Part shown: positions 1-64,000 of the stretch, piece by piece
Layout: every line of letters starts with the position of its first letter
How positions within the stretch are numbered: the stretch's first letter is position 1
NCBI GenBank assembly: GCA_965223665.1
Contig: OZ245011.1
Coordinates: 1,888,001 to 1,952,000 of the forward strand
DNA from: Nitrospinaceae bacterium
GTDB taxonomy: Bacteria > Nitrospinota > Nitrospinia > Nitrospinales > Nitrospinaceae
Direction of reading: 5' to 3'
DNA: 64,000 nt
Program-made: the position numbers and the translations under genes
The notes under the pieces: generated by a model
What the model was told of the DNA's origin: nothing
What the model saw: the letters and a program-made list of their open reading frames with translations, nothing else
The model's database searches: none

Positions 1-59
1 TTCCATAAACCTGAAAACGTATTGGGCAATTCTTCAAGTGATTTCGTTAATTCATTCAT
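1..59 (-). CDS. 5' end of a probable gene running off the window edge (MNELTKSLEELPNTFSGLW...)
   Basis: ATG at 59 with AGGTG RBS-like site upstream; frame open to position 1; co-oriented with the upstream MscS gene. Confidence 0.4.
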   Translation of the reverse strand, partial: MNELTKSLEELPNTFSGLW

Positions 60-229
60 GGTGGGCACCTATATAAATTTTTTAATATCAATCAGTCCAT
101 TTGAAGTCGATTTGACATTTATTGGATAATCCCTGTTTAAAATCGGTTCAACAATTATTGGATACACTAAACAATTTTTGACTTTAGAACTTTGGAGCCG
201 ATATAGAGGAACGAGAAAAAAGCTAAAAC

Positions 230-1195
230 TTAATCGAAAGATTCGAGATCCTTTTTTATATGTAGATCGCGTTGCGGGAATGGAATCGAAATATTATGCT
301 CTTTAAATTTTTTCCAAATGGAAAACATGACTTCACTTTGAGGGGTGTAGCGGCCTTTGGTGACATCTTCCACCCAGAAATAAAGTAAAAAGTTCACCGA
401 GCTGTCCCCAAACTCGCGCAAAAAACATACCGGTTTAGGGTCCTGCATGCACCGTGGGTGTTCGCTTGCCGCTTCTATCATGAGCTCGCGCGCCTTTTCA
501 ATATCAGAATTGTAGGAGACTCCCACAGTAAAAGCGATCCTTCCTTTGGAGTTATTAAACGTCCAGTTGGTGACGCGGTTTGCAATAAAATCTTCATTAG
601 GGATCATAACCTCTTTGCCGTCGAACGTTTCAATCAAAGTGAACCGCGCGCCTGTTTTTCTGATAAACCCGTATACCGTGTCATGCACTTCCACCAGGTC
701 CCCGTTCTCAATGGATTTTTCAAATAACAGAATCAACCCGCTGATGAAGTTTGAAGTGATTTTTTGCAGACCAAAACCGATACCGATGCCGATGGCTCCG
801 CTAAAAATCGCAAGCGAGGTTAAATCGATTCCCAGAATTTCCAACGCCACAATGAACGCTATGAAGTAAATCAGAATCTGCGCAATTTTGATGAAGAGCG
901 CCTTATTGCCTTCTCTCATGGATTGAACCGATTGAATTCTTTTTTCCAGAAATTCGGAGAGAATGCCCGTGGCCCAAATCAGTAAAATCAGAATCAAAAA
1001 AAACTTGGTTACAATGTAAACAGAAAACCGTGCATCGCCAACACGAAAAGACAACGCCTCGGAATCCAGAAACTCTTTGATCGGCTGAAGGTAATCTAAA
1101 AACCCCAACGCCAAAAACCCAAGAGCAAACAACGCCAATAACAACTTAGCCACCCATGCACGGGGTTTCAGTAAGGATATCCAGGTTTCATTCAT
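230..1195 (-). CDS. mscS: Small-conductance mechanosensitive channel (MscS family)
   Basis: N-terminal TM helices; GAIGIGIGFGLQKITSNFISGLILLFE and GDLVEV; IPNEDF...VTNW; FGDSSVNF; C-terminal IPFPQRDLH. Confidence 0.93.
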   Translation of the reverse strand: MNETWISLLKPRAWVAKLLLALFALGFLALGFLDYLQPIKEFLDSEALSFRVGDARFSVYIVTKFFLILILLIWATGILSEFLEKRIQSVQSMREGNKALFIKIAQILIYFIAFIVALEILGIDLTSLAIFSGAIGIGIGFGLQKITSNFISGLILLFEKSIENGDLVEVHDTVYGFIRKTGARFTLIETFDGKEVMIPNEDFIANRVTNWTFNNSKGRIAFTVGVSYNSDIEKARELMIEAASEHPRCMQDPKPVCFLREFGDSSVNFLLYFWVEDVTKGRYTPQSEVMFSIWKKFKEHNISIPFPQRDLHIKKDLESFD

Positions 1196-1410
1196 GATTT
1201 ATTAACTATAAAAAAAGAACCAAAAGGAATAAATGATGTTTTCGAATTCAATTCCGTTTATCAACGTCAGATAACATTAAAATCAAACACTCGCATCAAT
1301 CGCATTGATTATACATTTGAAATTCCAAAACTCACAATGAAAGTAATGCATGTTGAAAAACGAGAGCCCCGAGCGAGTTTTTTCATATAAGATCAATCTT
1401 TAACGGAAAT

Positions 1411-2256
1411 TTAAATTTTAGAAAAGGAGATATTGTAAGAGAGGGTGGATTGGGCGTCAGTGCCACGGAAATTGCCTGTGGTAGGGGCCGCCAGGCCAGG
1501 GTGCGCTGCGGAGGCGAGTGCTATATGACGATCAGTCACGGCCAGTCCGTGGGACGGATCAAACCCACGCCATCCACCACCGGGGAGAAACACTTCGGCC
1601 CAGCCATGGAGTTCCGGAGGTTCGGCTTCGTCTTCCACAAAATAGTATCCGCTGGTGAACCGGCTGGCCAACCCGATGGATCGGCACGCATCCATAAACA
1701 ACACAGAGAGGTCTCGGCATGCACCTTTCTTTTCCCGAAAAACGGTTTCGGGCAATTCCGGGTTCCCTTCATGGCGCAGTTCCAGTTTAAAGTTTTTATG
1801 AATTTCTTCTGCCAGTTTTCCCAGAAACAAAAGTGGATCTTGTCCCACTTCCTTTAATAGTGATTTTGCAAACTCGTCGACTGCGGAAGATGGATGCTGT
1901 CGCGTTAAGTACGTAGCCAACGTATCTACATATGACGTCGAATAGGTAAAAGGAACCTTTAAGAACTCCGGATTAATTAAAATAAAATCATAGGGATTGG
2001 TCTTCAATGTTTCGACTTCGGAGTTGGCGGTGATGGACAACGTGGACGTCAAGCCCTGAAACCACAGACACGTAGCGGTGGTTCCTTCAAGGTCAGTGAT
2101 TTCCGCCTGGCCCTGCGGCGTAGGTTTCACTGTCATCTTGAATTGGTGGAGCTGTTGCCAGACATCGGTGCGTGGGCGCAGTCGAACGGTTAGCGGTTCG
2201 AGAAAAATTTCTTTAGTGTAAGTGTAACTCAGTCGATGTTCTATTTTAAAACGCAT
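1411..2256 (-). CDS. Transglutaminase-like protein (bacterial transglutaminase N-terminal domain plus catalytic core)
   Basis: MRFKIEHRLSYTY...LRLRPR-type N-terminus; catalytic triad motifs GACRD (Cys), LHGWAEV (His), GWRGFDP (Asp). Confidence 0.93.
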   Translation of the reverse strand: MRFKIEHRLSYTYTKEIFLEPLTVRLRPRTDVWQQLHQFKMTVKPTPQGQAEITDLEGTTATCLWFQGLTSTLSITANSEVETLKTNPYDFILINPEFLKVPFTYSTSYVDTLATYLTRQHPSSAVDEFAKSLLKEVGQDPLLFLGKLAEEIHKNFKLELRHEGNPELPETVFREKKGACRDLSVLFMDACRSIGLASRFTSGYYFVEDEAEPPELHGWAEVFLPGGGWRGFDPSHGLAVTDRHIALASAAHPGLAAPTTGNFRGTDAQSTLSYNISFSKI

Positions 2257-2274
2257 GCAATTGCGTTCCCCTCC

Positions 2275-2997
2275 TTAAGACTTTCCGAAGATGTCATCAA
2301 TCCAGTCTGCAGGTAATTCATCGAGAGAATGGCGCACTCGACTCTGCCACCACTCAGACACATTCAATAAATCTTCCTTTTCGTATTCATGCAGAATCAT
2401 ATGATTGGAGTCTTTTCTATAGAACACCACATTGATGGGAAAGTCCACGTTACTGGAGCAGCGACGGGTTGCATCAAACGCCAGAAACGCAGCCTTGACC
2501 GCCATCACCATACTGGAATCATAGTTCAGCACCAGGTCAAGCAGCGGTTTGCCGTATCCGGATTCTCCAATGATCTGATAAGGTGTTTCCGGGGTGACTT
2601 CCACCCAGTTGGCCTGCGGATAAACAAGATATAGCTTGTGCTCCTCATCTTCTTCAAGTTGGCCTCCTACTATGGAGTTCAAATCAAACACCAGGCCACT
2701 TTCATGGAGGGCGTTTTTGTCTTCGCGAGCCACCTTGCGGATCTGTTCCGACAAATGGTTCACTGCCTTATAAGTTTTTTTCAGGTGAGGATCGGAGTTG
2801 TGTGGATGTTCTTCAAAGTAGGTCACCGCTTTATCTCGAACAGAACGGAGCCCGGAGGTCATCAAAAATAATTGATGTTTTCCCTGTTCATGCAATGAAA
2901 CCTTACGGGCAGTGGCAACCTCCGATCCCGTGGTCAAACGACTGTCAGAAAGGGCCACCAGACCGCCCTCCACTTTTATGGCAATACAAAATGTCAT
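2275..2997 (-). CDS. anbu: Proteasome-type NTN peptidase (Anbu-like)
   Basis: N-terminal MTFCIA gives Thr1 nucleophile; SDSRLTTG; YLVYPQANW; QIGESGYGKP; canonical operon context. Confidence 0.88.
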   Translation of the reverse strand: MTFCIAIKVEGGLVALSDSRLTTGSEVATARKVSLHEQGKHQLFLMTSGLRSVRDKAVTYFEEHPHNSDPHLKKTYKAVNHLSEQIRKVAREDKNALHESGLVFDLNSIVGGQLEEDEEHKLYLVYPQANWVEVTPETPYQIIGESGYGKPLLDLVLNYDSSMVMAVKAAFLAFDATRRCSSNVDFPINVVFYRKDSNHMILHEYEKEDLLNVSEWWQSRVRHSLDELPADWIDDIFGKS

Positions 2998-3018
2998 GTG
3001 AACTCTCTCCGAAAAAAA

Positions 3019-3987
3019 CTATTTTGATAGGTACATTTGGGGAACAAAGTAGGTTTCGTGGATAGCATCGAGAACTAAATTCAATTCTTCCTGAATTTCA
3101 TCAATGTACTCATGCAAACCGGTTTGAATCACTTCTTCGACCACAGAATAATTGAGTTTAGCGCGTAACTTTCCAAGTCGACGTTCCGGCAAGCTATTCT
3201 GCGAACCTCCCGAATGAGCAGCTACAGAATAAAGGGAACGGTACGCCATGGCAATACAATGTAGAATAGATCTCGGAAACTGCGGGTCCAGCATTAAAAA
3301 TTCAACCACGTTACTGGGTGAAATTTGCCGATACTTTTTCCGATATGCTTCCAGGCCGCTGGTGGATTTCAAGAGTGCCGCCCACTGGATTTTATCCAGC
3401 GCGGAACCGACAAGGTCCACTCGCGGTAATAATAAAAAATATTTTACGTCTAAAATTCTTGAGGTTTTATCCGCCCGTTCCAGGTAGCGTCCCAATTGCA
3501 CGAAATCCCATTCTTCGCCTTGGTTCATCGTGGCGTTAGTGACTCCGGCAAACAAATGGCAATCCATTTTAATTTGTTTGAAAAAGTGGGGGCTGTCTTC
3601 AAATCCTCGATTACTCGTTTCTGCCGCTTTACGAACCATCAGGTAGAGTTTGTTAACCTGTTCCCACATTTCTGATGAGATAATTTCCCGAATGGACCGC
3701 GCGTTTTCTCGGGCTGCGATTAAGCAGGACAGAATGGAATTAGGGTAATCCCCATCGAACGTATGAAAATGAATAACGTTCTCGGCGTTGGCCTCTTTAT
3801 ATTTTTCTTTGAAATAGACTTCGTCTCCGGTGATGTTGATCAACGGTTCCCACGGGTTTCCAAATTGAGACTCTCGTGGTAAATCCAGGAGCATGGAAAG
3901 GTTAACATCAATGAACCGAGCGGCGTTTTCCGCCCGCTCTAAATAAGAGCTCATCCAGAATAAAGAATTTGCCACACGACACAGCAT
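3019..3987 (-). CDS. Alpha-E domain protein (DUF403)
   Basis: MLCRVANSLFWMSSYLERAEN; ARENARSIRE; second ER motif LGRYLERADKTSRILDVKY; FPRSI. Confidence 0.93.
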   Translation of the reverse strand: MLCRVANSLFWMSSYLERAENAARFIDVNLSMLLDLPRESQFGNPWEPLINITGDEVYFKEKYKEANAENVIHFHTFDGDYPNSILSCLIAARENARSIREIISSEMWEQVNKLYLMVRKAAETSNRGFEDSPHFFKQIKMDCHLFAGVTNATMNQGEEWDFVQLGRYLERADKTSRILDVKYFLLLPRVDLVGSALDKIQWAALLKSTSGLEAYRKKYRQISPSNVVEFLMLDPQFPRSILHCIAMAYRSLYSVAAHSGGSQNSLPERRLGKLRAKLNYSVVEEVIQTGLHEYIDEIQEELNLVLDAIHETYFVPQMYLSK

Positions 3988-4067
3988 TTTAAAATAGGAC
4001 TCCTATCTTAATATTCCTTTGAGACCTCGATCGAAACCCAAAACTTTTATTTTTAACGAAACAACTC

Positions 4068-5501
4068 TCATTCATACAATACCCAAGTGTCTTTACTGCC
4101 GCCGCCCTGTGAAGAATTTACAATCAGCGATCCTTTTTTTAAAGCGACCCGCGTCAAGCCACCCGGGATCACCTGAATTTCTTCCCCGTATAGTATAAAA
4201 GGTCGAAAATCGACATGTCTTGGCTCAAAGTGATCGTCTACAATCACCGGTGCGCGGGAAAGCGAAATGACAGGTTGCGCAATATAACTTCTGGGACTCG
4301 CTTTAATTTTCTCCGCAAACTCATCCTGCTCTTCTTTTGTAGAACTCGGACCCATCAGCATTCCATACCCACCCGATTCCGCCACTGCCTTGACCACCAA
4401 CTGATCCAGGTTTTCCAGAACATGCTGGCGTTCGCTATCAATTACACAGCGATAAGTGGGGACATTAGGAATAATCGCGTCCTCTCCCATGTAATACTTG
4501 ATGATGTCTGGAACGTAAGAATAAATCAGTTTATCATCGGCCACGCCCAGCCCCGGTGCATTCACCAAAGCCACACGACCTTCTTTATAAACTTTCATTA
4601 ACCCCGGGACACCCAATAATGAATCGGGGTTAAACACTTCGGGATCAATAAACTCATCATCTACCCGTCGATAAATAGTATCCACCTTTACGAGTCCTTT
4701 GGTGGTTTGCATATAAACAAACCTGTCTTTTACGACAAGATCACTTCCTTCCACCAGTTCTTCCCCCATGCTTTGTGCCAGAAAGGAATGTTCAAAATAT
4801 GCGGAATTATAAATTCCCGGTGTGAGCACTACCGAACTGGGGTAGGTGGCGGTGTCTGAAGAAAGGAAATATAAAAGGTCCAACAAACGACTGGTGTAAT
4901 CTTCCACCGGTTGAATTTGTAGGGTTTCAAAAACTTTAGGAAACGTCTGCTTTTGGATTTGGCGGTTGCCGAGCACATAGGACACTCCGGACGGACAGCG
5001 TAAATTATCTTCGAGTACCATAAACTGACCTTGCCGGTCACGAATGAGATCGATACCGCTAATGTGACACCAAATTCCTTTTGGAGGATTGATGCCCACG
5101 CATTCAGGGAGAAATCCTTTGCAGGACAAAATAATTTCCTCGGGAATCACTTTGTCTTTGATGATTTTTTGCTCGTGATAAATATCGTTTACGAATTGAT
5201 TGAGGGCATAAACCCTTTGCTTGAGTCCCGGCACCAACTTTCCCCAGGTAGCTCCATCAATGATGCGAGGGATAATATCGAACGGAAAAATTTTTTCGAC
5301 CCCTTGAGAGTCGGCATACACGTTAAAGGTACTTCCCAATTGCATGAGAGCCGATTCCGCAGTGGCTTGCCGATTGATTAACCCTTGCACTGGAAGATCG
5401 TTGATGCGCTCCACAAGGGGAAGGACCCACGGGTAAGGTTTTCCGGGGGATTCAAAGAATTCATCAAAAAAATCTCCAGGGTCATAAGAATTGAAATTCA
5501 T
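4068..5501 (-). CDS. Circularly permuted type 2 ATP-grasp protein
   Basis: FPFDIIPR, GIDLIR, VLEDNLRCPSGVSY, LTPGIYNSAYFEH, YRRVDD, GGLTRVAL...VNSSQGGGSKDTWV; start placed at ATG 5501 behind AGGA. Confidence 0.94.
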   Translation of the reverse strand: MNFNSYDPGDFFDEFFESPGKPYPWVLPLVERINDLPVQGLINRQATAESALMQLGSTFNVYADSQGVEKIFPFDIIPRIIDGATWGKLVPGLKQRVYALNQFVNDIYHEQKIIKDKVIPEEIILSCKGFLPECVGINPPKGIWCHISGIDLIRDRQGQFMVLEDNLRCPSGVSYVLGNRQIQKQTFPKVFETLQIQPVEDYTSRLLDLLYFLSSDTATYPSSVVLTPGIYNSAYFEHSFLAQSMGEELVEGSDLVVKDRFVYMQTTKGLVKVDTIYRRVDDEFIDPEVFNPDSLLGVPGLMKVYKEGRVALVNAPGLGVADDKLIYSYVPDIIKYYMGEDAIIPNVPTYRCVIDSERQHVLENLDQLVVKAVAESGGYGMLMGPSSTKEEQDEFAEKIKASPRSYIAQPVISLSRAPVIVDDHFEPRHVDFRPFILYGEEIQVIPGGLTRVALKKGSLIVNSSQGGGSKDTWVLYE

Positions 5502-5722
5502 ATATTTCCTAAAGCAAGGCCCCATGAAAAAGGAACCTTTGAGCCAAACGAACAATAAAGAGGTGTGCGCTCCCCTAAAAAAACTGTCCTATTATACAGG
5601 ATTCATTATTCTAAAACCTACAATATTAAATTAGAAAAACTCTAAAAAATTGATGAATTCAGAAAACTGGTTAGAACCCAACGCGCCGAAATTCAGGAAA
5701 AGAAAAATAATCTTTAATCCAT

Positions 5723-7455
5723 TCAATACCCTAGCGTGAGGGCGCCGGGTTTGCGTGGATCCGACGCGCCAAAAAACATTCCCTTCCGGCGAACAATCGA
5801 TTGCGACGATCCCATTGCGTTTTTCTCCACGAGGTTGTGCCCCATTTGTTTTAAGCGTTCCAGCGTGTCGGGACTCAACCCCTTCTCCACCCGAAGCTCA
5901 TCCGGAATCCACTGATGATGAATCCGCCTCGCATGTGTGGCTTCGGCGATGTTCATTTTATGATCGATCACGTTAATGAGGATTTGCAACACGGTATTAA
6001 TAATGCGCGGACCTCCCGGACTGCCGGTCGCGAGAAACGGTTTACCATCTTTGAGAACAATCGTAGGTGACATGGAACTGAGCGGACGTTTTTTGGGGTG
6101 AATCGCGTTGGCTTCTCCGCCAACCAGACCAAAGCCATTCATCGCTCCCGGTTTGGCAGAAAAATCATCCATCTCATTATTCATTAGAATCCCGGTACCT
6201 TCTGCAACAATACCGGACCCGAAACTAAAGTTAAGGGTGGTGGTATTGCTCACCACATTACCGAACCGGTCCATCACCGTAAAGTGCGTGGTCTCATCGC
6301 TCTCATAACGGCTTGGCGTTCCCGGACGAATTTCAGATGAAGGTCGCGCCTTCTGTGGGTCAATAGTACTCCGCAGTTGCCGCGCATACGTTTTGGAAAG
6401 CAGTCCTTTCGTCGGAACCGTCCACCAGTCGGGATCTCCTAAAAATTTACTGCGATCGGCAAATGCCAGCTTCATCGATTCCGCCATCAGGTGCAATACG
6501 CTGGAACTGTTCGGTCCCATGGCTGCCAAAGGATAACCCTCCAGAATGTTCAGCATTTGAATGATGTGAATGCCGCCGGAACTGGGAGGCGACATGCCGA
6601 TGACTTCATAACCGCGATACGTGCCGCGAACCGGCTCTCGAACCGCAATGTGATAATTTTTCAGATCTTCTTTGGTGATCAGTCCCCCGTTCTTTTCCAT
6701 AGAAGCTACAATTTTGTCGGCAACAGCTCCTTCATAAAACGCTTTCGGTCCATGCTCCGCAATCTGCCGTAACGACCACGCCAGATCCTTAAACACCATG
6801 CGTTCTCCCACCTGATACACCGATCCATCCTCTTTATAAAAATCCGGCGCGTTTCCGGCCACCGCTGCAATCGTTTTTTCCCATTGGAAAACGTGAACAC
6901 ATGATCTTTGTTAACTACGAGACCTTCCTCAGCGATTTTAATGGCAGGCGCCATGACACGCTTCAGCGAAAACGTCCCGTACTGTTTTAAAACATGCGCC
7001 AGCCCGGCCACCGAACCCGGAACTCCTATCGCCAGGAAACTGTATTGAGATAATTCGGAATCGACCTGCCCTTCTTTGTTCACGTACATATCCACCGTAG
7101 CTTTGAGCGGTGCCATCTCACGGTAATCGATTGCCACAGTTTTGCCGGTGTCCGCGAGGTGCACCAGCATGAATCCTCCACCACCCAGATTGCCCGCGCG
7201 TGGTAACGTGACCGCCAGCGTGAACGCCACTGCCACCGCCGCATCCACCGCGTTGCCACCGTCCTTAAGAATTTGCACACCGACCCGAGTGGCGATGGCC
7301 TCCTGACTGGCCACCATTCCCTGTGCCCCCGTAACCGGATGCACCACATCCTTCTGCGAATAAATCGCACTTTGCTGAGCCTCTGCAGAAACCGAAAACA
7401 AAAATGTAAAATGAAGCGCTAAAAAAACATCAAATATGGTTTTAGAACGAATCAT
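5723..7455 (-). pseudogene. ggt: Gamma-glutamyltranspeptidase split by a 1-nt frameshift (pseudogene or sequencing error)
   Basis: 5' ORF has a signal peptide, GGNAVDAAVA, GGGGF and IDYRE; 3' ORF has PPSSGG, ETTHF (autocatalytic Thr), LNNEMDDFS-like, RPLSSMSP, GSPGG and GASDPR; frames join at the A5 run 6838-6842. Confidence 0.9.
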
Positions 7456-7625
7456 AGTATTTCTCAAACGAAGTTCATACTACCCATGCAACCAAAACAG
7501 GCTTTCAATTAATAACACAAAATCACACCTTTTTAATTATATGGTTTTTTAGTTGGGCGTTGTATAAGTTTATTAGGGGTGTTAAGATTGCACCACAACT
7601 TTCCTCTTCTATATAGGAGGCACTT

Positions 7626-8114
7626 ATGTCAGGCCGAAATATTTTTATTCTTATTTTGGTGGCTATCGCAGCAGTGACTGGGTTGTTTTTGTCCGGGACC
7701 ATAGACCGTGTATTGTTTAAAAAAAGCGACGATGGGACCACTCTGGAAATCGATAAAAAATCTACGGAACCCGCAAACCACAAAGCCCCAACTTCAACTC
7801 CATCGACATCCACAACAATCACCAGTGAAAACAATGAAGGCATCATTCAGTCCGGCTCCGGTAACCAGGCCACCATCACTAACAACGATAATATAAACAT
7901 CGGAGATAACACCTCCGGCAACATTAATATTAACGGCAATCAAGTGGGAGACATCACTGGCAATACAGGCTCGATCCATGTGGGCGACAGCTTTGGCGGT
8001 GACAAAGTGATGGGCGACAAAATTGTCGGCGACACTCACATCAGCGGTAACGAAGTCAACGTGATTGAGGAAAACAAAGGCACTGTCAACATTGGTGGAA
8101 TTGAGTCTAAGTAA
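7626..8114 (+). CDS. Membrane-anchored protein with Thr/Ser linker and Asn/Gly/Asp/Ile-rich pseudo-repeat tail
   Basis: AGGAGG RBS; hydrophobic N-terminal helix; repeats such as INIGDN, GDITGN, GDKVMGDKIVGD. Confidence 0.8.
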   Translation: MSGRNIFILILVAIAAVTGLFLSGTIDRVLFKKSDDGTTLEIDKKSTEPANHKAPTSTPSTSTTITSENNEGIIQSGSGNQATITNNDNINIGDNTSGNININGNQVGDITGNTGSIHVGDSFGGDKVMGDKIVGDTHISGNEVNVIEENKGTVNIGGIESK

Positions 8115-8133
8115 TCCAGGGAACCACTGAATA

Positions 8134-9561
8134 ATGAAATCGTTACCACTCACTTCCTTATATATATACCTGCTCATCAGTTTGGTCTTATGTGGAACGC
8201 CGGGCCTTGGTCACGCTGAGGATAACTTCACTCAAATTAAAACACTGGCCAGCAAAAATATAAACAACGAAGGGATAATTCAGGAAGGAAAAGGCAACCA
8301 AGCGACCATTCACAATTTCAATGTAGACACACCGGAAGGATACGAAAGAAGTCCTGAAAAAAAAGAGAATAATCGCAACCGCGGGATCATTCAGCAGGGG
8401 GATTACAACATTGCCACGATTTACAATTTTAATATTGGAATCTCAGTCGAGGATTACGAGAAGGGTCTTCGCATTCAGCAAGCTAACTTTCAACAGCAAC
8501 TCAAAAACCTTCGACTCGACGAAAAACAAAAAGAATTAGAACTAAACGCAAGTTTGATGGCAGTCAACAAAAAACTATCCAATGTAAAAGCATCCTATGA
8601 CCAAACAGTTATCGAATTAAAAGCCACCAATAATGAATTGATCAAATTTAAAGATCAGTTATCCACCGAGGAATTAATCACCGCCCATGAAGCCTTGGAA
8701 AAGGGCGATACCCAACTAGCCAAGAAATTATTACAAACTGTAGCGGATAAAAGAGAAATACTGATTGAAGAAACCGCCAGCATTTATTTTCGACTGGGAA
8801 AACTGAATTTTGATGAAGTAAATTATCGTGAATCGTTGGAGAACTTTGAACGCGCGTCACAACTGGCCCCTGGAAACGCAGGGTATTTAAACGATACCGG
8901 CTTTCTATTTTACACCCTGGGTAATTTCGATGAAGCCATTCATTATTATGAAAAAGCCCTTAAGAAAGATTTTAAAAATTTCGGAGAGGATCATCCTCTG
9001 ATTGCCACACTTTGGAACAATCTGGGATTAGCCTGGCACAGCAAAGGCTACTATGATCAAGCCATTGAGTATTATAAGAAAGCCTTGGAAAGCGATCTCA
9101 AAAACTTTGGTGAGAATCATCCCAACGTTGCCATACGTTGGAACAACCTGGGATCGGCCTATGAGAGAAAAGGAGAACCCAATAGAGCAATTGAGTATTA
9201 TAAGAAAGCCCTGGCTATCAATCTCAAAATCTTCGGTAACACTCACCCCAATGTTACCACCAGTTGGAACAATCTGGGAACAGCCTGGCAGGCCAAAGGT
9301 AACCACGACAAAGCCATTGAGTATTTCGAAAAAGCCTTGGAAAACAATCTCAAAATCCTTGGCGCTGGGCACCCGCATGTAGCAGGAGCATGGAATAATC
9401 TGGGGGTAGCATTTGGTTTTAAGGGCGACTATGATAAAGCCATTTCTTATTTCGAAAAAGCCCTGCAAGCAGTCCAAAAAATGGGCTTAGAACATCGAGC
9501 TCTATTAATTAAACAAAACATCGAATTTTTAAAACTTCTAAGTTTAATTCCTCCGGAATAA
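8134..9561 (+). CDS. Secreted TPR-repeat protein with N-terminal curlin-like motifs and coiled coil
   Basis: Signal-peptide-like N-terminus; two GIIQxGxxNxATIxN motifs; coiled-coil segment; 42-aa repeats HPxVAxxWNNLGxAWxxKGxYDxAIEYYxKAL. Confidence 0.9.
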   Translation: MKSLPLTSLYIYLLISLVLCGTPGLGHAEDNFTQIKTLASKNINNEGIIQEGKGNQATIHNFNVDTPEGYERSPEKKENNRNRGIIQQGDYNIATIYNFNIGISVEDYEKGLRIQQANFQQQLKNLRLDEKQKELELNASLMAVNKKLSNVKASYDQTVIELKATNNELIKFKDQLSTEELITAHEALEKGDTQLAKKLLQTVADKREILIEETASIYFRLGKLNFDEVNYRESLENFERASQLAPGNAGYLNDTGFLFYTLGNFDEAIHYYEKALKKDFKNFGEDHPLIATLWNNLGLAWHSKGYYDQAIEYYKKALESDLKNFGENHPNVAIRWNNLGSAYERKGEPNRAIEYYKKALAINLKIFGNTHPNVTTSWNNLGTAWQAKGNHDKAIEYFEKALENNLKILGAGHPHVAGAWNNLGVAFGFKGDYDKAISYFEKALQAVQKMGLEHRALLIKQNIEFLKLLSLIPPE

Positions 9562-9804
9562 AAAAAGAAAACCATTTGGCATCCATATTCCTTCAAAGTT
9601 TATAATTGAGCTAAAGCCTTTTGCAATAAGGAGAAGTGAATCAAATTCTCCATTTAAATTATATTTTCAAAGACCACCTTTCATTATCCATCCTTTATAT
9701 ATAGACCCTTCTCAACCCACACACTCAAAACAGTTGAAGTTTCAAACTTTCGCACTTCTGCAATTTCCGGTGATAAACTTTGGGGCAAACCTGCCGATAG
9801 GTTA

Positions 9805-10023
9805 ATGAACCCAAACAAATCTATTATGGCGCATTATATTTCGACAACCTGTCCGCTTTGCGGAGCGACCACCAGTCTGGATGTCCCCAGGCAGCAAAGT
9901 CGGTTTCCCAGGAGCATCATCCGAATCCTCTGCCGCAGTTGTGGATTCCGTAAGGAATTCTTCATGCACCAATCCCCTATATATAGGAACCAACCCGTGA
10001 TTGAAAAAAGGGAATGGCTTTAG
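9805..10023 (+). CDS. Possible small zinc-ribbon protein
   Basis: CPLCG and CRSCG knuckles about 20 aa apart; weak RBS. Confidence 0.5.
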   Translation: MNPNKSIMAHYISTTCPLCGATTSLDVPRQQSRFPRSIIRILCRSCGFRKEFFMHQSPIYRNQPVIEKREWL

Positions 10024-10183
10024 GCAAGATAACTTTCCTCTTAAACTTCCCTTAATTTCTGCACCAATTCTACTCAAAATTTCCTGAAAATTTTCATTTG
10101 TCTTTTTTAATAAGAGCACTTACCCTGAATTTAGCTCTTAAAAAATAAAATCACACCTGTTTTTCTCATAGGAATCGTTATTC

Positions 10184-11497
10184 ATGAAAAGGCTACTTCT
10201 TGCCTCACTATGGGCTATTCTCATTCTATTTTGCAGCGAAACATCTTTCGCTAGAACCGTCACTTTAATCACGCCGAAAGATACGTACGTCCGTTCTACA
10301 GCTCCCACAAAAAACTACGGCACCGAACCGCGAATGATTGTCGACGGAGTCAGCCTGGACCCGGAGACCCGAACGTTTGGCGAAGTCGCCGGCTTGTTGC
10401 AGTGGGATGTGTCTTCCATTCCGGTGTACTCCATTGTCGACTCAGCTAAAATCACTCTGCGTTTGTACAATTCCAGTTCCGGCGTGTATCACATTTTTGA
10501 ACAAATCGGATCGTGGAGCGAAAAGTCCGTAACCTGGGATGATTTTTCTCCGGGAAGTACTCCCCTCGGTTCCATCCCGGCTAATCGAAGCGGTCCGGTT
10601 ACCATTGAACTTAACGATGACGGGATAGCTCTGGTGCAAGGTTGGATCGATGGGACTTTAGACAATAACGGTTTCGCCCTTCGCGCCGGGGGCACCAATG
10701 ACGGCATCGGATTGCACACCAAGGAAGGTTCCATCGATTTTGCAAAACTTAAAATTTCGTTTTCAGATGGGCCCGCCACCATTGAACAACTTCAGGGAGA
10801 AATCAATCGACTGAGTGCACTGCTTGCCGGACTTCGCAGAAAGGGAGACACGCTTATTTTCGAAGGCATGAACGTTCAAATTGTGAATGGGTATGGCGCC
10901 ACCAACGGACACCCCGGACAAAAAGACGAACTGTCACCTTTAAAAACCAATGTCAATGGATTAGGCAACCTCATTGTCGGTTACAACGAAAAAATAGATA
11001 CAGATTCGTTCGAGGATTTCTTAGACGAGGATTCTGTGTTGTCGGACAAAACCGGCTCTCATAATATTATCGTAGGACATGGCCACAATTATTCAAGTTT
11101 CGGCGGCCTGGTGGCCGGCTGGGATAATATTGTATCGAGTCCATATTCTACAGTGAGCGGAGGCAAATACAATCACGCCAGCGAATTCTGCTCTACGGTC
11201 GGTGGCGGATTCCTCAACGTCGCCAGTGGAGATTACTCGGCGGTCAGTGGCGGTTACCAGCAGATTGCCAGTGGAGACAACTCCAACGTGAGCGGAGGAT
11301 TCCGTAACAAGGCCACCGGATTTGCTTCGCATGTTAGTGGCGGATTTTCCAACATCGCCAGCGGGGAAAGATCGAGTATCAACGGAGGCATCGCCAACAA
11401 AGCCTTTGGAGAAAACTCTACCGTCAGTGGAGGCGGCCACCGGGAAGCCTCCGGAGAAAACGATTGGGTGGCCGGCAGTTTGTATGAGAAAGAATAG
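10184..11497 (+). CDS. Secreted DNRLRE-like domain protein, type A (coiled coil + NGLGNLIVGY module + 15-aa Gly/Ser solenoid repeats); paralog 1
   Basis: Signal peptide; DTYVRSTAPTKNYG, LQWDVSSIP, GIALVQGWIDG; 7 SxVSGGxxNxA-type units; ends DWVAGSLYE. Confidence 0.88.
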   Translation: MKRLLLASLWAILILFCSETSFARTVTLITPKDTYVRSTAPTKNYGTEPRMIVDGVSLDPETRTFGEVAGLLQWDVSSIPVYSIVDSAKITLRLYNSSSGVYHIFEQIGSWSEKSVTWDDFSPGSTPLGSIPANRSGPVTIELNDDGIALVQGWIDGTLDNNGFALRAGGTNDGIGLHTKEGSIDFAKLKISFSDGPATIEQLQGEINRLSALLAGLRRKGDTLIFEGMNVQIVNGYGATNGHPGQKDELSPLKTNVNGLGNLIVGYNEKIDTDSFEDFLDEDSVLSDKTGSHNIIVGHGHNYSSFGGLVAGWDNIVSSPYSTVSGGKYNHASEFCSTVGGGFLNVASGDYSAVSGGYQQIASGDNSNVSGGFRNKATGFASHVSGGFSNIASGERSSINGGIANKAFGENSTVSGGGHREASGENDWVAGSLYEKE

Positions 11498-11652
11498 TTT
11501 TGTTCCCTTCCCCGAACATAGTGTTTCCTTCCTTTTTCGACAAAAAGTTCTAAACCATTAAAAATCGCTAACATAGACCTGCCTTTTTCTTTACGATCCA
11601 GTTTGTACCGAAATCGGTTTTCCAATTACCCCCAATTTGCCCCCATCAAGTT

Positions 11653-11681
11653 TTGACAAAACCGGCTAAAGGGTATAAATT
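11653..11681 (+). promoter_or_regulatory. Sigma70-type promoter for paralog 2
   Basis: TTGACA-17bp-TAAATT about 50 bp upstream of ATG 11731. Confidence 0.6.
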
Positions 11682-11730
11682 TTGGCCAAATAACCAAATT
11701 TAATACAGTTTCTCACCGTGAGGAGGGGGC

Positions 11731-12957
11731 ATGAAACGAATTACATGTTTTTTAACTTTAATCGCATTGCTACTGACCAGTACATCTGCATGGGCGGTGG
11801 TAGATTCATTTTCCAGTCCGCAGGATAGTTACGTACGCCAAAGTTCTCCGGCCATGAATTATGGATCCGAAAATGTTCTTATCGCAGATGGTATCAGTCA
11901 GGATCCCGACAACGGATTGTACGGCGAAGTCGCAACACTTATCAAATGGGATCTATCCAGCATACCTTCTGGTTCTAATGTCACTGCTGCTTCCATCACT
12001 CTGGATTTTTTCAATTCCAGTGGCGGCACTTATAACATATTGCAACAGCTCAACGCCTGGAACGAAAACTCGGTGGACTTCACGGATTTATCCACTTCAG
12101 GCACAATCCGTGGAATCATTCCTGCTGGAAGCAGCGGCGTAGTCAAAATTCCTTTAAACGCCAGCGGGATCGCTTTAGTGCAAGGTTGGATCGATGGCAA
12201 CATTGACAATAATGGATTTGCTATTCGCACCTCCGGCACTAACGACAGTATTGGTATGGACTCGCGAGAATCTTCCGGAATGGCACCGACATTAGAAGTG
12301 GATTATGAAGGGGCTGTCCTGACCCTGGAAGAACTCACCGCCAAGGTTCGCGAATTTGAAGAACTCTTTGAAGGAATCACCCGATCCGGATCTAACATTT
12401 TTATCACCGGTGCCAATGTGCATATACGCAACGGCCTGGGATCAACAGATGGCAGCGATAGCTCCAATCCTCCACGAACCAATGGACTGGGGAATTTAAT
12501 TGTTGGTTATAATGAACCGCCTCCCTGCCCTCCGGCAACTATATGTTTGAATCGGCTCGGTTCGCACAATGTGGTCATTGGTCCCGAACACACCTATACC
12601 AGTTATGGAGGTTTGATAACTGGAGACCGAAACAGAATCACAGATATTTACAGTGTGGCGGTTGGAGGTTTTCTCAATCAATCCACCGGTGCTTATTCAG
12701 GCACGTTCAGTGGTTCCGGCAACCAGGCGACGGGAAATTTTTCCACAGTTACCGGTGGAGCCAGTAATACCGCAAGCGGCGGTACCTCTCATATCAGTGG
12801 CGGACGGCAAAACAACGCCACCGGTGGATTTTCCACTGTGAGCGGCGGACGTGAAAACACTTCTTCCGGAAACTCTGCAACCGTCGGTGGTGGATTTCAA
12901 CGAAGTGTTAACGGGTTCGACGACTGGAGAGCTGGCAGTTTATTTGAAACTCAATAA
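11731..12957 (+). CDS. Secreted DNRLRE-like domain protein, type A; paralog 2
   Basis: GAGGAG RBS; same architecture; 6 solenoid units; ends DWRAGSLFETQ. Confidence 0.9.
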   Translation: MKRITCFLTLIALLLTSTSAWAVVDSFSSPQDSYVRQSSPAMNYGSENVLIADGISQDPDNGLYGEVATLIKWDLSSIPSGSNVTAASITLDFFNSSGGTYNILQQLNAWNENSVDFTDLSTSGTIRGIIPAGSSGVVKIPLNASGIALVQGWIDGNIDNNGFAIRTSGTNDSIGMDSRESSGMAPTLEVDYEGAVLTLEELTAKVREFEELFEGITRSGSNIFITGANVHIRNGLGSTDGSDSSNPPRTNGLGNLIVGYNEPPPCPPATICLNRLGSHNVVIGPEHTYTSYGGLITGDRNRITDIYSVAVGGFLNQSTGAYSGTFSGSGNQATGNFSTVTGGASNTASGGTSHISGGRQNNATGGFSTVSGGRENTSSGNSATVGGGFQRSVNGFDDWRAGSLFETQ

Positions 12958-12970
12958 TTTGTTTTATCAT

Positions 12971-13006
12971 GGCAGACCCCGGTTCCTACCGGGGTCTGTT
13001 TTTTTT
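12971..13006 (+). terminator. Intrinsic terminator (type A family hairpin)
   Basis: GCAGACCCCGG-ttccta-CCGGGGTCTGT followed by a T run. Confidence 0.88.
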
Positions 13007-13178
13007 GTTTGATAAACCAACTCTCAGCTCCTGGAACCTGAGAAGGCTTCCAGGTTTTTTTGATGGCTGCCATGCCAATCCTTCCTTAAAAATATTATTC
13101 TTGTGACGAGCCCAGTGCATTTTCTTCTTGAACAGACTTAAGTATTTTTTCAAAGATTGTTTTACGGGTTTGGTCACA

Positions 13179-13206
13179 TTGACAAACCTTAGGAAAAGGT
13201 TATAAT
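13179..13206 (+). promoter_or_regulatory. Sigma70-type promoter for paralog 3
   Basis: Consensus TTGACA-16bp-TATAAT. Confidence 0.75.
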
Positions 13207-13334
13207 TTGACAAGCCCTGAAATTTAATATCGAGTCTAAAGCAGTTCTCATGAAATGTTGTTTAAGATGAATCTCTTTAAATATTTTCCTTTCAATTTTT
13301 TCAAATAACTAATCCTTATTCAGTGGGGGGAACT

Positions 13335-14648
13335 ATGAAAAATAATATTAGAGCAATTCTAATTTTTTCATTTTTACTTTTAAGCGGTTACAGTTACGCA
13401 CAAACCACAGTGAGCTTTCAAGATGGGGTGTCACCCGATGCAGGGTACACCGGGACACAAGACAGTTATGGTCGGAGCACATCTCCCGGCGCAAACTATG
13501 GCAGTGACAATACTATAATTTCTGACGGGGTGGCGCAGGATCCGGATAACGGTCTTTTTGGAGAAGTTGCCGGAATCGTCAAATGGGACATTTCATCAAT
13601 TCCGGCATCCGCCACCGTAACCAGCGCTTCGATAACGGTGAATCTGACCAATAACAGTTCTGGCGCTTATAACTTTTTGCAGCAAACCGGAGCCTGGTCG
13701 GAAGGTTCAGTTACCTGGAGCGACTTTAATTTTGGAGGCGTTATTCTGGGTACCATTCCCGCGTTTGCTTTTGGCAGCACGACGGTCAATTTAAATGCTT
13801 CAGGGATTGCACTGGTTCAAGCCTGGGTCGATGGATCAATAGCTAATGATGGAATCCTGGTTCGGCATGGAGGGACTAACAACAGTATTCAATTTGAATC
13901 TACAGAGTCAGGCGGTAACTCCCCCATATTAGAAGTAACTTATACAGGAGGAACCCAAACCTTGGAAGAGCGAGTGGCGTTTTTAGAAGCTCTTTTGGCC
14001 GGCGTGATGCGCAATGGAAATAAGATAGTGTTCGATGGATTGAATGTTCAAATTACTAATGGTTTAGGTGCCACTAATGGCAATCCAGGTAATCCGGACA
14101 GCGACACCACCACTGAAGTTAATGGTTTAGGTAATTTGATTGTGGGTTATGACGAAGACATTAATCCTTACAATGTAGATGGAACACCGTTATCAAACAA
14201 AAGTGGTTCACACAATGTGATCATCGGTCACGGGCACAACTACAGCAGTTTCGGTGGCTTTGTGGTTGGCCAGGATAACATAATCAGCGATTCCTACGCC
14301 AGCGTCAGTGGGGGAAATCAAAATACTGCAAGTGGAATCTGGTCCAGCGTCAGTGGTGGATTTTTCAATACTGCAAGCGCAAGCAGGTCCAGCGTCAGCG
14401 GGGGAGAACGAAATACGGCAAGTAGCCCTCAGTCCAGCGTCAGTGCTGGACTTCGCAATACTGCAAGTGGAATCGGTTCCAGTGTCAGTGGGGGAATAGA
14501 TAATACTGCAAGTGGACCTAATTCCAGCGTTAGTGGGGGAGATAATAATACTGCGAGCGGAACAGAATCCACCGTGAGTGGAGGGGAAAGCAGATCGGTT
14601 ATTGATACCCATGACTGGAGAGCAGGCAGTTTATTTGAAAATAATTAA
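13335..14648 (+). CDS. Secreted DNRLRE-like domain protein, type A; paralog 3
   Basis: ATG 13335 behind GGGGG; TTVSFQDGVSPD N-terminal extension; 7 solenoid units; ends DWRAGSLFENN. Confidence 0.9.
   Translation: MKNNIRAILIFSFLLLSGYSYAQTTVSFQDGVSPDAGYTGTQDSYGRSTSPGANYGSDNTIISDGVAQDPDNGLFGEVAGIVKWDISSIPASATVTSASITVNLTNNSSGAYNFLQQTGAWSEGSVTWSDFNFGGVILGTIPAFAFGSTTVNLNASGIALVQAWVDGSIANDGILVRHGGTNNSIQFESTESGGNSPILEVTYTGGTQTLEERVAFLEALLAGVMRNGNKIVFDGLNVQITNGLGATNGNPGNPDSDTTTEVNGLGNLIVGYDEDINPYNVDGTPLSNKSGSHNVIIGHGHNYSSFGGFVVGQDNIISDSYASVSGGNQNTASGIWSSVSGGFFNTASASRSSVSGGERNTASSPQSSVSAGLRNTASGIGSSVSGGIDNTASGPNSSVSGGDNNTASGTESTVSGGESRSVIDTHDWRAGSLFENN
14298..14612 (+). repeat. 45-bp coding tandem repeat (7 units)
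   Basis: CCAGCGTCAGTGG...AATACTGCAAGTGGA-like units recur with 45-bp period (14299, 14344, 14389, ...). Confidence 0.85.
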
Positions 14649-14662
14649 TTTAATTTTTTCAT

Positions 14663-14697
14663 GGCAGATCCCGGTTCCTTCCGGGGTCTGTCTTTTT
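14663..14697 (+). terminator. Intrinsic terminator (type A family hairpin)
   Basis: GGCAGATCCCGG-ttcctt-CCGGGGTCTGTC followed by TTTTT; nearly the same as the hairpin at 12971. Confidence 0.88.
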
Positions 14698-14855
14698 ATT
14701 TTCGCATAAAAACTTTTATGATAGTCGGTGATTGACCGGCGAGGAGTTTACAAACAAAATATATCGCTCGCGGGATAATTCCTACCAAAAACCTGCGTTT
14801 TCTTCTCCCTTTCTTTTAGATTGATCCGAATTAACCTTTTTCCGTTTCAAACCGG

Positions 14856-14883
14856 TTGATTTTGAAGTGAACAAATCTATAAT
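14856..14883 (+). promoter_or_regulatory. Sigma70-type promoter for paralog 4
   Basis: TTGATT-16bp-TATAAT. Confidence 0.55.
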
Positions 14884-15068
14884 GAGCCATCCTAAAAATT
14901 TGTCTGGCTCAAAGATTATTTAAATCGGTTTTGGTTTTTATAATTAGTCTCAGTTCAATCTAAATCTTTAATGAGAGGTCTTCCTTTGGGTTCAGACGTC
15001 CGTTGTTTGAAGATTTTTCTATTTCAGACCTCTCTCAATAATCTGACTTCCAAAGGGGGGGGCGTTTC

Positions 15069-16217
15069 ATGAAAAAAATATTCTTTATTTTATCTATCTG
15101 TATATTCGTTTTCAGCCATGAGGCATTCGCGGTTACCGACACCTTTACCAACCCGGAGGACAGTCATGGACGCAGTACGTCACCGACCTCAAATTTCGGA
15201 GCTGGATCCAGTGTGATCGCCGATGGAGTGGCGCAGGACCCGGCAAACAGTTTATACGGTGAAATCGCAGGTATTCTCAAATGGGACATCTCATCCATTC
15301 CCAATACAGCCGCAGTAACCAGTGCATCCATCACCATCAACCTCACCAACAACAGTTCCGGTGATTACAACTTTCTTGAGCAAACCGGAGCCTGGACCGA
15401 GGGCACCGTGACATGGAACGACTTTAATTTCGGCGGCACCGTCTTAGGAACTATTCCGGCATTCGCTTCGGGCAACACGACCATCAATCTTAATGCCAGT
15501 GGGGTGGCTTTGGTTCAGGCCTGGGTCGATGGCTCGACTCCTAACGATGGTCTGCTCGTGCGCACCGGCGGTACCAACAATAGTATTGCATTCGATTCCA
15601 GTGAGTCCGGCGGTTCCCCTGCGGTACTGGAAGTGACATATACCGGCGGAGCTCCCACATTAGAATCCTTACAGGCAGAGATCGATGCATTGAAAGCCAT
15701 ATTAGCCGGAGTGACACGCAACGGAAATAATATTGATTTTGATGGAGTGAATGTTCGAATCCGCAATGGCCTTGGCGCCACCAACGGCAACCCGGCGGAC
15801 CCCAATAGCGAGACCGGTACCAATGTGAATGGGCTTGGCAATTTGATCGTGGGTTACAATGAAAACCATAAAGATTGCACTGGGACCTTTTGTTTTCTGG
15901 ATAAATTAGGATCTCATAATGTAGTGATCGGCCATGGTCAATCCTATACCAGCTATGGGGGGTTGGTGGCAGGTCAGGACAACCTGATATCAGCACCTTA
16001 CGCCAGTGTGAGTGGAGGATTTGAAAATCGGGCTACCGCATTTTTTTCAAGTGTGAGTGGTGGAGGTGACAATGAAGCCAGTGATTCTATGGCGAGTGTA
16101 AGCGGAGGATATGGTAACGAAGCCAGTGGATTTCGATCCACTGTCAGTGGAGGGGCGCACCGATCGGCCACGGATTTTGAGGACTGGGTCGCCGGCAGTT
16201 TAATAGAAGATAATTAA
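15069..16217 (+). CDS. Secreted DNRLRE-like domain protein, type A; paralog 4
   Basis: Signal peptide ending AFA; same architecture; 4 solenoid units; ends DWVAGSLIEDN. Confidence 0.9.
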   Translation: MKKIFFILSICIFVFSHEAFAVTDTFTNPEDSHGRSTSPTSNFGAGSSVIADGVAQDPANSLYGEIAGILKWDISSIPNTAAVTSASITINLTNNSSGDYNFLEQTGAWTEGTVTWNDFNFGGTVLGTIPAFASGNTTINLNASGVALVQAWVDGSTPNDGLLVRTGGTNNSIAFDSSESGGSPAVLEVTYTGGAPTLESLQAEIDALKAILAGVTRNGNNIDFDGVNVRIRNGLGATNGNPADPNSETGTNVNGLGNLIVGYNENHKDCTGTFCFLDKLGSHNVVIGHGQSYTSYGGLVAGQDNLISAPYASVSGGFENRATAFFSSVSGGGDNEASDSMASVSGGYGNEASGFRSTVSGGAHRSATDFEDWVAGSLIEDN

Positions 16218-16231
16218 CCATACGGTATTCA

Positions 16232-16266
16232 GCAGACTCCGGTTTTTCCGGGGTCTGCCTATTTTT
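16232..16266 (+). terminator. Intrinsic terminator (type A family hairpin)
   Basis: GCAGACTCCGG-ttttt-CCGGGGTCTGC followed by ctatttttg. Confidence 0.82.
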
Positions 16267-16300
16267 GAAAATGAAATTTATATTTTTATTTAATAAATTT

Positions 16301-16834
16301 TCAGGGAAATAAAAATTCTTTTTGGACTTCCAATTCCTGTTGCGTGATTTCTTCCAGCATTTTTGGGTTATCGGCTTCGAGGGCTTTCCAACCCTTATAA
16401 TATTTTCTCAGATAAGATTTTCTATTATTTGAAAACAATCGACCCATTTCTTCTTCTGCAAAGTCGAGCATGATTTCAAATTTGATTTCATCCACTCGAA
16501 AACTGTATTCCGCATTTAAGGCCTGATATTCTTCAGGGGAATTAGGGTTACCTATTTCAAAAGTTTTTCCCTCTTCCATTCCCGCTTCTTTTTTAATAGC
16601 AATAATCTTCTTGTTTATTTCCTGTAATTCATTATCTTCCTGAACTTCATTTATTTTATAATCGGAGAGCTTTTCTAACGCGAGGGCGATTCCATAGAAA
16701 ATTAAATTGTGATAATCGGGAGCCATGGAAAAACTCCTCATTCTTTGAAGTTTTCGAATCAGTTCCGACAACTTTTCAATTTCTTTACCCTGACAACTCT
16801 GGACATTTCTAATTAATGGAATGATATTTTCCAT
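16301..16834 (-). CDS. Hypothetical alpha-helical protein
   Basis: 177-aa ORF, Glu/Lys rich, no recognised motif. Confidence 0.75.
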   Translation of the reverse strand: MENIIPLIRNVQSCQGKEIEKLSELIRKLQRMRSFSMAPDYHNLIFYGIALALEKLSDYKINEVQEDNELQEINKKIIAIKKEAGMEEGKTFEIGNPNSPEEYQALNAEYSFRVDEIKFEIMLDFAEEEMGRLFSNNRKSYLRKYYKGWKALEADNPKMLEEITQQELEVQKEFLFP

Positions 16835-16995
16835 GAGGAGTTTCCTAAAATTAATCAGAATATTTAAAATTCAGCCACATTAAAAAGGAATTAGCAAAGA
16901 GATGCAAGAGTAAGTTTAAAAGGTAAATCCCATAAACAAATCACAGCAATCCTGGCATGAAACCTGTAAGCTAATGGAAAACTGGAGGAAGAATA

Positions 16996-17166
16996 ATGGA
17001 AAACACTATTTTTTATATCCTGGTCTCTTCAATGATTCTTAATTTTTTTGTGCTGGGGATTTCGATAAACCGACCGAACTCATTTTATCCCGTAGCTTTG
17101 TGTGCGCTCTCCATAGGATTGCAGGGTTTTGCCTTACGGTTAGTCGCTATGAGTTCTATCAGTTAA
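16996..17166 (+). CDS. Small 56-aa two-helix membrane protein (not in ORF track)
   Basis: GGAGG RBS; MENTIFYILVSSMILNFFVLGISINRPNSFYPVALCALSIGLQGFALRLVAMSSIS*. Confidence 0.65.
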   Translation: MENTIFYILVSSMILNFFVLGISINRPNSFYPVALCALSIGLQGFALRLVAMSSIS

Positions 17167-17306
17167 ACCAGATTGACTGGCCAAAACTTCTTTTCTTTAA
17201 ATACTTTTATTTTATGGCAAGACCCGGTTAAAGTTCTAACTGGTTTTTAAATAAGGACATTTTTACTAATTTCTTCCTGGATTGAGTGTTGTGTCCGTTG
17301 GGTAAT

Positions 17307-17335
17307 TTGACAGAATAAGTAATTGGGACTATGTT
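17307..17335 (+). promoter_or_regulatory. Sigma70-type promoter of response regulator
   Basis: TTGACA-17bp-TATGTT. Confidence 0.55.
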
Positions 17336-17438
17336 TTTGAGACACGATTGTTTTTTACCTGAGTAAAGCACTTTAATTTAGTGTGACCTTTAGATTTTCA
17401 AAGCTACTAAATCTAATCATTTGGAGGAGGAACAGTTT

Positions 17439-17861
17439 ATGTCTATCATAGAAAATGTTTCAGGCACCCATGGAAAGATTTTAGTTATTGATGACGAGGA
17501 AGATGTAAGAGATATTGTGAAACTTCAATTGGAAGAATCCGGCTATCAAGTTATTACGGCCAAGGATGGAGAAGAAGGGATCAACCTTTTAAAACAGGGG
17601 TCCAATTTGGTGCAGGTTGGGTTGATCATTTGTGATATTCGCATGCCTAAAGTGAATGGAATTGAGGCGATTGAATACATAAAAGAAAATGCACCCTCCA
17701 AACCCATTATGGTACTCACCGGATACCCGGACACCAATTTAGCTGTATCTCTTATAAAAAAAGGCGTTAAAGAATATGTCGTCAAGCCCGTTGATAAAGA
17801 TGTATTGTTGGAAAAAGTGAAAACAATTCTTTCCTCCAAACAGGACTTTGATTATGCTTAG
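17439..17861 (+). CDS. Single-domain response regulator (CheY-like receiver)
   Basis: ILVIDDE, ICDIRMPKVNG (phospho-Asp), VLTG, VVKP; GGAGGAGG RBS before ATG 17439. Confidence 0.93.
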   Translation: MSIIENVSGTHGKILVIDDEEDVRDIVKLQLEESGYQVITAKDGEEGINLLKQGSNLVQVGLIICDIRMPKVNGIEAIEYIKENAPSKPIMVLTGYPDTNLAVSLIKKGVKEYVVKPVDKDVLLEKVKTILSSKQDFDYA

Positions 17862-18093
17862 ACATTAAAAAACATGTTATTTTTGCAAAGATTATAGTTC
17901 CGGGTTTTATCTTAATAATCCAAGAGAGTAGCTTTTACTGACTTACAACGGTGGAGAAATTTAATGACAACCCGGGTTCCGTTTGTTTGAAGAAAATTAA
18001 ATTTTAATGTGAAGGCAATTTCAAAAATCCTATAGTCTCGAACAAAATATTTCAGGCTAAGATTAGTGAAGTAAAAATCTCAGACGGCAATCA

Positions 18094-18131
18094 CCCCGAA
18101 AGTCAGCAGGCTTTCGGGGTTTTTCTTTTTT
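18094..18131 (+). terminator. Intrinsic terminator
   Basis: ACCCCGAAAG-tcagcagg-CTTTCGGGGT followed by a long T tract. Confidence 0.8.
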
Positions 18132-18556
18132 CCTCTCGCCCAAACACAATAATTTTATCCTATTCAGGATAATTAATTAGAAACTCTCTATGAAAAGGCT
18201 TGGACTCACCTTATTTTAGTTGCTTATATTTTTATAGTCGGCGAAACGGATTGAAATTTGGTGGGAAGAGTCTATAATTTTCTCGTTATTTGTCGAGATA
18301 TTTATTTCAAACCAAATCATAATTTAAAATCTCTTCTATATAAGAAATATTTTTCAAACATAAATCTTTTTGAGAGGAAGTTCTCAACTTTTGAGTTCTA
18401 AGTTTTCATTGCTTCATTTTTCTCGTAATCATCCTCTCATTGAAATTTAAATTACAAGAGGGGCGCCATGAAAAAATTAATTTTCATTCTTCATTGCTTC
18501 AACAATTTTGTAGCCATTGGTTCTTCCCTCCACGCAGTCAGCGGGAAGGAAAATAA

Positions 18557-20140
18557 GTGACAGCCATTGAAAAAGATCCTGACATAAACTCGCCCGTCGG
18601 CAGGAACAGAACGCTATCATTAAAAGGCCTGGCTCTTCTGCTGTTTGCCGCAAACTTTGGGGTACGGGCACTGGCGGCTACCACCTCCCCCATCTTATAT
18701 AAAGAAGCCTACTTTTGGGAATGGTCCCGCTTCCCGTCGTTAGGCTACCTGGAGCACCCGCCGCTGGTCGCCTGGATCCTTTGGGCCTGTCGTGCGATTT
18801 TTCCGGACCGAGCCTTGTTGACCGTTCGCTACGGCGCACTGATCCTGGGCACGCTTTCGTTCGTGGTGATTTGGATGCTGGCCAGACGCCTCTTTCAAAA
18901 CGAAGACGCGGCTCCGCGAGCCATGCTGGTGGCCCTGGCGCTCCCTATTCTGACAGCGGTCGGCTTCCTGATGTTACCGGACGCGCCGCTACTTCTATTC
19001 CATCTGTTAGCCACCTTATTTTTCGTTCGTGCCCTGGAGACAGGTTCGAAGACCGACTGGGCGTTGACCGGATTGACGCTGGGGCTGGCACTGCTCAGCA
19101 AATTCATGGCAGTCCTCACCGTTGCTTCGTTTGTGGTGTTCCTTTTTGCCAGCCGATCCCACCGTCACTGGCTGTTTCGGCGGGAGCCTTACGCCACGCT
19201 GGGCTTGGCCCTGGCGGTTTGGTCGCCGTTTCTGTGGTGGAACTTTCAAAACGAGTGGGCAAGCTTTGCGTTTCAATTGGGATATCGACACCTGGGAAAT
19301 TTCGGTTTTGAGTTTAAACGTATTGGCGAATATCTCTTTGAACAATTTACGGTGGGAGTGCTATTGATAGTCCCGATTGTAGCGTCTCTGTTCGTCAGTT
19401 CATTGCGCTTTCCGGAAGCGTGGCGGCCTGCGGTTCTGCTCCTGAAGTGCCAGATGGCGACGGTGCTTGGATTCTTTCTGTTTACCGGTTCTTTCAGCGA
19501 AACCCATCCGCATTGGACGGTACTGGCCTATCCATCAGCTGCGTTACTTCTGGCCGGGATCTGGTCGTCCCAACCCCACTCCTGGATCGCGCGTGCCACA
19601 CGCCCTATGGCAGCTATCATGATCGGGGCGATATTACTAACCGGTCTCCTTTCCGTTCCGGCCCTAAGTATCCTGAAAGTCATTCAACCGGAAACGTTGG
19701 GCAAACGGTGGGGAAAAAAGATAGCCACCGCCCAGGCCAGAACTTTCGGATGGAACGACCTGGTGCAAAAAATTCAGAAACTCACCGCGGACCTGCCGGC
19801 AGGTAACAAGACTCGCATCTTCGGGGAAGGCTACCGCGAGCTCAGTACGCTCTCCTTCCATTGGGAGGGTGAACCCATTGTGAACCTGGATGCATTCAAA
19901 ACCCACGGCAGGCACATGGGCGAAGCGCAGTGGTTATATCTCCCGCGCAAAGATCTGTGCGAGAAGGAGGGAGTTTTCATTACTCGTGACTTAAAGATGG
20001 AAGCACCGCAACTCATGCATTACTTCCGTTCAGTGGAACCTCTCGCCTCCTTGACCAAAGAAAAAGGCGGCGTTGAAGTGAGCCGCTACCGAGCTTTCCG
20101 GGTGGGAGGACTGCGTGAGGAACTCTTGCAGGGAGAATGA
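18557..20140 (+). CDS. ArnT/PMT-like (GT-C fold) glycosyltransferase
   Basis: Multi-TM; EAYFWEWS...GYLEHPPLVAW, PDAP, GLALLSKF, HPHW; visibly more GC-rich than flanks. Confidence 0.9.
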   Translation: MTAIEKDPDINSPVGRNRTLSLKGLALLLFAANFGVRALAATTSPILYKEAYFWEWSRFPSLGYLEHPPLVAWILWACRAIFPDRALLTVRYGALILGTLSFVVIWMLARRLFQNEDAAPRAMLVALALPILTAVGFLMLPDAPLLLFHLLATLFFVRALETGSKTDWALTGLTLGLALLSKFMAVLTVASFVVFLFASRSHRHWLFRREPYATLGLALAVWSPFLWWNFQNEWASFAFQLGYRHLGNFGFEFKRIGEYLFEQFTVGVLLIVPIVASLFVSSLRFPEAWRPAVLLLKCQMATVLGFFLFTGSFSETHPHWTVLAYPSAALLLAGIWSSQPHSWIARATRPMAAIMIGAILLTGLLSVPALSILKVIQPETLGKRWGKKIATAQARTFGWNDLVQKIQKLTADLPAGNKTRIFGEGYRELSTLSFHWEGEPIVNLDAFKTHGRHMGEAQWLYLPRKDLCEKEGVFITRDLKMEAPQLMHYFRSVEPLASLTKEKGGVEVSRYRAFRVGGLREELLQGE

Positions 20141-20301
20141 ATTACACATAGTAATTTTCGTCAAAGACCCATCCGTGGCCGGTGGATCCCTGAATTTGCA
20201 ATTTGAACTTCTTAGCGTTTATCTTTTGTTCGTCTACCGGTCGCTCCTTAAACCATCGCAACTTTTAGTCCAGGACTTTTAAATTTAGAAAAATTAATTT
20301 T

Positions 20302-20772
20302 TTATTCTTCCTCCCGCTCCAAAACCTTCCCATCTTCGGAGATTTTAACTTCGTGATCTTTTCCTCCTTTTTCAAATTCGACTTCATAAAAAGTCTTATC
20401 ACCCTCAGTTTCCAGAGCCAGTTCCTTGATTTCTCCGCCTGCACTTTCGGTTTCCACGGTTTTTCTAACAGGGGCAGGTAAATCCTCCATATTCAAAATT
20501 TTTTCCATTTCCAAAATCTTTCCAGTGTCATCGACTTCCAGTTCGTGTTGCCTGCCGTCTTTGTCGTATTCCACTTTATAGAAATGCTTCTCGTCTTCTT
20601 TTTCGCAGGTAATTTTTTTAACCGTACCGCCTGCCGTATGCTGTTGTATCACTTTCTGAGCCGCGGCAGGCACGTCTTCGAATTTCACTTCTTTGGATAA
20701 CAATGCACAGCCACTTAACAGGATGGCTGCCACCAACAATGCTTTTGGGAAAATCCATTTTATGCGAACCAT
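20302..20772 (-). CDS. Lipoprotein with two PepSY-like domains
   Basis: Lipobox LLSGC; duplicated D(V/L)PAxxxK...FY(K/E)VE...HExxxxxxGK(I/V)L; alternative GTG start at 20781. Confidence 0.85.
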   Translation of the reverse strand: MVRIKWIFPKALLVAAILLSGCALLSKEVKFEDVPAAAQKVIQQHTAGGTVKKITCEKEDEKHFYKVEYDKDGRQHELEVDDTGKILEMEKILNMEDLPAPVRKTVETESAGGEIKELALETEGDKTFYEVEFEKGGKDHEVKISEDGKVLEREEE

Positions 20773-20991
20773 AATTTTCACCTGTGATGAGTTAATAAAA
20801 GCGGATATTTATTTATATTATCATTTAATCCGCCGGACCTCTTCCCCAAGTTTCGACGGAGTTAAACTTTGCGCTCCAGTGGTTTTGCAGATTCGGTATT
20901 CTTGAATGCGGTCTCCGTTTTTCCGGGATCTGGCCGGGTTGCTGAGGGATGCTCATGATAAACAATCTTTTTTGATCGATTTATCATTCGT

Positions 20992-22191
20992 CTAATTTCC
21001 ACAGGTCACCCATATTTCCGGTTGGCCTGAAAGGTCCTTAAATTCCGGTGCACGTTTGGCATCGGAAGTGTACATGGCTCTGCCTCCGTAGTGCACTTCC
21101 TGCCCGTCCACAGTGATCGTTCCTCCACGGCTCCTGGCCATGGGGTAACGCATGGCGTTGACCTTATCATTCACCTGGTCCAATTCATCCATTTTCTGTT
21201 GCAGGACTTTTTGAAATTCGTCCGGCGGCAAAGAATTGAACTTTTTATCAGGATACTTTTCCTGAACCGCTTTGGTCTCTTTTGCCGCCCAATGGTTCAC
21301 CTTGTCTTCAAGTTGTTTTTGAATAATATAGGGTGGCAGAGTGCGTTGTTCCGGGGTCAGTTCCCCCAGGAGCAAGTCCACCGTGTGAAAATATTGTTTT
21401 TGTTTGACGGGATGACTTTTGCTGAGAAAGAGGATTGCCGGGCGGCCTCGAAATGTTCCCGTCCCTGTGGCATCGAATTCGACAATCAAGTTACCGGTGC
21501 GGTATTCTTTGGTTGAACAATAATCGGTCTGAAATGTATGCGTCTTATTACCCAATTTCAGGGTCAGAACATTAGCGGAAGATTGTGGGTTGGACTGAGA
21601 CGCTTGAGCAAAATCCATCATTTCTTTGCCGCAGGTGAGATGAAAGTTCATGGGAACTTTTCCGATATGGTCTTCCACCATTCCTTTCCAATCTAAATTC
21701 CTGCCGGTCATTAACAAGGTGGGATTACTCACTTCAAAGTGAGATCTCTTACCAAAGTGAAATTGAATATTGCCTCTCGCATGCCCCCCGCTTATTGTTA
21801 ATCGGGCATTATCAAATCCCGGAGCCTGATCGGCTTGAATCAACAAGTGCCCTGTGTTTCTATCGTTAATTTCACAACGAATGACTTTCAGATGGAACAG
21901 CATCCCATCCAAATCCACCCGAGCTTCCCCATGGCCGGCCATCTCTTCTTCAAACCTTTGTTGTGCTCTTCTCAATTTAGCATCTTTTCGTCGGCGGTCC
22001 TTTTCTATCTGACCTCTCATCATATTTTCAATTCCTTCCAGTTGTTTTGAGTCTATCCCTTGCTGTTTCAACATATCAAAAACTTTATCCATCTCCTGTT
22101 GTTGGGATTTGGGCCCTCCTTCCACAGGAACCTGCCCGGTCAAAGCAATCAGAAATACAACTGGAATCCAGACCTTATATTTTAACGACAT
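20992..22191 (-). CDS. Hypothetical secreted protein
   Basis: GGAGGA RBS before ATG 22191; signal-peptide-like N-terminus; no recognised domain. Confidence 0.8.
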   Translation of the reverse strand: MSLKYKVWIPVVFLIALTGQVPVEGGPKSQQQEMDKVFDMLKQQGIDSKQLEGIENMMRGQIEKDRRRKDAKLRRAQQRFEEEMAGHGEARVDLDGMLFHLKVIRCEINDRNTGHLLIQADQAPGFDNARLTISGGHARGNIQFHFGKRSHFEVSNPTLLMTGRNLDWKGMVEDHIGKVPMNFHLTCGKEMMDFAQASQSNPQSSANVLTLKLGNKTHTFQTDYCSTKEYRTGNLIVEFDATGTGTFRGRPAILFLSKSHPVKQKQYFHTVDLLLGELTPEQRTLPPYIIQKQLEDKVNHWAAKETKAVQEKYPDKKFNSLPPDEFQKVLQQKMDELDQVNDKVNAMRYPMARSRGGTITVDGQEVHYGGRAMYTSDAKRAPEFKDLSGQPEIWVTCGN

Positions 22192-22482
22192 AAATCCTCC
22201 CTTGTTTTTCATGGAATTGCGGGCTCACATTACTGAAACCCCCAATGGTGACTCTATTTCGCCTGCTACTGGAATTAGGTAGTTATGATACCAGAATCCA
22301 TTATCTCACTCACGCAATTAAGGATAGTTAAATGAGTTGGGTTATTATCCTTCAAAGAATATTCTGAACAAGGTCTACAGGCTGATTTTCACAAAGCCTG
22401 CATTTGGAAATTCTACCGTTGCCTTTTTTGAAAATAATTAAAGGATATTTTTTTCTGAAAATTGACGGGGGGGAAATTAAGA

Positions 22483-22509
22483 AACCAGAGGTTATTTTAA
22501 CCTCTGGTT
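22483..22509 (-). terminator. Terminator-like hairpin downstream of cytochrome c gene
   Basis: AACCAGAGGTTA-ttt-TAACCTCTGGTT with A/T flanks. Confidence 0.7.
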
Positions 22510-22552
22510 CCTTTCTTCAAAAGGTTAGAAAAATATGATTTTTTTAAGGTTT

Positions 22553-23206
22553 CTATTTATAGCAATCACGAATTCTGACTGCGATCAATGCCGTCTTCGC
22601 TTCTTCACCCTTTCCTTTGATCGAAACGTGGGTTCTCATTAGTTTTCTTCGAGTTTTTCTAAAATAACCCAATACATTTTTATCTTGAGGTTGAATGATC
22701 ACCTGGTCTCCTGCGGCAGCCACATTTACATACTGTGCGCGATCAACTGTAATTTGAGGTTTTCCCTCAAGATATAAATTGTTTAAATCGACTTTTCTTT
22801 GTTCATTAAAACAAACCGTCATTGTCATCTGGCTATCGGCCAGGAATGTTTTAATATAGGAGATCACATCAAAAATCTGTTCGTCTGATAACTCCCATGA
22901 AGGCATGGCAGTGCCAGGAATTCCATTTCGAATAGAATGGTACATGGACATATCAGAAATACGACTCATTTGCTCGAAACTTGTAAAATCTCTGGGTCTT
23001 GGCGATAAACCGTCAGCCATAAACCCATCGCCACCCCCCTGATAACCGTGACACATGGCGCATCCCATTTCCTCATAAATAATTTGTCCGGAAGACTCCT
23101 GCAAGGGCTGGGGTAATACATTGGTTTTACCTTTCGTATGCGGGTGGGCAAAACTACTTAAAGGAAACCATAAAGTCACAATTAAAATAAACCAGAATTT
23201 CTTCAT
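22553..23206 (-). CDS. Periplasmic monoheme cytochrome c with extra C-terminal domain
   Basis: Signal peptide; CAMCH; PRPRDFT; GIPGTAMPSW (axial Met). Confidence 0.9.
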   Translation of the reverse strand: MKKFWFILIVTLWFPLSSFAHPHTKGKTNVLPQPLQESSGQIIYEEMGCAMCHGYQGGGDGFMADGLSPRPRDFTSFEQMSRISDMSMYHSIRNGIPGTAMPSWELSDEQIFDVISYIKTFLADSQMTMTVCFNEQRKVDLNNLYLEGKPQITVDRAQYVNVAAAGDQVIIQPQDKNVLGYFRKTRRKLMRTHVSIKGKGEEAKTALIAVRIRDCYK

Positions 23207-23528
23207 TTGATCTGTCCTCATCCTTAAATGTTTTTCCTCTCTGGATCCAAAGTTTCTTAGAGGAAGGGTACCAATAATATATTTGCAAAATATCAGATTG
23301 GGAATAGCAGGCTGTAAGTAGGCCTAAAAATCAAAACAAATTTTTAAAGGGGTTTATGATTTTAAGAGGGGTTCCATATTTTATATTAAAGGATACCTTT
23401 TTGAATTCAAGGTTTATCCGAGCCTGAGGTGATATACGGCTGAATTTAAAATTTAAATGCTTTGATTTTTGCAGGGTTTTCCTTTTTGATAACCCTGGAT
23501 GGGTTTTGGAGGGTCTCTTCACAGAAAG

Positions 23529-24242
23529 CTAAAACAAGAACAGGAATGCCGTACCTACGACATGGGCCTTAAACAATTCGTTTCCTTCGATGGTCCAATA
23601 CATATAGTACAAACTAAAATTGACACCTTGAACGACCTCTGTCGTGACTCCCGCTTTGGCCCGGTTCTGATTAAAATCGTTTGGCTCGGAATCGTAAAAA
23701 AATTCGTTTGAAACATAAATATCAAAATTGCAATATTCGTATTCAATTTTTCTTTTTATTTGAATTCGTTCCCGCAGTCGCAAACTATTCTCACCATCAA
23801 TATTTCTAAGTTCGAGACGGTTTCTAAGTTCGAATTGAAACCCAGCCCATTCCCCTTTTAAAAAGGGAATAATTTCTATTCGATGTTCGGTGGTTAATTC
23901 GTTCAGCAGTTTTAACCTTTGAAATCTATAATTCATTTCAAAGTCCACATGCTTAAACCAATTATATTTGGCTCCCGCAGTAAAATTGTATAACCCCAAC
24001 CGGCTCACATCACTCAGAAACCATTGTTCGGTTTTTAAATGAACCGCAAGTTTTTCATTCAATCGATGCTTAAAACCAACCTCATTCCAATACGCCGTAT
24101 CCGTCTCTAGCGTCTCCCCGCGGTTAACGATCCCCAGAATCAGAAAACCTGCCAGAAAACAAATCAGCAAACAAAACCTGCAAATAAATTTCAAAATACT
24201 TACACCCCTCAGGAAAGTGGTCCGCCTCCATAGCTGCCGCAT
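23529..24242 (-). CDS. Outer-membrane beta-barrel, DUF2490-like (start uncertain)
   Basis: EHR, LRNRLELR, LRLRER, SNEFF, FNQNR motifs; C-terminal Phe. Confidence 0.8.
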   Translation of the reverse strand: MRQLWRRTTFLRGVSILKFICRFCLLICFLAGFLILGIVNRGETLETDTAYWNEVGFKHRLNEKLAVHLKTEQWFLSDVSRLGLYNFTAGAKYNWFKHVDFEMNYRFQRLKLLNELTTEHRIEIIPFLKGEWAGFQFELRNRLELRNIDGENSLRLRERIQIKRKIEYEYCNFDIYVSNEFFYDSEPNDFNQNRAKAGVTTEVVQGVNFSLYYMYWTIEGNELFKAHVVGTAFLFLF

Positions 24243-24268
24243 TATATACAAATGTGGAGCCAAGGGCG

Positions 24269-24376
24269 ACCATACCACAGATGACCCGCGCCGGGTTCTT
24301 CCTCAACTTCATCGGGGCCGCCCTGATTACGGGAGTCATCCTGCTCGTGATTCCCTATTTGTTTTTTTTAGGTTAA
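24269..24376 (+). pseudogene. Orphan 3' fragment of a DASS/SLC13 anion transporter gene
   Basis: Translates TIPQMTRAGFFLNFIGAALITGVILLVIPYLFFLG*, matching the DASS C-terminal motif; upstream PPNA motif absent. Confidence 0.7.
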
Positions 24377-24402
24377 ATCGAGGTTTGCTTTGATGTTCAA
24401 AA

Positions 24403-27228
24403 TTAAGGATCAGGAGGAAGTTCCACCTGGGTTTCTTCCATTCTTTTCCGTTGCTCATCCAAAGATTTTTGAACGCGCCCCAAATTCTCCTGAAACGCTT
24501 TCATAAAAGTCGGGGAAATCCATCCTCCAAATCCTTTTTTAAAAATGGCTCTATCTTTGGAATAGCTCTGCCGTTTCAGCATCTTTTCCATAAGGATCAT
24601 CGAGGCATCGTTCTTTTGCCGCTTGATCTTTTCAAAAAAACTGGAGTATCTATTAGAAAGATCCATGCTGAACACACAGTCATACGTGTTCGGTTTTATT
24701 TTACTGCAGGAATGCGCTTTGGCACTGTTGATGGTGGTGATCATATATGGAACACTGGGGTTGAAAAAAAGCTGAAATGAAATACTGTGACCGGACAGGA
24801 CACGCTGAAAATTGAGGGACAGCTTACGCGAATTCACATAAGCTTGCATAATTTCCACTTCACCCACCGCACCGGCGGCCTTGGGCTTGCCTTCGTTCCG
24901 GGCCACAATCTCTTGAAATTCTTCCTCCATTTCCAATTCCAATTTTCGTATAGCGAAACGGCCTGCCAAATCCATACGACCCAATAAATTGGTATCCCCG
25001 CGAAGACTTAAATGCCGATACATAAACTCTCTAAACTCTTTAAACGTTACCGATTTATCTGTTATAAACTCTATTAGCAGTTTTTTCGCTTCCTTGGCAT
25101 CCAATTCGCGTCGTTTCCAGAATATTTTTATATTGCGTCGAAACTCTCTTCCTTCGAGGTCTTGATAACGGGTCGTGTATTTATAATGCCAGATCATTCC
25201 CGCCTGCAGCGCCTGTAACTTGCGCCCGAGAGTATTGATTTCTTCCGGTTCACCTTTGATCCTTGCATACAATTCCGGATCATAATATTTCGGTTCTGTA
25301 CGGATACGGCTGGCATTTTTCTCCGCCAATTCGGAACGGGTTTTAAGCGGTGAATTTTTTATAAGGTCCAGCGTCCAAGGCATTTTAGTTTGATAAAACC
25401 TAATGTTGCGTTGATCACAGGGAATGGCGGTTCGCGGAAGCGGTTGTTTAGAAGGAGGAGGGATTCCCAAGCGTTGTTCAACTATCTGATCAAAGGCGGC
25501 CAGATAATTTTCTTTGGGAGACACATTACATTTCTTAAACGTACCCAATCCTATACGGATCACTGTGCGTAATTTCTTTAAACTTTCTATCCTATATCCC
25601 ATTTCTTTTGCGGGAACGGGAAATAATTCTTCCGGATCATCCCCTTTCACATTTTGGAGGATAAATCCGACAGGCCGGTCTATCGGCGGCCCTGCGGGAC
25701 CCATAGGATTTCCTTGCCCATCACTGGCAACGTAATGAAACAGCAGTTCGAGGCTGGGCGCTAAGCCTTCTTCGTTCAGTAGCACCACTTTCGGGCAATC
25801 TAATTGACGTTCTTCTCTTGGGTTATAAATGTGAGAATCTGCGGATTGTTTGGGTTTCGGTTTCGGTGGAGATAAAAAAGAAGTTTCCTTCAAAAAGTTT
25901 TTAAGAATCGCTTCATCAAACAATTCTTCCGCTTCATCCAGTTTCTCAGGATAAAGTCGATTGATCTCCTGCAGGTAGCTGCTTTTGATTTCGCCTGCCC
26001 GCTTAATATCACACTGACTGATTTTCCCCGCACGTCCAGCAACCGATTTCGCCTGGCGGATGATCTGGTCGCGCGGCACAGGAGGGCCCTCGGATTCCGG
26101 GATAGCTACATGCGTCGCGGCGGGGTCGACATCCCATTGTTTAAACCCGTGACCGGCTTTTTGAATGGCTTCTTTGAAGGCGGCTTTATCCGATTTACCC
26201 AAACCAATGTAACGCAGGCGACCTTCATTGATGAGTTCCTTAATTTCTTCAGGATCGGTATTCCCCGGTTGGTTCAATTTCGCCATGGCTGCGGCAAGCC
26301 AGTCTCTACGTTCCCGTTTCATTTCAATAAACCGAAGAGCGATGGAAGAAGAAAATTGAAGTCCCAGATCCCAAAAGGCACGTCTCATTTCCTGCCTTTG
26401 CCAGTTATATTCGTTTTCTTTCGTGGGTTTAAAACAGGGAGAGATCGTTTTATTCCAAAGATCGATTCGTTCCTGTTTACCCATACCGCGGAAGGATCGC
26501 CCAAAGACCGGAACAAAATAATGGTCTTGAAATAAATCGGCCATAAGATGATACGGTCGGGTTCGAAAGTCCACCTTCGGATAATCTTTTTCGACTTGTT
26601 CACTCCACGCAATGATTTTTCCACAGGGGATGTCATAGGTTTTCCCAGGTTGAGGTTGTTCTGAAGGAAAACCTCTTCTTCCTGCGCGTTGGTTGGTCCG
26701 TCCACCGGAACGCCGGCGGCGGGTTCCCTCTCTTTGGGTTTGTTGTCGGTTTTCCTGTGGAACCCGGGTGCTCTGTTCTCTAGAGTCCGTCGAGGGCCGA
26801 CGTCCACTAAAAAAAACATCCCGTGAAACGAAGACTGCATCAAATGGTTTGCAGAAGCGGTTACCTTGAGAAATAAATAAGGTATCTCCCTGGCGATTCA
26901 GCGAAGCTTTGAATGAAAACCGATACCCTCTGGGTATTTTCCGTATCCATTTACCTCGATTGATTTTCCAATGGCCTCCTCTGGGAATATACCTTCCGGT
27001 AATCAGGTGGCTGCCTTCTTCTGAACCACCACCAAATTCATGTCTGTAATGAATTTCACCTTTCAGGTTATCGCGAGAAGTTTCCTGCAGAACGATTTCA
27101 AGAAAGTACTTTTCTCCGTCGCAGATCGCTGTCCCTTTCCAGGTGCCATTCATTTCACCAGCAAAACTATTACCTGAAAGAGAAAGGACTGAGAGGATTC
27201 CTATAAAAAACTTCAACAAAGTTTTCAT
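24403..27228 (-). CDS. Large hypothetical secreted protein
   Basis: Long ORF; signal peptide MKTLLKFFIG...NSFA at ATG 27228; small beta-rich N-terminal domain (GTWKGTAIC); Arg/Gln-rich linker. Confidence 0.8.
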   Translation of the reverse strand: MKTLLKFFIGILSVLSLSGNSFAGEMNGTWKGTAICDGEKYFLEIVLQETSRDNLKGEIHYRHEFGGGSEEGSHLITGRYIPRGGHWKINRGKWIRKIPRGYRFSFKASLNRQGDTLFISQGNRFCKPFDAVFVSRDVFFSGRRPSTDSREQSTRVPQENRQQTQREGTRRRRSGGRTNQRAGRRGFPSEQPQPGKTYDIPCGKIIAWSEQVEKDYPKVDFRTRPYHLMADLFQDHYFVPVFGRSFRGMGKQERIDLWNKTISPCFKPTKENEYNWQRQEMRRAFWDLGLQFSSSIALRFIEMKRERRDWLAAAMAKLNQPGNTDPEEIKELINEGRLRYIGLGKSDKAAFKEAIQKAGHGFKQWDVDPAATHVAIPESEGPPVPRDQIIRQAKSVAGRAGKISQCDIKRAGEIKSSYLQEINRLYPEKLDEAEELFDEAILKNFLKETSFLSPPKPKPKQSADSHIYNPREERQLDCPKVVLLNEEGLAPSLELLFHYVASDGQGNPMGPAGPPIDRPVGFILQNVKGDDPEELFPVPAKEMGYRIESLKKLRTVIRIGLGTFKKCNVSPKENYLAAFDQIVEQRLGIPPPSKQPLPRTAIPCDQRNIRFYQTKMPWTLDLIKNSPLKTRSELAEKNASRIRTEPKYYDPELYARIKGEPEEINTLGRKLQALQAGMIWHYKYTTRYQDLEGREFRRNIKIFWKRRELDAKEAKKLLIEFITDKSVTFKEFREFMYRHLSLRGDTNLLGRMDLAGRFAIRKLELEMEEEFQEIVARNEGKPKAAGAVGEVEIMQAYVNSRKLSLNFQRVLSGHSISFQLFFNPSVPYMITTINSAKAHSCSKIKPNTYDCVFSMDLSNRYSSFFEKIKRQKNDASMILMEKMLKRQSYSKDRAIFKKGFGGWISPTFMKAFQENLGRVQKSLDEQRKRMEETQVELPPDP

Positions 27229-27467
27229 GGCAAAAAATATCTCAGAATTTGTAAACACAATATATGAAGAATACGGAATGAACGCAAGCTTCTTGCCGGG
27301 AGTCTGATCTTTTTTTTCCATAAAATACTTAAACTATCTCAAGTTTTTTATTTGGCAAATATCATTTAAAAAAAATTTCTTATTGAAACTAAAAGGATTT
27401 TTAAAACACCTTTTTTTCATGACACCCTTTTAAGGCTGATAATACGGTTAATATCGCCTTACCCTAA

Positions 27468-27495
27468 TTGACTATTGTTAGACGTCGCCTATAAT
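27468..27495 (+). promoter_or_regulatory. Sigma70-type promoter for paralog 5
   Basis: TTGACT-16bp-TATAAT. Confidence 0.65.
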
Positions 27496-27666
27496 CCCTA
27501 CTAAAAAATTTTTCAAAGATTCATTTCAAAGAGGCGAATGGCCGTTCCTATTTTAGCTGGCTTAAAAGGGTTTTCATCCACATCAAAATTTGAATAGCCT
27601 CTTTAAATATTTTCAACCGTTCAAAAGTGATTGAAGAAAATTAAAAATTTCTTCGGGGGGAATCAC

Positions 27667-29214
27667 ATGCAAAGGGCATTTATATTATTCGTGGCTTTGA
27701 TGTTGCCATTCGTTTTTAACTCGCCGGCACTTGCCATCACCGATACATTTTCTAACCCCGACGACAGTTATGGCCGAAGTACCTCCCCCTCCACAAACTT
27801 TGGAACCGAAGCAAGTGTCATTTCCGATGGAGTGGCACAAGATCCATCCAATGGAAATTTTGGAGAAGTGGTTGGAATTTTAAAATGGAATATTTCCAGC
27901 ATACCGGCAACGGCAACTGTGTCCAGTGCTTCCATTACGGTAAATCTCACCAACAACAGTTCCGGGGATTATAATTTTTTAACTCAAACTGGAGCCTGGA
28001 CCGAAGGAAGTGTCGCCTGGAACAACTTTAATTTTGGCGGAACCGTTTTAGGGAGCATTCCCGCGTTTGCTTTCGGAAGCACCACCGTCGTCTTGAATGC
28101 TTCGGGAATTGCCCTGATTCAGGGTTGGGTGGACGGTTCCATTTCTAATGATGGAATTCTTATTCGCACCAGCGGCACCAACAACAGCATTGCCTTTGAC
28201 TCCAAAGACTCCTCTGGTTCACCTGCAACTTTAGAAGTGGTTTACACCAATGACCCCATTGGAGATGGAGACCCACCGGAAATAGATAGTGTGATTGTGG
28301 CCGATGATGCATGCGGCACAGGATGCGACACTTTAACAATATTGGGTTCAAACTTAAGGGATATCAGCAACGTGAACGACATTCCCGATGTCCGGCTGGC
28401 AGGGTCTTCAGCCCTTCCTTTGAATGCAGGGGATCCCGGAACCACCGAAACGGTCATCGTGGATCTTTCAGGAGTCAATCATCCGGGGGACGGCAGTCAC
28501 CGATTAAATTTTTCCAATTTGAGTGGAGACACTTCGATCAGTGTCACCATTGGTGCGCAAGGACCTGCGGGACCGCCAGGACCTCCCGGGGATTCTTTTG
28601 CCGGTCTAAGCTGTACAGCGAACTCCGTCTGTGGTAACGGCGTTGTAGAAGCGGGGGGACCCCTTCTGGGATTTTCCGCTGAGGGGAATCTGATTTGCCA
28701 AAATCAGGAAGAGTGTGATGACGGCAACACTATTAATTTCGACGGATGTGAACCCAACTGCACCTTATGTGGAGCCGATACCTTTGAGCCTAACGACACC
28801 CAGGCGACTGCATTTTTTCTTGGCACCATCACCGATGCAGACGACGATGGAGATTCCATATTAGGAACGCTGAATCCTATAGAAGAGGAAGATTGGTATT
28901 CCGTCGCCATCACCGAGGACAATCCCCTCGCTACCATTGACCCTCGATTATCCTGGTCGGTGGAATTGACTGCGTGTGTTTATTATCAGTGCACCCAGGG
29001 AACCACCGAAGTCACCTGCAATTCGGGAACCGCCGATGTAGCCCCCAACGGCGCTTTGGGTTGCTGCAGCATCAGTGGACCTTCAGGAACTACCCAACAA
29101 ATTCAACCGAACTGCCTGGGCGGAATCGACGATAGCGGCACCGCATACTTCCGAGCACTAAAAACCCCTGTCCAGACCCAGTGTCGGCCCTTCATTTTGG
29201 ATTGGACCCCCTAA
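27667..29214 (+). CDS. Secreted DNRLRE-like domain protein, type D (IPT-like domain + short collagen + Myxococcus Cys-rich repeat + Cys-rich/PPC-like domain); paralog 5
   Basis: Family N-domain; PEIDSV...LTILGSNL; GAQGPAGPPGPPG; CGNGVVE...EECDDGN...DGC; DTFEPND...EEDWY. Confidence 0.88.
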   Translation: MQRAFILFVALMLPFVFNSPALAITDTFSNPDDSYGRSTSPSTNFGTEASVISDGVAQDPSNGNFGEVVGILKWNISSIPATATVSSASITVNLTNNSSGDYNFLTQTGAWTEGSVAWNNFNFGGTVLGSIPAFAFGSTTVVLNASGIALIQGWVDGSISNDGILIRTSGTNNSIAFDSKDSSGSPATLEVVYTNDPIGDGDPPEIDSVIVADDACGTGCDTLTILGSNLRDISNVNDIPDVRLAGSSALPLNAGDPGTTETVIVDLSGVNHPGDGSHRLNFSNLSGDTSISVTIGAQGPAGPPGPPGDSFAGLSCTANSVCGNGVVEAGGPLLGFSAEGNLICQNQEECDDGNTINFDGCEPNCTLCGADTFEPNDTQATAFFLGTITDADDDGDSILGTLNPIEEEDWYSVAITEDNPLATIDPRLSWSVELTACVYYQCTQGTTEVTCNSGTADVAPNGALGCCSISGPSGTTQQIQPNCLGGIDDSGTAYFRALKTPVQTQCRPFILDWTP

Positions 29215-29382
29215 CCTTACTTTTCAACCGTACATTCCCTTCCTATCTCCTTGTAAAACTAAGGATGACAAAAAATACATTTGAGCAATGACAGACTCTT
29301 TATCTCCTTTGGGATATTATTTTTTCGAATTAATACTTGGTTAATTTGGAGAGTTCAAAGATTTCGAATTGAGGGGAACGTT

Positions 29383-31131
29383 ATGGAAAACCAATGGAAT
29401 TCTTTTGTAGAGCTGTTACAGGTGAGAGCACAAGTCCAACCCAATGATCGCGCTTTTACTTTTTTAGATGAAAAAGGAAATGAAGAAGCCATCCTTACCT
29501 TTGAAGAACTCGATCGCCAGGCAAAAGCAGTGGCAGGGTATCTTCAATCGACGACCCAACCCGGGGAACGCGTTTTACTGTTTTTCCCACCGGGTCTGGA
29601 TTTCATCGTAGGATTCTTTGGTTGTTTATACGCTCGCTTAATCGCAATTCCGGTGTTTCCGGGAAAACGAGAACAATCATTAAACAATATTCAAAGAATT
29701 ATTTCAGATGCTCAGGTCTCCGTTTGCCTGACCAACAAATCTTTTTACAAGAAAATTAATCACTTTCATTTTAAAAATACGGACTTGGTAAACCTTCCCT
29801 GGAAGTGCGTGGACGACCTGGCTTTCCAATGTGAATATGATTGGAATCAACCCCTCATTCAAAAAACCGATTTGGCATTTCTTCAATATACTTCAGGATC
29901 TACCGGCAACCCTAAAGGTGTGATGGTGAGCCACCAGAATATTTTGCATAACTCTGAAATGATTCGCGTGGGATTTGGGCACACACAAAAAACTGCATTT
30001 GTAGGATGGCTGCCTTTATTTCATGACATGGGATTGATCGGAAATGTTTTACAACCTTTATATTTGGGAATTCAAAGCGTCATGATGGCCCCATCCACTT
30101 TTGTATCCAACCCTTACCGTTGGCTGCAGGCGATTTCCAAATACAGAGCCACTACCAGTGGCGGACCTAACTTCGCGTTTGATCTTTGTGCGCATACGGT
30201 CACTCCGGAAGAAGTCGCCACTCTGGACCTTAGCAGTTGGGACAATGCTTTTATAGGAGCGGAACCCATTTTCTCCTGCACCATGAAAAATTTTTACAAT
30301 GTTTTTAAATCCTGTGGGTTCAAATGGAATTCTTTTTATCCTTGTTATGGAATGGCCGAGGCCACCTTGTTTATCTCCGGAGCAAACAAAAGCAATCCAC
30401 CAACTTTACTGACCCAAACCACCAGCGAGTGCAATGACAATTCGGACCCATCGGAAATTTCGGAAATTATTGAAACCGAGAAAACCTATATTGGTTGTGG
30501 CCGAAGCTGGCTCGACCAGGAATACTTAATTGTCAATCCGGATACCTCGATTCCCTGTGATGAGAATGAGGAAGGAGAAGTTTGGGTTCGAGGAAACAAT
30601 GTGGCTCAAGGGTATTGGAATCAACCGGAACAAACTAAAAAAACTTTTCACAATTATATCCTGGGCAATGAAGCCGGTCCTTTTTTACGCACAGGAGATT
30701 TAGGATTTATTAATAACGGTGAGCTATTCATCACGGGAAGGTTAAAAGATATTATCATTATCAACGGTCGTAATTACTATCCTCAAGATATAGAAAAAAC
30801 TGTTGAGAAGTGCCATCCCTCGATACGCATCCACAGCACCGCGGCTTTTTCAATTGAACAAAAAGCCAGCGAACGCCTGGCCATTGGATGCGAAGTCAAA
30901 AGAGAATTTGTAAGAAATCATAATCTGGAAGAAATCGTTTCATCCGTGCGCTCTTCCATAATGGAAAACCACGCGCTCGACACCACGGCGGTGGTTCTCC
31001 TGAAACCGGGAAGTATTCCTAAAACTTCCAGCAATAAAATCAGAAGAAGTCTTTGTAAACAGTATTTCAACAATGGTGAATTCAAGAAAGTAGGTCAATG
31101 GGAAGAGCGGGCACAAGCCGTTCCTCTATAA
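29383..31131 (+). CDS. Fatty acyl-AMP ligase (FAAL)
   Basis: LQYTSGSTGNPKGV, WLPLFHDMGLIG, GGPNFAFD, CYGMAEATL, LRTGDLG, GRNYYPQDIE, IPKTSSNKI; no fused ACP. Confidence 0.92.
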   Translation: MENQWNSFVELLQVRAQVQPNDRAFTFLDEKGNEEAILTFEELDRQAKAVAGYLQSTTQPGERVLLFFPPGLDFIVGFFGCLYARLIAIPVFPGKREQSLNNIQRIISDAQVSVCLTNKSFYKKINHFHFKNTDLVNLPWKCVDDLAFQCEYDWNQPLIQKTDLAFLQYTSGSTGNPKGVMVSHQNILHNSEMIRVGFGHTQKTAFVGWLPLFHDMGLIGNVLQPLYLGIQSVMMAPSTFVSNPYRWLQAISKYRATTSGGPNFAFDLCAHTVTPEEVATLDLSSWDNAFIGAEPIFSCTMKNFYNVFKSCGFKWNSFYPCYGMAEATLFISGANKSNPPTLLTQTTSECNDNSDPSEISEIIETEKTYIGCGRSWLDQEYLIVNPDTSIPCDENEEGEVWVRGNNVAQGYWNQPEQTKKTFHNYILGNEAGPFLRTGDLGFINNGELFITGRLKDIIIINGRNYYPQDIEKTVEKCHPSIRIHSTAAFSIEQKASERLAIGCEVKREFVRNHNLEEIVSSVRSSIMENHALDTTAVVLLKPGSIPKTSSNKIRRSLCKQYFNNGEFKKVGQWEERAQAVPL

Positions 31132-31193
31132 GAACGAACATACAAACTCGTTGAAAATTTCGAGTTGACTTAAAAGTGGGGAGAAAACTTTAA

Positions 31194-34154
31194 ATGAAAA
31201 ACAAACAGGATTATCATTCCTATTGCAAACCCAAGCTAGCTGAACTGTTGTCCGCTCTCAAGCTGGACATATGCGCAAAGTCTGCGCAGGGAAATTATAT
31301 TCAGGACGAGTCCAACCATCAATACCTTGACCTGGTTAGTGGATTTGGCTCAGCGATTTTAGGCCACAACCATCCGGACATTGTTAAAACGGCAACGGAT
31401 TCTTTACAAAATAATCTTCCTGTTAATGTTCAGGGAACCGTGCGCAGTTCGTCCGCAAAGCTTGCGAAACGGTTGAATGAATTACTGCCAACCAACAGCG
31501 AAGCGTATTGCGTCAATTTTTCAAACAGTGGAACCGAAAGTATTGAAGCGGCCATCAAGCATGCGTATAAAGTCCACTTTGAAAAAGTCCAACGCAAATA
31601 TGAACATCTAAGTCGCGTACTCAACGATTTCTACTATAAAGTTGAAAACATGCCGAACCGCCCGGAATTACCCGGGAAGAATAAGAGCCTGGTCGACTTT
31701 CGCGATGACCTGGACGAATACAATTTAGAGCAGTTTGAAACGTTTCAAAATAATCCTGTCATGATTGGCTTTAAAGGCGGGTTTCACGGAAAAACAATGT
31801 CCAGCCTGAAAGTGACATTCAACAAATCGTTCCGGGAAATTTTTGAAGGTTTATCATCCATCAAACCGGTTTTTATTGATCCCAAAACTCCGGAACGCAT
31901 TGAGGAAATTCGAGACGAACAAACCTGTCTGTTTCTTTATCCGGAATTGGTCGGAAACAAAATTGAATTGCGCACCACTAAAATCACCAAAGTGATCGGT
32001 CTGATTTTTGAAATCATCATGGGAGAAGGCGGTATCATTCCCTTGAGTGACCGCACTCTCGAATTTTTAGCCAACGAGCATGAGCGCCTTGAAATTCCTT
32101 ATATCATTGATGAAATTCAAACCGGTTGTGGTCGTACGGGAAGGGTCTTTGGTTTTGCAGACACAGCCCTTTCCAAAATTTCACCGGAATACATCACACT
32201 CAGTAAAGCGCTGGGTGGCGGCATTTCTAAAATCGGTGCGACTCTGATCCGTAAAAATATTTATGAGCATGACTTTGGAATTTTACACACTTCCACGTTT
32301 GGCGAAGATGACTTATCCAGTGAAGTGGCCTTAAAGACCCTGAACTTGCTTACAGAAAATAACAACGCCCAGTTAAAAGATGTTAAGGAAAAAGGTCAAA
32401 CTATTATAGATGGACTCAGAGATTTACAAAGTGAGTTCCCGGAAATTATTAAAGATGTACGCGGACGCGGGTTAATGATTGGTTTGGAATTTACCACATT
32501 GGAAGACCGCTCTCCCTTCTTTCGAGCTTCAGGGAAACAAGGCGTGCTTTCACTTTTAATCGCCAGCTACTTATTGCACTACCATCATATTCGAGTGCTG
32601 GCTCCCTTAACCAATATGCTGAAGGGGAATCCCGGTAAAGTTCGTTTATCCATTATCCGCATTCAACCTCCGCTCACGATCACCCATGAGGAAATCCAGA
32701 GATTGATTTCCGGGTTAAGAGAAGTTTGCAACATTATTCAAAATAATAATGAGTATTGTTTGATCGGTCATTTAATCGGCGCATCTTTAAGTTCCGAAGA
32801 ACGTAAAAACTGTGCCTCCTTTGAAGCTTACTGGCCCATCGTCGATCAGCCACGTCCTATGGATGCCCGCGCCGGGTTTGTGGTCAACCCGACCAATTTA
32901 ACCGTCCTCGCTGATTACTACTTCCCATCGTTTAAAGAATATTCCTGGGAAAAGAAAAATTTGCTCTCATGGTGGAATTGCGTCAGTCGATTCCTGGAGC
33001 CGGTCCATATCAGAAATGAGTACATTACTTCTAATGAATTCACCATTCAACTCAGCCTGGTTTTTGTTCCATACCTTCCTGAATATATTAACGCGAACAG
33101 AAAAGACCGTATTTTAGCAAAGGAAATGAGTGATAAGGTTCAGGATGCGGTGACGGTGGCCCGTGAATTGGGGGATGACAATATTCCTGTTTCTATCGTT
33201 GGTCTGGGAGGTTACACCTCCACCATCACTAAAAATGCATTGACGATTAATGATTATGAAATTCCTGTCACTACGGGAAATGCTTATACGACGGGCCTTG
33301 CTATTCAAGGTGTGATTTACGCGGCACAGGAAAAAAACATCGATATGAGTAAGGCGAAATTGGCCGTGGTCGGTGCCGGTGGAAATATTGGTTCCATTTT
33401 AGCTCAAATTTTAATTCCACGTGTGGAACAACTGGTATTAATCGGTAGCCAAAAACCAGGTAGTTTGGAACGTCTGCAAAACACACGTCAGCTATGCCTG
33501 CAGGAATTGTTGAAAAATATCCAGGCTGAAAAGCATTCCGGACAAAGTTTTGAAAATACGCAAATCCGGGGAGTGGGTTACCAGATTTATGAATACCTGG
33601 AACGGAATCATTCCGAAACAACGGAAGCCATCAGAAAAGGATTGGTCAGCGATACAATAACGCCCGATCAAATGGAAGCTTTTGAAAAAGAGTTATTCGA
33701 AGGTCCTTCCGGAATACGAATTGACCTATCGACATCCATTCAAGATTCTTACGATTGCGATATTATTATTTTATCAACCAACTCAGAAAACCCGGATCTC
33801 ATTAAGCCGGAATTCTATAAACACAATGCCATCTTATGTTGTGTTTCCCTACCTTCGAATCTCAGCAAAAACTTTAAGAACAGCAACGGTCAGTTAGCCT
33901 TCGATGGCAGTTTAGCCCGGTTACCGGAAGGATCGGAAATCAACTTCGTCGGGTTGCCCAGGCAAGGCCTGTCCTTCGGCTGTTTATCCGAAACCTTGGT
34001 CCTTGCTTTCGAAGGCCATAATCACTCCTTCAGTAAAGGGGAAATTAAATCTCAACAGGTTTACGAGATTATGGAGAAAGGTCTATTAAACGGCTTCGAT
34101 TTAGGAAGTTTAAAGTTTAACGAAAAAGTATTACTGGAAAGAAGTCCTCATTAA
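31194..34154 (+). CDS. Class III aminotransferase fused to acyl-ACP-reductase-like domain (TamH-like)
   Basis: N-domain: YLDLVSGFG, NSGTESIEAA, FHGKT, DEIQTGCGRTG, LSKALGGG (PLP Lys); C-domain: GLGGYTS, TTGNAYT, VVGAGGNIG, FGCLSETLVLAFEG. Confidence 0.88.
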   Translation: MKNKQDYHSYCKPKLAELLSALKLDICAKSAQGNYIQDESNHQYLDLVSGFGSAILGHNHPDIVKTATDSLQNNLPVNVQGTVRSSSAKLAKRLNELLPTNSEAYCVNFSNSGTESIEAAIKHAYKVHFEKVQRKYEHLSRVLNDFYYKVENMPNRPELPGKNKSLVDFRDDLDEYNLEQFETFQNNPVMIGFKGGFHGKTMSSLKVTFNKSFREIFEGLSSIKPVFIDPKTPERIEEIRDEQTCLFLYPELVGNKIELRTTKITKVIGLIFEIIMGEGGIIPLSDRTLEFLANEHERLEIPYIIDEIQTGCGRTGRVFGFADTALSKISPEYITLSKALGGGISKIGATLIRKNIYEHDFGILHTSTFGEDDLSSEVALKTLNLLTENNNAQLKDVKEKGQTIIDGLRDLQSEFPEIIKDVRGRGLMIGLEFTTLEDRSPFFRASGKQGVLSLLIASYLLHYHHIRVLAPLTNMLKGNPGKVRLSIIRIQPPLTITHEEIQRLISGLREVCNIIQNNNEYCLIGHLIGASLSSEERKNCASFEAYWPIVDQPRPMDARAGFVVNPTNLTVLADYYFPSFKEYSWEKKNLLSWWNCVSRFLEPVHIRNEYITSNEFTIQLSLVFVPYLPEYINANRKDRILAKEMSDKVQDAVTVARELGDDNIPVSIVGLGGYTSTITKNALTINDYEIPVTTGNAYTTGLAIQGVIYAAQEKNIDMSKAKLAVVGAGGNIGSILAQILIPRVEQLVLIGSQKPGSLERLQNTRQLCLQELLKNIQAEKHSGQSFENTQIRGVGYQIYEYLERNHSETTEAIRKGLVSDTITPDQMEAFEKELFEGPSGIRIDLSTSIQDSYDCDIIILSTNSENPDLIKPEFYKHNAILCCVSLPSNLSKNFKNSNGQLAFDGSLARLPEGSEINFVGLPRQGLSFGCLSETLVLAFEGHNHSFSKGEIKSQQVYEIMEKGLLNGFDLGSLKFNEKVLLERSPH

Positions 34155-34176
34155 TCATTTTTACATCGGGAATGTC

Positions 34177-36021
34177 ATGTTTGATTTTAACGCAAAGCGA
34201 AAAGAAACCACATTTAAGGCATACAGTTCCATAACAAGTGTTGCCGATATCATTGAAAATCAGCTGCCCGCTTATGGCAACCGGGATGTACTTCGGTTTG
34301 ACCTGGGCAAACATTATGGAAGCTTGACCTTTGATGTTTATCTAAACTACCTCAAAGCCATGATCCAGTTTTTCACGCGGAATAATATCGAGCAAAAAGT
34401 CATCAGCACGTTTTGTAAGAACCGCATTGAATGGGACATGGTGGGAATGGCCACCTTCTATCGAGCGAACGCTTTATATCCGCTGGACACTAAAACGAAT
34501 CTGGTGGAACTTGAACATTTGCTCAAGCTGAATCCGCCCGATTATATGCTGATCGCGAAAGCTCAATTAACAAAAATGCGCCAATTAAAATCCAAATTGA
34601 ATCTCAAAACAATTTTTATCGTTGCGGATTTAATGGATGTCTTTGAAGATTTGAATTGTGAGGACGTGGATATCGCACCGGATGAAATTAAAGTGTCCAG
34701 CATATTTTCTGAATTCGATATGAACCAACCGGTCCAGAAAAGTGCCCTGCTGGATGATCCTAATACCATTCTGGGTCATTACCCGACTTCCGGGACCACC
34801 AGTCTGCCAAAAATCGTAGCGATCTCTCACGGCAATATTGTTGCTGAAGTTAACGAAGCCGTCGATGTCATCAACTTAAGACACAATGAAGATTTGCTGA
34901 ACATTGGACCTTATACGCATATAGCGACTTTGGTGGAATTCCTGGTAACGAAAACCCGCGGGTTTTGTGTCACCTATTTCACACGCGAGCCGGATGACGA
35001 TGACGTTTTGGAAGATGAAATTAAAAAATTAAAATCTCAGGGCGTTCGCATTAAAGCGTTAATGGCGGTGCCCAAGTTTTGGATTTATTTAATGAAAGAA
35101 GTGCTGGAGGAAATGAAAAACAAACCCGTCCTGCACGAGTTGTACAAACATTTGATCTCCATCGAAAAAAGCGGCAAGCTATACGACATCGGGACCCTGG
35201 ACAAAGCCAAGCTGGCCGCCACTCGCATCCTGTTGCGTAATAAAATGGGCGGCTATTTCAGTTACGGAATTTCTTCTTCCATGAAACTGGATGGAGCGAT
35301 CGTTGAAATTTTTGGGAAACTGGGAATCACGGTCATTGATATTTATGGGGCCACTGAATGCGCGGGTATCATCTCCCGTAACCGCCTGGATGATCTCAAC
35401 CCTGGTTCCTGTGGACGTATCATTAAACCTTTGGAGCACCGGTTGGTGAATCGTAAAATTATTCCCGGCATTCAAAAGCCGGTAGGTCATCTCGAAGTCA
35501 AAGGTCCAACCGTGGCACCTGCTTACCTGGGAGAGTCGAGGGGATTATTATTGAGCGATGACGGATTTTACTCAACTGGAGATTTGTGCTGGGTCGATGA
35601 CCAGGGTTGGCTGCATATCGTGGGTCGTGAAAAAGAACTGACACTTTGGAAGGATGGAACTTATATTGATCCACAATATCTATCCAATCTGATGGTGCGC
35701 AGTATTTATATCAAGGATGCGATGGTAACGCAGGTGAACCCCGAGGATGATTACCTCAGCGTTTTTGTTTTTCCGGATGAAAAACGTTTTCGCAAAGATC
35801 CAAAGATTAAGAAACAAATTGAGACCGGTCTCAACTGGGACACGGCGTTGCGCCACCGAATTGAAGAGGCAATCGATTACACTCAGTCCGTGGCAAAAGT
35901 TACTGCTAGACTGAGCAAGGAGCACATTTTTATTTTGCCTAAAAAATTAGAGCGTACGCCAACGCATAAAATTAAATTTATTTTTGAACGTCAACGTATC
36001 CATTTAGCACGCCCTATTTAA
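34177..36021 (+). CDS. AMP-binding adenylating enzyme (acyl-CoA ligase-like, divergent)
   Basis: TSGTTSLPK, YGATE, FYSTGD, GREKE, LERTPTHKIK. Confidence 0.88.
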   Translation: MFDFNAKRKETTFKAYSSITSVADIIENQLPAYGNRDVLRFDLGKHYGSLTFDVYLNYLKAMIQFFTRNNIEQKVISTFCKNRIEWDMVGMATFYRANALYPLDTKTNLVELEHLLKLNPPDYMLIAKAQLTKMRQLKSKLNLKTIFIVADLMDVFEDLNCEDVDIAPDEIKVSSIFSEFDMNQPVQKSALLDDPNTILGHYPTSGTTSLPKIVAISHGNIVAEVNEAVDVINLRHNEDLLNIGPYTHIATLVEFLVTKTRGFCVTYFTREPDDDDVLEDEIKKLKSQGVRIKALMAVPKFWIYLMKEVLEEMKNKPVLHELYKHLISIEKSGKLYDIGTLDKAKLAATRILLRNKMGGYFSYGISSSMKLDGAIVEIFGKLGITVIDIYGATECAGIISRNRLDDLNPGSCGRIIKPLEHRLVNRKIIPGIQKPVGHLEVKGPTVAPAYLGESRGLLLSDDGFYSTGDLCWVDDQGWLHIVGREKELTLWKDGTYIDPQYLSNLMVRSIYIKDAMVTQVNPEDDYLSVFVFPDEKRFRKDPKIKKQIETGLNWDTALRHRIEEAIDYTQSVAKVTARLSKEHIFILPKKLERTPTHKIKFIFERQRIHLARPI

Positions 36022-36055
36022 GTGCTAATGTAACCTTTTTAATACACACATTATT

Positions 36056-36853
36056 ATGAAAACAAAAATCAGTTATCTATTATCAGGAATGCTTCTTATC
36101 CTTCTATTCAATGGCACCCATGCCGTATCCAAAAACAGTACGGACAAAGGGAACCAAGTGGTTCAGGCTGTGGATAACCACGAAGCAGGTTATATCAATT
36201 TAAAGTCGGATGTCACGATGATCCTTGAGGATAAAAAAGGCAAAACACGCAAACGGTTTTTTAAATACACGATGCTGGAATCTGAACCGCTGGGGGATAA
36301 ACGAAAATTTGTCTTTGAACGCCCGCGTGATATTAAAGGCACTGCGGTTCTGATCCATTCCAAAGTTGTGGAAGATGATGCGCAATGGATTTTTCTGCCT
36401 GCGTTTAAACGAGTCAAACGAATCTCCAGCACCAACAAAAGCACTCCCTTCATGGGAAGCGAGTTCAGTTATGAAGATTTATCTTCCCAGGAGCTGGAGA
36501 AATATGAAAACCACTATGTCCGCCACGATGCCTGTGACGACAAAGAATGCGATGTGATCGAACGCGTCCCAAATTTTCCTCACTCGCTTTACAGCAAGCT
36601 GGTGGTTTATGTGGACAAGAAGGATAACCGCTATCGAAAAATTATTTACTTTGATAAAAAAGGGAAAAAGATTAAAACTCAAACTCTGAGTGATTATAAA
36701 TTGTATTCCGATCGTTACTTGCTACCGAACAAAATGGTAATGGTGAATCATAAGAATGGAAAGAAAACCACCATGCTTTGGGAAGACATCAAGTTAAAGA
36801 CAAACATAGTGAAAAGACATTTTAATGTGTCCGCTTTGAAGCGATCGCATTAA
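36056..36853 (+). CDS. LolA-like outer-membrane lipoprotein-sorting protein
   Basis: Signal peptide; PRDIKGT, DDAQWIFLPAFKRVKRI, FMGSEFSYED. Confidence 0.9.
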   Translation: MKTKISYLLSGMLLILLFNGTHAVSKNSTDKGNQVVQAVDNHEAGYINLKSDVTMILEDKKGKTRKRFFKYTMLESEPLGDKRKFVFERPRDIKGTAVLIHSKVVEDDAQWIFLPAFKRVKRISSTNKSTPFMGSEFSYEDLSSQELEKYENHYVRHDACDDKECDVIERVPNFPHSLYSKLVVYVDKKDNRYRKIIYFDKKGKKIKTQTLSDYKLYSDRYLLPNKMVMVNHKNGKKTTMLWEDIKLKTNIVKRHFNVSALKRSH

Positions 36854-36863
36854 CAAGGAGGCA

Positions 36864-36904
36864 GATGTGCTCCCCCTTTCATGAAGGGGGCTGGGGGGAT
36901 TTTT
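36864..36904 (-). repeat. REP-like repeat, short form
   Basis: Reverse complement AAAATCCCCCCAGCCCCCTTCATGAAAGGGGGAGCACATC. Confidence 0.8.
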
Positions 36905-36952
36905 CCTTAGTTACTTTTAAATTGTTAACATGACTGAACCGCGACTCCAATT

Positions 36953-39253
36953 ATGTATATAACCACACTCATCCGTTGGCGAAGGACGATATTGTTAATG
37001 TGGGCGTGTGTTCTTTTGGCATTCGCCGGGATTATAGTGAACAAACTCTTTTTGTCGTCGGATCCTTCCATTGATAATTCCGTCGGCATTTGGTTCAACA
37101 AAACCGATCCGGATTTAATCACATACGAACAATACAACGATACTTTCGGGGAAAAGGAATGGAGTATTCTGCTTTTGCAAACGGATTCCATTTACAGCCC
37201 CGAATTCTTATCGGATCTTGATTCCATCACGGAAAAAATCAGTGAACTCAAAAACGTTGTCAAGGTCACCTCAATCACCAATGTTCGCGATAATTTTTTG
37301 ACCGACGATGGCTCTCTGGATTACAGACGACTCTATTCGGAGCAGGTGCCCACCGATTCCAAGGCGCTTCAACAATTTCAGGATCAACTGAAACGTAATC
37401 CGATTTTTGAGCGAAGTCTCATTATAAAAAATGATGAGACTTCCACTGCGCTGCTTATTCAAAATGACAATTTCATCAATGACCCGACCGAATACCGGAT
37501 TCAACTGGTCGACGGCATCACCCACATTGTCAATGAACACGCCAGTATAAAAAACTTTGCGCTGGCCGGAACCACCGTGGTTAATGCAGAACTTAACCGT
37601 GCGTCTAAACGGGACGTGTTTGTTTTTTACTCTTTGATCACCGTGTTGCTGACCTTCATCGGTTTTTATATATTGAAGAGTCTGCGCAATTTACTGGTGA
37701 TGTATTCCGTAGTAGTCACCAGTTCCATCCCGGCGATGGGCATGCTGGCCGCGCTGAACATTCCTTACAATATGATCACCGTCATGCTGCCCACCATCTT
37801 AATTGCGCTTTCGGTAGCGGGAGTCGTTCACATAATTACGGAGTTTCATCTTTCCCGTTTTAAACAATCGAGTGAGGCGGCCATCGCCACAACCTTGAGC
37901 CGATTGTTTAAGCCCACCGTCTGGACGACGGTCACTACAATTGCCGGGTTCAGTTCTTTCACCACCAGTAATGTGTTTCCCGTTTTTCAGTTGGGCTTGT
38001 TCTCCGCGGTCGGGTTGTTCCTGGCGGGTGTCGCCAATTTAGTGATTGCCCCTCTTCTATTGCTTATGCTTTGGCCGGACCGAATTCAATCCCCCGAGCC
38101 ATTCAAAAAACCCAACTCTCTGAACCGTTGGCATAACTCGAATGGATTTCGCTTTGGAGTTTTATTGTGTACGTTGATCCTGCTGCTGCCTGTTTTCAGC
38201 TTGCCGCGACTGGAAGTCGACACGAACTATATAAAATTCTTTTCGGAATCGCATCCGACGTCTCAATCCTATGACCTGATTAAAAAAGTAGGGTTTGCGC
38301 AGAACCCGATTGTCCTGCAATTAAAATATTCAGACGATCAACCCTACTCCGCTTCACAACAAATTAAAGGAACTGTTGCATTTGAGAAAGCGCTAAAAAA
38401 GTTGCCGGAAGTGGTGAAAATTTTATCCTCCAGTGACTTCCTGGAAGAAATCAATAAAGCGTTTAATGATCAAGAAGCGAAACCGCTGGACCGGTACAAC
38501 AAATCTCAGATCGAGCAGTTGCTGTTACTGGGAGAACTCAGTGGTAATGACGATCTCACCGATTTCATTCTTTCTGGAGCCACCGATGTTCAGATCATTG
38601 TCATGACGCAATACATGAGTTCGCGAGAGCTCGATGCGTTTAAAGACAAGCTGTTCAATTTACAAAATCAGTTTCTTCCTAAAGAAGTGCATATGGATGT
38701 GACGGGTACCACCACCTTGTGGGCCAACATGGATACGCAGGTCAGCAACACTCAGTTTTATTCTCTGTTGTTTATCACTTTATTCCTGTTGGTGTTGTTG
38801 CCGCTGATATTTGGCTCTCTCACGCTGGGGCTGATCGGGTTGGCTGTTAACATTTTGCCACTGGCGATTACATTGGGCACTATGGCGTTTCTCGATATCA
38901 AAATTAATATTGCTACTGCACTCATTGGTGGAATTTCGTTGGGCGTAGTGGTGGATGACACCATTCACTTCATTTCTCGAATCATTCAAAACCAAAAAAG
39001 CGGACAAAGCATTACCGAGGCGGTAGAAAACTCTATTCAAACCATCGGCAAAAGTATTATTTATACCACCTTGATTTTAATTGTCGGGTTTTCCTGTATG
39101 GCATCCTCAAACTTTCTACCCAGCGCGCACTTTGGAATTTTTATTTCCTTGTCCATCTTCCTGGCGTTACTACTGGATTTATTTTGCGTTCCGGCTTTAT
39201 TAAAATCGTTTCCGGAACTCACAAAACGAAGAAGGCTGGCCGAACAGTCTTGA
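36953..39253 (+). CDS. MMPL/RND-family lipid exporter
   Basis: Two repeats of TM + periplasmic loop + 5 TM; TTIAGF, GVVVDDTIH, GF...SNF. Confidence 0.92.
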   Translation: MYITTLIRWRRTILLMWACVLLAFAGIIVNKLFLSSDPSIDNSVGIWFNKTDPDLITYEQYNDTFGEKEWSILLLQTDSIYSPEFLSDLDSITEKISELKNVVKVTSITNVRDNFLTDDGSLDYRRLYSEQVPTDSKALQQFQDQLKRNPIFERSLIIKNDETSTALLIQNDNFINDPTEYRIQLVDGITHIVNEHASIKNFALAGTTVVNAELNRASKRDVFVFYSLITVLLTFIGFYILKSLRNLLVMYSVVVTSSIPAMGMLAALNIPYNMITVMLPTILIALSVAGVVHIITEFHLSRFKQSSEAAIATTLSRLFKPTVWTTVTTIAGFSSFTTSNVFPVFQLGLFSAVGLFLAGVANLVIAPLLLLMLWPDRIQSPEPFKKPNSLNRWHNSNGFRFGVLLCTLILLLPVFSLPRLEVDTNYIKFFSESHPTSQSYDLIKKVGFAQNPIVLQLKYSDDQPYSASQQIKGTVAFEKALKKLPEVVKILSSSDFLEEINKAFNDQEAKPLDRYNKSQIEQLLLLGELSGNDDLTDFILSGATDVQIIVMTQYMSSRELDAFKDKLFNLQNQFLPKEVHMDVTGTTTLWANMDTQVSNTQFYSLLFITLFLLVLLPLIFGSLTLGLIGLAVNILPLAITLGTMAFLDIKINIATALIGGISLGVVVDDTIHFISRIIQNQKSGQSITEAVENSIQTIGKSIIYTTLILIVGFSCMASSNFLPSAHFGIFISLSIFLALLLDLFCVPALLKSFPELTKRRRLAEQS

Positions 39254-39301
39254 TTTTTTTGGGGAATGATATAAAGTCAGAATCACAGAGGGGGGCAAAG
39301 C

Positions 39302-39730
39302 ATGATTCTGGAAAACCAAATAGACATAGACGCACCACAGGACCGAGTTTGGAAAATCACCATCGATGTTGAATCCTGGCCGCAATGGTCACCGGCTATG
39401 GAAAGAATTGTTCGCGAAGACAAAGGCGAGTTCCAGGTCGGAAGCACCGCACTCATCAAACAAAAAATGATTCCCGAAACCCGGTGGGTGGTCACCAGTT
39501 GCACTCCCCCGGAAAGTTTCTCCTGGAAAGCCAAGGTGCTGGGCATTGAAATGATAGCCACGCATTTTCTCCTTCCCCGCGAATCCGGCGTCACCAGTAT
39601 GCTGCAATTGGAAATGGTAGGCGCTATGGCAGCAATTTTAGGTCCGGCCATCAAAGATCAAGTCACCAAGGCCCTGGCCGAAGAAAACCACGGCCTCAAA
39701 CAATTTTGCGAAGCGGAAGAAAAAGGGTAA
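39302..39730 (+). CDS. SRPBCC/polyketide cyclase-like lipid-binding protein
   Basis: IDIDAPQDRVW...DVESWPQW; C-terminal GLKQFCE. Confidence 0.88.
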   Translation: MILENQIDIDAPQDRVWKITIDVESWPQWSPAMERIVREDKGEFQVGSTALIKQKMIPETRWVVTSCTPPESFSWKAKVLGIEMIATHFLLPRESGVTSMLQLEMVGAMAAILGPAIKDQVTKALAEENHGLKQFCEAEEKG

Positions 39731-39802
39731 AGAAAAATATTTTAAAATCAAGACAAGTAGGATCATAGGAATAAAAATTTTGTTAAATTAAAAGTAAATA
39801 AA

Positions 39803-40450
39803 ATGTATTGGGGTTTTAAAAATATCTATGGTGAAAGGTTAGATAGGTTGAACAACGCTCCTCCATTTAAGGAAATAGTAGAGAAAATTAACGAGGAGAT
39901 GAAGGTAGTCTGCTGTCATTGGATAGAGGCCCAGGATGATCCCATAGATTATATTTTTGAGCCACCGTTTCACCGCATCGTTTTTTGCGTAGAAGTTAGT
40001 GAAGACCTCTTTGATATATTCTTTAATTCCAAAAATGGATATCGTGCTCAATATTTTATTTCTCCGGAACAAGGCCTTATAGAAAACTGTAAACTTATCA
40101 AGACGGTCACTCCGAAACTTATGGAAGAGATGCAAAATATTAGTGATTGTAAAGGTATAGACGACTGGGCAAGGAAATCATTAGAGGAAGAGTCAGCAAA
40201 AGCTTGGCGCCTCGAAATAGGAAAAGAACTCTGTACAAATTGTAAAATTGACAGTGAAGACGCAAAATCAGAAATTAGAAATAATCGTTGGGAAATTTTT
40301 AACCATACGAATGCAGAAAAGGGTGTAAAAGCTCATTACTTTAATAAGATTCGTTTCTTCGGTGGTTTTTTAAATAAAAAATTTCAACCTTGGGTTGATA
40401 AGAAAAAATGGTGTCGGCACTGGGAAATCCACAAATGGGGTTTTTCTTAA
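39803..40450 (+). CDS. Hypothetical protein (AT-rich)
   Basis: 215-aa ORF, codon usage unlike the neighbours, no recognised motif. Confidence 0.7.
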   Translation: MYWGFKNIYGERLDRLNNAPPFKEIVEKINEEMKVVCCHWIEAQDDPIDYIFEPPFHRIVFCVEVSEDLFDIFFNSKNGYRAQYFISPEQGLIENCKLIKTVTPKLMEEMQNISDCKGIDDWARKSLEEESAKAWRLEIGKELCTNCKIDSEDAKSEIRNNRWEIFNHTNAEKGVKAHYFNKIRFFGGFLNKKFQPWVDKKKWCRHWEIHKWGFS

Positions 40451-40569
40451 TAGGCCACAAGCCGTCATCGAGATCAAAAAAGAGTTTTGCTCCTCCGACT
40501 TCCTTTTCTTGCTTAGTTTTTCCCAACCTATGGGGTTACCTTTAGAAGAAACCTGTTGAAAGTGTTAGT

Positions 40570-40611
40570 GATGTGCTCCCTCTTTCCTAAAGAGGGCTGG
40601 GGTGATTGACC
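40570..40611 (-). repeat. REP-like repeat, short form
   Basis: Reverse complement GGTCAATCACCCCAGCCCTCTTTAGGAAAGAGGGAGCACATC; 41/42 identical to 60667-60708. Confidence 0.9.
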
Positions 40612-40644
40612 ACTTGGGGTTTCAGAACTGTTAGAAGAAATAGT

Positions 40645-40712
40645 GAGAAGTTTCTGCGAATTCAGTTTGCAGGAAAACACATCGCAAATCAATTTTGGGT
40701 GCAGCGTCACGC
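40645..40712 (-). repeat. Partial copy of the internal segment of the long repeat; overlaps the tetR stop codon
   Basis: Reverse complement GCGTGACGCTGCACCCAAAATTGATTTGCGATG aligns with 41441 GCGTGACGCTGCACCCAGAATTAATCTTCGATG. Confidence 0.75.
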
Positions 40713-41324
40713 GGCTTTCCTGAAGAGCATTTCGATGTAGGTTTTGTAGTGTTGAATCTGGTGGGTGACGATTTTGGGATCGTTCAGGGAGCGGGCGAGG
40801 ATAAACGCGCCTTCGATTAAAACTAAAAACTGATCGGCCAGGGATTCGAGATGAACTTTTTTTGCAGGTGGGTTTTCCTTTGCAATTTTTTTTAAGCGTT
40901 TGGTCAATTCCCTCCGCCAGGTTAAAAAGACGTTATTGATAATCTCCCGTGTTTCTTCATCAAACAATTGCAACTCGTAAATGTAAGACGCCAGCAAACA
41001 TCCCGGCGAAGGTTTTTCAAATTCGGAAAAGTATTCTTCCCACAATCCGATCATGATCAGATATTGCTGTAGCGGATCGCTGCTCAATTTTTCGGCGCGG
41101 GCTAAGTTTCCCTGCATGATGTCAATGTCACTTTGGGCATAACGTTCGATCAGCTTGAATGCTAAATCGTTTTTACTTTTAAAGTGATGAAAAAACGCAC
41201 CCTTCGTCACGTCCATTGAATCGATCAAGCGGTCGATAGAAACCGCCGAAAACCCGTTGTCCAGGATCAAAGTCTGCGCCGTATCCAAAATTTTTTCGCG
41301 GGTGGCCTCCCCTTTTTTTGACAT
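40707..41324 (-). CDS. TetR/AcrR family transcriptional regulator
   Basis: TREKILDTA...GFSAVSID...VTKGAFFHHFKSK HTH; GCLL; GGAGG RBS. Confidence 0.94.
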   Translation of the reverse strand: MSKKGEATREKILDTAQTLILDNGFSAVSIDRLIDSMDVTKGAFFHHFKSKNDLAFKLIERYAQSDIDIMQGNLARAEKLSSDPLQQYLIMIGLWEEYFSEFEKPSPGCLLASYIYELQLFDEETREIINNVFLTWRRELTKRLKKIAKENPPAKKVHLESLADQFLVLIEGAFILARSLNDPKIVTHQIQHYKTYIEMLFRKAA

Positions 41325-41418
41325 GCTTTAACCTCCAAATATTAGAAAGCCTGCTTTAAACATATGATTCCTACAATTAGAAAAATACCGGCTACCCAAG
41401 GAAAGGAAAAATCCCAGG

Positions 41419-41558
41419 CGGTCAATCACCCCAGCCCGCAGCGTGACGCTGCACCCAGAATTAATCTTCGATGAGTTTCTGAAGATAACATATCGTCAGA
41501 AACCTTGCGGAAATCTCTGTTGCCTCCAACCGCCAGGTTGGAAAAGAGGGAGCGCATC
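41419..41558 (+). repeat. REP/MITE-like repeat, long form (~140 bp)
   Basis: Begins GGTCAATCACCCCAGCCC and ends GAAAAGAGGGAGCGCATC; colinear with 60464-60599. Confidence 0.8.
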
Positions 41559-41635
41559 CATCTCCTTTAAATATCTTCAGAGTTTTCTGCCCTATTTTCT
41601 TGTGGGCAAGCGTCTCTAAAAAATAGCATCTTCTT

Positions 41636-41798
41636 AAAACATATCAAATAGTATGAAAAATGTCCAACAACTTAAAAAAAAATCAAAATTAATTAACATA
41701 AATACTTATTTTTAAACACTTTATAAAAAACATACTAAATAGTATTGACTTTTACGATTTCCTGCCTATAATTAAACATACTGAATGGTATGTTTAAT
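41636..41798. promoter_or_regulatory. Three probable TetR operators plus the desaturase promoter
   Basis: Perfect inverted repeat ATTAAACATAC-tgaatg-GTATGTTTAAT (41771-41798); degenerate copies at 41727-41748 and 41636-41657; TTGACT-16bp-TATAAT at 41745-41772. Confidence 0.75.
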
Positions 41799-41817
41799 GA
41801 ACTGAGAGGAGGAACTC

Positions 41818-42561
41818 ATGTTTGAAATCATCGAAATTATCACACTGGCCACTATTCCGGCATTTTTGTTACTGGATATATGGATGCAGAAACGTAAATA
41901 CTCGGCTCCGCGCTATTGGCGGTTGCGCGCCCTGCTGGTTACCATCGCAATCGTATTTGTGGCCGAGCAGGTGGCTTCGTTCTGGGGAGGTGTTTTTGGA
42001 GAAACCCATTTACTCGATTTAAGTGGTCTGGGGATTGTCGGCGGGGCTGTGGTCGGACTTCTGGTTTACGAGTTTTTTCATTATTGGTATCACCGCCTCG
42101 CGCATCAATGGGATTGGTTATGGAAAGCGGGACACCAGATGCACCACAGTGCGGAAAGTCTGGATGCGTTTGGCGCCAATTATCTGCATCCGCTGGATGC
42201 CGCCATATTTGCCACCATTGGCAGTCTGGTTTTCTTTCCCCTTTTGGGACTGCAAACCGAGGCGGGAATTGTAGCCACGTTGTTCTTAACTTTTAATGCA
42301 ATGTTTCAACACGCGAATATCAACACACCGCATTGGCTCGGTTACATTATTCAGCGACCGGAAAGCCATGCGATTCACCACAGCAAAGGGTTTCATCGCA
42401 ACAACTATGCGGATCTCGCTTTATGGGACATGGTGTTTGGCACGTTTCAAAATCCGAAAAGTGTCGATGACCTGGAAATGGGTTTTTACAAAGGCGCTTC
42501 AGGTCGGATTAAAGATATGCTGCTCGGCCGCGATGTCACCATTCCGCAAATCAGCCAATGA
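41818..42561 (+). CDS. Sterol desaturase / fatty acid hydroxylase family protein
   Basis: His boxes YWYHRLAH, HQMHHS, FQHAN, HAIHH; GAGGAGG RBS. Confidence 0.93.
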   Translation: MFEIIEIITLATIPAFLLLDIWMQKRKYSAPRYWRLRALLVTIAIVFVAEQVASFWGGVFGETHLLDLSGLGIVGGAVVGLLVYEFFHYWYHRLAHQWDWLWKAGHQMHHSAESLDAFGANYLHPLDAAIFATIGSLVFFPLLGLQTEAGIVATLFLTFNAMFQHANINTPHWLGYIIQRPESHAIHHSKGFHRNNYADLALWDMVFGTFQNPKSVDDLEMGFYKGASGRIKDMLLGRDVTIPQISQ

Positions 42562-42830
42562 AAATATTAATGAAACCTCAGACACTTCCATCTCCCGGAA
42601 GTCTGAAAGCTTCCGGGAAAAAGGAATACCAGAAGGGACTCAACGCAAAGTTTACTCACTACCCCACCCCCTATGCCTGTGTCCGCCGGTGAACAAAAGC
42701 GCATTAAATAAGGGTTAAAAGTGGCACCTCTATTAGGGGAACTTAATAATTTTGCATTTCCTTTAAAAAACCTTTTAACATGATTAATTAATAGAAAAAA
42801 TCGATTAAATTTTTTATTTGTGGGGACAAA

Positions 42831-43223
42831 ATGAAATTTAGCGTAAACCACCTGACCAATAATGGGGAAGAAGTCATTCGAGTGAATCTGCTTTGCGATG
42901 TGAACAGCAAAGACTGGTTGATTTTGTTTGAGGACATTTTCAACCGTAATCCTGAAAAAGAGATCTTCAAATTCTTGATCGACAATCGCAATCATGCGGA
43001 CCAGATGAATTTCCAAGGATTCATTGAACTGGGAAAACTTTTGAAAAAATTTAAGATTAAAGAATTTATTGTTGGCGTTTTGGCCAGCGATAAAGGAATG
43101 TATGATTTGAGAAATCTTTTTCTTCGCGTGTCTATGGATCAGGGATTCAACGTCAAGTGCGACGTGTTCGAAGAAGAAACCCAAGTCATGAAGTGGTTAT
43201 CCCAAACAACAATTCTCAACTGA
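42831..43223 (+). CDS. Hypothetical protein, STAS/SpoIIAA-like
   Basis: FLIDNR and C-terminal VFEEETQVMKWL pattern typical of SpoIIAA-like proteins. Confidence 0.65.
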   Translation: MKFSVNHLTNNGEEVIRVNLLCDVNSKDWLILFEDIFNRNPEKEIFKFLIDNRNHADQMNFQGFIELGKLLKKFKIKEFIVGVLASDKGMYDLRNLFLRVSMDQGFNVKCDVFEEETQVMKWLSQTTILN

Positions 43224-43426
43224 CGATTTAACTTGAAAATGCTTCCAACTGGGAAACTCATCTACAATAACAATTCTCTTCATAATTCCTGCTGAATTTT
43301 AAAATTACGCGTTAATTTCATTCATAAATTTTTAATGGAGTGATTTATCCTAATTTTATTAAATGCTCCCTCTCCTCCTATCCTACTCTTTTCACGCTCC
43401 CATACTAAATGTCTCTACGGAAGCAT

Positions 43427-43455
43427 TTGACATAACCCACCAAAAAGGGTAGTTT
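43427..43455 (+). promoter_or_regulatory. Sigma70-type promoter for paralog 6
   Basis: TTGACA-17bp-TAGTTT. Confidence 0.6.
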
Positions 43456-43504
43456 TTAAATTCAACTATTTATTAACTACTTGAAACCAAATTAGGAAAA
43501 CAAA

Positions 43505-44350
43505 ATGAACCGATTATTATGTCAATGGATCCTAACCATAGGGTTAATTTCCTTTTTAAACTCCTCTTCGTTCGCGGTTACAAAAACTTTCTCAAATCCG
43601 GAGGACAGTTATGTTCGTCAAACATCCCCTACTACAAATTACGGTTCCGATACGGTTTTACTTGCTGATGGAGTTTCACAAGACCCCGACAACGGAAAGT
43701 TTGGAGAAGTTGCAACTCTCATCAAATGGGACATCTCCTCGATCCCACCGGATGCCTCGATTACAAGTGTAAAAATCAAGTTGAATATTACCGATTCCAG
43801 TATCCATCGTTATAATATTTATAATCAAACTTCCCCCTGGGATGAAAATTCTGTTACCTGGAATGATATGAGTCAAGGATCCGTTTTATTTCAACAAGTC
43901 CCTCCACTCACTGTTGGCCAGGTTACCCTGGTGGTTGTACCCAACGCAGTAGATTTAATACAAAAATGGGTCAATGGAGTCGTTCCGAACAATGGAGTTA
44001 TTATCCGGAATATGTCTTCAAATAACGGAATTGATATAGACTCCAAAGAAACACCTTCTGGGTTGGCTCCAACTCTGGAGGTATCTTATACCACCAGTGG
44101 AATTACCGGGCATGAAATCGTTTTATCAGATACCGTATTAGTACCCAGTGGTAGTACCGCAAATGCTACCGCCACTTGTCCTGAAGGAAAAGTAGTCACT
44201 GGAGGAGGTTTTAAGGCTGACAGTCCATTTACTTTTGCTCATAGTTCTTTTCCCACTTCAGACGTTACCTGGCGTGTGGAAGTTAAAAATCAAGGAGCAG
44301 GTCCTTCGGAAAAAATGTGGGCGTATGCCGTTTGCGCCGATGAAGGCTGA
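43505..44350 (+). CDS. Secreted DNRLRE-like domain protein, type C (small disulfide-bonded C-domain); paralog 6
   Basis: Family N-domain; C-terminal ATATCPEGKVVTGGG...W...YAVCA. Confidence 0.88.
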   Translation: MNRLLCQWILTIGLISFLNSSSFAVTKTFSNPEDSYVRQTSPTTNYGSDTVLLADGVSQDPDNGKFGEVATLIKWDISSIPPDASITSVKIKLNITDSSIHRYNIYNQTSPWDENSVTWNDMSQGSVLFQQVPPLTVGQVTLVVVPNAVDLIQKWVNGVVPNNGVIIRNMSSNNGIDIDSKETPSGLAPTLEVSYTTSGITGHEIVLSDTVLVPSGSTANATATCPEGKVVTGGGFKADSPFTFAHSSFPTSDVTWRVEVKNQGAGPSEKMWAYAVCADEG

Positions 44351-44439
44351 ATGTGACAAGTCGCATTTGTAGAATAGGATAAATAGAGTCATTTAATTTA
44401 ATGAATTCATTTCATTTTTAATCAGAGGAAATAAAAAAT

Positions 44440-44464
44440 GCCCTCCCTGAATTTCAGGGAGGGC
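44440..44464. terminator. Bidirectional terminator between convergent paralogs 6 and 7
   Basis: GCCCTCCCTGAA-t-TTCAGGGAGGGC with A run 5' and T run 3'. Confidence 0.85.
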
Positions 44465-44483
44465 TTTAAGTTTTGCAGTTAAA

Positions 44484-46058
44484 CTAATTAGGCTCGGACA
44501 AACTCCCCGCCACCCATTCATTGTCATTCGCAGCTGTGCGGTTTGCCCCGCCACTTACGGTCGAGCGATTTCCATTTGCAGAATTTTCTGATCCACCGCT
44601 TACACTTGAAGCAGGCCCCATAGCATTGTTAGCGAATCCCCCGCTTACACTGGATCCACCGCCCTGAGCTTTATTATTTGAACCTCCACTCACCGTAGAG
44701 GAGCTTCCAATTGTTTCATTAGTTGAACCACCCAGTATGGATGAATTGGAACCTGTAGTAATATTTAACGAACCTCCTAGAATACTTGATTGTCTGCCAT
44801 TTGCAGTGTTTCTACTTCCACCGCTTATGGTTGATTCAGTATTTGTAGCGTGATTTCTAGTCCCACCGCTTACAGTAGAATTTCCTCCTGCGGCAGTATT
44901 AGATGAACCACCTGTTACACTTGACCCGGTTGCACTTGCAATATTACTTACTCCCGCACTAATGTGGGAATAGCCTCCACTGGCTATATTCCAAAGTCCA
45001 CCACTAATACTTGCCAACTCTTCAATAGATTGATTGAGACTTCCTCCTAGAACCGTTGCATATTTTGCGGAAATCACATTATACTCTCCAGCGACCAAAC
45101 CGCCATAACTTGAATAATTATGTCCCTTGCCCACAATAATATTATGTGAACCCGATTTGTCGGGAACAGGTTTGGGTTCAGAAAAAAAGTCTGGATTGAG
45201 AGGCTCATCGTAACCTACAATTAAATTTCCGAGTCCATTTACTTCTAAACCACCAATACTTGATTTATCCCCATCAGTTGCACCCAAACCATTAACGATT
45301 TGTAAATTCACGCCTTCAAATTGAATGGTATCCCCAACGCGTTTGACACCTGTCAAGTCTGCTTTAAATTGATTTAGTATCGCGACCTGCCCCTGGAGAT
45401 CCTGGATCATGGAAAATAATTCTTCTAAAGTTGGAGTTCCTTCCATGAGGGTTATTTCGAGTAAAGGGTGAAATCCTGCTGATTCGCTAGAACCCATTTG
45501 AATACTATTATTGGTGCCATTACTTTGGATAACAAAACCATAGTTAGGAATAGAACCATCTATCCAACCTTGAACTAATGCCACGCCATCACTATTCAAA
45601 TCCAAGGTAACCACACCAAACGAAAAAGGAGCGACGGTTCCTAACACAAACTCTGCAGGATTTATATCATTCCATGTCACCGTTCCCTCTGACCATGAAC
45701 TATTCTGTTGGTACAAATGATATAACCCGGAACTTGCATTCGTATAATCAAACGTAATAGAAACGTTCGTTACAGTGGCGGTGGCAAGAATTGAGGAGAT
45801 ATCCCATTTTAGAATAGTCATCGCTTCGCCATAAATTCCTGTATCCGGATCCTGAGTAACCCCATCGGACAATAAGATGACTTCACTTCCAAAATTAGTG
45901 CTGGGAGAAGTACTTCGACCATAACTATCTTCCGTTCCGGAATAGGTTGCATCCGGAGAAACTCCATCCTGAAAACTGACCGTTGTCATTGCGAAAACAG
46001 GCACATTCAGCACAACTATTAATAATGAAAAAACTCCTAAACTTAAAATCCGTTTCAT
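44484..46058 (-). CDS. Secreted DNRLRE-like domain protein, type A; paralog 7
   Basis: GAGGAG RBS; TTVSFQDGVSPD extension; 12 solenoid units; ends EWVAGSLSEPN. Confidence 0.9.
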   Translation of the reverse strand: MKRILSLGVFSLLIVVLNVPVFAMTTVSFQDGVSPDATYSGTEDSYGRSTSPSTNFGSEVILLSDGVTQDPDTGIYGEAMTILKWDISSILATATVTNVSITFDYTNASSGLYHLYQQNSSWSEGTVTWNDINPAEFVLGTVAPFSFGVVTLDLNSDGVALVQGWIDGSIPNYGFVIQSNGTNNSIQMGSSESAGFHPLLEITLMEGTPTLEELFSMIQDLQGQVAILNQFKADLTGVKRVGDTIQFEGVNLQIVNGLGATDGDKSSIGGLEVNGLGNLIVGYDEPLNPDFFSEPKPVPDKSGSHNIIVGKGHNYSSYGGLVAGEYNVISAKYATVLGGSLNQSIEELASISGGLWNIASGGYSHISAGVSNIASATGSSVTGGSSNTAAGGNSTVSGGTRNHATNTESTISGGSRNTANGRQSSILGGSLNITTGSNSSILGGSTNETIGSSSTVSGGSNNKAQGGGSSVSGGFANNAMGPASSVSGGSENSANGNRSTVSGGANRTAANDNEWVAGSLSEPN

Positions 46059-46148
46059 CTTTCTCTCCTCAGATAATAAATAATTTCAACTCGAATGGGA
46101 TACTACCCTGACTCTATACGGTTTCGAACCCGATCTCTTTTAGCGAGG

Positions 46149-46177
46149 ATATTAGACAAAATGATCTGCGCTGTCAA
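46149..46177 (-). promoter_or_regulatory. Sigma70-type promoter for paralog 7
   Basis: Minus-strand TTGACA-17bp-TAATAT. Confidence 0.6.
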
Positions 46178-46499
46178 CCTTAGAACCGTAAGACGGAAAA
46201 GCCAAAATATTTTTATCGACTATCCAAAATGAACCCACCCGAACCTACAATCGAAACATCCTTTTTCCTTTAATTAAATTGGGAAAAGCCTTGTTTTTCG
46301 CCGCACTACCTTTTTTGTAGTACAATCAACCACAACAAAAACATCGCTTCTACGATATGGGTCGTTTATGAAATCAGGCACCATTCCTCCAAAAAGTGTT
46401 TCGCTGTATTGGATGGGGTTTACAAATTCGATTGAGAAATTATTAGCTCCAATGCAAGGGAAAACTTTCTCTTTAATTCGTTTTCGGGGAGGAAACATC

Positions 46500-47549
46500 A
46501 TGCGAAAAGTTTTAAGTTCACTGGTTCTCATTCTATCGATCTTTCTTTTTTATTCATCTGCCTTCGCAGTTACGGATACATTTACGAATCCCGAAGACAG
46601 TTATGTACGAAGCACTTCGCCCACGGCCAACTATGGATTCGATACACGTTTACTTGCGGATGGCGTTGCGGAAGATCCGGACAATGGATTGTTCGGAGAA
46701 GTGGTGACTATGGTTCAATGGGACATTACTTCTATTCCTTCATCCGCAACCGTCACCGGAGTTTCAGTTACCTTTAATTACTCGGATGCCAGTTCGGGTC
46801 CCTACAATATTTATTCACAAGATAACCCATGGGCGGAGAACACAGTCGATTGGAACGATTTGGATCAGGGACCCAACATATTAGGAACCGTGCCGCCTTT
46901 TACCTTTGGCCTGGGAACCCATGCCTTGAATGCAAACGGAGTGGCGTTGGTTCAGGGTTGGGTGGACGGTTCGATTCCGAATAACGGAATCATGGTTCGG
47001 TCCGGTGGAACCAATAACGGAATTACCATGAACTCCGCACAATCTGCGAGCCGAGCCCCGGTTTTGCAAGTCACTTATACCAACAACAGTACGCAATACT
47101 ACACCGTTTCTCCCTGTGCCTTTCGCGCCAGAAACACGGTGAACACCTCGACCTGTGGAATAGGGCAAGGGGGAATCAAGTATGACGGAACCGGTCCGGG
47201 AATTATAGCCCCCGTCAATTTACCGCATGGCGCTGTCATTACAGAAATCACCGCTTACTTCAGGGACAACGACAAAAGCGTTCGACTCTGGTTCCGTTTT
47301 TTGAGAGAAGGCTTAACCGTTGGAACTTTTGGAACGATTGGTGCGGGTTTATCCAGTGGAGCCGATCCGAGTTACCGGTCCGTCAGCTTTGCACCGGTTC
47401 CCACAACTTCACCCAGAGTCGACAACCTGTCCAGCAGTCTGGTGATATTGGCCATACCTATTAATGAAGCGGACTTTTCCGTTACCACGTGGCCCACAGA
47501 CAACTCATTACTGGTCAAAGGAATCGTCATTGAATACGAGGTGCCTTAA
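46500..47549 (+). CDS. Secreted DNRLRE-like domain protein, type B; paralog 8
   Basis: GGAGG RBS before ATG 46500; C-domain TVSPCAFR...APVNLPHGAVI...WPTD...KGIVIEY. Confidence 0.9.
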   Translation: MRKVLSSLVLILSIFLFYSSAFAVTDTFTNPEDSYVRSTSPTANYGFDTRLLADGVAEDPDNGLFGEVVTMVQWDITSIPSSATVTGVSVTFNYSDASSGPYNIYSQDNPWAENTVDWNDLDQGPNILGTVPPFTFGLGTHALNANGVALVQGWVDGSIPNNGIMVRSGGTNNGITMNSAQSASRAPVLQVTYTNNSTQYYTVSPCAFRARNTVNTSTCGIGQGGIKYDGTGPGIIAPVNLPHGAVITEITAYFRDNDKSVRLWFRFLREGLTVGTFGTIGAGLSSGADPSYRSVSFAPVPTTSPRVDNLSSSLVILAIPINEADFSVTTWPTDNSLLVKGIVIEYEVP

Positions 47550-47646
47550 GACACTTATGTAAATTTTAATTTCAAATATTTTTCCCGGGCTGCCTTTAGG
47601 GCAGCCACACACATCACATTGTTTTAATCATGAACTGGAGGGAGTC

Positions 47647-48111
47647 ATGAAAAAATTTAGTTACGCAGTCAGTATGATCTTGGTTTTTGGTTTGAGTTTA
47701 ATAGCAGAAAACTCTTTCGCCAGTGAGCAGGGGTTTTCATCTTGTATTCCTACCGATACTTATACCCTGTCTAAAAAGAAAGGAGTGAAATGGGAAGGCA
47801 AGTCCCTGGACTGTAAGAAAAAAGATGCAGAGTCTATCGCTCTAGCCCGTTTAAAGAACAAGAGTAAAGCCGAATGCGGACATGTGGATTGTTCGCAACA
47901 TTGCGCCGCCGGTTGGATAGCCGATCAGAATAACTCGCCTTGTATTCCTAAAGAAGCCAATATGACCTGGAAGGATTTGTACCGAGACAAAGTCGAGGAC
48001 AAGGTGTGCGGAAAGTGGCCGGCAAGAACTCGCAAGTGGCACGCCAAGGTGGTATCGGATCCGGTGTGTGGGTGCATTTGCGACAAAACACCCATCAACC
48101 CAAAAAAATAA
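47647..48111 (+). CDS. Small secreted Cys/Lys-rich protein
   Basis: GGAGG RBS; signal peptide ending SFA; 10 Cys. Confidence 0.85.
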   Translation: MKKFSYAVSMILVFGLSLIAENSFASEQGFSSCIPTDTYTLSKKKGVKWEGKSLDCKKKDAESIALARLKNKSKAECGHVDCSQHCAAGWIADQNNSPCIPKEANMTWKDLYRDKVEDKVCGKWPARTRKWHAKVVSDPVCGCICDKTPINPKK

Positions 48112-48189
48112 AACAACACTAACAACAAGTAATCAATCTTAACTTCTGAATCACAAGAAGATCACACACTTCTTTATGGAGGGGATTCC

Positions 48190-50019
48190 ATGCGAAGGCT
48201 AAAGATTTTTACCTTAACATTACTCGCTTTAATTTTCACTTATGGTGTGGCTTCGGCCACACTATGTAAAACAAACAAGATCACTCAACGTCACCGAAAC
48301 GAAACGAAAGTCATGGAGAGCGAACCCTATGCTTCCGGCGTATACAAAGGGTTCTCTCAATACAATTCGAGAGTGCTGGCCTGTAACAGAGAGCGTGACT
48401 CCAATGGCAAAGGAGTGGAACAGGTATCTAAATCTCCTTTCACTTACCCGGAGGATTTACCGGCCAAGCTCATTACCGGAAAGATTCATTACCACGGTGT
48501 GTTTCCTTTTCGCTATTTCTATGAACTCAAACGTGCCAAAGGAGTCTGGACGGTCACCTCTTACCTGCAAATGCATTATCCTTCTTTGAAGCATGCCAAA
48601 AAACTGGAAGTGAGTGAATATCTTTTGGAAGATTTAGGAATCAAATGCGCAAAGGATAACATCGTGCAACGCAAAAAAAAGGTCGGTTATACCGCTTGCC
48701 GCATGGATCGTGACCGCAAGATTGATGGAAAGACCATCGTCCATCATTACAAAGAATTCTGGCGGCGGAATATCGAAAAATTCTGGAGCAAGGCCGGCTT
48801 TACGGTAAAGGTAAAATTTGTTCCGGAAGAAGTTTCCGACCAAAGGTACAAAGATTTAAAGAAGGCAAACGCAATCTGGCATGTACGATTGAATCATAAC
48901 AAGTCGACACGCGCAATGTACAAAGGGTCCACCTTATTAGGAAGACCGCATCCGTTGTACGCAGGGATGGATCGCGAAACGATTATCCATGAATACGGTC
49001 ATACGCTGGGTTTCGATGATGAATATCAGGAAACTCTTACCCAGGACTCCACTGTTCTTGGGAATAAAATCGATACACGGATTGATTTGGGGGATAATTG
49101 CGAGACCATTCTTCAAAACAAAAGTGGCACTGGAGACGTAGCAATAAAAAATAGAGGAAACAGTTCTTACATCATGTGCCAAAACACTGACTCCCAAAAT
49201 ATAAATTTTGATGACAATCCCGAAACTGAAGAGTTCGATTATTTTAAGGATCATTCGAAAGGTGTGTATTCATGGATCGCCACTTCACGCTATGGCACTT
49301 CCGGATATTGTAAGGACGATGAAGACTGCCCGGATAGACAATTTTGTGATAAAGGCGGCATTGCGGGAGTCGGAACCAATCAGTGTAAACCGGGACATAA
49401 AGATCATTACAAAGTTTGTAGTCGCGGAAACCAATGCGCTTCCGGTTCTTGTAAGATGGGCACCTGTTACACACCCAAATCAGCCGGTATGGGAGACACC
49501 TGTTACGTCAACGATGAATGTTCGATTGGTAAATGCAGCAGTACCGGCGGACTTAAGGGAACTTGTGTGTGCGATGACGACAAGCAATGCGGAACCGGAA
49601 AGTATTGCGACAAAGGAGTTGATTTAACCAAAAACGCATGTAAACCACTTAAGGACGATGGCGAAGCCTGCCCTGCCGTGGGGGGTGCGCACACCTGCAA
49701 ATCCGGAAAATGTTCTTATGGACGTTGTTACACTTCAGGGTCCGTTCCCATGGGAGGAACCTGTTTTGTCAGTGATGCCTGCGCCAAGGGTAAATGCAGC
49801 AGCATTCCCGGAGTGAAAGGGCAATGCGTCTGTAATGATGATAACCAGTGCGGCAAAGGTTTTTGGTGTAACAAAGGACTGGATCTGAAAATGAACAGTT
49901 GCGAACCAAAACTTAAAAAAGGCGAAGTCTGCGGTAAGGTGGGTGAAGTGGGCGTTGGCCACCGCTGCAAATCCGGCAAGTGCAAAGCCGGCTTCGGCGT
50001 TAATTTGAAATGTAAATAG
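48190..50019 (+). CDS. Secreted zinc metalloprotease with Cys-rich repeat tail
   Basis: Signal peptide; HEYGHTLGFDDEY; SYIM Met-turn; about 2.5 copies of an ~87-aa Cys-rich unit. Confidence 0.88.
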   Translation: MRRLKIFTLTLLALIFTYGVASATLCKTNKITQRHRNETKVMESEPYASGVYKGFSQYNSRVLACNRERDSNGKGVEQVSKSPFTYPEDLPAKLITGKIHYHGVFPFRYFYELKRAKGVWTVTSYLQMHYPSLKHAKKLEVSEYLLEDLGIKCAKDNIVQRKKKVGYTACRMDRDRKIDGKTIVHHYKEFWRRNIEKFWSKAGFTVKVKFVPEEVSDQRYKDLKKANAIWHVRLNHNKSTRAMYKGSTLLGRPHPLYAGMDRETIIHEYGHTLGFDDEYQETLTQDSTVLGNKIDTRIDLGDNCETILQNKSGTGDVAIKNRGNSSYIMCQNTDSQNINFDDNPETEEFDYFKDHSKGVYSWIATSRYGTSGYCKDDEDCPDRQFCDKGGIAGVGTNQCKPGHKDHYKVCSRGNQCASGSCKMGTCYTPKSAGMGDTCYVNDECSIGKCSSTGGLKGTCVCDDDKQCGTGKYCDKGVDLTKNACKPLKDDGEACPAVGGAHTCKSGKCSYGRCYTSGSVPMGGTCFVSDACAKGKCSSIPGVKGQCVCNDDNQCGKGFWCNKGLDLKMNSCEPKLKKGEVCGKVGEVGVGHRCKSGKCKAGFGVNLKCK

Positions 50020-50054
50020 TTTGCCTGGAGCATCATGCTGCTCCTCTTCCGATT

Positions 50055-50082
50055 GAGTGGGTTCTATATATAGAACCCACTC
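50055..50082. repeat. Perfect 28-bp palindrome
   Basis: GAGTGGGTTCTATATATAGAACCCACTC; degenerate copy at 51483. Confidence 0.85.
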
Positions 50083-50257
50083 GATACGGGAAACTCTATA
50101 TTTGTGTAATACTTCACAGTTTGTTTTTGGCCCGGTAACGGATAATCCAACTGTGGGAAGGGTTATTTTTTACTCCAATCCATTATTTACTTTAAAATTA
50201 ATTTCCTTGAATTTCGCCTCCTTACCTTCAGGATGTTTTTTTTCGGCTTTCCTGTAA

Positions 50258-50287
50258 TTGACAATCCCCCAAAAAACAGAGTAATTT
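50258..50287 (+). promoter_or_regulatory. Sigma70-type promoter for paralog 9
   Basis: TTGACA-18bp-TAATTT; homologous to the promoter at 51710. Confidence 0.55.
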
Positions 50288-50342
50288 CTCCCTGAATTCC
50301 AATATCGAATATCCAAAAAAATTTTTATGGGGAGGACCAGAC

Positions 50343-51392
50343 ATGAAAAGATTTTTTGCGTCTCTATTAATTACGGCTTTAGTCATTACAAGCCACTCAG
50401 CGGCCTTTGCAGTAACCGATATTTTCTTCAAACCCGAAGACAGCTATGTGCGGGAATCTTCTCCGGACAAAAACTATGGAGCCGAATCTGTTCTAATTGC
50501 TGATGGAGTATCCCAGGATCCGGATAATGGCATCTTTGGCGAAGTGGTGACTTTGGCCCAATGGGATATTTCTTCCATACCGCCGACCGCAACCATCACT
50601 GGCGTTAATCTTTTATTTCACTATTCCAACTCCAGTTCCGGTTCCTATAATATCTACCCACAAAATTCTGCATGGTCCGAAGGCACCGTCACCTGGAATG
50701 ATTTGGATCAAGGTGGTCCGTTATTGGGCACCATTCCCCCTCTCACATTCGGCCAGGGAATTCATCCGTTGAACGCCGATGGTATTGCTTTAGTACAGGG
50801 TTGGGTGGATGGTTCTATTCTTAATAACGGATTGATGGTTCGTAGCGGTGGCACCAATGATGGAATTGCTATGGACTCGAAAGATTCAGGAGGACGACCC
50901 CCAACGCTGGAAATCACGTACAGGGATATCAAGTCCCATTATTATACTGTGGGGCCTTGTCAATTTAGAGGAAGAGACTCTACTGAGAAAACCCTATGTG
51001 GCCTTGGCACCGGTGGAGTGAGTTATGACGGGGCGAGTCGATTGGGGATTGTTGCTCCCGTTAATCTACCTCATGAGGCAGTTATCAAAAATATCACCGT
51101 TCATTATTTAGATACCAATCCTTCCGTAAGACTCTTTTTTGATTTTCAAAGGGAAAGTTTATCCAATGGTTTCTTTCAAACCATAGGCGAAGGATTTTCC
51201 AATACCGGTTTGGGTTTTCAATCCATAAGTTATGGTCCCGTACCTGCAATTTCTCCGAGAGTGAATAATTTGACCCATAGCTTGGTCTTTCAGGTAGTGG
51301 CGGTCAGAGAAACGGATCAAAGTTTACTCCCCTGGCCGACAGACAGTTCGTTACTTGTTAAGGGTGTGGTGATTGAGTATATACTGCCATAA
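50343..51392 (+). CDS. Secreted DNRLRE-like domain protein, type B; paralog 9
   Basis: GGAGGA RBS; family N-domain; APVNLPHEAVI; ends KGVVIEYILP. Confidence 0.9.
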   Translation: MKRFFASLLITALVITSHSAAFAVTDIFFKPEDSYVRESSPDKNYGAESVLIADGVSQDPDNGIFGEVVTLAQWDISSIPPTATITGVNLLFHYSNSSSGSYNIYPQNSAWSEGTVTWNDLDQGGPLLGTIPPLTFGQGIHPLNADGIALVQGWVDGSILNNGLMVRSGGTNDGIAMDSKDSGGRPPTLEITYRDIKSHYYTVGPCQFRGRDSTEKTLCGLGTGGVSYDGASRLGIVAPVNLPHEAVIKNITVHYLDTNPSVRLFFDFQRESLSNGFFQTIGEGFSNTGLGFQSISYGPVPAISPRVNNLTHSLVFQVVAVRETDQSLLPWPTDSSLLVKGVVIEYILP

Positions 51393-51422
51393 TATTAATT
51401 TTTCGGTATAAGAGTATAGAAA

Positions 51423-51464
51423 CTTGCGGGTGGAGCAAAGCCGATTTACCACCCGCAAGCTTTT
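51423..51464 (+). terminator. Intrinsic terminator (type B family hairpin)
   Basis: CTTGCGGGTGG...CCACCCGCAAG followed by ctttt. Confidence 0.75.
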
Positions 51465-51709
51465 ACCTTTATCTTTCCCCTTGAGTAGGTTCTATATATA
51501 TCGAAACAATTCGATACAACGGAGCATTTTCTCCAATTGCCACTCTACCTAATCGAATTATCTTGCAGCTATCTTTTGGGAAAATTCGGAAATTCCATAT
51601 GCAGGACCCACCAACAAGGTTGATTTTTATAGAGCTAAGATATTCAAATTAAACTCCTTGTAATTCTTTTTATTACCTATCCTAACCCCATTTTACCCCT
51701 ACCCAAAAA

Positions 51710-51738
51710 TTGACAATACTACCTAAAAGGAGTAGTTT
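51710..51738 (+). promoter_or_regulatory. Sigma70-type promoter for paralog 10
   Basis: TTGACA-17bp-TAGTTT. Confidence 0.6.
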
Positions 51739-51781
51739 TCAGGGAAAATTCTACTTTCATTACTAATTTAGGGAGGGACTC

Positions 51782-52834
51782 ATGAAAAGGGTGATTCAAT
51801 TTTTACTGATCCAATGCTTGCTGCTGTTTTCTTTTAATTCCGCATTGGCGGTGACTGCCTCGCTTCTCAATCCGGACGACAGTTACCTGCGCAGCACTTC
51901 TCCGACAACTAATTACGGCTCAGAACCTGTTTTGATTGCAGACGGAGTTTCGCAGGATCCCGACAATGGAATTTATGGCGAAGTGGTGACGGTGGTTCAA
52001 TGGAACGTGGCTTCCATCCCGTCCACGGCAACAGTGACCGGAGTCAATGTCATATTTAATTATTCCGATGCCAGTTCGGCGCCCTATGAATTTCATGCGC
52101 AGGAATCCGCGTGGTCCGAAGGGTCTGTCACCTGGAATGATTTAAATGAAGGCGCCAACATATTGGGTACGATTCCTGCTTTCACTTTTGGCCAGGGAAC
52201 TCATCCGCTCAATGCCAGCGGAATCGCTTTAGTTCAGGGCTGGATCGACGGTTCGATCAATAACAACGGATTGGTGGTTCGTACCAGCGGAACCAATAAT
52301 GGAATTGCTATGGACTCAAAAGAAGGTGGTCGCAGCCCGGTTCTGGAAATAACTTACACCGATGTCAAATCGTATTTTCACACTGTTTCCCCCTGTGCAT
52401 TTAGAGGACGAGACTCTACAGAAAAAACCATTTGTGGTACAGGTCAGGGAGGAACTCGATATGAAGGGACATCTAATTTTGGCATTGCCGCTCCCGTTAA
52501 CCTTCCTCACGGAGCAGTCATTAAAAATATAACCGTACACTTTAAGGATGAAAGTTTTACGGCAAGATTGTGGGTCCGGTTTTCGAGGGAAAGTCTGAGC
52601 GCGGGTTTCTTTTCTCTTATAGGTCAGGGATTCTCCACCAATGGAACTGGTTACCAATCCATCAGTTTTCCTCCAGAGCCTGTAATTTCTCATACGATCG
52701 ACAATCAAACTTCCAGCCTGGTGATCACCGCAAGCTCTATTAATGAAGCAGATTTTAGTTCAGCCTCATGGCCCACAGACAATACCTTAATGCTCAAGGG
52801 AGTGGTGATTGAGTACACGCTTCCGGAAAATTAA
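51782..52834 (+). CDS. Secreted DNRLRE-like domain protein, type B; paralog 10
   Basis: GGAGG RBS; family N-domain; APVNLPHGAVI; ends KGVVIEYTLPEN. Confidence 0.9.
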   Translation: MKRVIQFLLIQCLLLFSFNSALAVTASLLNPDDSYLRSTSPTTNYGSEPVLIADGVSQDPDNGIYGEVVTVVQWNVASIPSTATVTGVNVIFNYSDASSAPYEFHAQESAWSEGSVTWNDLNEGANILGTIPAFTFGQGTHPLNASGIALVQGWIDGSINNNGLVVRTSGTNNGIAMDSKEGGRSPVLEITYTDVKSYFHTVSPCAFRGRDSTEKTICGTGQGGTRYEGTSNFGIAAPVNLPHGAVIKNITVHFKDESFTARLWVRFSRESLSAGFFSLIGQGFSTNGTGYQSISFPPEPVISHTIDNQTSSLVITASSINEADFSSASWPTDNTLMLKGVVIEYTLPEN

Positions 52835-52855
52835 CCTGACGGCAATCCAAAACTG

Positions 52856-52898
52856 AAGCTTGCGGGTGTAGCAAATTCAATTTGCCTCCCGCAAGTTT
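52856..52898 (+). terminator. Terminator-like hairpin (type B family)
   Basis: AAGCTTGCGGG...GCAAAT-tca-ATTTGC...CCCGCAAGTTT; homologous to 51423. Confidence 0.7.
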
Positions 52899-53329
52899 CG
52901 GTATCCATCAAGGATACAACTGATTGGAGAAACACCCTGTCCTATTCCTTTTTTCCAAGTACGCCAGGTTTTCGACTTTTATAAAAAATCGACCACACAA
53001 CAGATTTTTTCAAAGAAAATTTCTGATATTCGTCAGCACAGAAACCACTACTGAGAGCGAGTTGTGCTCTTGAATTTAAAATTCATTTTCATTTTAAAAA
53101 TTCAAACTTGAATTCCTTCTCGGCTGAAACGTGATTTAATTTTGAAAAAGAAATTGGATCCTGAAAGTATTCACTGGATGGTTTTCTTCGAGTCTATCCA
53201 TCCTCAGTTTCATAAAAATTTAATTCCACTATTATGCTGTTCATAGGGACCGGTTATTTGTTAGAATGCGAAAGTAAAACAATATTTTGATTTATCTAAA
53301 ATATTTGACTTGTGCTTAAAGGATTTCCT

Positions 53330-54247
53330 ATGAATTTGGAATTGAGGTTCCATGGTAGGGGAGGCCAGGGAATCAAAACCGCCGCACAGATTGTGGGGTC
53401 GGCTGCATTTTTTTCAGGATACCAGGCACAAGACTTTCCTTTATACGGGGCGGAACGCCGAGGGGCTCCCATTGTTGCTTTTACTCGCATCAGTGAACAC
53501 CCCATTCAAGAGCGTGGGCCGATCACCCAACCCAACATTTTAATGGTAGGCGACCCTACTCTTCTGAATGATCCGCAGGCCGCTCCCCTTTGCGGTATAG
53601 ACGAAAACGCAATAGTTTTTATCAACACAAAAGAAAACGAAGAAGCTTTAAAAAAAAGATTCAGTCTTTTACATGCTCTTATCACTTTGAACTTTACAGA
53701 TTTATGCATTTCATTTTTAGGAAAAGCTAATATTATAAGTTCTGCCTTAGCTGCCGCTGCTGCAAAAATCACCCAAAAAATCAGCATAGAAAATTTACAT
53801 GCTGCTATCGAAACCGAGCTGGAAGATCAAGGCTTTTCCTCAGACCTTGTCCAAAAGAATCTTCAACTGAGTGATGAAATTTTTAACAAAACCCCTATCC
53901 TTCCCATTAAACCCAGGGAAGAACATGCGATCCAACCCAATAAATTAATTAAATTGGGTCAACAATCCGTAGTGGATGCCGCCCCCATTATTCTTTCTCA
54001 TAGCAATATGGATTTGAGAAAGACTGGGAACTGGCGTTTGAACCGACCCGTCATCGAAAAAGAAAAGTGCAGTCATTGTTTGCTTTGTTATGCGCGGTGC
54101 CCTGAGGGAGTGATCGCAATAGACGACAGGGGAGAACCTTCAATTGACTATGAACACTGCAAAGGTTGCATGATTTGCGCACAGGAATGCCCCTTGCGGA
54201 TTATCAAGACAGTAAAAGAAGAAGACTTGGAAAATGGTCACACATAA
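53330..54247 (+). CDS. 2-oxoacid:ferredoxin oxidoreductase gamma-delta fusion subunit
   Basis: RFHGRGGQG, YGAERRGAP; C-terminal TGNWR plus two CxxCxxCxxxCP clusters. Confidence 0.93.
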   Translation: MNLELRFHGRGGQGIKTAAQIVGSAAFFSGYQAQDFPLYGAERRGAPIVAFTRISEHPIQERGPITQPNILMVGDPTLLNDPQAAPLCGIDENAIVFINTKENEEALKKRFSLLHALITLNFTDLCISFLGKANIISSALAAAAAKITQKISIENLHAAIETELEDQGFSSDLVQKNLQLSDEIFNKTPILPIKPREEHAIQPNKLIKLGQQSVVDAAPIILSHSNMDLRKTGNWRLNRPVIEKEKCSHCLLCYARCPEGVIAIDDRGEPSIDYEHCKGCMICAQECPLRIIKTVKEEDLENGHT

Positions 54248-55448
54248 AAAGAAAATGTTAACCGGTAACAAAGCGGCCGCGTGGGGAGCCCGGTTGGCCG
54301 GTGTACAATATGTTCCGGCTTTTCCCATCACCCCTCAAACTGAAATAGTGGAAACCCTTTCTCAATGGATGGCCAATGGCAAAATGCAGGGGAAATACAC
54401 TAATATGGACTCAGAACATTCCATGTTTATGGCTGCGGGAGGGGCAGCGGCCTCAGGAGTTCGGGTGTTTACCGCTTCTTCCAGCCAGGGAATTTTACAT
54501 GGAATGGAATCGATCTATACCGTTGTGGGATGGCGGGTTCCTTTTGTTATGGTTAATGTCTCACGGGCGTTGGCAACGCCGATCACGCTGGAACCGGATC
54601 ACAACGATGTCATGAGCACCCGTGATTGTGGTTTGGTACAGTTGCATGCGGAAACCTGTCAGGAAATTTTAGATTTTGTTTTGTTGGCCTATGCTCTGGC
54701 AGAATCTCCTGAGGTTTGTTTACCCGTACTTATCAATATGGATGGATTTTATTTGTCCTTTACCCGGGAGCCCATCATTTTGCCTGATGCAGAGGAAGTC
54801 AAACAATTCCTTCCGCCTTTCAAACCGGTTCAACCTGTATTTCAGGGTTCGCGGCCCATGTCCAGGGCATCTGCTGTATTTGGCGGAGGAACTTATACTT
54901 ATTTTAAAATCCAGCAAGACCTGGCTGCCCGAAAGGCAGAAGATATTTTTATCGAAAAGGCGAGAGAGTTTGGAGATCGTTTTGGCCGTTATCATGAGAC
55001 GGTCGAACAGTTTCACGTGGAAGATGCGGATTATATTTTTGTGATGAGCAATTCGTTTGCCACTAAGGGGAAATCTGCTGTGCTCAAACTCCGTGCTCAG
55101 GGGATCAAGGTGGGTTTAATAAAACTGATAATGTTTCGCCCTTTTCCGAAAAAAGCAATTGCTGACGCCTTAAACGGAAAGCGCAAAATTGCAGTATTTG
55201 ATCAAAACCTGGCACCTGGTATGGGGGGAATCACCTATCCGGAAATTGTTACCGCTGTGCATTCCCGGCATCAGGAGCACCAAACCATTCTTTCTGTCAT
55301 TGGTGGATTGGGTGGCAAGGATATCACAGATGAAGATTTTTTGACGGTGATTCAGTATTTAGATAAGGAAGACTTTCATGACCCTTTATTTCTATATGAT
55401 GAAAAAGATTGGAATCAATTTCAAAAAATAAAAGACATCGCAAAGTAG
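54234..55448 (+). CDS. 2-oxoacid:ferredoxin oxidoreductase alpha subunit
   Basis: GNKAAA, FPITPQT, SEHS, TASSSQG, DGFYLS, FRPFP, GLGG. Confidence 0.93.
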   Translation: MVTHKKKMLTGNKAAAWGARLAGVQYVPAFPITPQTEIVETLSQWMANGKMQGKYTNMDSEHSMFMAAGGAAASGVRVFTASSSQGILHGMESIYTVVGWRVPFVMVNVSRALATPITLEPDHNDVMSTRDCGLVQLHAETCQEILDFVLLAYALAESPEVCLPVLINMDGFYLSFTREPIILPDAEEVKQFLPPFKPVQPVFQGSRPMSRASAVFGGGTYTYFKIQQDLAARKAEDIFIEKAREFGDRFGRYHETVEQFHVEDADYIFVMSNSFATKGKSAVLKLRAQGIKVGLIKLIMFRPFPKKAIADALNGKRKIAVFDQNLAPGMGGITYPEIVTAVHSRHQEHQTILSVIGGLGGKDITDEDFLTVIQYLDKEDFHDPLFLYDEKDWNQFQKIKDIAK

Positions 55449-55465
55449 TTTGAAAAGGAAACTTA

Positions 55466-56395
55466 ATGACCAGTTCCACCCATTATAAGAGAATAAAAGA
55501 TTTACATCCTCACGAGGCCGTGAAACCCGGGACGGCGTTATGTGCCGGTTGTGGGGGGTTGGCGGGTTTACGTTTGGCACTGAAAGAGTTGGGCAATGAG
55601 GTTCTGATTTGTAATGCGGCAGGATGCTTTACCCTATTATCCATTTTCCCATTCACCCCATTTGAAGGCTCCTGGCTTTACACCACTATGGCCGGCCCGG
55701 TTCCAGCGGCACAGGGGATTCGGGATGCATTGAATATCAGACTGCAAAATAAAAGTTTATCTGAAAAAGAAAACTTACTCGTGATGGTGGTAGCAGGAGA
55801 CGGATCTTCTGCAGATATGGGGTTAGGTCCCACCTCTGCAGCGATCCACCGTAATCTGGATTTTATTTACTATTGTTATGATAACGAAGCCTATGGGAAT
55901 ACCGGGTTTCAACTTTCCGCCTCATCTCCTTATGGGGGTGCAACTGAAACCACACCTGTGACTCAGGAACATCCTTTGGGATCGGAAATTAAAAAGAAAG
56001 ATTTGTTTGAAATCTGGAAAGCCCAAAACCCGACTTATATTGCAACGGTTTCTCCCCGTGAACCTCTTGATTTATCCAATAAGTTTGCTAAAGCAAAGGA
56101 AATGAAGGGTCCTCGTTTATTTATCTGTATGTCGCCCTGCCCGACTGGTTGGGGATTTGATCCTAAGGAAATGCAATTGATTGCAAAACTGGCGGTAGAT
56201 ACAGGGATATTTCCTCTAAAGGAATATGTAGATGGTGAAACCATCCATACCAAGAAACCCAGAAAACGAATTCCGGTTGAAAAGTTTTTAGAACGGCAAA
56301 AACGGTTCCAACATTTGTTTGTACCGAATCGGCAGGATTCCATCATAAAAGAGATTCAGAGAAATGTAGATAACTATTGGAAACAATATGAGTGA
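55466..56395 (+). CDS. 2-oxoacid:ferredoxin oxidoreductase beta (TPP-binding) subunit
   Basis: CAGCG, GDG...YDNEAYGNTGFQ, SPCPTGW. Confidence 0.93.
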   Translation: MTSSTHYKRIKDLHPHEAVKPGTALCAGCGGLAGLRLALKELGNEVLICNAAGCFTLLSIFPFTPFEGSWLYTTMAGPVPAAQGIRDALNIRLQNKSLSEKENLLVMVVAGDGSSADMGLGPTSAAIHRNLDFIYYCYDNEAYGNTGFQLSASSPYGGATETTPVTQEHPLGSEIKKKDLFEIWKAQNPTYIATVSPREPLDLSNKFAKAKEMKGPRLFICMSPCPTGWGFDPKEMQLIAKLAVDTGIFPLKEYVDGETIHTKKPRKRIPVEKFLERQKRFQHLFVPNRQDSIIKEIQRNVDNYWKQYE

Positions 56396-58508
56396 AGTCT
56401 TAAACTCCACCGCTGAAAATAATTTCAAGAAAGATAAAAAGGCATCGTCTCAAATAAATTCCTTTTTCTCCCCAAAGTCCGTTGCCATCATTGGCGCTTC
56501 CAGTAAACCGGGAAACCAGGGAGGCCGGATTGTAAAAAGTCTGCAAACGCAGGGATATCCCGGACAAATTACTCTGGTGCATCCCAAAGGACCCACCATT
56601 GATTCATTAAAACAGGTAAAAACTATAGAGGATTTACCGGAGGGTATTGATCTCGCCATCGCTGCTTTGCCCGCCGTTGATATTCCCGCGTTGATAAAGC
56701 CGCTGGCTGAAAAAAACATTCGCCACATTATTGTGATTAGCGGCGGTTTTTCCGAAACCGGGGAACAGGGTGAAACTTTGCAGAAAAATTTAGAATCTGT
56801 TTGCCACGAATTTGGTGTTCAAATAATAGGGCCAAATTGTTTGGGTGTATTTAGCGCATCCGATCATTTCAATAGCTTTTTTCTCTCTCCAAAGGACATT
56901 AGTTTTCCAGAACCCGGACCGGTAGGTATTCTATCTCAAAGTGGAGCATTCACTTCTTTGATTTTGGATCGATTTTCTCATCTGGAAATTGGCGTTAAGC
57001 GAGCGGTCAATTTTGGGAATCGTGCTGGTATTGGGGAAAATGAATTGCTGGAATTTTTTATGGAAGATCCACAAATTTCTGTGATTGGTCTCTATTTAGA
57101 GGGGTTTCAAAATGGGATACAGTTTTTAGATATCGCTCGAAAAGTAAATCAAAAAAAACCAATTGTCATTTGGAAGGGAGGACATTTCAAGGAGGGAAAA
57201 CAGGCTGCCAAAGCGCATTCCGCTTCCCTTGCCAGTTCCATAGAAGTTTTTCGGGCAGCCTGCAAAAAAACGGGAATCATTGAAGTGTTTGGATTTGAAG
57301 AATTCGTTCAGGCGATTCAAATTTTGACTTTGCAGCCTGTTCCCAAGGGTCCAAATGTATTGTTGGTTTCCAATGGTGGAGGCATGGGAGTTTACTTGAC
57401 GGACCTTTGTCAACGATATGGTTTGAAAATTAAAGAACCCACACAACCTGCAAAAAAAATCCTCCAAAGTTTTTTACCCCATTATTTTTCTATTCAAAAC
57501 CCGATCGATCTCACGGGATCAGGAACCAATCAGCAGTGCGTGCAAACCGTCGAGACTTTATTGCAATCCGGGGAATATGATAGTTTGCTCATGGTTCTTT
57601 TGTCGGGAACTGAAGGCATCAATTCAGACATTGCCGACAAGCTATTAAACAAAATTCCAAAACATATTCCTTTGGTTTTTGTCGCTTATGGAAAAAACTT
57701 ATTTCCTTCGATGGAACAAGCATTTTCACCACACAGAATTCCTGTGTTTTCTTCTGCGGAAGCGGCGGCACAAAGCCTTTCAGTTCTCACTCAAAGAGCT
57801 CAATACTTAAAGTTTCCTCCTGGTTCCAAGGATGATTTTTTATCGGAAACCTCCGTTACCGAGTGGCCCTGGGATCCCCAAGACCCAGTTGATGAAATTA
57901 GACTTAAGGAGCATCTCCGAAACAATGGAATCGAGGTTCCCCAAAACGAACACTTGAAAAATCAAGCCGACTTAAAAAATGCGATTCATAAATTAGGCTT
58001 TCCCATCGTCTTAAAAGCGATTCAACCTGAAATAAAGCACAAGTTGGAACTGAAAGGGATTCGATTAGGAATTCAAAACGAGAAGGAATTATTCAAGGCC
58101 TGGCAGGAAATGAATCAAAGTTTTCCCGAAAAAATTTGGGCCGAGGAACAAATACCGGAAGGTTTAGATGTCATGGTAGGAATACACCAGGACCTTAGTT
58201 TTGGCCCGGTATTGGTTTTTGGAACCGGAGGACATAATGTCGAGTTAATCAATGATATTAATCGAGTCATCTTACCTGCCTCGGAAGACGAGTTAATAAA
58301 CCTGATAAGAAAAACATCCGCTGGAAAAATTATAGAGGGCTATAGAGACCAACCTCCTTTAAATAGGGGTTTACTGATTGCCTTTTTAAAGCAGGTGGAA
58401 AAATTGATGATTGATACACCTCACTTGGAATCTCTGGATTTTAATCCCATCCGACTCTTCAAAAATCGGTTGGTTGTGTTAGATGCCAAATGCACGTTAC
58501 TGAAATAA
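56388..58508 (+). CDS. ADP-forming acyl-CoA synthetase (acetate--CoA ligase family, fused alpha/beta)
   Basis: PKSVAIIGAS, GGFSE, GPNCLG, SQSG, AHSASLA (phospho-His), NPIDL; C-terminal ATP-grasp GFPIVLK...FGPV...LDFNP. Confidence 0.92.
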   Translation: MSEVLNSTAENNFKKDKKASSQINSFFSPKSVAIIGASSKPGNQGGRIVKSLQTQGYPGQITLVHPKGPTIDSLKQVKTIEDLPEGIDLAIAALPAVDIPALIKPLAEKNIRHIIVISGGFSETGEQGETLQKNLESVCHEFGVQIIGPNCLGVFSASDHFNSFFLSPKDISFPEPGPVGILSQSGAFTSLILDRFSHLEIGVKRAVNFGNRAGIGENELLEFFMEDPQISVIGLYLEGFQNGIQFLDIARKVNQKKPIVIWKGGHFKEGKQAAKAHSASLASSIEVFRAACKKTGIIEVFGFEEFVQAIQILTLQPVPKGPNVLLVSNGGGMGVYLTDLCQRYGLKIKEPTQPAKKILQSFLPHYFSIQNPIDLTGSGTNQQCVQTVETLLQSGEYDSLLMVLLSGTEGINSDIADKLLNKIPKHIPLVFVAYGKNLFPSMEQAFSPHRIPVFSSAEAAAQSLSVLTQRAQYLKFPPGSKDDFLSETSVTEWPWDPQDPVDEIRLKEHLRNNGIEVPQNEHLKNQADLKNAIHKLGFPIVLKAIQPEIKHKLELKGIRLGIQNEKELFKAWQEMNQSFPEKIWAEEQIPEGLDVMVGIHQDLSFGPVLVFGTGGHNVELINDINRVILPASEDELINLIRKTSAGKIIEGYRDQPPLNRGLLIAFLKQVEKLMIDTPHLESLDFNPIRLFKNRLVVLDAKCTLLK

Positions 58509-58528
58509 TTTAAAAGGAGGAACAAACT

Positions 58529-59635
58529 TTGACTTCCAATTTACTTGATCCATTTGTCGATGATTTGGGACCCGAAAAAATAATTCATATCTACAAACCT
58601 GAATCAAAACTTCGAGCGATGGTCGTTATTGACAACTTATTTCTGGGCCCGGCAGTCGGGGGTTGCCGAATGGCAAAGGATGTCACGGTCGAAGAAGTTT
58701 TCCGCTTAGCAAGAGCTATGACTTTAAAGAATTCTTTAGCCAGTTTGCCTCACGGTGGTGCCAAGTCTGCAATTATTGCAGACCCGGAACATTGTGATAA
58801 GGAAACACTGGTTCGTGAATTTGCACTTGCCATCAAAACAATTTCTGATTACATCCCCGGGCCCGACATGGGAACGGATGAAACATGTATGGCTTACATA
58901 TACGACGAAATTGAGCGAGCGGTGGGACTGCCCAAAGTGTTAGGCGGAATTCCATTAGATGAATTGGGAATGACGGGATTTGGTTTAAGCATTGCGGCCG
59001 AAGTGGCTGCAAAAAAAATGGAATTAAATTTAGAAGGCGCCAAGTTGGTGGTTCAAGGTTTTGGAAATGTAGGTCGGGCCGTAGCAAAATTTCTTGAAAA
59101 GAAAGGTTGCAAGCTCATTGCGACCTGTGATTCCAAGGGCGCCGTTTTTAGTGAGAATGGATTGAATGTTCAAAATCTAATTAAATTTAAAGCGGAAGGA
59201 AATACCATTTCTCAATTTCCAGAGGGGAAATCCATGACACATGAGGAACTGTTGAAATTGGAATCGGATATTTTTATTCCTGCCGCCCGGCCGGATGTTT
59301 TCAGGATGGATAATCAGAGCCAATTAAAAACAAAATTAGTTTTGGAAGGTGCCAATATTCCCATTACTCACGAAGCCGCTAAAGAAATCTATAAGCGAGG
59401 AATTGTGATTATCCCGGATGTTATTGCCAATAGCGGCGGGGTAATCTGCGCAGCGACGGAGTACCAAAAACTGTTGGAAACCACTGCGTTCGAACGTGTT
59501 GAAGAAACCATCACAGCAAACACTTTAGAGTTGCTGAATCGGTTAGAACAAAAAGACCTGGCTCCGCATGAAGTTTCGATGGCAATGGCCCGCGAACGAA
59601 TCAGCGAAGCCAGGAATTATAGAGCACATATTTAA
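58529..59635 (+). CDS. Glu/Leu/Phe/Val dehydrogenase
   Basis: GPAVGGCR, MTLKN, GGAKS, GPDMGT, VQGFGNVG, EGAN, PDVIANSGGV; TTG start after AGGAGG. Confidence 0.93.
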   Translation: MTSNLLDPFVDDLGPEKIIHIYKPESKLRAMVVIDNLFLGPAVGGCRMAKDVTVEEVFRLARAMTLKNSLASLPHGGAKSAIIADPEHCDKETLVREFALAIKTISDYIPGPDMGTDETCMAYIYDEIERAVGLPKVLGGIPLDELGMTGFGLSIAAEVAAKKMELNLEGAKLVVQGFGNVGRAVAKFLEKKGCKLIATCDSKGAVFSENGLNVQNLIKFKAEGNTISQFPEGKSMTHEELLKLESDIFIPAARPDVFRMDNQSQLKTKLVLEGANIPITHEAAKEIYKRGIVIIPDVIANSGGVICAATEYQKLLETTAFERVEETITANTLELLNRLEQKDLAPHEVSMAMARERISEARNYRAHI

Positions 59636-59671
59636 TGCATTGGAACATACATCCTGGTCAACCATTCGAGA

Positions 59672-59887
59672 TTAATGGCCACCTTTATATTTGAAAGAAA
59701 GATGAACGCGTGCGCGGTATTCCACCACCTTATTATCATCCACTCGCATATCCAGTTTATTGACTTCAGCAATGCGCAGATCTTCCAAAGAATTTCCAGC
59801 CATTTCTACCGCATTTTTTGCCGCTTCTTCCCAGGACGTCTTACTGGTTCCCACTAACTCGATGATTTTATACACGCTGTCAGACAT
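59672..59887 (-). CDS. Dodecin-family protein
   Basis: VYKIIELVGTSxxSWEEAAKNAV...YRARVHLSFKY; AGGAGG RBS. Confidence 0.92.
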   Translation of the reverse strand: MSDSVYKIIELVGTSKTSWEEAAKNAVEMAGNSLEDLRIAEVNKLDMRVDDNKVVEYRARVHLSFKYKGGH

Positions 59888-60067
59888 CGCTCCTCCTTGG
59901 TTTAAAGTGTTAAAAGTTGTCGCGCCCCTGCCCCATTGTTCTCTCTACTATTAATATACTTCCCTACCGTTGGGTTTGCCATGCGCTAAAAAAGGTGGGA
60001 TCACTATTGATTAGAAAAGAATTCGGAATGAAATTTTTCCGAATCAAAGATTTCTTTTTAATTATTT

Positions 60068-60403
60068 TTAAAACCGGAATTTGAATATAGGGGCGGCTTC
60101 GGAGTGGGCCTGTTCTTTGGTGCCGTAGTCGTACGGGTCCCACTTTTCGTTTCTATCAATGGGATCGTACAGGAAGAGAGAATCTTTTTGGATCCGACTT
60201 TTCTCAACCTCGACTTTTTTCTTTTTCGTATCTCGCCAGGATTTGGTTTTTGATTTTTTTGGCGCTCGCCAGTCTCTCGATTTTTCCATCAACTTACCGG
60301 GAGCGGGAATCCTTGAATTTTTGGGAATGAATAAATTTTTGGACGGGTCGGCAAACACCACCAGTGTGTTCCATAGGAACAGGGTGAGGACTAGCGCAGT
60401 CAT
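60068..60403 (-). CDS. Hypothetical secreted basic protein (start uncertain)
   Basis: Signal-like MTALVLTLFLWNTLVVFA; duplicated (D/S)WR motif; ends FKFRF; longer ORF extension runs through a repeat. Confidence 0.6.
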   Translation of the reverse strand: MTALVLTLFLWNTLVVFADPSKNLFIPKNSRIPAPGKLMEKSRDWRAPKKSKTKSWRDTKKKKVEVEKSRIQKDSLFLYDPIDRNEKWDPYDYGTKEQAHSEAAPIFKFRF

Positions 60404-60463
60404 CAACCCTTTTGGAAATTGTGAGATTGGTGCAATGACGGAATTTGATAAAACCCCTTGAGG

Positions 60464-60599
60464 TAAAATCCCCCCAGCCCGGCCCACGGCCGGTGGGAAC
60501 AGTATTTTGCGAGGAGTTACTTTCAATGCAATCTCTTCACAAAGATTTCGAATATGCCTGCTGCATCCAATCGCTAGATTGGGAAAGGGGGAGCACATC
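60464..60599 (+). repeat. REP/MITE-like repeat, long form
   Basis: Begins AAATCCCCCCAGCCC; ends CTGCTGCATCCAATCGCTAGATTGGGAAAGGGGGAGCACATC, aligning with the 3' end of 41419-41558. Confidence 0.8.
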
Positions 60600-60666
60600 G
60601 GATTCCTTTTTAAAATTTGTTTTATTTTGTTCATTTACTTTTGAAATTTCAAAATACTCATTAAAA

Positions 60667-60708
60667 GGTCAATCACCCCAGCCCTCTTTAGGAAAGAGGG
60701 AGCATATC
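60667..60708 (+). repeat. REP-like repeat, short form
   Basis: GGTCAATCACCCCAGCCCTCTTTAGGAAAGAGGGAGCATATC. Confidence 0.9.
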
Positions 60709-60821
60709 AACCTCCGTTAAATTATTTTCTTCTAAAGAAAAGCTTCTTTATATAGAACCAACCCTACTTATGAAAAGGTTCTGTCAACTCTGCATTGTCC
60801 GTCAACCATTGAGAATTAATG

Positions 60822-60857
60822 TTCCCTCCAGTCGTGGACTGGAGAGGGGGCACATCC
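60822..60857 (+). repeat. Variant repeat copy with different hairpin
   Basis: CTCCAGTC-gtg-GACTGGAG followed by AGGGGGCACATCC; downstream CTTTCAACAG is shared with the 40570 copy. Confidence 0.55.
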
Positions 60858-60903
60858 GCTTTTCTTTCAACAGAATTTCCTAAAGAAAAAATTTTTTTAA
60901 AGT

Positions 60904-61731
60904 TCATTTCCATTTTAAAGACTCAAACCAATACTGGTGCGTAGCGCCTAACCAGGTATCGGCTTTGCGGGCCACAATCCATGAGTTGAGAAAATTCAGA
61001 AAGTCAGGGTCACCTTTTCGGACCGCAAACCCGGCATTCGTCCGCAACAACGGCTCCGACAAAGGAAGATCAATTTTTTTCGGATGCGCCAACGCCAGAA
61101 ACTGTGGTATGGGTTCCGCTTCCAAATAAGCATGAATGTCTCCGTTGAGGATCGCTTCTTCGGCTTCTTTATTTTTCTGGAACACACGAATGAACGCTTT
61201 ATCGAATAATCGTTTGGCAAGATCTTCTGAAACCGTGGTCGAGATCACGCCAATCCGAATGGAAGACTGGTTGAGTTCTTTCAAACTTTGGATATGTTTT
61301 GTCAGGGCCGTATTGGTAGCCAGGCTGATGCCCGAAGTCGCATAAGGCGAACTGAAGTTCACTTTCAACGCCCGCTGAGGCGTGATCGCCATTCCTGCAG
61401 AAATGAGATCGATTTTTCCTGAGTTCAGTGAAGGGATGAGTTGTTCCCAATCCAGGGGAATAATTTTCAATACCACACCCATATCTTCGGCAAGTTTTTT
61501 AGCAACGTCAATTTCAAAGCCGACCAGTTCTCCTTTTTTATTCTTCAGGGTCCACGGAGTGAAAAAAGAAACTCCCACCCGGAGGGATTTCTTTTTTAAA
61601 ATTTGATTAAATTTAAGACCGGCCGGATTGTCCTGGGCAGCAACAGATGGCAAATTCGTTACTGCAAAAATGAAAGCCAAAACGATCCAAACTGGGAAAA
61701 GGCGTAAAGTGCCCCACGATGTTAGCTTCAT
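60904..61731 (-). CDS. Amino-acid ABC transporter substrate-binding protein (family 3)
   Basis: LRVG, GFEIDVAK, LIPSLNSGKIDL, GMAITPQRA, VNFSSPY, FAVRKGD; no permease nearby; alternative start 61794. Confidence 0.9.
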   Translation of the reverse strand: MKLTSWGTLRLFPVWIVLAFIFAVTNLPSVAAQDNPAGLKFNQILKKKSLRVGVSFFTPWTLKNKKGELVGFEIDVAKKLAEDMGVVLKIIPLDWEQLIPSLNSGKIDLISAGMAITPQRALKVNFSSPYATSGISLATNTALTKHIQSLKELNQSSIRIGVISTTVSEDLAKRLFDKAFIRVFQKNKEAEEAILNGDIHAYLEAEPIPQFLALAHPKKIDLPLSEPLLRTNAGFAVRKGDPDFLNFLNSWIVARKADTWLGATHQYWFESLKWK

Positions 61732-61928
61732 AAACTTATGTGTATCCTTAGTGAGTTTTGAATGGTTAACGGTTGTTGTCCTATTGCCGCTCATTATATC
61801 TAAATTAGGACGGTACTTGGAAATTATTTGAAAGGACCGGCAGCCGTTATTCGTCTCAAAATTTTCTTGATTGCTTTGGGGGAATGGATTAAGTTTGAAG
61901 GAGAATATTAATTAATGGAGGTTAAACC

Positions 61929-62099
61929 ATGAAACGAATCAGCTTATTAGCTTTAATTCTGTTTGCTCTTATATTGAATGCGCCGATGGCTCACACCCAC
62001 CCGGGCCACGGACCCGATTCCATTTCCAAAACCAAAGGCGGGACCGATAAACAAAACTGCCATTGGGACAAAAAAAGCGGAACAAAGCACTGTCATTAA
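61929..62099 (+). CDS. Small secreted His/Cys protein, YHYH-domain-like (not in ORF track)
   Basis: GGAGG RBS; MKRISLLALILFALILNAPMAHTHPGHGPDSISKTKGGTDKQNCHWDKKSGTKHCH*. Confidence 0.8.
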   Translation: MKRISLLALILFALILNAPMAHTHPGHGPDSISKTKGGTDKQNCHWDKKSGTKHCH

Positions 62100-62555
62100 T
62101 TTCTTAGAGGGATTTCTTTTTTTTGCAAATCTCCGGACGTCCGCACATCTTATCTGCGTCCGCTGACGTGGGGATCATCGTTTATCCAAACAATCTGTTC
62201 AATAATCTGTATTTGTAGAAACTACTTAACATGTTTACTCCATCTCCATCGTTCGCCTAACGTTGAATTTTCTCTACCCAAAATTTAGGACTGCACCCTT
62301 ATTAGTGGCATAAATTTGAGGTCCTTCTTTTTATTGTTGTTCCTTAAATGATTTATCTATGATGAAACCCCACCGAGAAAAATTTTTCTTCAAAACTTTT
62401 TAAATTTAAAGTTCCGAAATTTAGAATAAAGACTTCCTAAAAAATATCTTTATAGATGAAGGGGGAAAATATATTCCTAAATTTTTCCCTGGTGGGTATC
62501 TCTTTTTTTCTTTTCCTCCTTGTTTAGTTATTCAAACGTTTTAATGGAGGATGCT

Positions 62556-63743
62556 ATGCAGAAATATTTAAAAATCTTATTTGGAGTTTTATTGTTTTCC
62601 TTTTTTTCGAGCAGTTTGGCGTTCGCGGTAATCACTAAAAGTTTCAATGCGACGGAAGACAGTTATGTGCGAGAAACCTCTCCAACTACTAATTATGGTA
62701 GCGATGTGGTTCTGATTTCTGATGGTGTCAACCAGGATCCGGACAATGGCAGATACGGAGAAGTCATCACGTTAGTAAAATGGGATTTATCTACAATTCC
62801 GGCCGAAGCGACCATAACCGGTGTTTCCATTTCATTCGGTTATTTAGATGCCAGCGCTGATCGGTATCACTTCTATTCGCAGGATTCTGCATGGAAAGAG
62901 GGGTCGGTAACTTGGGATGATTTAAATATCGACTCTACTCTTTTAGGAGTCATTCCTGCTTTTACTTTTGGGATGGGAACTCATCCATTAAACTCAGCTG
63001 GAATAGCTTTAGTGCAAGGTTGGGTGGACGGGTCAATTTCTAATAATGGAATAGTCGTTCGTACCAGTGGCACCAATAATGGCATTACTATGGATTCTAA
63101 AGAATCTAAAGGATTCATTCCCAAATTAGAAATCCAATACGATGCGGATTTTATCATTGATGAATTACTCTCAAGGATTGAACAATTAGAAACCATTCTG
63201 GCTGGGGTGAGTCGGAATGGCAAGACCCTTTTTTTGGAAGGAATGAATTTACAAATCGTCAACGGCCTTGGTACTACCAACGGTAACCCGGACGATCCTA
63301 CGGGTAATCTGGGAACCGTCAATGGGCTTGGCAATATCATCGTGGGTTATAATGAGGCCAACCAAGTATCCGATAAGTCTGGTTCGCATAATGTGGTGAT
63401 TGGCCATGGACATAATTATTCAAGCTTTGGTGGATTGGTAACTGGGAAGAACAACAATATTTTCGGGGCTTATTCTAATGTAAGCGGAGGTTCCTCGAAT
63501 ACCGCCAGTGGATTTCAAGCCAGTATCAGTGGCGGTTCTTCTAATACGGCCAGTGGATCGCAAGCCAGTATTTCGGGAGGGTTCACTAATGTAGCTGGTG
63601 GATTTAATACTTCCCATTCTAGTGTGAGTGGAGGCAGTCATAATACAGCCAGTGGAACCACTTCTAGTGTGAGTGGCGGTGAAAATAGAACCGCTTCAGG
63701 TTCAAACGACTGGGTCGCTGGCAGTTTGTTTGAAGATTTTTAG
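62556..63743 (+). CDS. Secreted DNRLRE-like domain protein, type A; paralog 11
   Basis: GGAGG RBS before ATG 62556; NGLGNIIVGYNE; 5 solenoid units; ends DWVAGSLFEDF. Confidence 0.9.
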   Translation: MQKYLKILFGVLLFSFFSSSLAFAVITKSFNATEDSYVRETSPTTNYGSDVVLISDGVNQDPDNGRYGEVITLVKWDLSTIPAEATITGVSISFGYLDASADRYHFYSQDSAWKEGSVTWDDLNIDSTLLGVIPAFTFGMGTHPLNSAGIALVQGWVDGSISNNGIVVRTSGTNNGITMDSKESKGFIPKLEIQYDADFIIDELLSRIEQLETILAGVSRNGKTLFLEGMNLQIVNGLGTTNGNPDDPTGNLGTVNGLGNIIVGYNEANQVSDKSGSHNVVIGHGHNYSSFGGLVTGKNNNIFGAYSNVSGGSSNTASGFQASISGGSSNTASGSQASISGGFTNVAGGFNTSHSSVSGGSHNTASGTTSSVSGGENRTASGSNDWVAGSLFEDF

Positions 63744-63756
63744 TCACCCCTTAATA

Positions 63757-63788
63757 GAGCAAACCTCGGTACCCTCCGAGGTCTGCTC
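63757..63788 (+). terminator. Type A family hairpin lacking a T tract
   Basis: GAGCAAACCTCGG-taccct-CCGAGGTCTGCTC; homologous to 12971, 14663 and 16232. Confidence 0.6.
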
Positions 63789-63830
63789 CATGGGGGGGCT
63801 TCTTGTTATAAAAGTGGAAGCATTTTCTTT

Positions 63831-64000
63831 ATGAGATTACAAAGTTTAATTAAATTGGTTATTACATTAGCCATTTTGCTTTACTTTTGGATTCCCGCCT
63901 CATATGCAAAAGAGAATTCAGAATCTTCGACTTGGTATATAAAAGGTAAGGATGACCTTCCCAAGATTAACTTTTACTTTTTTTGGTCAAGGGAATGTCC
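63831..64000 (+). CDS. 5' part of an exported thioredoxin/glutaredoxin-like protein (truncated by window)
   Basis: MRLQSLIKLVITLAILLYFWIPASYA signal; ...INFYFFWSREC(P), the likely start of a CPxC motif. Confidence 0.65.
   Translation, partial: MRLQSLIKLVITLAILLYFWIPASYAKENSESSTWYIKGKDDLPKINFYFFWSREC

Follow-up and report, generated by a model that had tools for sequence, protein, structure and literature searches.

In bacterial amyloid signaling, the pairs BASS1 to BASS10 combine Bell effectors with NACHT/NB-ARC receptors and also exist in all-in-one forms, according to the accessible part of the preprint describing them (bioRxiv 10.1101/2020.01.06.895854). The antiphage pair Bab/Agp of E. 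coli (BASS11) signals through amyloid in the cytoplasm from a TPR receptor devoid of an NTPase, Agp carrying GreA/B-C and PIN domains and Bab a helical Babybell domain, and there the mechanism works without an NLR; the main text of that report contains neither the term "signal peptide" nor "periplasm" (bioRxiv 10.1101/2024.11.07.622273). As far as the accessible text of these two preprints goes, amyloid signaling pairs are cytoplasmic, and a periplasmic pair would relocate a known immune trick. No exported amyloid pair is described in the accessible text of PMC8086366, PMC12261475, PMC13506858, PMC10907252 or PMC8195603, among which PMC10907252 predicts periplasmic sensors in other conflict systems. 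Likewise, we found no periplasmic amyloid signaling pair in the open-access literature; preprint supplements may hold related ones. Here we analyze a 64,000-nucleotide stretch of a Nitrospinaceae genome (the window), in which a preliminary description had singled out two adjacent genes, hereafter A and B, as a candidate extracytoplasmic amyloid module.

Results

A collinear gene pair in a variable slot

As the preliminary description had it, the TPR gene B lies 3′ of the small membrane-protein gene A, on the same strand and collinear with it, at a spacing of 19 bp (Table 1). Both ORFs are intact, and A has a strong ribosome-binding site. The A/B junction reads identically in contigs of three sequencing runs (two samples, one study), which rules out a one-off assembly error behind the split; an assembly frameshift was rejected as its origin. 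The pair is flanked by a gamma-glutamyltransferase gene on one side and by CBM96 genes on the other; in a genome of the same genus (G012), both flanks are kept at 85-89% DNA identity with three unrelated genes between them, and the slot is a variable cassette. Among the neighboring genes in the window no defense gene adjoins the pair, PADLOC gave a generic TPR match only, no plasmid match was found, and a promoter/terminator scan stayed at chance level. Searches of a word-indexed protein database returned A and B alone, with neither a full-length homolog of A nor a close homolog of the N-terminal half of B.

Table 1. Features of the A/B locus, in window coordinates.
Feature	Position	Strand	Basis or remark
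Shine-Dalgarno AGGAGG of gene A	7615-7620	+	sequence
Gene A ORF	7626-8114	+	162 aa; membrane helix, beta-hairpin (putative), linker, three motif modules
A residues 6-46, membrane helix (6-24) and putative beta-hairpin	7641-7763	+	profile homology, AF2
Ser/Thr/Pro-rich linker, A 47-68	7764-7829	+	sequence
M1 in A, residues 69-86	7830-7883	+	common to A and B only
Module M2, A 104-132	7935-8021	+	common to five signal-peptide-bearing paralogs
Module M3, A 139-157	8040-8096	+	common to an exported TPR paralog and the small secreted L001 protein
Gene B ORF	8134-9561	+	475 aa; predicted signal peptide, two M1, helical hairpin, TPR array
Predicted Sec signal peptide of B, 1-28, end G-H-A	8134-8217	+	hydrophobicity; cleavage site by eye
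First M1 in B, residues 44-61	8263-8316	+	motif sequence
Second M1 in B, residues 81-98	8374-8427	+	continues into the GI(T/S)L-type junction of the family
Long helices, B 105-170, coiled-coil-like, family-defining	8446-8643	+	AF2 pLDDT >90; profile
TPR array, mostly 42-residue kinesin-light-chain-like repeats (126-nt)	8665-9543	+	domain search, AF2

Around the pair, the gamma-glutamyltransferase gene (5723-7467, minus strand) is broken by a frameshift into two overlapping ORFs, its G012 counterpart (L043) being a single frame there. Secreted proteins with CBM96-like domains, often followed by a coiled segment and then by Ser/Gly-rich adhesin-like repeats, are greatly expanded (10184-16217, 27631-29214, 43505-52834 and 62520-63743). 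Genes for a fatty-acyl-AMP ligase, an aminotransferase-reductase fusion, an acyl-CoA synthetase, an outer-membrane sorting-like protein and an RND/MMPL exporter (29281-39253) form, in our annotation by eye, a possible lipid biosynthesis cluster.

A motif shared by A and B

The 18-residue motif M1 occurs once in A and twice in B, with the positions and sequences first noted. The pattern N.GI.Q.G..N.A has three matches among the six-frame ORFs of the 4.35-Mb genome, all of them in A and B. Between M1 of A and the first copy in B, 15/18 residues and 36/54 nucleotides are identical, and 9 of the 15 codons for identical residues differ synonymously (pS 0.97, pN 0.16); over all 11 motif comparisons, made in windows picked for peptide likeness, pS was 0.58-1.14 and pN 0.12-0.33. 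These values indicate that the peptide itself has been kept under purifying selection while synonymous sites became saturated, as the preliminary description had proposed from the synonymous differences, and recent DNA copying was rejected as the source of the shared motif. The local alignment of A(56-162) with B(29-103) scored 76, a value equaled by 0/5000 shuffles of A, and the next-best of 9639 genome ORFs reached 54.

Among 119 other genomes of the phylum M1 had no convincing match (best partial E 0.002), and exact DNA-pattern scans gave 0 hits in metagenomes and 0 in viruses; the scan negatives are weak, because the same kind of metagenome scan for the motif of another pair (L108, see below) also gave 0. 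The motif regions have N/Q/G/V/I fractions of 0.63 and 0.53 vs a background of 0.30 and contain no L in either protein, and A 69-162 is also free of P. AF2 monomers left the motif regions of both proteins unstructured, and a predicted complex of three B(36-165) with one A(60-104) scored 0.23 vs a mark of 0.32 and speaks neither for nor against a complex.

The curlin repeat has the consensus QxGxxNxAxI, to which the motif had been likened. This likeness held in part, as a weak Pfam match on B of 14.6 bits vs a cut-off of 20.7, with none on A; no curlin repeat (PF07012) was matched elsewhere in the genome. Three CsgG-like matches (L172-L174, C1:1648891-1653706) are present in this genome without a curlin repeat match, at 1.65 Mb of the contig on which the pair lies at 1.896 Mb. 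Curli membership of A/B was rejected on the sub-cut-off score, the lack of a tandem array and the unlinked csgG-type genes.

Gene A resembles a split-off N-terminus with modules of other proteins

Pfam gave nothing above cut-off on A, and its single helix is accompanied by none of the BASS-type effector domains (Bell helical bundle, TIR, CHAT, hydrolase or cyclase). AF2, from a single sequence, placed a helix at 4-26 and was uninformative beyond it. The N-termini of ten relatives closely resemble A 1-50, having a membrane helix, then G-K-I and a short stretch of alternating pattern; judging from the sequence pattern, a beta-hairpin probably follows the membrane helix of A. Our first N-terminal profile, for which 0/1000 hairpin shuffles equaled the real score, was hand-picked and biased towards A, and the search was repeated with automatic clusters excluding A: one of five clusters matched A, and a cluster profile built without A ranked it 1st of 9639 ORFs (E 1.9e-4). 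In the protein database, the TM-hairpin profile retrieved 12 proteins, 11 of which were its own inputs and one a new fused protein. Within the phylum, the TM-hairpin module is fused to helices and TPRs in G022, G040, G061, G064 and G099; it is split in this genome (G000) and in G069, and in G038 a contig end interrupts it. Weak matches in G009 and G069:C26 were dropped on inspection as unrelated. The N-terminus of A is thus homologous to that of the fused family members, A and B being a one-gene protein in split form, with A likely its effector or adaptor.

Besides A, M2 is carried by three TPR paralogs, a caspase-like protein (PF00656) that retains its His and Cys motifs, and a small two-cysteine protein, and M3 by another TPR paralog and the small two-cysteine protein of L001; all these partners have signal-peptide-like N-termini. 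At L002:10052-13854 (C1:2057052-2060854), a TPR gene overlaps the caspase-like gene, both with signal peptides and both with M2, the caspase-like protein being a candidate periplasmic effector. At L001:2281-6175, the small secreted two-cysteine protein, which bears M2, M3 and a domain without Pfam match, is followed by two exported TPR genes, with M3 and M2, respectively; its relatives at L204 and L205 are also secreted and have an N/I/G-rich stretch of their own.

Gene B belongs to a large family of TPR proteins

The leader of B has a hydrophobicity of 2.61 over 12 residues, and codons 2-110 offer no alternative in-frame start except a TTG that lacks a Shine-Dalgarno. In the AF2 model (109 sequences), helices and TPRs have pLDDT >90 and the motif region <50, in line with the coiled coil and TPRs said to follow the motifs: helices are predicted at 105-170, then 42-residue TPRs. 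No NACHT/NB-ARC domain is among the matches listed for B (25 Pfam and 25 NCBIfam families), and the model is all helical/TPR, which agrees with the earlier claim that the pair has none. Sequence and fold searches of the PDB returned mostly generic TPR proteins. We regard B as the likely sensor and its long helices as a candidate oligomerization element.

This genome has 15 scored paralogs, B among them, and the family has a variable N-terminus, an Asn/Gly/Ile motif, a GI(T/S)L-type junction, a helical hairpin and TPRs, with no NTPase. A profile covering the helices and the first TPR matched 8236 cluster representatives at E<=1e-3, a set whose weaker tail may partly be generic TPR, and 1021 at E<=1e-10. 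Of the 149 top non-self matches, 138 were inspected at their N-termini, the other 11 being partial or repeat-only matches. In 94/130 members, N/Q/G/V/I/T make up half or more of the 22 residues preceding the junction, vs 12% of background windows. Family-wide, the slot ahead of the motif holds nothing, a signal peptide, one or three membrane helices, TIR or HetE-N; in 23 relatives selected for long N-termini, TIR_2 was found in 6 and HetE-N in 1. Four proteins (P0014, P0045, P0073 and P0099) consist of TIR, hydrophobic segment, helices and TPR, and the order TIR, hydrophobic segment, motif/helices, TPR would correspond to a Toll-like receptor layout in bacteria. In an Alteromonadaceae genome, two members (L093, L096) are fused to an N-terminal domain that by eye is HNH-like. 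The family occurs in 22/120 genomes of the phylum, with an expansion in one genus (15 and 11 copies), and judging from these profiles it represents a large, undescribed, NTPase-free receptor family. The preliminary description had noted neither the three modules of A nor this family and its expansion.

Split pairs and fused forms point to coupling through the motif

In G069, an independent split pair consists of a 104-aa protein with two motif copies and a TPR protein that starts with one, the two genes overlapping by ATGA; this receptor has no signal peptide. Because the G069 motif resembles M2, sequences like M2 also occur outside exported proteins. In the SAR324 genome G120 (L108), another independent split pair, of a different effector type, combines a membrane protein of three helices, with a 22-residue motif at its end, and a downstream TPR protein that has a clear signal peptide and its partner's motif (17/22 residues identical). 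The same genome also has a fused gene, with ~91% DNA identity to each half of the L108 pair, whose halves are joined within the motif and lack the motif core. The motif thus accompanies separate halves and is dispensable once they are fused, our strongest evidence that it is what couples the proteins; such evidence points to coupling and says nothing on amyloid vs soluble docking.

The proposed likeness in layout to amyloid signaling pairs was borne out, as split and fused forms exist, motifs match within pairs, and the one fused copy of G120 is without the motif. Conservation of the motif in homologous pairs failed for the M1 sequence and held for motif sharing, in pair-specific variants. Across eight neighboring pairs, the own partner of the receptor ranked first in 5/8 and second in 3/8, the multi-module A coming ahead of it each time; the permutation value, 1/40320, is overstated, the pairs having mostly been picked for a visible match. 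In G012, a helical partner adjoins a TPR protein, both with their own matched motif variant. Most family members lack a neighbor that shares their motif: 1 of 13 family genes had one in a first set, and in another set of 28 the pair already counted in the first was the single case. Among motif-sharing neighbors, those of G000 comprise NACHT, caspase and iSTAND proteins; one TPR gene that adjoins a NACHT gene in G000 has its counterpart in G012, where the NACHT partner is absent.

Two further arrangements were seen. An iSTAND protein with N-terminal GDK repeats, a MoxR-like ATPase and a long membrane TPR protein (L009:5436-11799) resemble a MoxR ternary conflict system that bears an amyloid-like tag. 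Helical 180-aa proteins with an N-terminal motif and an amphipathic C-terminal helix (L003:6557-7099 and L206:2205-2759) adjoin family TPR genes and are possible reverse-order effectors.

Which side of the membrane

Signal-peptide leaders are basic and hydrophobic with an A-x-A-type end, and under flank-charge rules the charge difference across a membrane helix indicates its topology. Judging export signals from hydrophobicity and A-x-A-type ends, we found such leaders on B and six paralogs. Modules M1-M3 were present in 7/7 signal-bearing and 0/10 cytoplasmic paralogs, in a table of 17 motif-bearing proteins out of 19 that excludes A itself and a paralog whose start is uncertain. Proteins without a signal-like N-terminus, which include NACHT and iSTAND proteins, mostly have GDK-type repeats. 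A single clade of signal-bearing TPR proteins was rejected (p-AU 2e-89, 16 rows), though swapping of one N-terminal cassette could also yield such scattered members.

The net charge difference across the helix is -1 in A vs +1 to +6 in the other 16 TM-hairpin proteins, as expected if A had flipped to face the periplasm. Counting K/R only, A has +2 and is still C-terminus-in, as are all 16 relatives. These relatives and the G069 pair, whose effector has a net charge difference of +5, look cytoplasmic. Since the two charge measures disagree, the topology of A is ambiguous, and we consider a periplasmic tail probable. The extracytoplasmic reading of the preliminary description finds support in B, in the L108 pair and in the modules of A, which sort with exported paralogs; it is weakened by the ambiguous topology of A and by G069, of the same effector type, which looks cytoplasmic.

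Discussion

We propose, tentatively and at somewhat short of an even chance for the model as a whole, that A and B are a split receptor-effector acting as an amyloid-type signaling pair at the periplasmic face of the inner membrane. B would be exported and bind a ligand through its TPR array; ligand-bound B would oligomerize via the long helices, lining up its M1 copies into a cross-beta template that could convert the A tail into a cross-beta assembly. The helix-hairpins of A would then cluster, causing a membrane lesion or arrest, or else M2/M3-tagged exported partners, such as the caspase-like protein at L002, would be recruited; these outputs are proposed because A has almost no cytoplasmic part. 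The parts of this model differ in probability: coupling of A and B through the motif is likely, amyloid-type coupling is slightly more likely than not, and a role of the pair in defense is probable. Purifying selection on the motif, the split and fused forms and the immune effector domains in the slot of relatives are what the sequences attest, and we infer export, oligomerization, an amyloid state, output and defense.

Another explanation, which we hold to be unlikely while giving it appreciable weight, is that a soluble beta-strand docking or short beta-helix joins A and B stoichiometrically and tethers the TPR protein to the membrane. All the split/fused and co-variation evidence speaks for coupling and not for a type of polymer, and the beta-prone stretch ahead of the helices, fused members included, suggests an ordinary oligomerization element; against docking, the length, composition, effector pseudo-repeats and gene layout match the amyloid motifs of BASS1, 3 and 11 in the published descriptions available, and both motif regions are predicted to be disordered alone. 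It is improbable, in our judgment, that the A tail keeps an ancestral cytoplasmic position and meets B only upon export failure, as a secretion guard, or is triggered through its GDK-type repeats by cytoplasmic paralogs that bear motifs. Such a topology would suit the K/R bias after the A helix, the C-in reading of 16/16 relatives, the G069 receptor without signal peptide and the scores of 50-88 of the GDK repeats of A vs most cytoplasmic paralogs; it fits poorly with the three modules of A, which match exported proteins best, with a net charge difference inverted in A alone, and with L108, a second pair of a membrane protein and a signal-peptide protein.

Slightly less probable still is a neutral relic, in which gene fission and cassette shuffling put a functionless low-complexity linker into both genes. 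The pair is private to this genome and sits in a variable slot, and its family is patchy and expanded in one genus, all of which a relic would accommodate, whereas the peptide kept over saturated synonymous sites, the intact ORFs with the strong ribosome-binding site of A, and the recurrence of split pairs with different matched motifs argue for function. To a nucleator/anchor pair of the curli kind, serving a fiber that displays TPR domains at the surface or in the periplasm, we assign the lowest probability: the curlin-repeat match of M1 (E 0.031, 12/34 positions), the CsgG-like genes and the export signals on the pair agree with it, set against a score below the curlin cut-off in a genome without curlin matches, CsgG-like genes ~240 kb away, one or two copies per protein, and relatives that carry immune effector domains.

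Beyond the split receptor-effector model, a periplasmic amyloid network is conceivable but doubtful, in which exported NTPase-free TPR sensors with one module each converge on multi-module partners like A; that A would thereby link the sensors both with a membrane lesion and with an exported caspase-like protease is equally doubtful. If true, this would place immune amyloid signaling beyond the cytoplasm and in a receptor family that is widespread yet undescribed (>1000 clusters at E<=1e-10), with Toll-like TIR-membrane-TPR proteins among its fused forms. With an exported version, a bacterium could detect attackers such as phage at the envelope, predators or injected toxins before they enter the cytoplasm, by a switch needing ~20 residues and no NTPase. 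Moreover, a multi-module effector would make cross-talk and specificity among amyloid tags addressable within one genome; the receptor family is large and unnamed, its split and fused genes are ready genetic material, and the peptides are short.

Comparison with known systems

Among described systems, as far as their published descriptions are accessible, A/B resembles BASS in being a close collinear pair with a ~20-residue N/Q/G/V/I-rich motif in the C-terminal part of the effector and at the N-terminus of the receptor, in its pseudo-repeats, TPR sensor and all-in-one counterparts, and in a motif that is also tied to TIR and caspase-like domains. It differs from BASS in that B has long helices instead of NACHT/NB-ARC, the effector A is a standing membrane helix plus hairpin and not a Bell bundle, an export signal is predicted, the receptor has two motif copies, and the effector has three different modules. 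Thus A/B would work like BASS, the motifs being compared by published description, yet is not a BASS member, because both defining domains (Bell and NACHT/NB-ARC) are absent.

With curli (CsgA/CsgB, PF07012; CsgG, PF03783), the pair has in common that its proteins are apparently exported and that M1 resembles one curlin repeat; unlike in curli, the motif is present in one or two copies attached to TPR or membrane modules, with no linked csgG. The fungal HET-S/NWD2 pair, as summarized in the accessible text of both preprints (bioRxiv 10.1101/2020.01.06.895854 and 10.1101/2024.11.07.622273), follows the same template-from-receptor logic and likewise has split and all-in-one forms, but it is cytoplasmic and relies on a NACHT receptor and a HeLo effector. 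Bab/Agp, within the published part available, likewise combines, through an amyloid motif, a TPR receptor lacking an NTPase with a small effector that targets membranes; unlike Agp, B ends after its TPRs at 475 aa, with no GreA/B-C or PIN domain.

Follow-up and report, generated by a model that had tools for sequence, protein, structure and literature searches.

The window analysed here is a stretch of 64,000 nucleotides of a Nitrospinaceae bacterium (contig OZ245011.1, positions 1,888,001 to 1,952,000), and it contains eleven paralogous genes (Table 1). The initial annotation had described their products as secreted proteins that combine a signal peptide and a DNRLRE-like N-terminal domain (referred to as N-domain) with one of four C-terminal tails, and all eleven ORFs indeed open from the start codons proposed there. 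In four of them an upstream GTG or TTG would yield a longer ORF, and the proposed ATG starts give proper signal peptides. These signal peptides are of the Sec type, both HMM and fold searches agreed with DNRLRE, and an 11-way alignment returned the same tail classes (six of type A, three of type B and one each of types C and D). This alignment contained 32 invariant columns, including D54, G55, D59, P60, G66 and E67 of the acidic loop DGVxQDPDNGxxGEV, and the N-domain columns by themselves had a mean identity of 67%. The loop, earlier singled out as near-invariant, is not particular to the eleven paralogs. The window does hold the eleven members first reported, but the family in the genome comprises 40 small and 22 large proteins.

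Table 1. Members of the family in the window, with their predicted architecture and their counterparts in a congener (nt, nucleotide identity; aa, amino acid identity).
Gene	Coordinates	Strand	Type and architecture	Counterpart in congener
P0001	10184..11497	+	A: signal peptide, DNRLRE/CBM96 domain, coiled coil, predicted 15-residue beta-roll, C-terminal DWVAGSL motif	syntenic orthologue, 89% nt, dN/dS 0.01-0.03
P0002	11731..12957	+	A	syntenic orthologue, 85% nt, dN/dS 0.12-0.13
P0003	13335..14648	+	A	no syntenic orthologue; best 71% nt elsewhere
P0004	15069..16217	+	A	no syntenic orthologue; best 69% nt elsewhere
P0005	27667..29214	+	D: DNRLRE domain, short collagen-like stretch, Cys-rich acidic repeats (TIGR02232)	absent from syntenic site
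P0006	43505..44350	+	C: DNRLRE domain, 86-residue two-Cys tail	
P0007	44484..46058	-	A, longest beta-roll of the window	patchy 68-82% nt match at syntenic site
P0008	46500..47549	+	B: DNRLRE domain, predicted CBM-like jelly-roll tail	syntenic orthologue, 74-75% nt, dN/dS 0.10 and 0.18
P0009	50343..51392	+	B	syntenic orthologue, 82% nt, 88% aa
P0010	51782..52834	+	B	third type B gene at syntenic place
P0011	62556..63743	+	A; models of the monomer and of a tail trimer	no syntenic orthologue; best 66% nt elsewhere

By HMM scores and fold match, the N-domain clearly belongs to DNRLRE/CBM96. NF033679 (NCBIfam DNRLRE) scored 67.7-93.5 bits in all six paralogs scanned (cut-off 34), and PF24517 (Pfam CBM96) scored 38.6-60.5 bits in all ten scanned (cut-off 26). 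The N-domain of P0011 was modelled with a pLDDT of about 96, and its best Foldseek matches were 8WAB (E 4.9e-8, TM 0.70 on target) and 7VBO (E 1.4e-5), for which VIA-align returned Z-scores of 13.8 (rmsd 3.3, 146 aligned) and 11.8 (rmsd 3.0, 138 aligned), respectively, the predicted fold being a beta-sandwich common to all three. According to PMC9971899, 7VBO (the CBM96 domain TM6-N4 of alginate lyase Dp0100) binds acidic polysaccharide, in this case alginate, via a basic Lys/Arg groove (Lys10, 22, 25, 27, 31, Arg36 and Tyr159). By its entry title 8WAB is a chondroitin-sulfate-binding module, i.e. an acidic polysaccharide binder as well. The 113 N-domains of the source genome are, in contrast, strongly acidic (median of 6 K+R versus 18 D+E, median pI 4.05), and ligand or binding mode would therefore probably differ from those of the characterised CBM96; cation bridging by the acidic domain is only a guess. 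The acidic loop is also longer than that of 8WAB at the aligned place, and an N-terminal D-x-Y-V-R-E stretch appears, from the alignment, to match the motif that names the DNRLRE family. Moreover, whereas these two relatives lie within polysaccharide lyases, the domain is here N-terminal in non-enzymatic proteins and, unlike in those relatives, is present 113 times in one genome. A CBM in the CAZy sense is a module inside a carbohydrate-active enzyme, a sense that does not apply to the ten window paralogs scanned with Pfam, none of which revealed a catalytic family.

The 113 DNRLRE/CBM96 domains of the source genome are distributed over 62 ORFs. The 40 small proteins carry one domain each (27 with a type A tail, four B, four C, two E and three others), and 34 of their genes lie within one 0.7 Mb stretch, where short dispersed repeats are abundant as well. 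A crude signal-peptide rule was passed by 36 of these small ORFs, in nearly all of which the domain starts about 25-28 residues past the protein start, or about 37 residues in when an additional short N-terminal segment precedes it (in two ORFs the rule chose an upstream Met). The 22 large exoproteins carry the domain internally, C-terminally or in tandem, with up to six copies. A Pfam scan of 15 of these large ORFs (one counted twice, as phosphatase and RHS) revealed metallophosphoesterase or purple-acid-phosphatase domains in seven, next to two pectate-lyase-like, one CotH, one FG-GAP, two RHS/TcdB, one teneurin-like and one PPC/TIG protein and one with DNRLRE-type matches only, while Disaggr_repeat matched weakly over the large proteins. 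Because most of these partners are not carbohydrate-active, targeting of enzymes to their substrate does not explain the fusions. Among relatives, one congener yielded at least 86 matches and 29 others between zero and two each, so that, as far as sequence matches tell, the expansion is confined to one Nitrospinaceae genus. Fusion of DNRLRE to a coiled-coil beta-roll head was found, among the matches listed, only in this genus and on a few metagenome contigs, and literature searches on the domain family and on surface proteins or adhesins of Nitrospina turned up no account of this expansion.

Across the genome's 27 type A tails, 134 of the 164 spacings between consecutive repeat motifs were exactly 15, which bears out the 15-residue period of the proposed solenoid. 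The tail matched the UspA1 head (3PR7) by sequence with an E of 5.2e-7, and UspA1_rep exceeded its cut-off in one of ten proteins scanned (P0001, 44.7 bits versus 27). A trimeric, fibre-like tail had also been anticipated, and the P0011 tail was in fact predicted as a homotrimer with a score of 0.97 in three out of three runs, the best of three controls reaching 0.00. These runs shared at least 94% of contacts with a partner pLDDT of at least 93, the contacts recurred every 15 residues, and the pLDDT of the tail rose from 50-83 as monomer to 93-94 as trimer. Of 30 proteins solved as same-chain pairs, 20 attained the mark set for this score, as did one of 23 solved as single chains, in a calibration with two copies instead of three, and the high score may reflect trimeric autotransporter heads of known structure that the model had memorised. 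Type A is accordingly described here as a short coiled coil followed by a modelled 15-residue beta-roll resembling the UspA1 head, with homotrimerisation predicted. The proteins end 8-10 residues past the last repeat, and no YadA-type beta-barrel anchor was present among the Pfam matches. The ice-binding beta-roll profile PF21300 (LbR_Ice_bind) attained at best 24.1 bits and 3ULT an E of 0.0029; an ice-binding function was rejected because this profile stays below its cut-off of 30 and because part of each repeat would be buried in the modelled trimer interface. In other proteins, the type A tail (8000 sequences scored, 2615 matches) lies on the C-terminal side of a membrane helix plus coiled coil (P0111), of long coiled coils (P0083 and P0074, and P0124 in the source genome) or of collagen (P0079). 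Since P0124 and many relatives bear the tail without a recognisable anchor, a free, soluble role is possible.

The type B tail was modelled as a CBM-like jelly-roll, its best Z-scores (VIA-align) being 11.3 for CBM22 and 11.1 for a CBM that binds porphyran. A full profile search yielded 410 representatives, the mere three proteins returned by a word-index search reflecting the limited sensitivity of that method. The module is mostly C-terminal in these relatives, joined to collagen, a YadA head or FG-GAP in two each of the 66 scanned, and in the Atlas its leads were unnamed clusters (0.94-0.96) and DUF6623 (0.89). The A and B tails are widespread C-terminal heads in other phyla, carried on coiled-coil, collagen or membrane-anchored stalks, and none of the libraries searched contains a dedicated family model for either. 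The type C tail was found in four proteins of the source genome and one metagenome protein, its Atlas scores of 0.85-0.86 being leads only. Type D had been annotated as IPT, collagen and Cys-rich, of which the Cys-rich repeat was recovered (TIGR02232, 24.9 bits versus a cut-off of 20.8). Pfam, however, detected no IPT domain in P0005 at E <= 0.1, and the collagen amounts to five visible G-x-y triplets only.

The reading that we favour, with a probability of roughly one half, is that the acidic CBM96 domain serves as a common tether to glycan, with the trimeric or lectin-like tails as the working heads, the whole having expanded within one genus by ordinary evolution. From its place directly after the Sec signal peptide, the acidic beta-sandwich would attach non-covalently to a single polysaccharide, which is probably an envelope glycan or exopolymer of the cell itself, and we infer that the C-terminal modules would face outward as ligand-binding heads. 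In type A, the main class, a short coiled coil would link the N-domain to a left-handed 15-residue beta-roll, as in trimeric autotransporter heads, and the predicted homotrimer would present three sugar-binding-type domains at one end and, opposite them, a prism-shaped head; type B would have a second, CBM-like jelly-roll as its head. Large exoproteins (phosphatases, lyase-like proteins and toxins) would use the same DNRLRE/CBM96 tether. Ordinary processes would have produced the repertoire: genes were duplicated and diverged, a tail was occasionally replaced, and genes were gained or lost, with each paralog now maintained by purifying selection. A docking role had already been suggested for the constant domain, and it is indirectly supported by the presence of this domain on many non-carbohydrate-active exoproteins and, further, by the A and B tails ending stalks or membrane anchors in other phyla.

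The two ends could also have the opposite roles, with the CBM96 domains binding foreign polymers (algal or particle acidic polysaccharides, or transparent exopolymer) and the proteins acting either as free multivalent lectins or as adhesins by which cells or enzymes stick to particles, in which case the N-domain would be the working end and not the anchor. Both solved relatives, 7VBO and 8WAB, stem from enzymes breaking down acidic polysaccharides of external origin (PMC9971899; title of 8WAB). A trimer would moreover offer three binding sites, the second CBM-like fold of type B would suit a cross-linker of two glycans, and Pfam and signal-peptide scans revealed no anchor motif at either protein end. 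Nevertheless, we consider these roles doubtful, as the fusion partners are mainly non-carbohydrate-active (phosphatases, CotH, RHS toxins), acidic domains would fit polyanions poorly without cations, and the Nitrospinaceae are chemolithoautotrophs that are not known to feed on polysaccharides.

The initial annotation had further proposed an active diversification of the cell surface, in which interchangeable heads are shuffled onto a constant dock to generate variation. The modular architecture behind this proposal was recovered in a quick tree, where the N-domain clade bearing four or more tail types was monophyletic (SH-aLRT 99) and the type D N-domain of P0005 nested with those of the type A proteins P0003 and P0004 (SH-aLRT 99), so that at least one tail replacement is well supported. 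Five of the eleven genes have no syntenic counterpart in the congener, which together with the clustering of the small genes in the repeat-rich 0.7 Mb stretch would also suit shuffling. For types B and C, however, one origin each suffices on the well-supported branches of this tree, polyphyly having no strong branches. In the seven paralog pairs compared, DNA identity was 65-80% in the N-domain and near random (40-55%) outside it, with a maximum of 80% per 60-column window; no near-identical donor cassettes were present among these pairs, and the paralogs are therefore old, without recent conversion or cassette exchange. Orthologues between congeners are under purifying selection, dN/dS being 0.01-0.18 in both halves of the protein for three orthologue pairs with unsaturated dS (two congeners). 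Each of the paralogs is preceded by an upstream region and a ribosome-binding site of its own. The window contains 37 further ORFs of 150 aa or more, and no recombinase, invertase or reverse transcriptase was found in the 30 of these that were scanned. Strict one-to-one orthology, named beforehand as the pattern that would speak against the proposal, was found for about half of the genes (six of the eleven have a syntenic counterpart) but not for the other half. An active diversification system is in our view very improbable on these grounds; the family is real, unusual in size and evolving by ordinary means. A phage tail-fibre or tailocin origin was rejected separately, as the neighbours scanned included no phage genes.

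That the N-domain is a TGF-beta-like pro-domain, serving for latency or as an intramolecular chaperone and cleaved off or displaced once exported, which would leave the tails to act alone, is hardly credible despite its place directly behind the signal peptide, its Foldseek matches to the prodomains of pro-BMP9, pro-TGF-beta2, pro-activin and pro-myostatin (E 1e-5 to 1e-2, Z 10.2-10.8) and the existence of type A tails without N-domain in P0124 and other phyla, since the linker shows no evident processing site, the HMMs place the domain in DNRLRE/CBM96 and not among TGF-beta propeptides, and its internal, C-terminal or tandem position in the 22 large proteins does not fit a prodomain.

To return to the shared glycan tether, a bolder form of this reading, which we offer as a speculation that is unlikely to hold in full, would make the acidic DNRLRE/CBM96 domain of this Nitrospinaceae genus an address label for a kind of glycan-based surface display that is new to science. 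More than 60 exoproteins would then be held non-covalently, perhaps by Ca2+/Mg2+ bridging, on one envelope or capsule polysaccharide, the approximately 40 small proteins forming a coat of exchangeable spikes. Its cargo would range from trimeric spikes and lectin-like heads to phosphate-scavenging phosphatases and RHS toxins, and a planktonic chemolithoautotroph would in this way keep its secreted proteins from diffusing off.

Nitrospinaceae are major marine nitrite oxidisers, of whose cell surface little is known. A lineage of these organisms has multiplied one sugar-binding-type domain more than 100 times and here fused it to spike-like and lectin-like heads, probably as a means of keeping secreted proteins attached to a sugar polymer. 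The occurrence of 62 genes built on such a domain in an organism that is not known to live on polysaccharides points to surface or matrix organisation. If the domain is a general tether, this would account for the retention of phosphatases and other exoproteins close to free-living cells, and the purified domain would provide a handle for finding the bound polymer.

DNRLRE domains have been described in surface proteins and in the disaggregatase of Methanosarcina, and PMC2447325 depicts a similar situation of many copies per genome in surface proteins, often in tandem, albeit in an archaeal lineage and with partner repeats that differ from those found here. The type A tail is in turn alike to the heads of trimeric autotransporter adhesins (UspA1 3PR7 and YadA) in its Gly/Ser/Asn-rich repeats of approximately 14-15 residues, in the coiled coil preceding it, and in its predicted homotrimer with periodic contacts. 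Unlike in these adhesins, a C-terminal beta-barrel is missing and a DWVAGSLFE motif ends the protein directly after the roll, the order is reversed relative to the membrane-proximal end, and export apparently proceeds by a plain Sec signal peptide without a translocator domain. Non-covalent surface anchoring is also known from SLH domains, which bind secondary cell-wall polymer, and from the cohesin-dockerin display system. The folds are unrelated to those described here and no scaffold gene was found, yet in the explanation that we favour one module would, as in those systems, hold many exoproteins.

All eleven ORFs at the start positions proposed in the initial annotation translated cleanly. 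Each protein opened with a basic residue followed by a hydrophobic stretch, and an A-x-A type site lay a few positions ahead of the N-domain. When the N-domains of these window paralogs (P0001 to P0011) were aligned on their own, mean column identity was 67%, and 32 columns of the 11-way alignment were invariant, including D54, G55, D59, P60, G66 and E67 (P0001 numbering) in the DGVxQDPDNGxxGEV loop. This N-domain belongs to the DNRLRE/CBM96 family: the six paralogs scanned with NCBIfam NF033679 all scored 67.7–93.5 bits (cut-off 34), and the ten scanned with Pfam PF24517 all scored 38.6–60.5 bits (cut-off 26). The C-terminal tails reproduced the four classes of that annotation (type A in P0001–P0004, P0007 and P0011; type B in P0008–P0010; type C in P0006; type D in P0005). 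The IPT domain that it had assigned to type D was not detected; this tail revealed a Cys-rich repeat and five G-x-y triplets.

The window is a small part of a wider family. Across the 4.35-Mb genome, 113 domain matches exceeded the cut-off, and our own profile placed them in 62 ORFs, of which 40 encode small proteins with a single domain and 22 are large, with up to six tandem domain copies. The acidic loop was present in most of the 113 domains, in small and large proteins both, while some domains carried a short-loop variant instead. The small genes were located mainly at 1.55–2.23 Mb of contig 1 (34 of 40), and their tails were of type A (27), B (4), C (4), E (2) or D (1), next to one other tail and one protein without a tail. 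A Pfam scan covering 15 of the 22 large ORFs revealed metallophosphoesterase or purple-acid-phosphatase matches (L001, L006, L008, L010, L012, L014 and L015), pectate-lyase-like (L002 and L013), CotH (L003), FG-GAP (L004), RHS/TcdB (L005 and L010, the latter also with SpvB and TseH-like parts), teneurin-like (L007) and PPC/TIG (L009) matches, or DNRLRE-type matches only (L011); HYR repeats were frequent among the scanned ORFs. A search of 30 relatives, several of them with incomplete genomes, yielded at least 86 domain matches in the congener, the only other genome of the genus. Among the 17 other genomes of the family all but one (two matches) had none, as did all but two (one match each) of the 12 from the order.

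The type A tail starts with a helix (residues 200–214 in P0011), followed by a conserved NGLGNLIVGY/GSHN block and 15-residue repeats of the form S-S-V-S-G-G-x-x-N-x-A-S-G-x-x, and ends in DWVAGSLFE; repeat spacing was exactly 15 in 134 of 164 cases. Its match to the UspA1 head (3PR7) had an E-value of 5.2e-7, and there was a weak match to an ice-binding roll from a grass. Modelling three copies of P0011 residues 196–395 predicted a homotrimer, with a score of 0.97 in three runs (best of three controls 0.00), a contact agreement of at least 94% and a pLDDT of 93–94. In the calibration of this score, 20 of 30 proteins whose solved structures are pairs of one chain attained the mark, as did 1 of 23 with single-chain structures. 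Because this calibration used two copies rather than the three modelled here, and because solved trimeric heads exist, the trimer pass may reflect structures already known to the model. In the model, the contacts repeated every 15 residues, with variable repeat positions 8, 10 and 14 off the interface and positions 7 and 15 at its edge.

The type A tail is widespread (2615 matches among 8000 scored), and tail-only matches spanned many phyla, whereas the full architecture of DNRLRE domain plus type A tail was found only in this genome, the congener and a few metagenome contigs. Elsewhere the tail is preceded either by a membrane helix with a coiled coil or by long coiled coils, collagen or FG-GAP; P0124 is the one such type A protein without a DNRLRE domain in this genome. 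The type B tail was modelled as a jelly-roll (pLDDT 72–90, 7-row alignment) whose top structure matches were all carbohydrate-binding modules, led by CBM22 (Z 11.3) and a porphyran-binding module (11.1), then CBM15, 16, 6, 36 and 35. A profile built from three type B tails retrieved 410 representatives at E ≤ 0.001, mostly with the module C-terminal; among 66 scanned relatives, collagen, YadA head and FG-GAP each occurred in two and CBM96 in none. The type C tail had one relative outside this genome.

In a quick maximum-likelihood tree that included all 113 domains, the N-domains of the small proteins formed a single clade (SH-aLRT 99). Within the same tree, type D P0005 nested with type A P0003 and P0004 (SH-aLRT 99), indicating that at least one tail was replaced, while strong branches forced no more than one origin each for types B and C. 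DNA identity between paralogs was 65–80% in the N-domain and approximately 40–55% in upstream regions and unlike tails. Syntenic counterparts in the congener were present for P0001, P0002 and P0009 (89%, 85% and 82% DNA identity, respectively), P0008 (74–75%), P0007 (patchy, 68–82%) and P0010 (a third type B gene at the matching place), next to 82–90% for adjoining housekeeping genes; none was found for P0003, P0004, P0005, P0006 and P0011. For pairs with unsaturated dS, dN/dS was 0.01–0.03 for P0001, 0.12–0.13 for P0002, and 0.10 (N-domain) and 0.18 (tail) for P0008. Of the 37 further ORFs in the window that reach 150 aa, 30 were scanned, and none of these showed a recombinase or reverse transcriptase. 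The family genes are functional paralogs that have been conserved with a degree of turnover, and the modular surface diversification system suggested earlier finds little support. Other features of the region are listed below; nearly all copies of the short dispersed repeats lie at 1.4–2.4 Mb of contig 1, a region that includes 34 of the 40 small DNRLRE genes, and the congener is also rich in them. Such repeats may represent REP- or MITE-like elements and mark a plastic region.

Features located in the window, elsewhere in the genome and in the congener (window coordinates unless a contig is named)
Coordinates	Feature	Congener
1411-5555 (-)	Transglutaminase-like, proteasome-like (weak), Alpha-E and circularly permuted ATP-grasp genes	Two copies (C4, C13)
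13310-13334; 15045-15068; 27645-27666	Runs of 6 to 8 G immediately 5' of the P0003, P0004 and P0005 starts, respectively; probably ribosome-binding sites	
24403-27321 (-)	972-residue ORF separating the type A array from P0005; unmatched in Pfam, also at E 0.1	None among the matches listed
29281-39253	AMP-binding enzyme, class III aminotransferase fusion (986 aa), second AMP-binding enzyme, LolA-like, MMPL-type transporter; looks like envelope lipid synthesis and export	86-88% nt identity
36840-36925; 40520-40720; 41400-41590; 60440-60640	Short dispersed repeats with G/C-rich palindromic core; 13, 59, 47 and 26 copies in this genome, respectively	
48190-50019	609-residue protein with Dickkopf-like Cys-rich C-terminal region, among type B genes	Kept in place, 82% nt
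53312-59635	Five genes: 2-oxoacid:ferredoxin oxidoreductase (three), ADP-forming acyl-CoA synthetase, Glu/Leu-type dehydrogenase	No match at syntenic site; flanks join directly
G000:C1:3037711-3048711	L010, 3667-residue ORF: purple-acid-phosphatase-like N-terminus, one DNRLRE domain, SpvB, TcdB-mid, RHS repeats, C-terminal TseH-like effector domain	
G001:C13:2578-2589 kb	Type B locus, similarly identical to the window as its repeat on G001:C10	Repeated on 12-kb contig G001:C10 (assembly duplicate or genuine second copy)

A known sugar-binding-type domain has been hugely expanded in one genus and is here joined to two widespread head modules. We infer that the N-domain would serve as a common tether to polysaccharide and the tails as the working heads, because substrate targeting does not account for the partner repertoire and because other bacteria carry the same heads distally on stalks or anchors. 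The main rival is that the N-domain binds a foreign polymer. A prodomain role, at which the TGF-beta-family prodomains among the structure matches might hint, is unlikely because the large proteins carry tandem internal copies.

In the AlphaFold model of P0011 (53-row alignment), the N-domain reached a pLDDT of approximately 96, and its top solved match was the chondroitin-sulfate-binding module 8WAB (Foldseek E 4.9e-8; Z 13.8), followed by the alginate-binding CBM96 founder 7VBO (Foldseek E 1.4e-5; Z 11.8), with those prodomains ranking after both. Compared with 8WAB, the loop at the aligned place is about six residues longer and Asp-rich. The CBM96 founder is described in PMC9971899 as binding alginate via a basic groove and holding a structural Ca2+. 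In contrast to that groove, the N-domains here are strongly acidic (medians over all 113 genome copies: K+R 6, D+E 18, pI 4.05), which means that their ligand or binding mode differs from that of the founder.

What the first reader, a model, noticed from the sequence alone, without database searches (positions are those of the whole stretch)
29383..39730. Orphan lipid biosynthetic cluster predicted to make and export a fatty-amine-derived compound
Seen: six co-oriented, closely spaced genes: FAAL, class III transaminase fused to a reductase, a second divergent adenylating enzyme, LolA-like protein, MMPL/RND exporter and SRPBCC. The reductase domain has the cyanobacterial acyl-ACP reductase signatures (TTGNxxT, Rossmann VVGAxGxIG, catalytic FxC). 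Known: in tambjamine YP1 biosynthesis the TamA adenylation-ACP and TamH transaminase-thioester-reductase convert a fatty acid to a long-chain amine. Inference: here there are no bipyrrole genes, so the amine may be condensed by the second ligase into an N-alkyl amide or similar and moved to the outer membrane. No ACP is encoded in the cluster, so the carrier must be borrowed or CoA used. The transaminase also has an insertion of about 60 aa after the EAAIK motif.
Basis: partly seen in the sequence, partly recalled or inferred. Interest (0 to 1): 0.74.

Follow-up and report, generated by a model that had tools for sequence, protein, structure and literature searches.

The report
Fatty-amine lipid synthesis and export cluster
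A six-gene operon in a Nitrospinaceae genome combines a TamH-type enzyme, predicted to turn activated fatty acids into long-chain amines, with two fatty-acid-activating enzymes and a lipid export pair; its core recurs in many bacterial phyla, but no product is known.

Summary
Window 29383-39730 carries six co-oriented genes with gaps of 22-99 nt: FAAL, a 986-aa aminotransferase-reductase fusion, a second adenylating enzyme (ANL2), a LolA-like protein, an MMPL/RND transporter and an SRPBCC protein.

The fusion has the architecture of the characterised TamH. Its N-terminal half is a CrmG-like class-III transaminase with the PLP lysine K338. Its C-terminal half is an acyl-ACP-reductase-like thioester reductase with TTGN, VVGAGGNIG and C930, confirmed by HMMs, PDB alignments and fold search.

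- The cluster is not an orphan. The fusion-ANL2 pair is adjacent in 17 of 17 genome loci and 27 of 27 metagenome loci, from at least 7 phyla, usually with an MMPL gene.
- ANL2 is the most conserved, obligate partner, not a divergent extra.
- Many relatives encode a small ACP right after ANL2, always together with a FAAL-type ligase. The window lineage lost both secondarily and carries an unrelated PKS-loading-type FAAL.
- The "60-aa insertion" is a feature shared with CrmG.

The most likely product is a long-chain primary amine, or its N-acyl amide, exported to the envelope. The end product is unresolved. I found no paper describing this cluster. It is a new variant of a known kind, and a good lead to an undescribed lipid.

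The parts
29383..31131 (+). Fatty acyl-AMP ligase (FAAL), stand-alone, PKS-loading type. The ORF is open from a TTG at 29281; the likely start is the ATG at 29383.
   Evidence: Pfam AMP-binding E 5e-68 plus a DIP2-like C-terminal domain. NCBIfam FAAL subfamily PRK05850 scores 446.7 bits, below its 775 cut-off. PDB: 7r7g 'Polyketide synthase' E 1.2e-171 over residues 4-574, 3kxw E 4e-145, FadD32 and FadD23 E ~1e-89. Only 26-29% identical to the FAAL-type ligase at this position in other loci. Found in 2 of 120 genomes of the phylum at high identity.
31194..32738 (+). TA domain of the fusion (aa 1-515): class-III PLP transaminase of the CrmG/TamH type, with a two-helix insertion at aa ~127-196.
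   Evidence: Aminotran_3 aa 25-505. CrmG 5dds E 2.2e-55, aligned over 20-517 with K338 opposite the CrmG AKAIGGG lysine. Foldseek top hits are CrmG, TM-score (target) 0.78-0.81. K338 is invariant in A1.
32862..34154 (+). TR domain of the fusion (aa 557-986): acyl-ACP-reductase-like thioester reductase with TTGN 693-696, VVGAGGNIG 725-733 and catalytic-type C930.
   Evidence: TIGR04058 E 1.6e-13 and PigE N-terminal region E 5e-22. PDB 4ppm E 4e-9 and AAR 6jzq/6jzy E 5e-8, with C930 aligned to the AAR Cys. Domain-only model pLDDT 75.4, pTM 0.77. Foldseek top hit AAR 6jzy, E 1e-15, TM-score (target) 0.75, then carmabin TAD. Motif residues are invariant in A1 and A4.
34177..36021 (+). ANL2: 614-aa ACSL/COG1022-like adenylating enzyme, the obligate partner of the fusion.
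   Evidence: AMP-binding E 5.8e-33. Best NCBIfam hit is the long-chain-fatty-acid-CoA ligase subfamily at 99 bits, far below its cut-off. Core motifs TSGTxxLPK, YGATE, TGD, GRxKEL and TPTHKIK are invariant or nearly so in 12 sequences. The 120 hits listed are mostly 609-652 aa (eight are longer or shorter) and none carries a PP-binding domain. It lies directly after the fusion in 17 of 17 and 27 of 27 loci.
36056..36853 (+). LolA-like periplasmic lipid chaperone. Read by eye, the N-terminus looks like a Sec signal peptide without a lipobox Cys.
   Evidence: Pfam LolA_like 181.7 bits. N-terminus MKTKISYLLSGMLLILLFNGTHA. Present in 12 of 17 fully covered FAAL+ACP-type loci and 0 of 11 minimal loci.
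36953..39253 (+). MMPL/HAE3-like RND inner-membrane transporter.
   Evidence: Pfam MMPL 104.9 bits and Sterol-sensing 33.1 bits. TIGR00921 HAE3 174 bits (cut-off 351.9) and HpnN-like 82.5 bits. An MMPL gene lies in 24 of 30 fully covered loci.
39302..39730 (+). SRPBCC (Polyketide_cyc2) small lipid-binding-fold protein, an accessory specific to this genus.
   Evidence: Pfam 47.6 bits. Found only in the window and L002 among 84 sources.
39803..40450 (+). orf215: co-oriented ORF of no known family. It is doubtful that it belongs to the cluster.
   Evidence: No Pfam or NCBIfam hit, even at E<=1. Not found in L002 or any other locus.
40707..41324 (-). TetR-family regulator, convergent with the operon; a possible regulator.
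   Evidence: TetR_N and TetR_C_13. A homologue lies at the same relative place in L002 (93%) and in L109.

Best explanation
This is a horizontally acquired operon that makes a long-chain amine-derived lipid and exports it to the cell envelope.

Proposed steps:
1. A fatty acid is adenylated by the FAAL and placed on a borrowed holo-ACP. The genome encodes only an AcpP-like ACP and one other.
2. The C-terminal AAR-type reductase domain of the fusion takes the acyl group onto Cys930 and reduces the thioester with NAD(P)H to a fatty aldehyde.
3. The N-terminal CrmG/TamH-type transaminase (PLP on Lys338) converts the aldehyde to a primary fatty amine.
4. ANL2, which accompanies the fusion in every relative, most likely activates a second fatty acid and couples it to the amine, giving an N-alkyl fatty amide. 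The main alternative is that ANL2 only supplies acyl-CoA to the reductase, so that the free amine is the product.
5. The MMPL transporter takes the lipid out of the inner membrane and the soluble LolA-like protein carries it across the periplasm.

What is shown: gene content, domain identities, catalytic motifs, folds, conserved synteny and patchy distribution.
What is inferred from homologues (TamA/TamH, AAR, CrmG): the chemistry of steps 2 and 3.
What is inferred from context only: the carrier, the role of ANL2, the final product and the direction of transport.

My odds: an amine is formed, about 0.75. End product: amide about 0.35, free amine about 0.3.
For: Domain and motif evidence for the fusion comes. 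Folds: the TA half is CrmG-like (TM-score, target-normalised, 0.78-0.81) and the TR half is AAR-like (E 1e-15, TM-score 0.75).

TamH has the same TA-linker-TR order, GxxGxxG and a catalytic Cys. With TamA it was shown to convert fatty acids to amines (PMC9594044, passages read). PigE and KecF are further characterised or proposed members of this fusion type (PMC8341465, abstract only; PMC6498172, passages).

The FAAL is very close to solved FAAL structures.

Fusion and ANL2 are adjacent in 17 of 17 fusion-seeded genome loci (one, L013, with only a ~190-residue ANL2 match) and in 27 of 27 ANL2-seeded metagenome loci that have at least 3.1 kb upstream. MMPL is present in 24 of 30 fully covered loci.

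Among the ORF families recurring in three or more of the 84 sources I recognised no acyltransferase, condensation or methyltransferase; most of the small ones were not scanned. On that reading the conserved chemistry rests on the fusion, ANL2 and, where present, FAAL plus ACP.

The FAAL-type ligase and an ACP or ACP-like ORF occur together in 17 of 17 fully covered loci and are absent together in 13 of 13. This fits FAAL->ACP->reductase and leaves ANL2 with a separate task.

LolA-like plus RND as a dedicated outer-membrane lipid route has a precedent in the aryl-polyene cluster, ApeL/ApeM (PMC8253772, passages). An MMPL-LolA-like fusion protein also exists (TOL_3187, PMC6304351, passages).
Against: - There is no experiment on any member of this clade.
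- TamH did not accept C12-CoA and needed its own ANL-ACP partner (PMC9594044). This cluster has no ACP.
- By sequence ANL2 looks like a long-chain acyl-CoA synthetase (source names; atlas). No amide-forming activity is known to me for that subfamily (recalled).
- In relatives the ACP gene always sits right after ANL2, which resembles a split TamA (ANL-ACP). That would favour ANL2 as the loader of the reductase rather than an amide synthetase.
- The FAAL-ACP co-occurrence rests on related loci and only a few independent gains or losses (tree).
- NCBIfam scores for the FAAL, AAR, PigE and HAE3 models are all below their curated cut-offs.
- RND direction and destination are assumed.
Confidence: 0.55

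Rival explanations
1. The amine chemistry is the same, but ANL2 is the supplier. It makes acyl-CoA, or loads an ACP as the ANL half of TamA does, for the reductase domain. The end product is then the free primary fatty amine, a cationic amphiphile exported by MMPL/LolA as an envelope lipid, surfactant or antimicrobial. FAAL (with an ACP in relatives) would be a second, optional feeding route.
For: ANL2 is ACSL/COG1022-like, with all thioester-ligase core motifs. Minimal loci hold only the fusion, ANL2 and MMPL in 9 of 11 cases, with no other activating enzyme. ANL2 followed at once by an ACP (38 of 66 loci with at least 450 bp downstream) mirrors the TamA ANL-ACP didomain (PMC9594044). From recall, AAR accepts acyl-CoA as well as acyl-ACP.
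Against: FAAL plus ACP becomes redundant in the 17 loci that have them. The ACP never occurs without the FAAL-type ligase (0 of 30). TamH rejected acyl-CoA (PMC9594044). From general knowledge, free long-chain amines are membrane-toxic.
Confidence: 0.3
2. The fusion processes a polyketide-like or otherwise modified acyl intermediate, as PigE and KecF do, and the product is a cyclised alkaloid or other small secreted metabolite rather than a membrane lipid.
For: PigE and KecF, both TA/AAR-like fusions, act on beta-keto or polyketide thioesters (PMC8341465, abstract; PMC6498172, passages). One relative (Kangiella, L007) carries a FabH-like KS, a desaturase and a ferredoxin-domain gene in the cluster.
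Against: No KS, KR, cyclase or oxidase is present in the window cluster or among the recurrent families. The FAAL and the ACSL-like ANL2 point to plain fatty acids. The LolA-like/MMPL pair suits very hydrophobic cargo.
Confidence: 0.06
3. The genes work in the catabolic or uptake direction. Environmental alkylamines or fatty aldehydes are deaminated or oxidised to acyl thioesters and fatty acids are activated for beta-oxidation, with MMPL/LolA handling hydrophobic substrates.
For: Transaminases are reversible. An MMPL-LolA-like protein was strongly induced on long-chain alkanes in Thalassolituus (PMC6304351, passages). A TetR regulator lies next to the cluster.
Against: From recall, AAR-type enzymes are known only as thioester reductases and RND pumps export. 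FAALs serve biosynthetic loading. There are no beta-oxidation genes in the cluster.
Confidence: 0.05
4. The six genes are neighbours by chance and do not form one functional unit.
For: No RNA data were available. The promoter scan was at chance level.
Against: Gaps are 22-99 nt on a single strand. The order is identical in a second species. The core synteny holds across phyla.
Confidence: 0.02

Closest known systems
PtTamH with PtTamA (tambjamine YP1 pathway, Pseudoalteromonas tunicata; PMC9594044, passages read)
   Same: One polypeptide with an N-terminal class-III transaminase (~500 aa), a ~50-aa linker and a C-terminal AAR-like thioester reductase carrying GxxGxxG and a catalytic Cys. It works next to an adenylating enzyme and converts a fatty acid via an aldehyde to a primary amine.
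   Different: TamA carries its own ACP, while this cluster has none. There are two adenylases here instead of one, no bipyrrole (MBC) genes, and a dedicated LolA-like/MMPL export pair. The distant full-length relatives are 26-31% identical.
PigE (prodigiosin MAP pathway; PDB 4ppm; NCBIfam NF053554; PMC8341465, abstract only)
   Same: It contains both an AAR-like reductase region and a class-III transaminase. Both halves match the window protein.
   Different: The domain order is reversed (reductase N-terminal). PigE lacks the two-helix insertion, since its alignment breaks between query residues 124 and 189. The score is 297.8 bits against a cut-off of 850. Its substrate is a beta-keto thioester.
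KecF (koreenceine cluster, Pseudomonas koreensis; PMC6498172, passages read)
   Same: An aminotransferase with a C-terminal COG5322/AAR-like domain, proposed to reduce an ACP-bound acyl chain and transaminate the aldehyde.
   Different: KecF sits in a type II PKS cluster that makes tetrahydropyridine alkaloids. No KS or KR genes are present here.
Cyanobacterial acyl-ACP reductase (SeAAR, PDB 6jzq/6jzy; TIGR04058)
   Same: Best structural match of the reductase domain. It shares the TTGN motif, the Rossmann glycines and the aligned catalytic Cys.
   Different: AAR is a stand-alone 341-aa protein that hands its aldehyde to ADO to make alkanes. Here the domain is fused to a transaminase and carries an extra ~80-aa helical insertion (aa ~757-836). 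The TIGR04058 score is 50.7 bits against a cut-off of 449.7.
CrmG (caerulomycin aminotransferase, PDB 5dds)
   Same: Best sequence and fold match of the transaminase half, including the inserted helices. From recall, it is an aldehyde-aminating omega-transaminase.
   Different: CrmG is a stand-alone enzyme with a bipyridine aldehyde substrate; identity is 27-29%.
CarI terminal amidation domain, TAD (PDB 9e50 and others; bioRxiv 10.1101/2024.10.28.620694, passages read)
   Same: An AAR-like two-domain fold with an invariant Thr-Thr-Gly and a Cys reached by the carrier's phosphopantetheine arm. It is the second-best fold match.
   Different: TAD ends NRPS modules, binds NAD, and is proposed to form primary amides. 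It is not fused to a transaminase. Identity is 13-15%.
ApeL/ApeM/ApeN of aryl-polyene clusters (PMC8253772, passages read) and the HpnN hopanoid transporter
   Same: A LolA-like chaperone plus an RND/MMPL-type transporter, encoded inside a lipid biosynthetic cluster and proposed to move the product to the outer membrane. HpnN-type models match the window transporter weakly.
   Different: No LolB-like partner was found here. The cargo and biosynthetic genes are unrelated. No direct sequence comparison with ApeL or ApeM was made.

Membership tests
TamH-type transaminase-thioester reductase fusion | N-terminal class-III PLP transaminase with a catalytic lysine | tested here: met
   Aminotran_3 E 6.6e-65. 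K338 is invariant in A1 and aligns to the CrmG and PigE lysine. The fold is CrmG-like.
TamH-type transaminase-thioester reductase fusion | C-terminal AAR-like reductase with a GxxGxxG-type nucleotide motif and a catalytic Cys, placed after a ~50-aa linker | tested here: met
   G727/G730/G733, and C930 aligned to the AAR Cys. The TA half ends at ~515 and the TR half starts at ~557.
TamH-type transaminase-thioester reductase fusion | Converts carrier-bound fatty acyl thioester to aldehyde and then to amine | not testable with these tools
   Needs biochemistry. Shown for PtTamH only (PMC9594044).
Tambjamine/prodiginine pathway | ANL-ACP partner (TamA) and bipyrrole (MBC) genes in the cluster | tested here: not met
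   No PP-binding ORF in the window. No pyrrole-pathway families among the window ORFs scanned.
PigE (NCBIfam NF053554 equivalog) | Score above the 850-bit cut-off and the order reductase then transaminase | tested here: not met
   297.8 bits in 5 stretches, with the order reversed.
Cyanobacterial AAR (TIGR04058 equivalog) | Score above 449.7 bits; stand-alone protein partnered with aldehyde-deformylating oxygenase | tested here: not met
   50.7 bits. Fused to a transaminase. No ADO-type family among the window ORFs. The fold and the catalytic Cys are shared.
Fatty acyl-AMP ligase (FAAL) | Close full-length similarity to proven FAALs (FadD32, FadD23, FadD28, Legionella and E. coli FAAL) | tested here: met
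   PDB hits: 7r7g E 1e-171 over 4-574, 3kxw 4e-145, FadD23 2.5e-90, FadD32 7e-89, 3pbk 7.5e-73. The top five NCBIfam hits are an NRPS/PKS subfamily model followed by four FAAL models, all below their curated cut-offs.
Fatty acyl-AMP ligase (FAAL) | FAAL-specific insertion that blocks CoA ligation; transfer to a holo-ACP | not tested
   The insertion was not mapped residue by residue. The near-gapless alignment to 7r7g suggests it is present. The acceptor is unknown.
ANL superfamily, long-chain acyl-CoA synthetase-like (ANL2) | Core motifs A3, A5, A7, A8 and A10 | tested here: met
   TSGTxxLPK, YGATE, TGD, GRxKEL and TPTHKIK are conserved in 12 sequences. I assigned the motif names from recall.
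ANL superfamily, long-chain acyl-CoA synthetase-like (ANL2) | Membership of a named equivalog (FadD, FadD11, Aas and others) | tested here: not met
   The best hit is 99 bits against a cut-off of 476, and all others are lower. Best PDB E-value is 1.6e-16.
LolA_like (PF17131) | Pfam score above the gathering score | tested here: met
   181.7 bits against 30.
MMPL / HAE3 RND transporters | Pfam MMPL above the gathering score; TIGR00921 HAE3 above its cut-off | tested here: inconclusive
   MMPL 104.9 bits against 20.5, met. TIGR00921 174.2 bits against 351.9, not met.

The most novel reading that the evidence does not exclude
The fusion-ANL2 core, found in at least seven phyla, makes a so far undescribed class of envelope lipid: N-acyl long-chain amines. 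These would be two-chain, ceramide-like amides made without serine palmitoyltransferase, delivered to the outer membrane by a dedicated MMPL/LolA route.

A bolder variant borrows from what is proposed for the related amidation domain TAD. The acyl-Cys930 intermediate of the reductase domain would itself be attacked by the amine made next door, so that one fusion protein both makes the amine and forms the amide. The two adenylases would then feed the two acyl streams.
Probability: 0.3. Interest if true: 0.8.

Novelty: new variant of a known kind. Interest (0 to 1): 0.55.

Why it matters
Fatty amines and their amides are not recognised bacterial membrane lipids. The only proven bacterial route to them (TamA/TamH, and the Tab enzymes in Streptomyces) serves pigment tails.

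Here the same chemistry sits in a compact module that is conserved across phyla, is horizontally mobile, and has its own envelope export genes. That points to a product with a structural or surface role that lipidomics has missed or has filed under 'unidentified aminolipid'.

The module occurs in cultured, harmless marine bacteria (Kangiella), so the question can be tested directly. The enzymes are also of practical interest for one-pot conversion of fatty acids to amines, especially the variants that work without a dedicated carrier protein.

Tried and rejected
- Earlier scan notes by place and by sequence (fusion, ANL2) returned nothing. Searches by words gave only generic TamH-type notes.
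- Eight literature searches found no paper on a cluster with this gene content. MIBiG, antiSMASH and cblaster were not available.
- The promoter and terminator scan was uninformative. It found 21 promoter-like sites against 24.6 expected and 26 terminator-like sites against 14.4, with none at an obvious operon end.
- Rfam and tRNA scans of the window found nothing.
- The ESM atlas search for ANL2 gave only generic acyl-CoA-synthetase-like clusters.
- A LuxE/LuxC-like carrier-free hand-off was considered. Neither adenylase has a conserved C-terminal Cys, and both active sites are buried, so I rate it unlikely. The complex prediction was not run: the chains exceed the size limit untrimmed, and enzyme-carrier pairs are poor targets.
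- The 1490-aa FAAL-fusion protein P0043 comes from an arthropod assembly and lacks the end of the ligase. I treat it as a probable gene-model artefact, not as a Rosetta-stone fusion.
- Apparent MMPL-fusion single ORFs in the high-GC loci L014 and L015 are probably ORF run-on.
- The Kangiella 'aminolipid' literature search gave nothing usable.
Full report
OBSERVATION

ORF listing and Pfam/NCBIfam scans confirm six co-oriented genes on the + strand:
- FAAL, 29281/29383-31131
- a 986-aa fusion protein, 31194-34154
- a second adenylating enzyme, here called ANL2, 34177-36021
- a LolA_like protein, 36056-36853
- an MMPL/HAE3-like RND transporter, 36953-39253
- an SRPBCC protein, 39302-39730

The gaps between them are 62, 22, 34, 99 and 48 nt. 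A seventh co-oriented ORF (39803-40450) has no family, even at E<=1, and is absent from the sister genome. A convergent TetR gene follows at 40707-41324.

THE FUSION ENZYME

The N-terminal half is a class-III aminotransferase (Aminotran_3, aa 25-505, E 6.6e-65). Scanned alone, the C-terminal 466 aa match the N-terminal region of PigE (E 5e-22) and the cyanobacterial acyl-ACP reductase model TIGR04058 (E 1.6e-13). Both scores are far below the curated cut-offs.

In an alignment of 11 relatives with 45-65% identity (A1) the following residues are invariant:
- the PLP lysine K338 (LSKALGGG)
- T693/G695/N696 (TTGN)
- G727/G730/G733 (VVGAGGNIG)
- G929/C930

phmmer against PDB sequences aligns C930 with the cysteine of the AAR segment FACFAEAM and with the corresponding PigE cysteine.

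An AlphaFold model of the whole protein (pLDDT 77.6) finds CrmG as its best fold match (TM-score, target-normalised, 0.78-0.81). A model of aa 557-986 alone (pLDDT 75.4, pTM 0.77) finds AAR first (6jzy, E 1e-15, TM-score 0.75). The carmabin terminal amidation domain comes second.

It is conserved in the family and aligns continuously with CrmG, but not with PigE. It is modelled as two long helices. It is therefore a CrmG/TamH-type trait rather than a peculiarity.

The published description of PtTamH matches this architecture: TA 1-500, a ~50-aa linker, TR 547-941, AAR-like, GxxGxxG and Cys887. PtTamH makes amines only from TamA-bound acyl chains, not from C12-CoA (PMC9594044, passages read).

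THE TWO ADENYLASES

The first gene is a bona fide FAAL. Its best PDB matches are a PKS FAAL-type domain (7r7g, E 1.2e-171 over residues 4-574), 3kxw, FadD23, FadD32 and the E. coli FAAL.

ANL2 has all the ANL core motifs but lies far from any named equivalog or solved structure. Sources call its relatives long-chain acyl-CoA synthetases.

NOT AN ORPHAN

The fusion has more than 1253 database hits. Its top 120 hits are 45-95% identical, most of them over 97-100% of the query, and nearly all are unnamed metagenomic proteins.

A scan of one genome per species returned 17 loci with full-length relatives at 43-95% identity. By record title they come from Gammaproteobacteria, Nitrospinaceae, Nitrospirota, Bryobacterales, Gemmatimonadota, Polyangiaceae and Spirochaetia. 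Protein source names add Desulfobulbaceae, Planctomycetota and Roseihalotalea.

Pairing of the fusion with ANL2:
- ANL2 lies directly downstream of the fusion in all 17 genome loci. In one of them, L013, the match covers only ~190 residues.
- ANL2 is better conserved than the fusion: 53-77% against 43-65% identity.
- An independent ANL2-seeded metagenome scan gave 66 loci. In 27 of the 27 with at least 3.1 kb upstream, the fusion lies directly upstream.

Of 84 sources examined, 81 have an ANL2 match, and 30 are covered for at least 2 kb upstream of the fusion and 2.5 kb downstream of ANL2. Among these 30, MMPL is present in 24 and LolA-like in 14. Among the ORF families recurring in three or more sources I recognised no acyltransferase, condensation or tailoring family; most of the small ones were not scanned. 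The only other frequent neighbours are histidine kinases (13 loci) and a ~400-aa protein of no family after LolA (5 loci).

TWO ARCHITECTURES AND THE ACP

All-against-all clustering revealed a small ORF (85-103 aa) directly after ANL2. It scores Pfam PP-binding at E 1e-5 to 1e-7 and has an invariant Asp-Ser. With a profile of it, an ACP was found after ANL2 in 38 of the 66 loci that have at least 450 bp downstream.

The 30 fully covered loci split as follows:

| FAAL-type ligase | ACP | Loci |
|---|---|---|
| present | present | 15 |
| absent | absent | 13 (includes the window and its sister genome) |
| present | absent | 2 |
| absent | present | 0 |

The two exceptions (L011, L109) have a small ORF at the ACP position with weak PP-binding similarity (E 0.0026 and 0.014, below the cut-off). 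The FAAL-type ligase and an ACP or ACP-like ORF therefore go together in 17 of 17 loci.

These loci are related, so this is not a statistical test. The ANL2 tree suggests only a handful of independent joint gains or losses.

Gene order is either ligase-fusion-ANL2-ACP-LolA-MMPL or fusion-ANL2-ACP-ligase-MMPL-LolA. Minimal loci are MMPL-fusion-ANL2 or fusion-ANL2-MMPL, without LolA (0 of 11).

THE WINDOW'S VARIANT

In a quick maximum-likelihood tree of 49 ANL2 sequences, the window and L002 form a clade (support 100). That clade is sister to three ACP-bearing gammaproteobacterial or metagenomic loci (support 100), inside a 26-row clade of which 23 have the ACP (midpoint root, careful search not finished).

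The missing ACP is therefore best read as a secondary loss. The 34-nt gap between ANL2 and the LolA-like gene leaves no room for a remnant.

The usual FAAL-type ligase is also missing from the window; the FAAL found at its position is only 26-29% identical to it. An SRPBCC gene was added as well.

In the phylum survey, ANL2 was found in 2 of 120 genomes: the window's own genome and its genus mate. The FAAL was found in the same two, plus one 32%-identical domain of a megasynthase. The whole operon thus looks horizontally acquired by this genus. No tRNA or RNA feature marks an insertion site in the window.

The genome has only two PP-binding ORFs: an AcpP-like one, and one inside an unrelated KS/ACP/flavoprotein cluster.

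MECHANISM

Steps 2 and 3 (thioester to aldehyde to amine) rest on strong homology to TamH, AAR and CrmG. I give them about 0.75.

The carrier must be borrowed, or CoA is used.

The role of ANL2 is open. There are two readings.
- Amide-forming role. This is supported by the way the FAAL-type ligase and the ACP travel together as an optional loading module while ANL2 is universal, and by my not recognising any other condensing enzyme among the recurrent neighbours.
- Supplier role (acyl-CoA, or ACP loading as in TamA). This is supported by ANL2's acyl-CoA-synthetase-like sequence, by the ACP gene always sitting right after it, and by the minimal loci, where it is the only activating enzyme.

I put the amide product at about 0.35 and the free amine at about 0.3.

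Export by MMPL plus a soluble LolA-like protein is inferred from three points:
- the signal peptide without a lipobox, read by eye
- the ApeL/ApeM precedent (PMC8253772, passages read)
- the existence of an MMPL-LolA-like fusion protein (PMC6304351, passages read)

COMPARISON WITH THE KNOWN

The enzyme type is known:
- TamH is proven.
- PigE is shown to reduce and transaminate (PMC8341465, abstract only).
- KecF is proposed (PMC6498172, passages read).

Streptomyces uses unrelated separate enzymes for the same conversion (bioRxiv 10.1101/2025.08.11.669332, passages read). The related TAD domain is proposed to make amides from an acyl-Cys intermediate (bioRxiv 10.1101/2024.10.28.620694, passages read).

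What I did not find in print is this conserved module of fusion, ANL2, optional FAAL+ACP and MMPL/LolA, or any product for it.

Earlier notes of this scan describe TamH-type fusions in many genomes. One is a 968-aa fusion in an 'uncharacterised lipid gene cluster' (e1-2821943). This agrees with my reading, but it is not independent evidence.

VERDICT

- Observation: confirmed.
- Interpretation: partly supported.
- Novelty: a new variant of a known kind.

The finding is a well-delimited, testable lead to an unknown amine-derived envelope lipid.

Noticed in passing
window 10184-11497, 11731-12957, 13323-14648, 15069-16217, 27631-29214, 43505-44350, 44484-46058(-), 46368-47549, 50343-51392, 51782-52834, 62520-63743: Eleven paralogous ORFs with an N-terminal CBM96 domain (E 1e-9 to 1e-16) flank the lipid operon on both sides. 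L002 has paralogues too. This is a striking local expansion of unknown meaning.
   Followed up: no
L085 (G000:C1:3174000-3189000): The genome's only other ACP sits in a minus-strand cluster of KS, ACP, two amine-oxidase/phytoene-desaturase-like flavoproteins, KR, a FabA-like dehydratase and an enoyl-reductase-like SDR. This may be a second specialised lipid pathway.
   Followed up: partly
window 41818-42561 (+), with a promoter-like site at 41745-41772: A fatty-acid-hydroxylase-family gene with a weak OlsE-like match (67 bits against a cut-off of 475). It lies just beyond the TetR gene and has the best sigma-70-like site of the region (11 of 12) in front of it. It could be a tailoring gene or unrelated.
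   Followed up: no
L016 9971-13002 and L131 6959-9951: In the Spirochaetia-type loci the fusion is split into two adjacent ORFs: transaminase ~425 aa and reductase ~575 aa. A FadD11-like ligase lies upstream in place of a FAAL.
   Followed up: partly
window 33462-33701 (fusion aa ~757-836): A helical insertion of about 80 residues in the nucleotide-binding part of the reductase domain, absent from AAR (341 aa). It is shortened in the Bryobacterales and Polyangiaceae relatives.
   Followed up: no
P0043 (one search hit, 1490 aa): A protein annotated in a sea-spider assembly joins a FAAL-type ligase to the fusion. It is probably bacterial DNA with a merged gene model, because the ligase lacks its C-terminal end.
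   Followed up: partly
L005 18363-19586, L011 18489-19685, L097 17174-18370, L127, L128: A ~400-aa protein of no Pfam family follows the LolA-like gene in five loci. It might be the outer-membrane end of the export route. It is absent from the window.
   Followed up: partly
window 1411-5555 (-) and 5723-6862 (-): A transglutaminase-like, Alpha-E and circularly permuted ATP-grasp gene set next to a gamma-glutamyltranspeptidase fragment (379 aa, matching profile positions 143-512 only).
   Followed up: no
window 53312-59635 (+): An operon of three 2-oxoacid:ferredoxin oxidoreductase subunits, an ADP-forming acyl-CoA synthetase (CoA_binding/Succ_CoA_lig/ATP-grasp_5) and a Glu/Leu/Phe/Val dehydrogenase. 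It looks like an amino-acid or 2-oxoacid fermentation-type module.
   Followed up: no
L007 15119-21584 (Kangiella taiwanensis): The Kangiella version of the cluster also carries a ferredoxin-domain protein, a fatty-acid desaturase and a FabH-like KS III. This suggests chain tailoring in that lineage.
   Followed up: no
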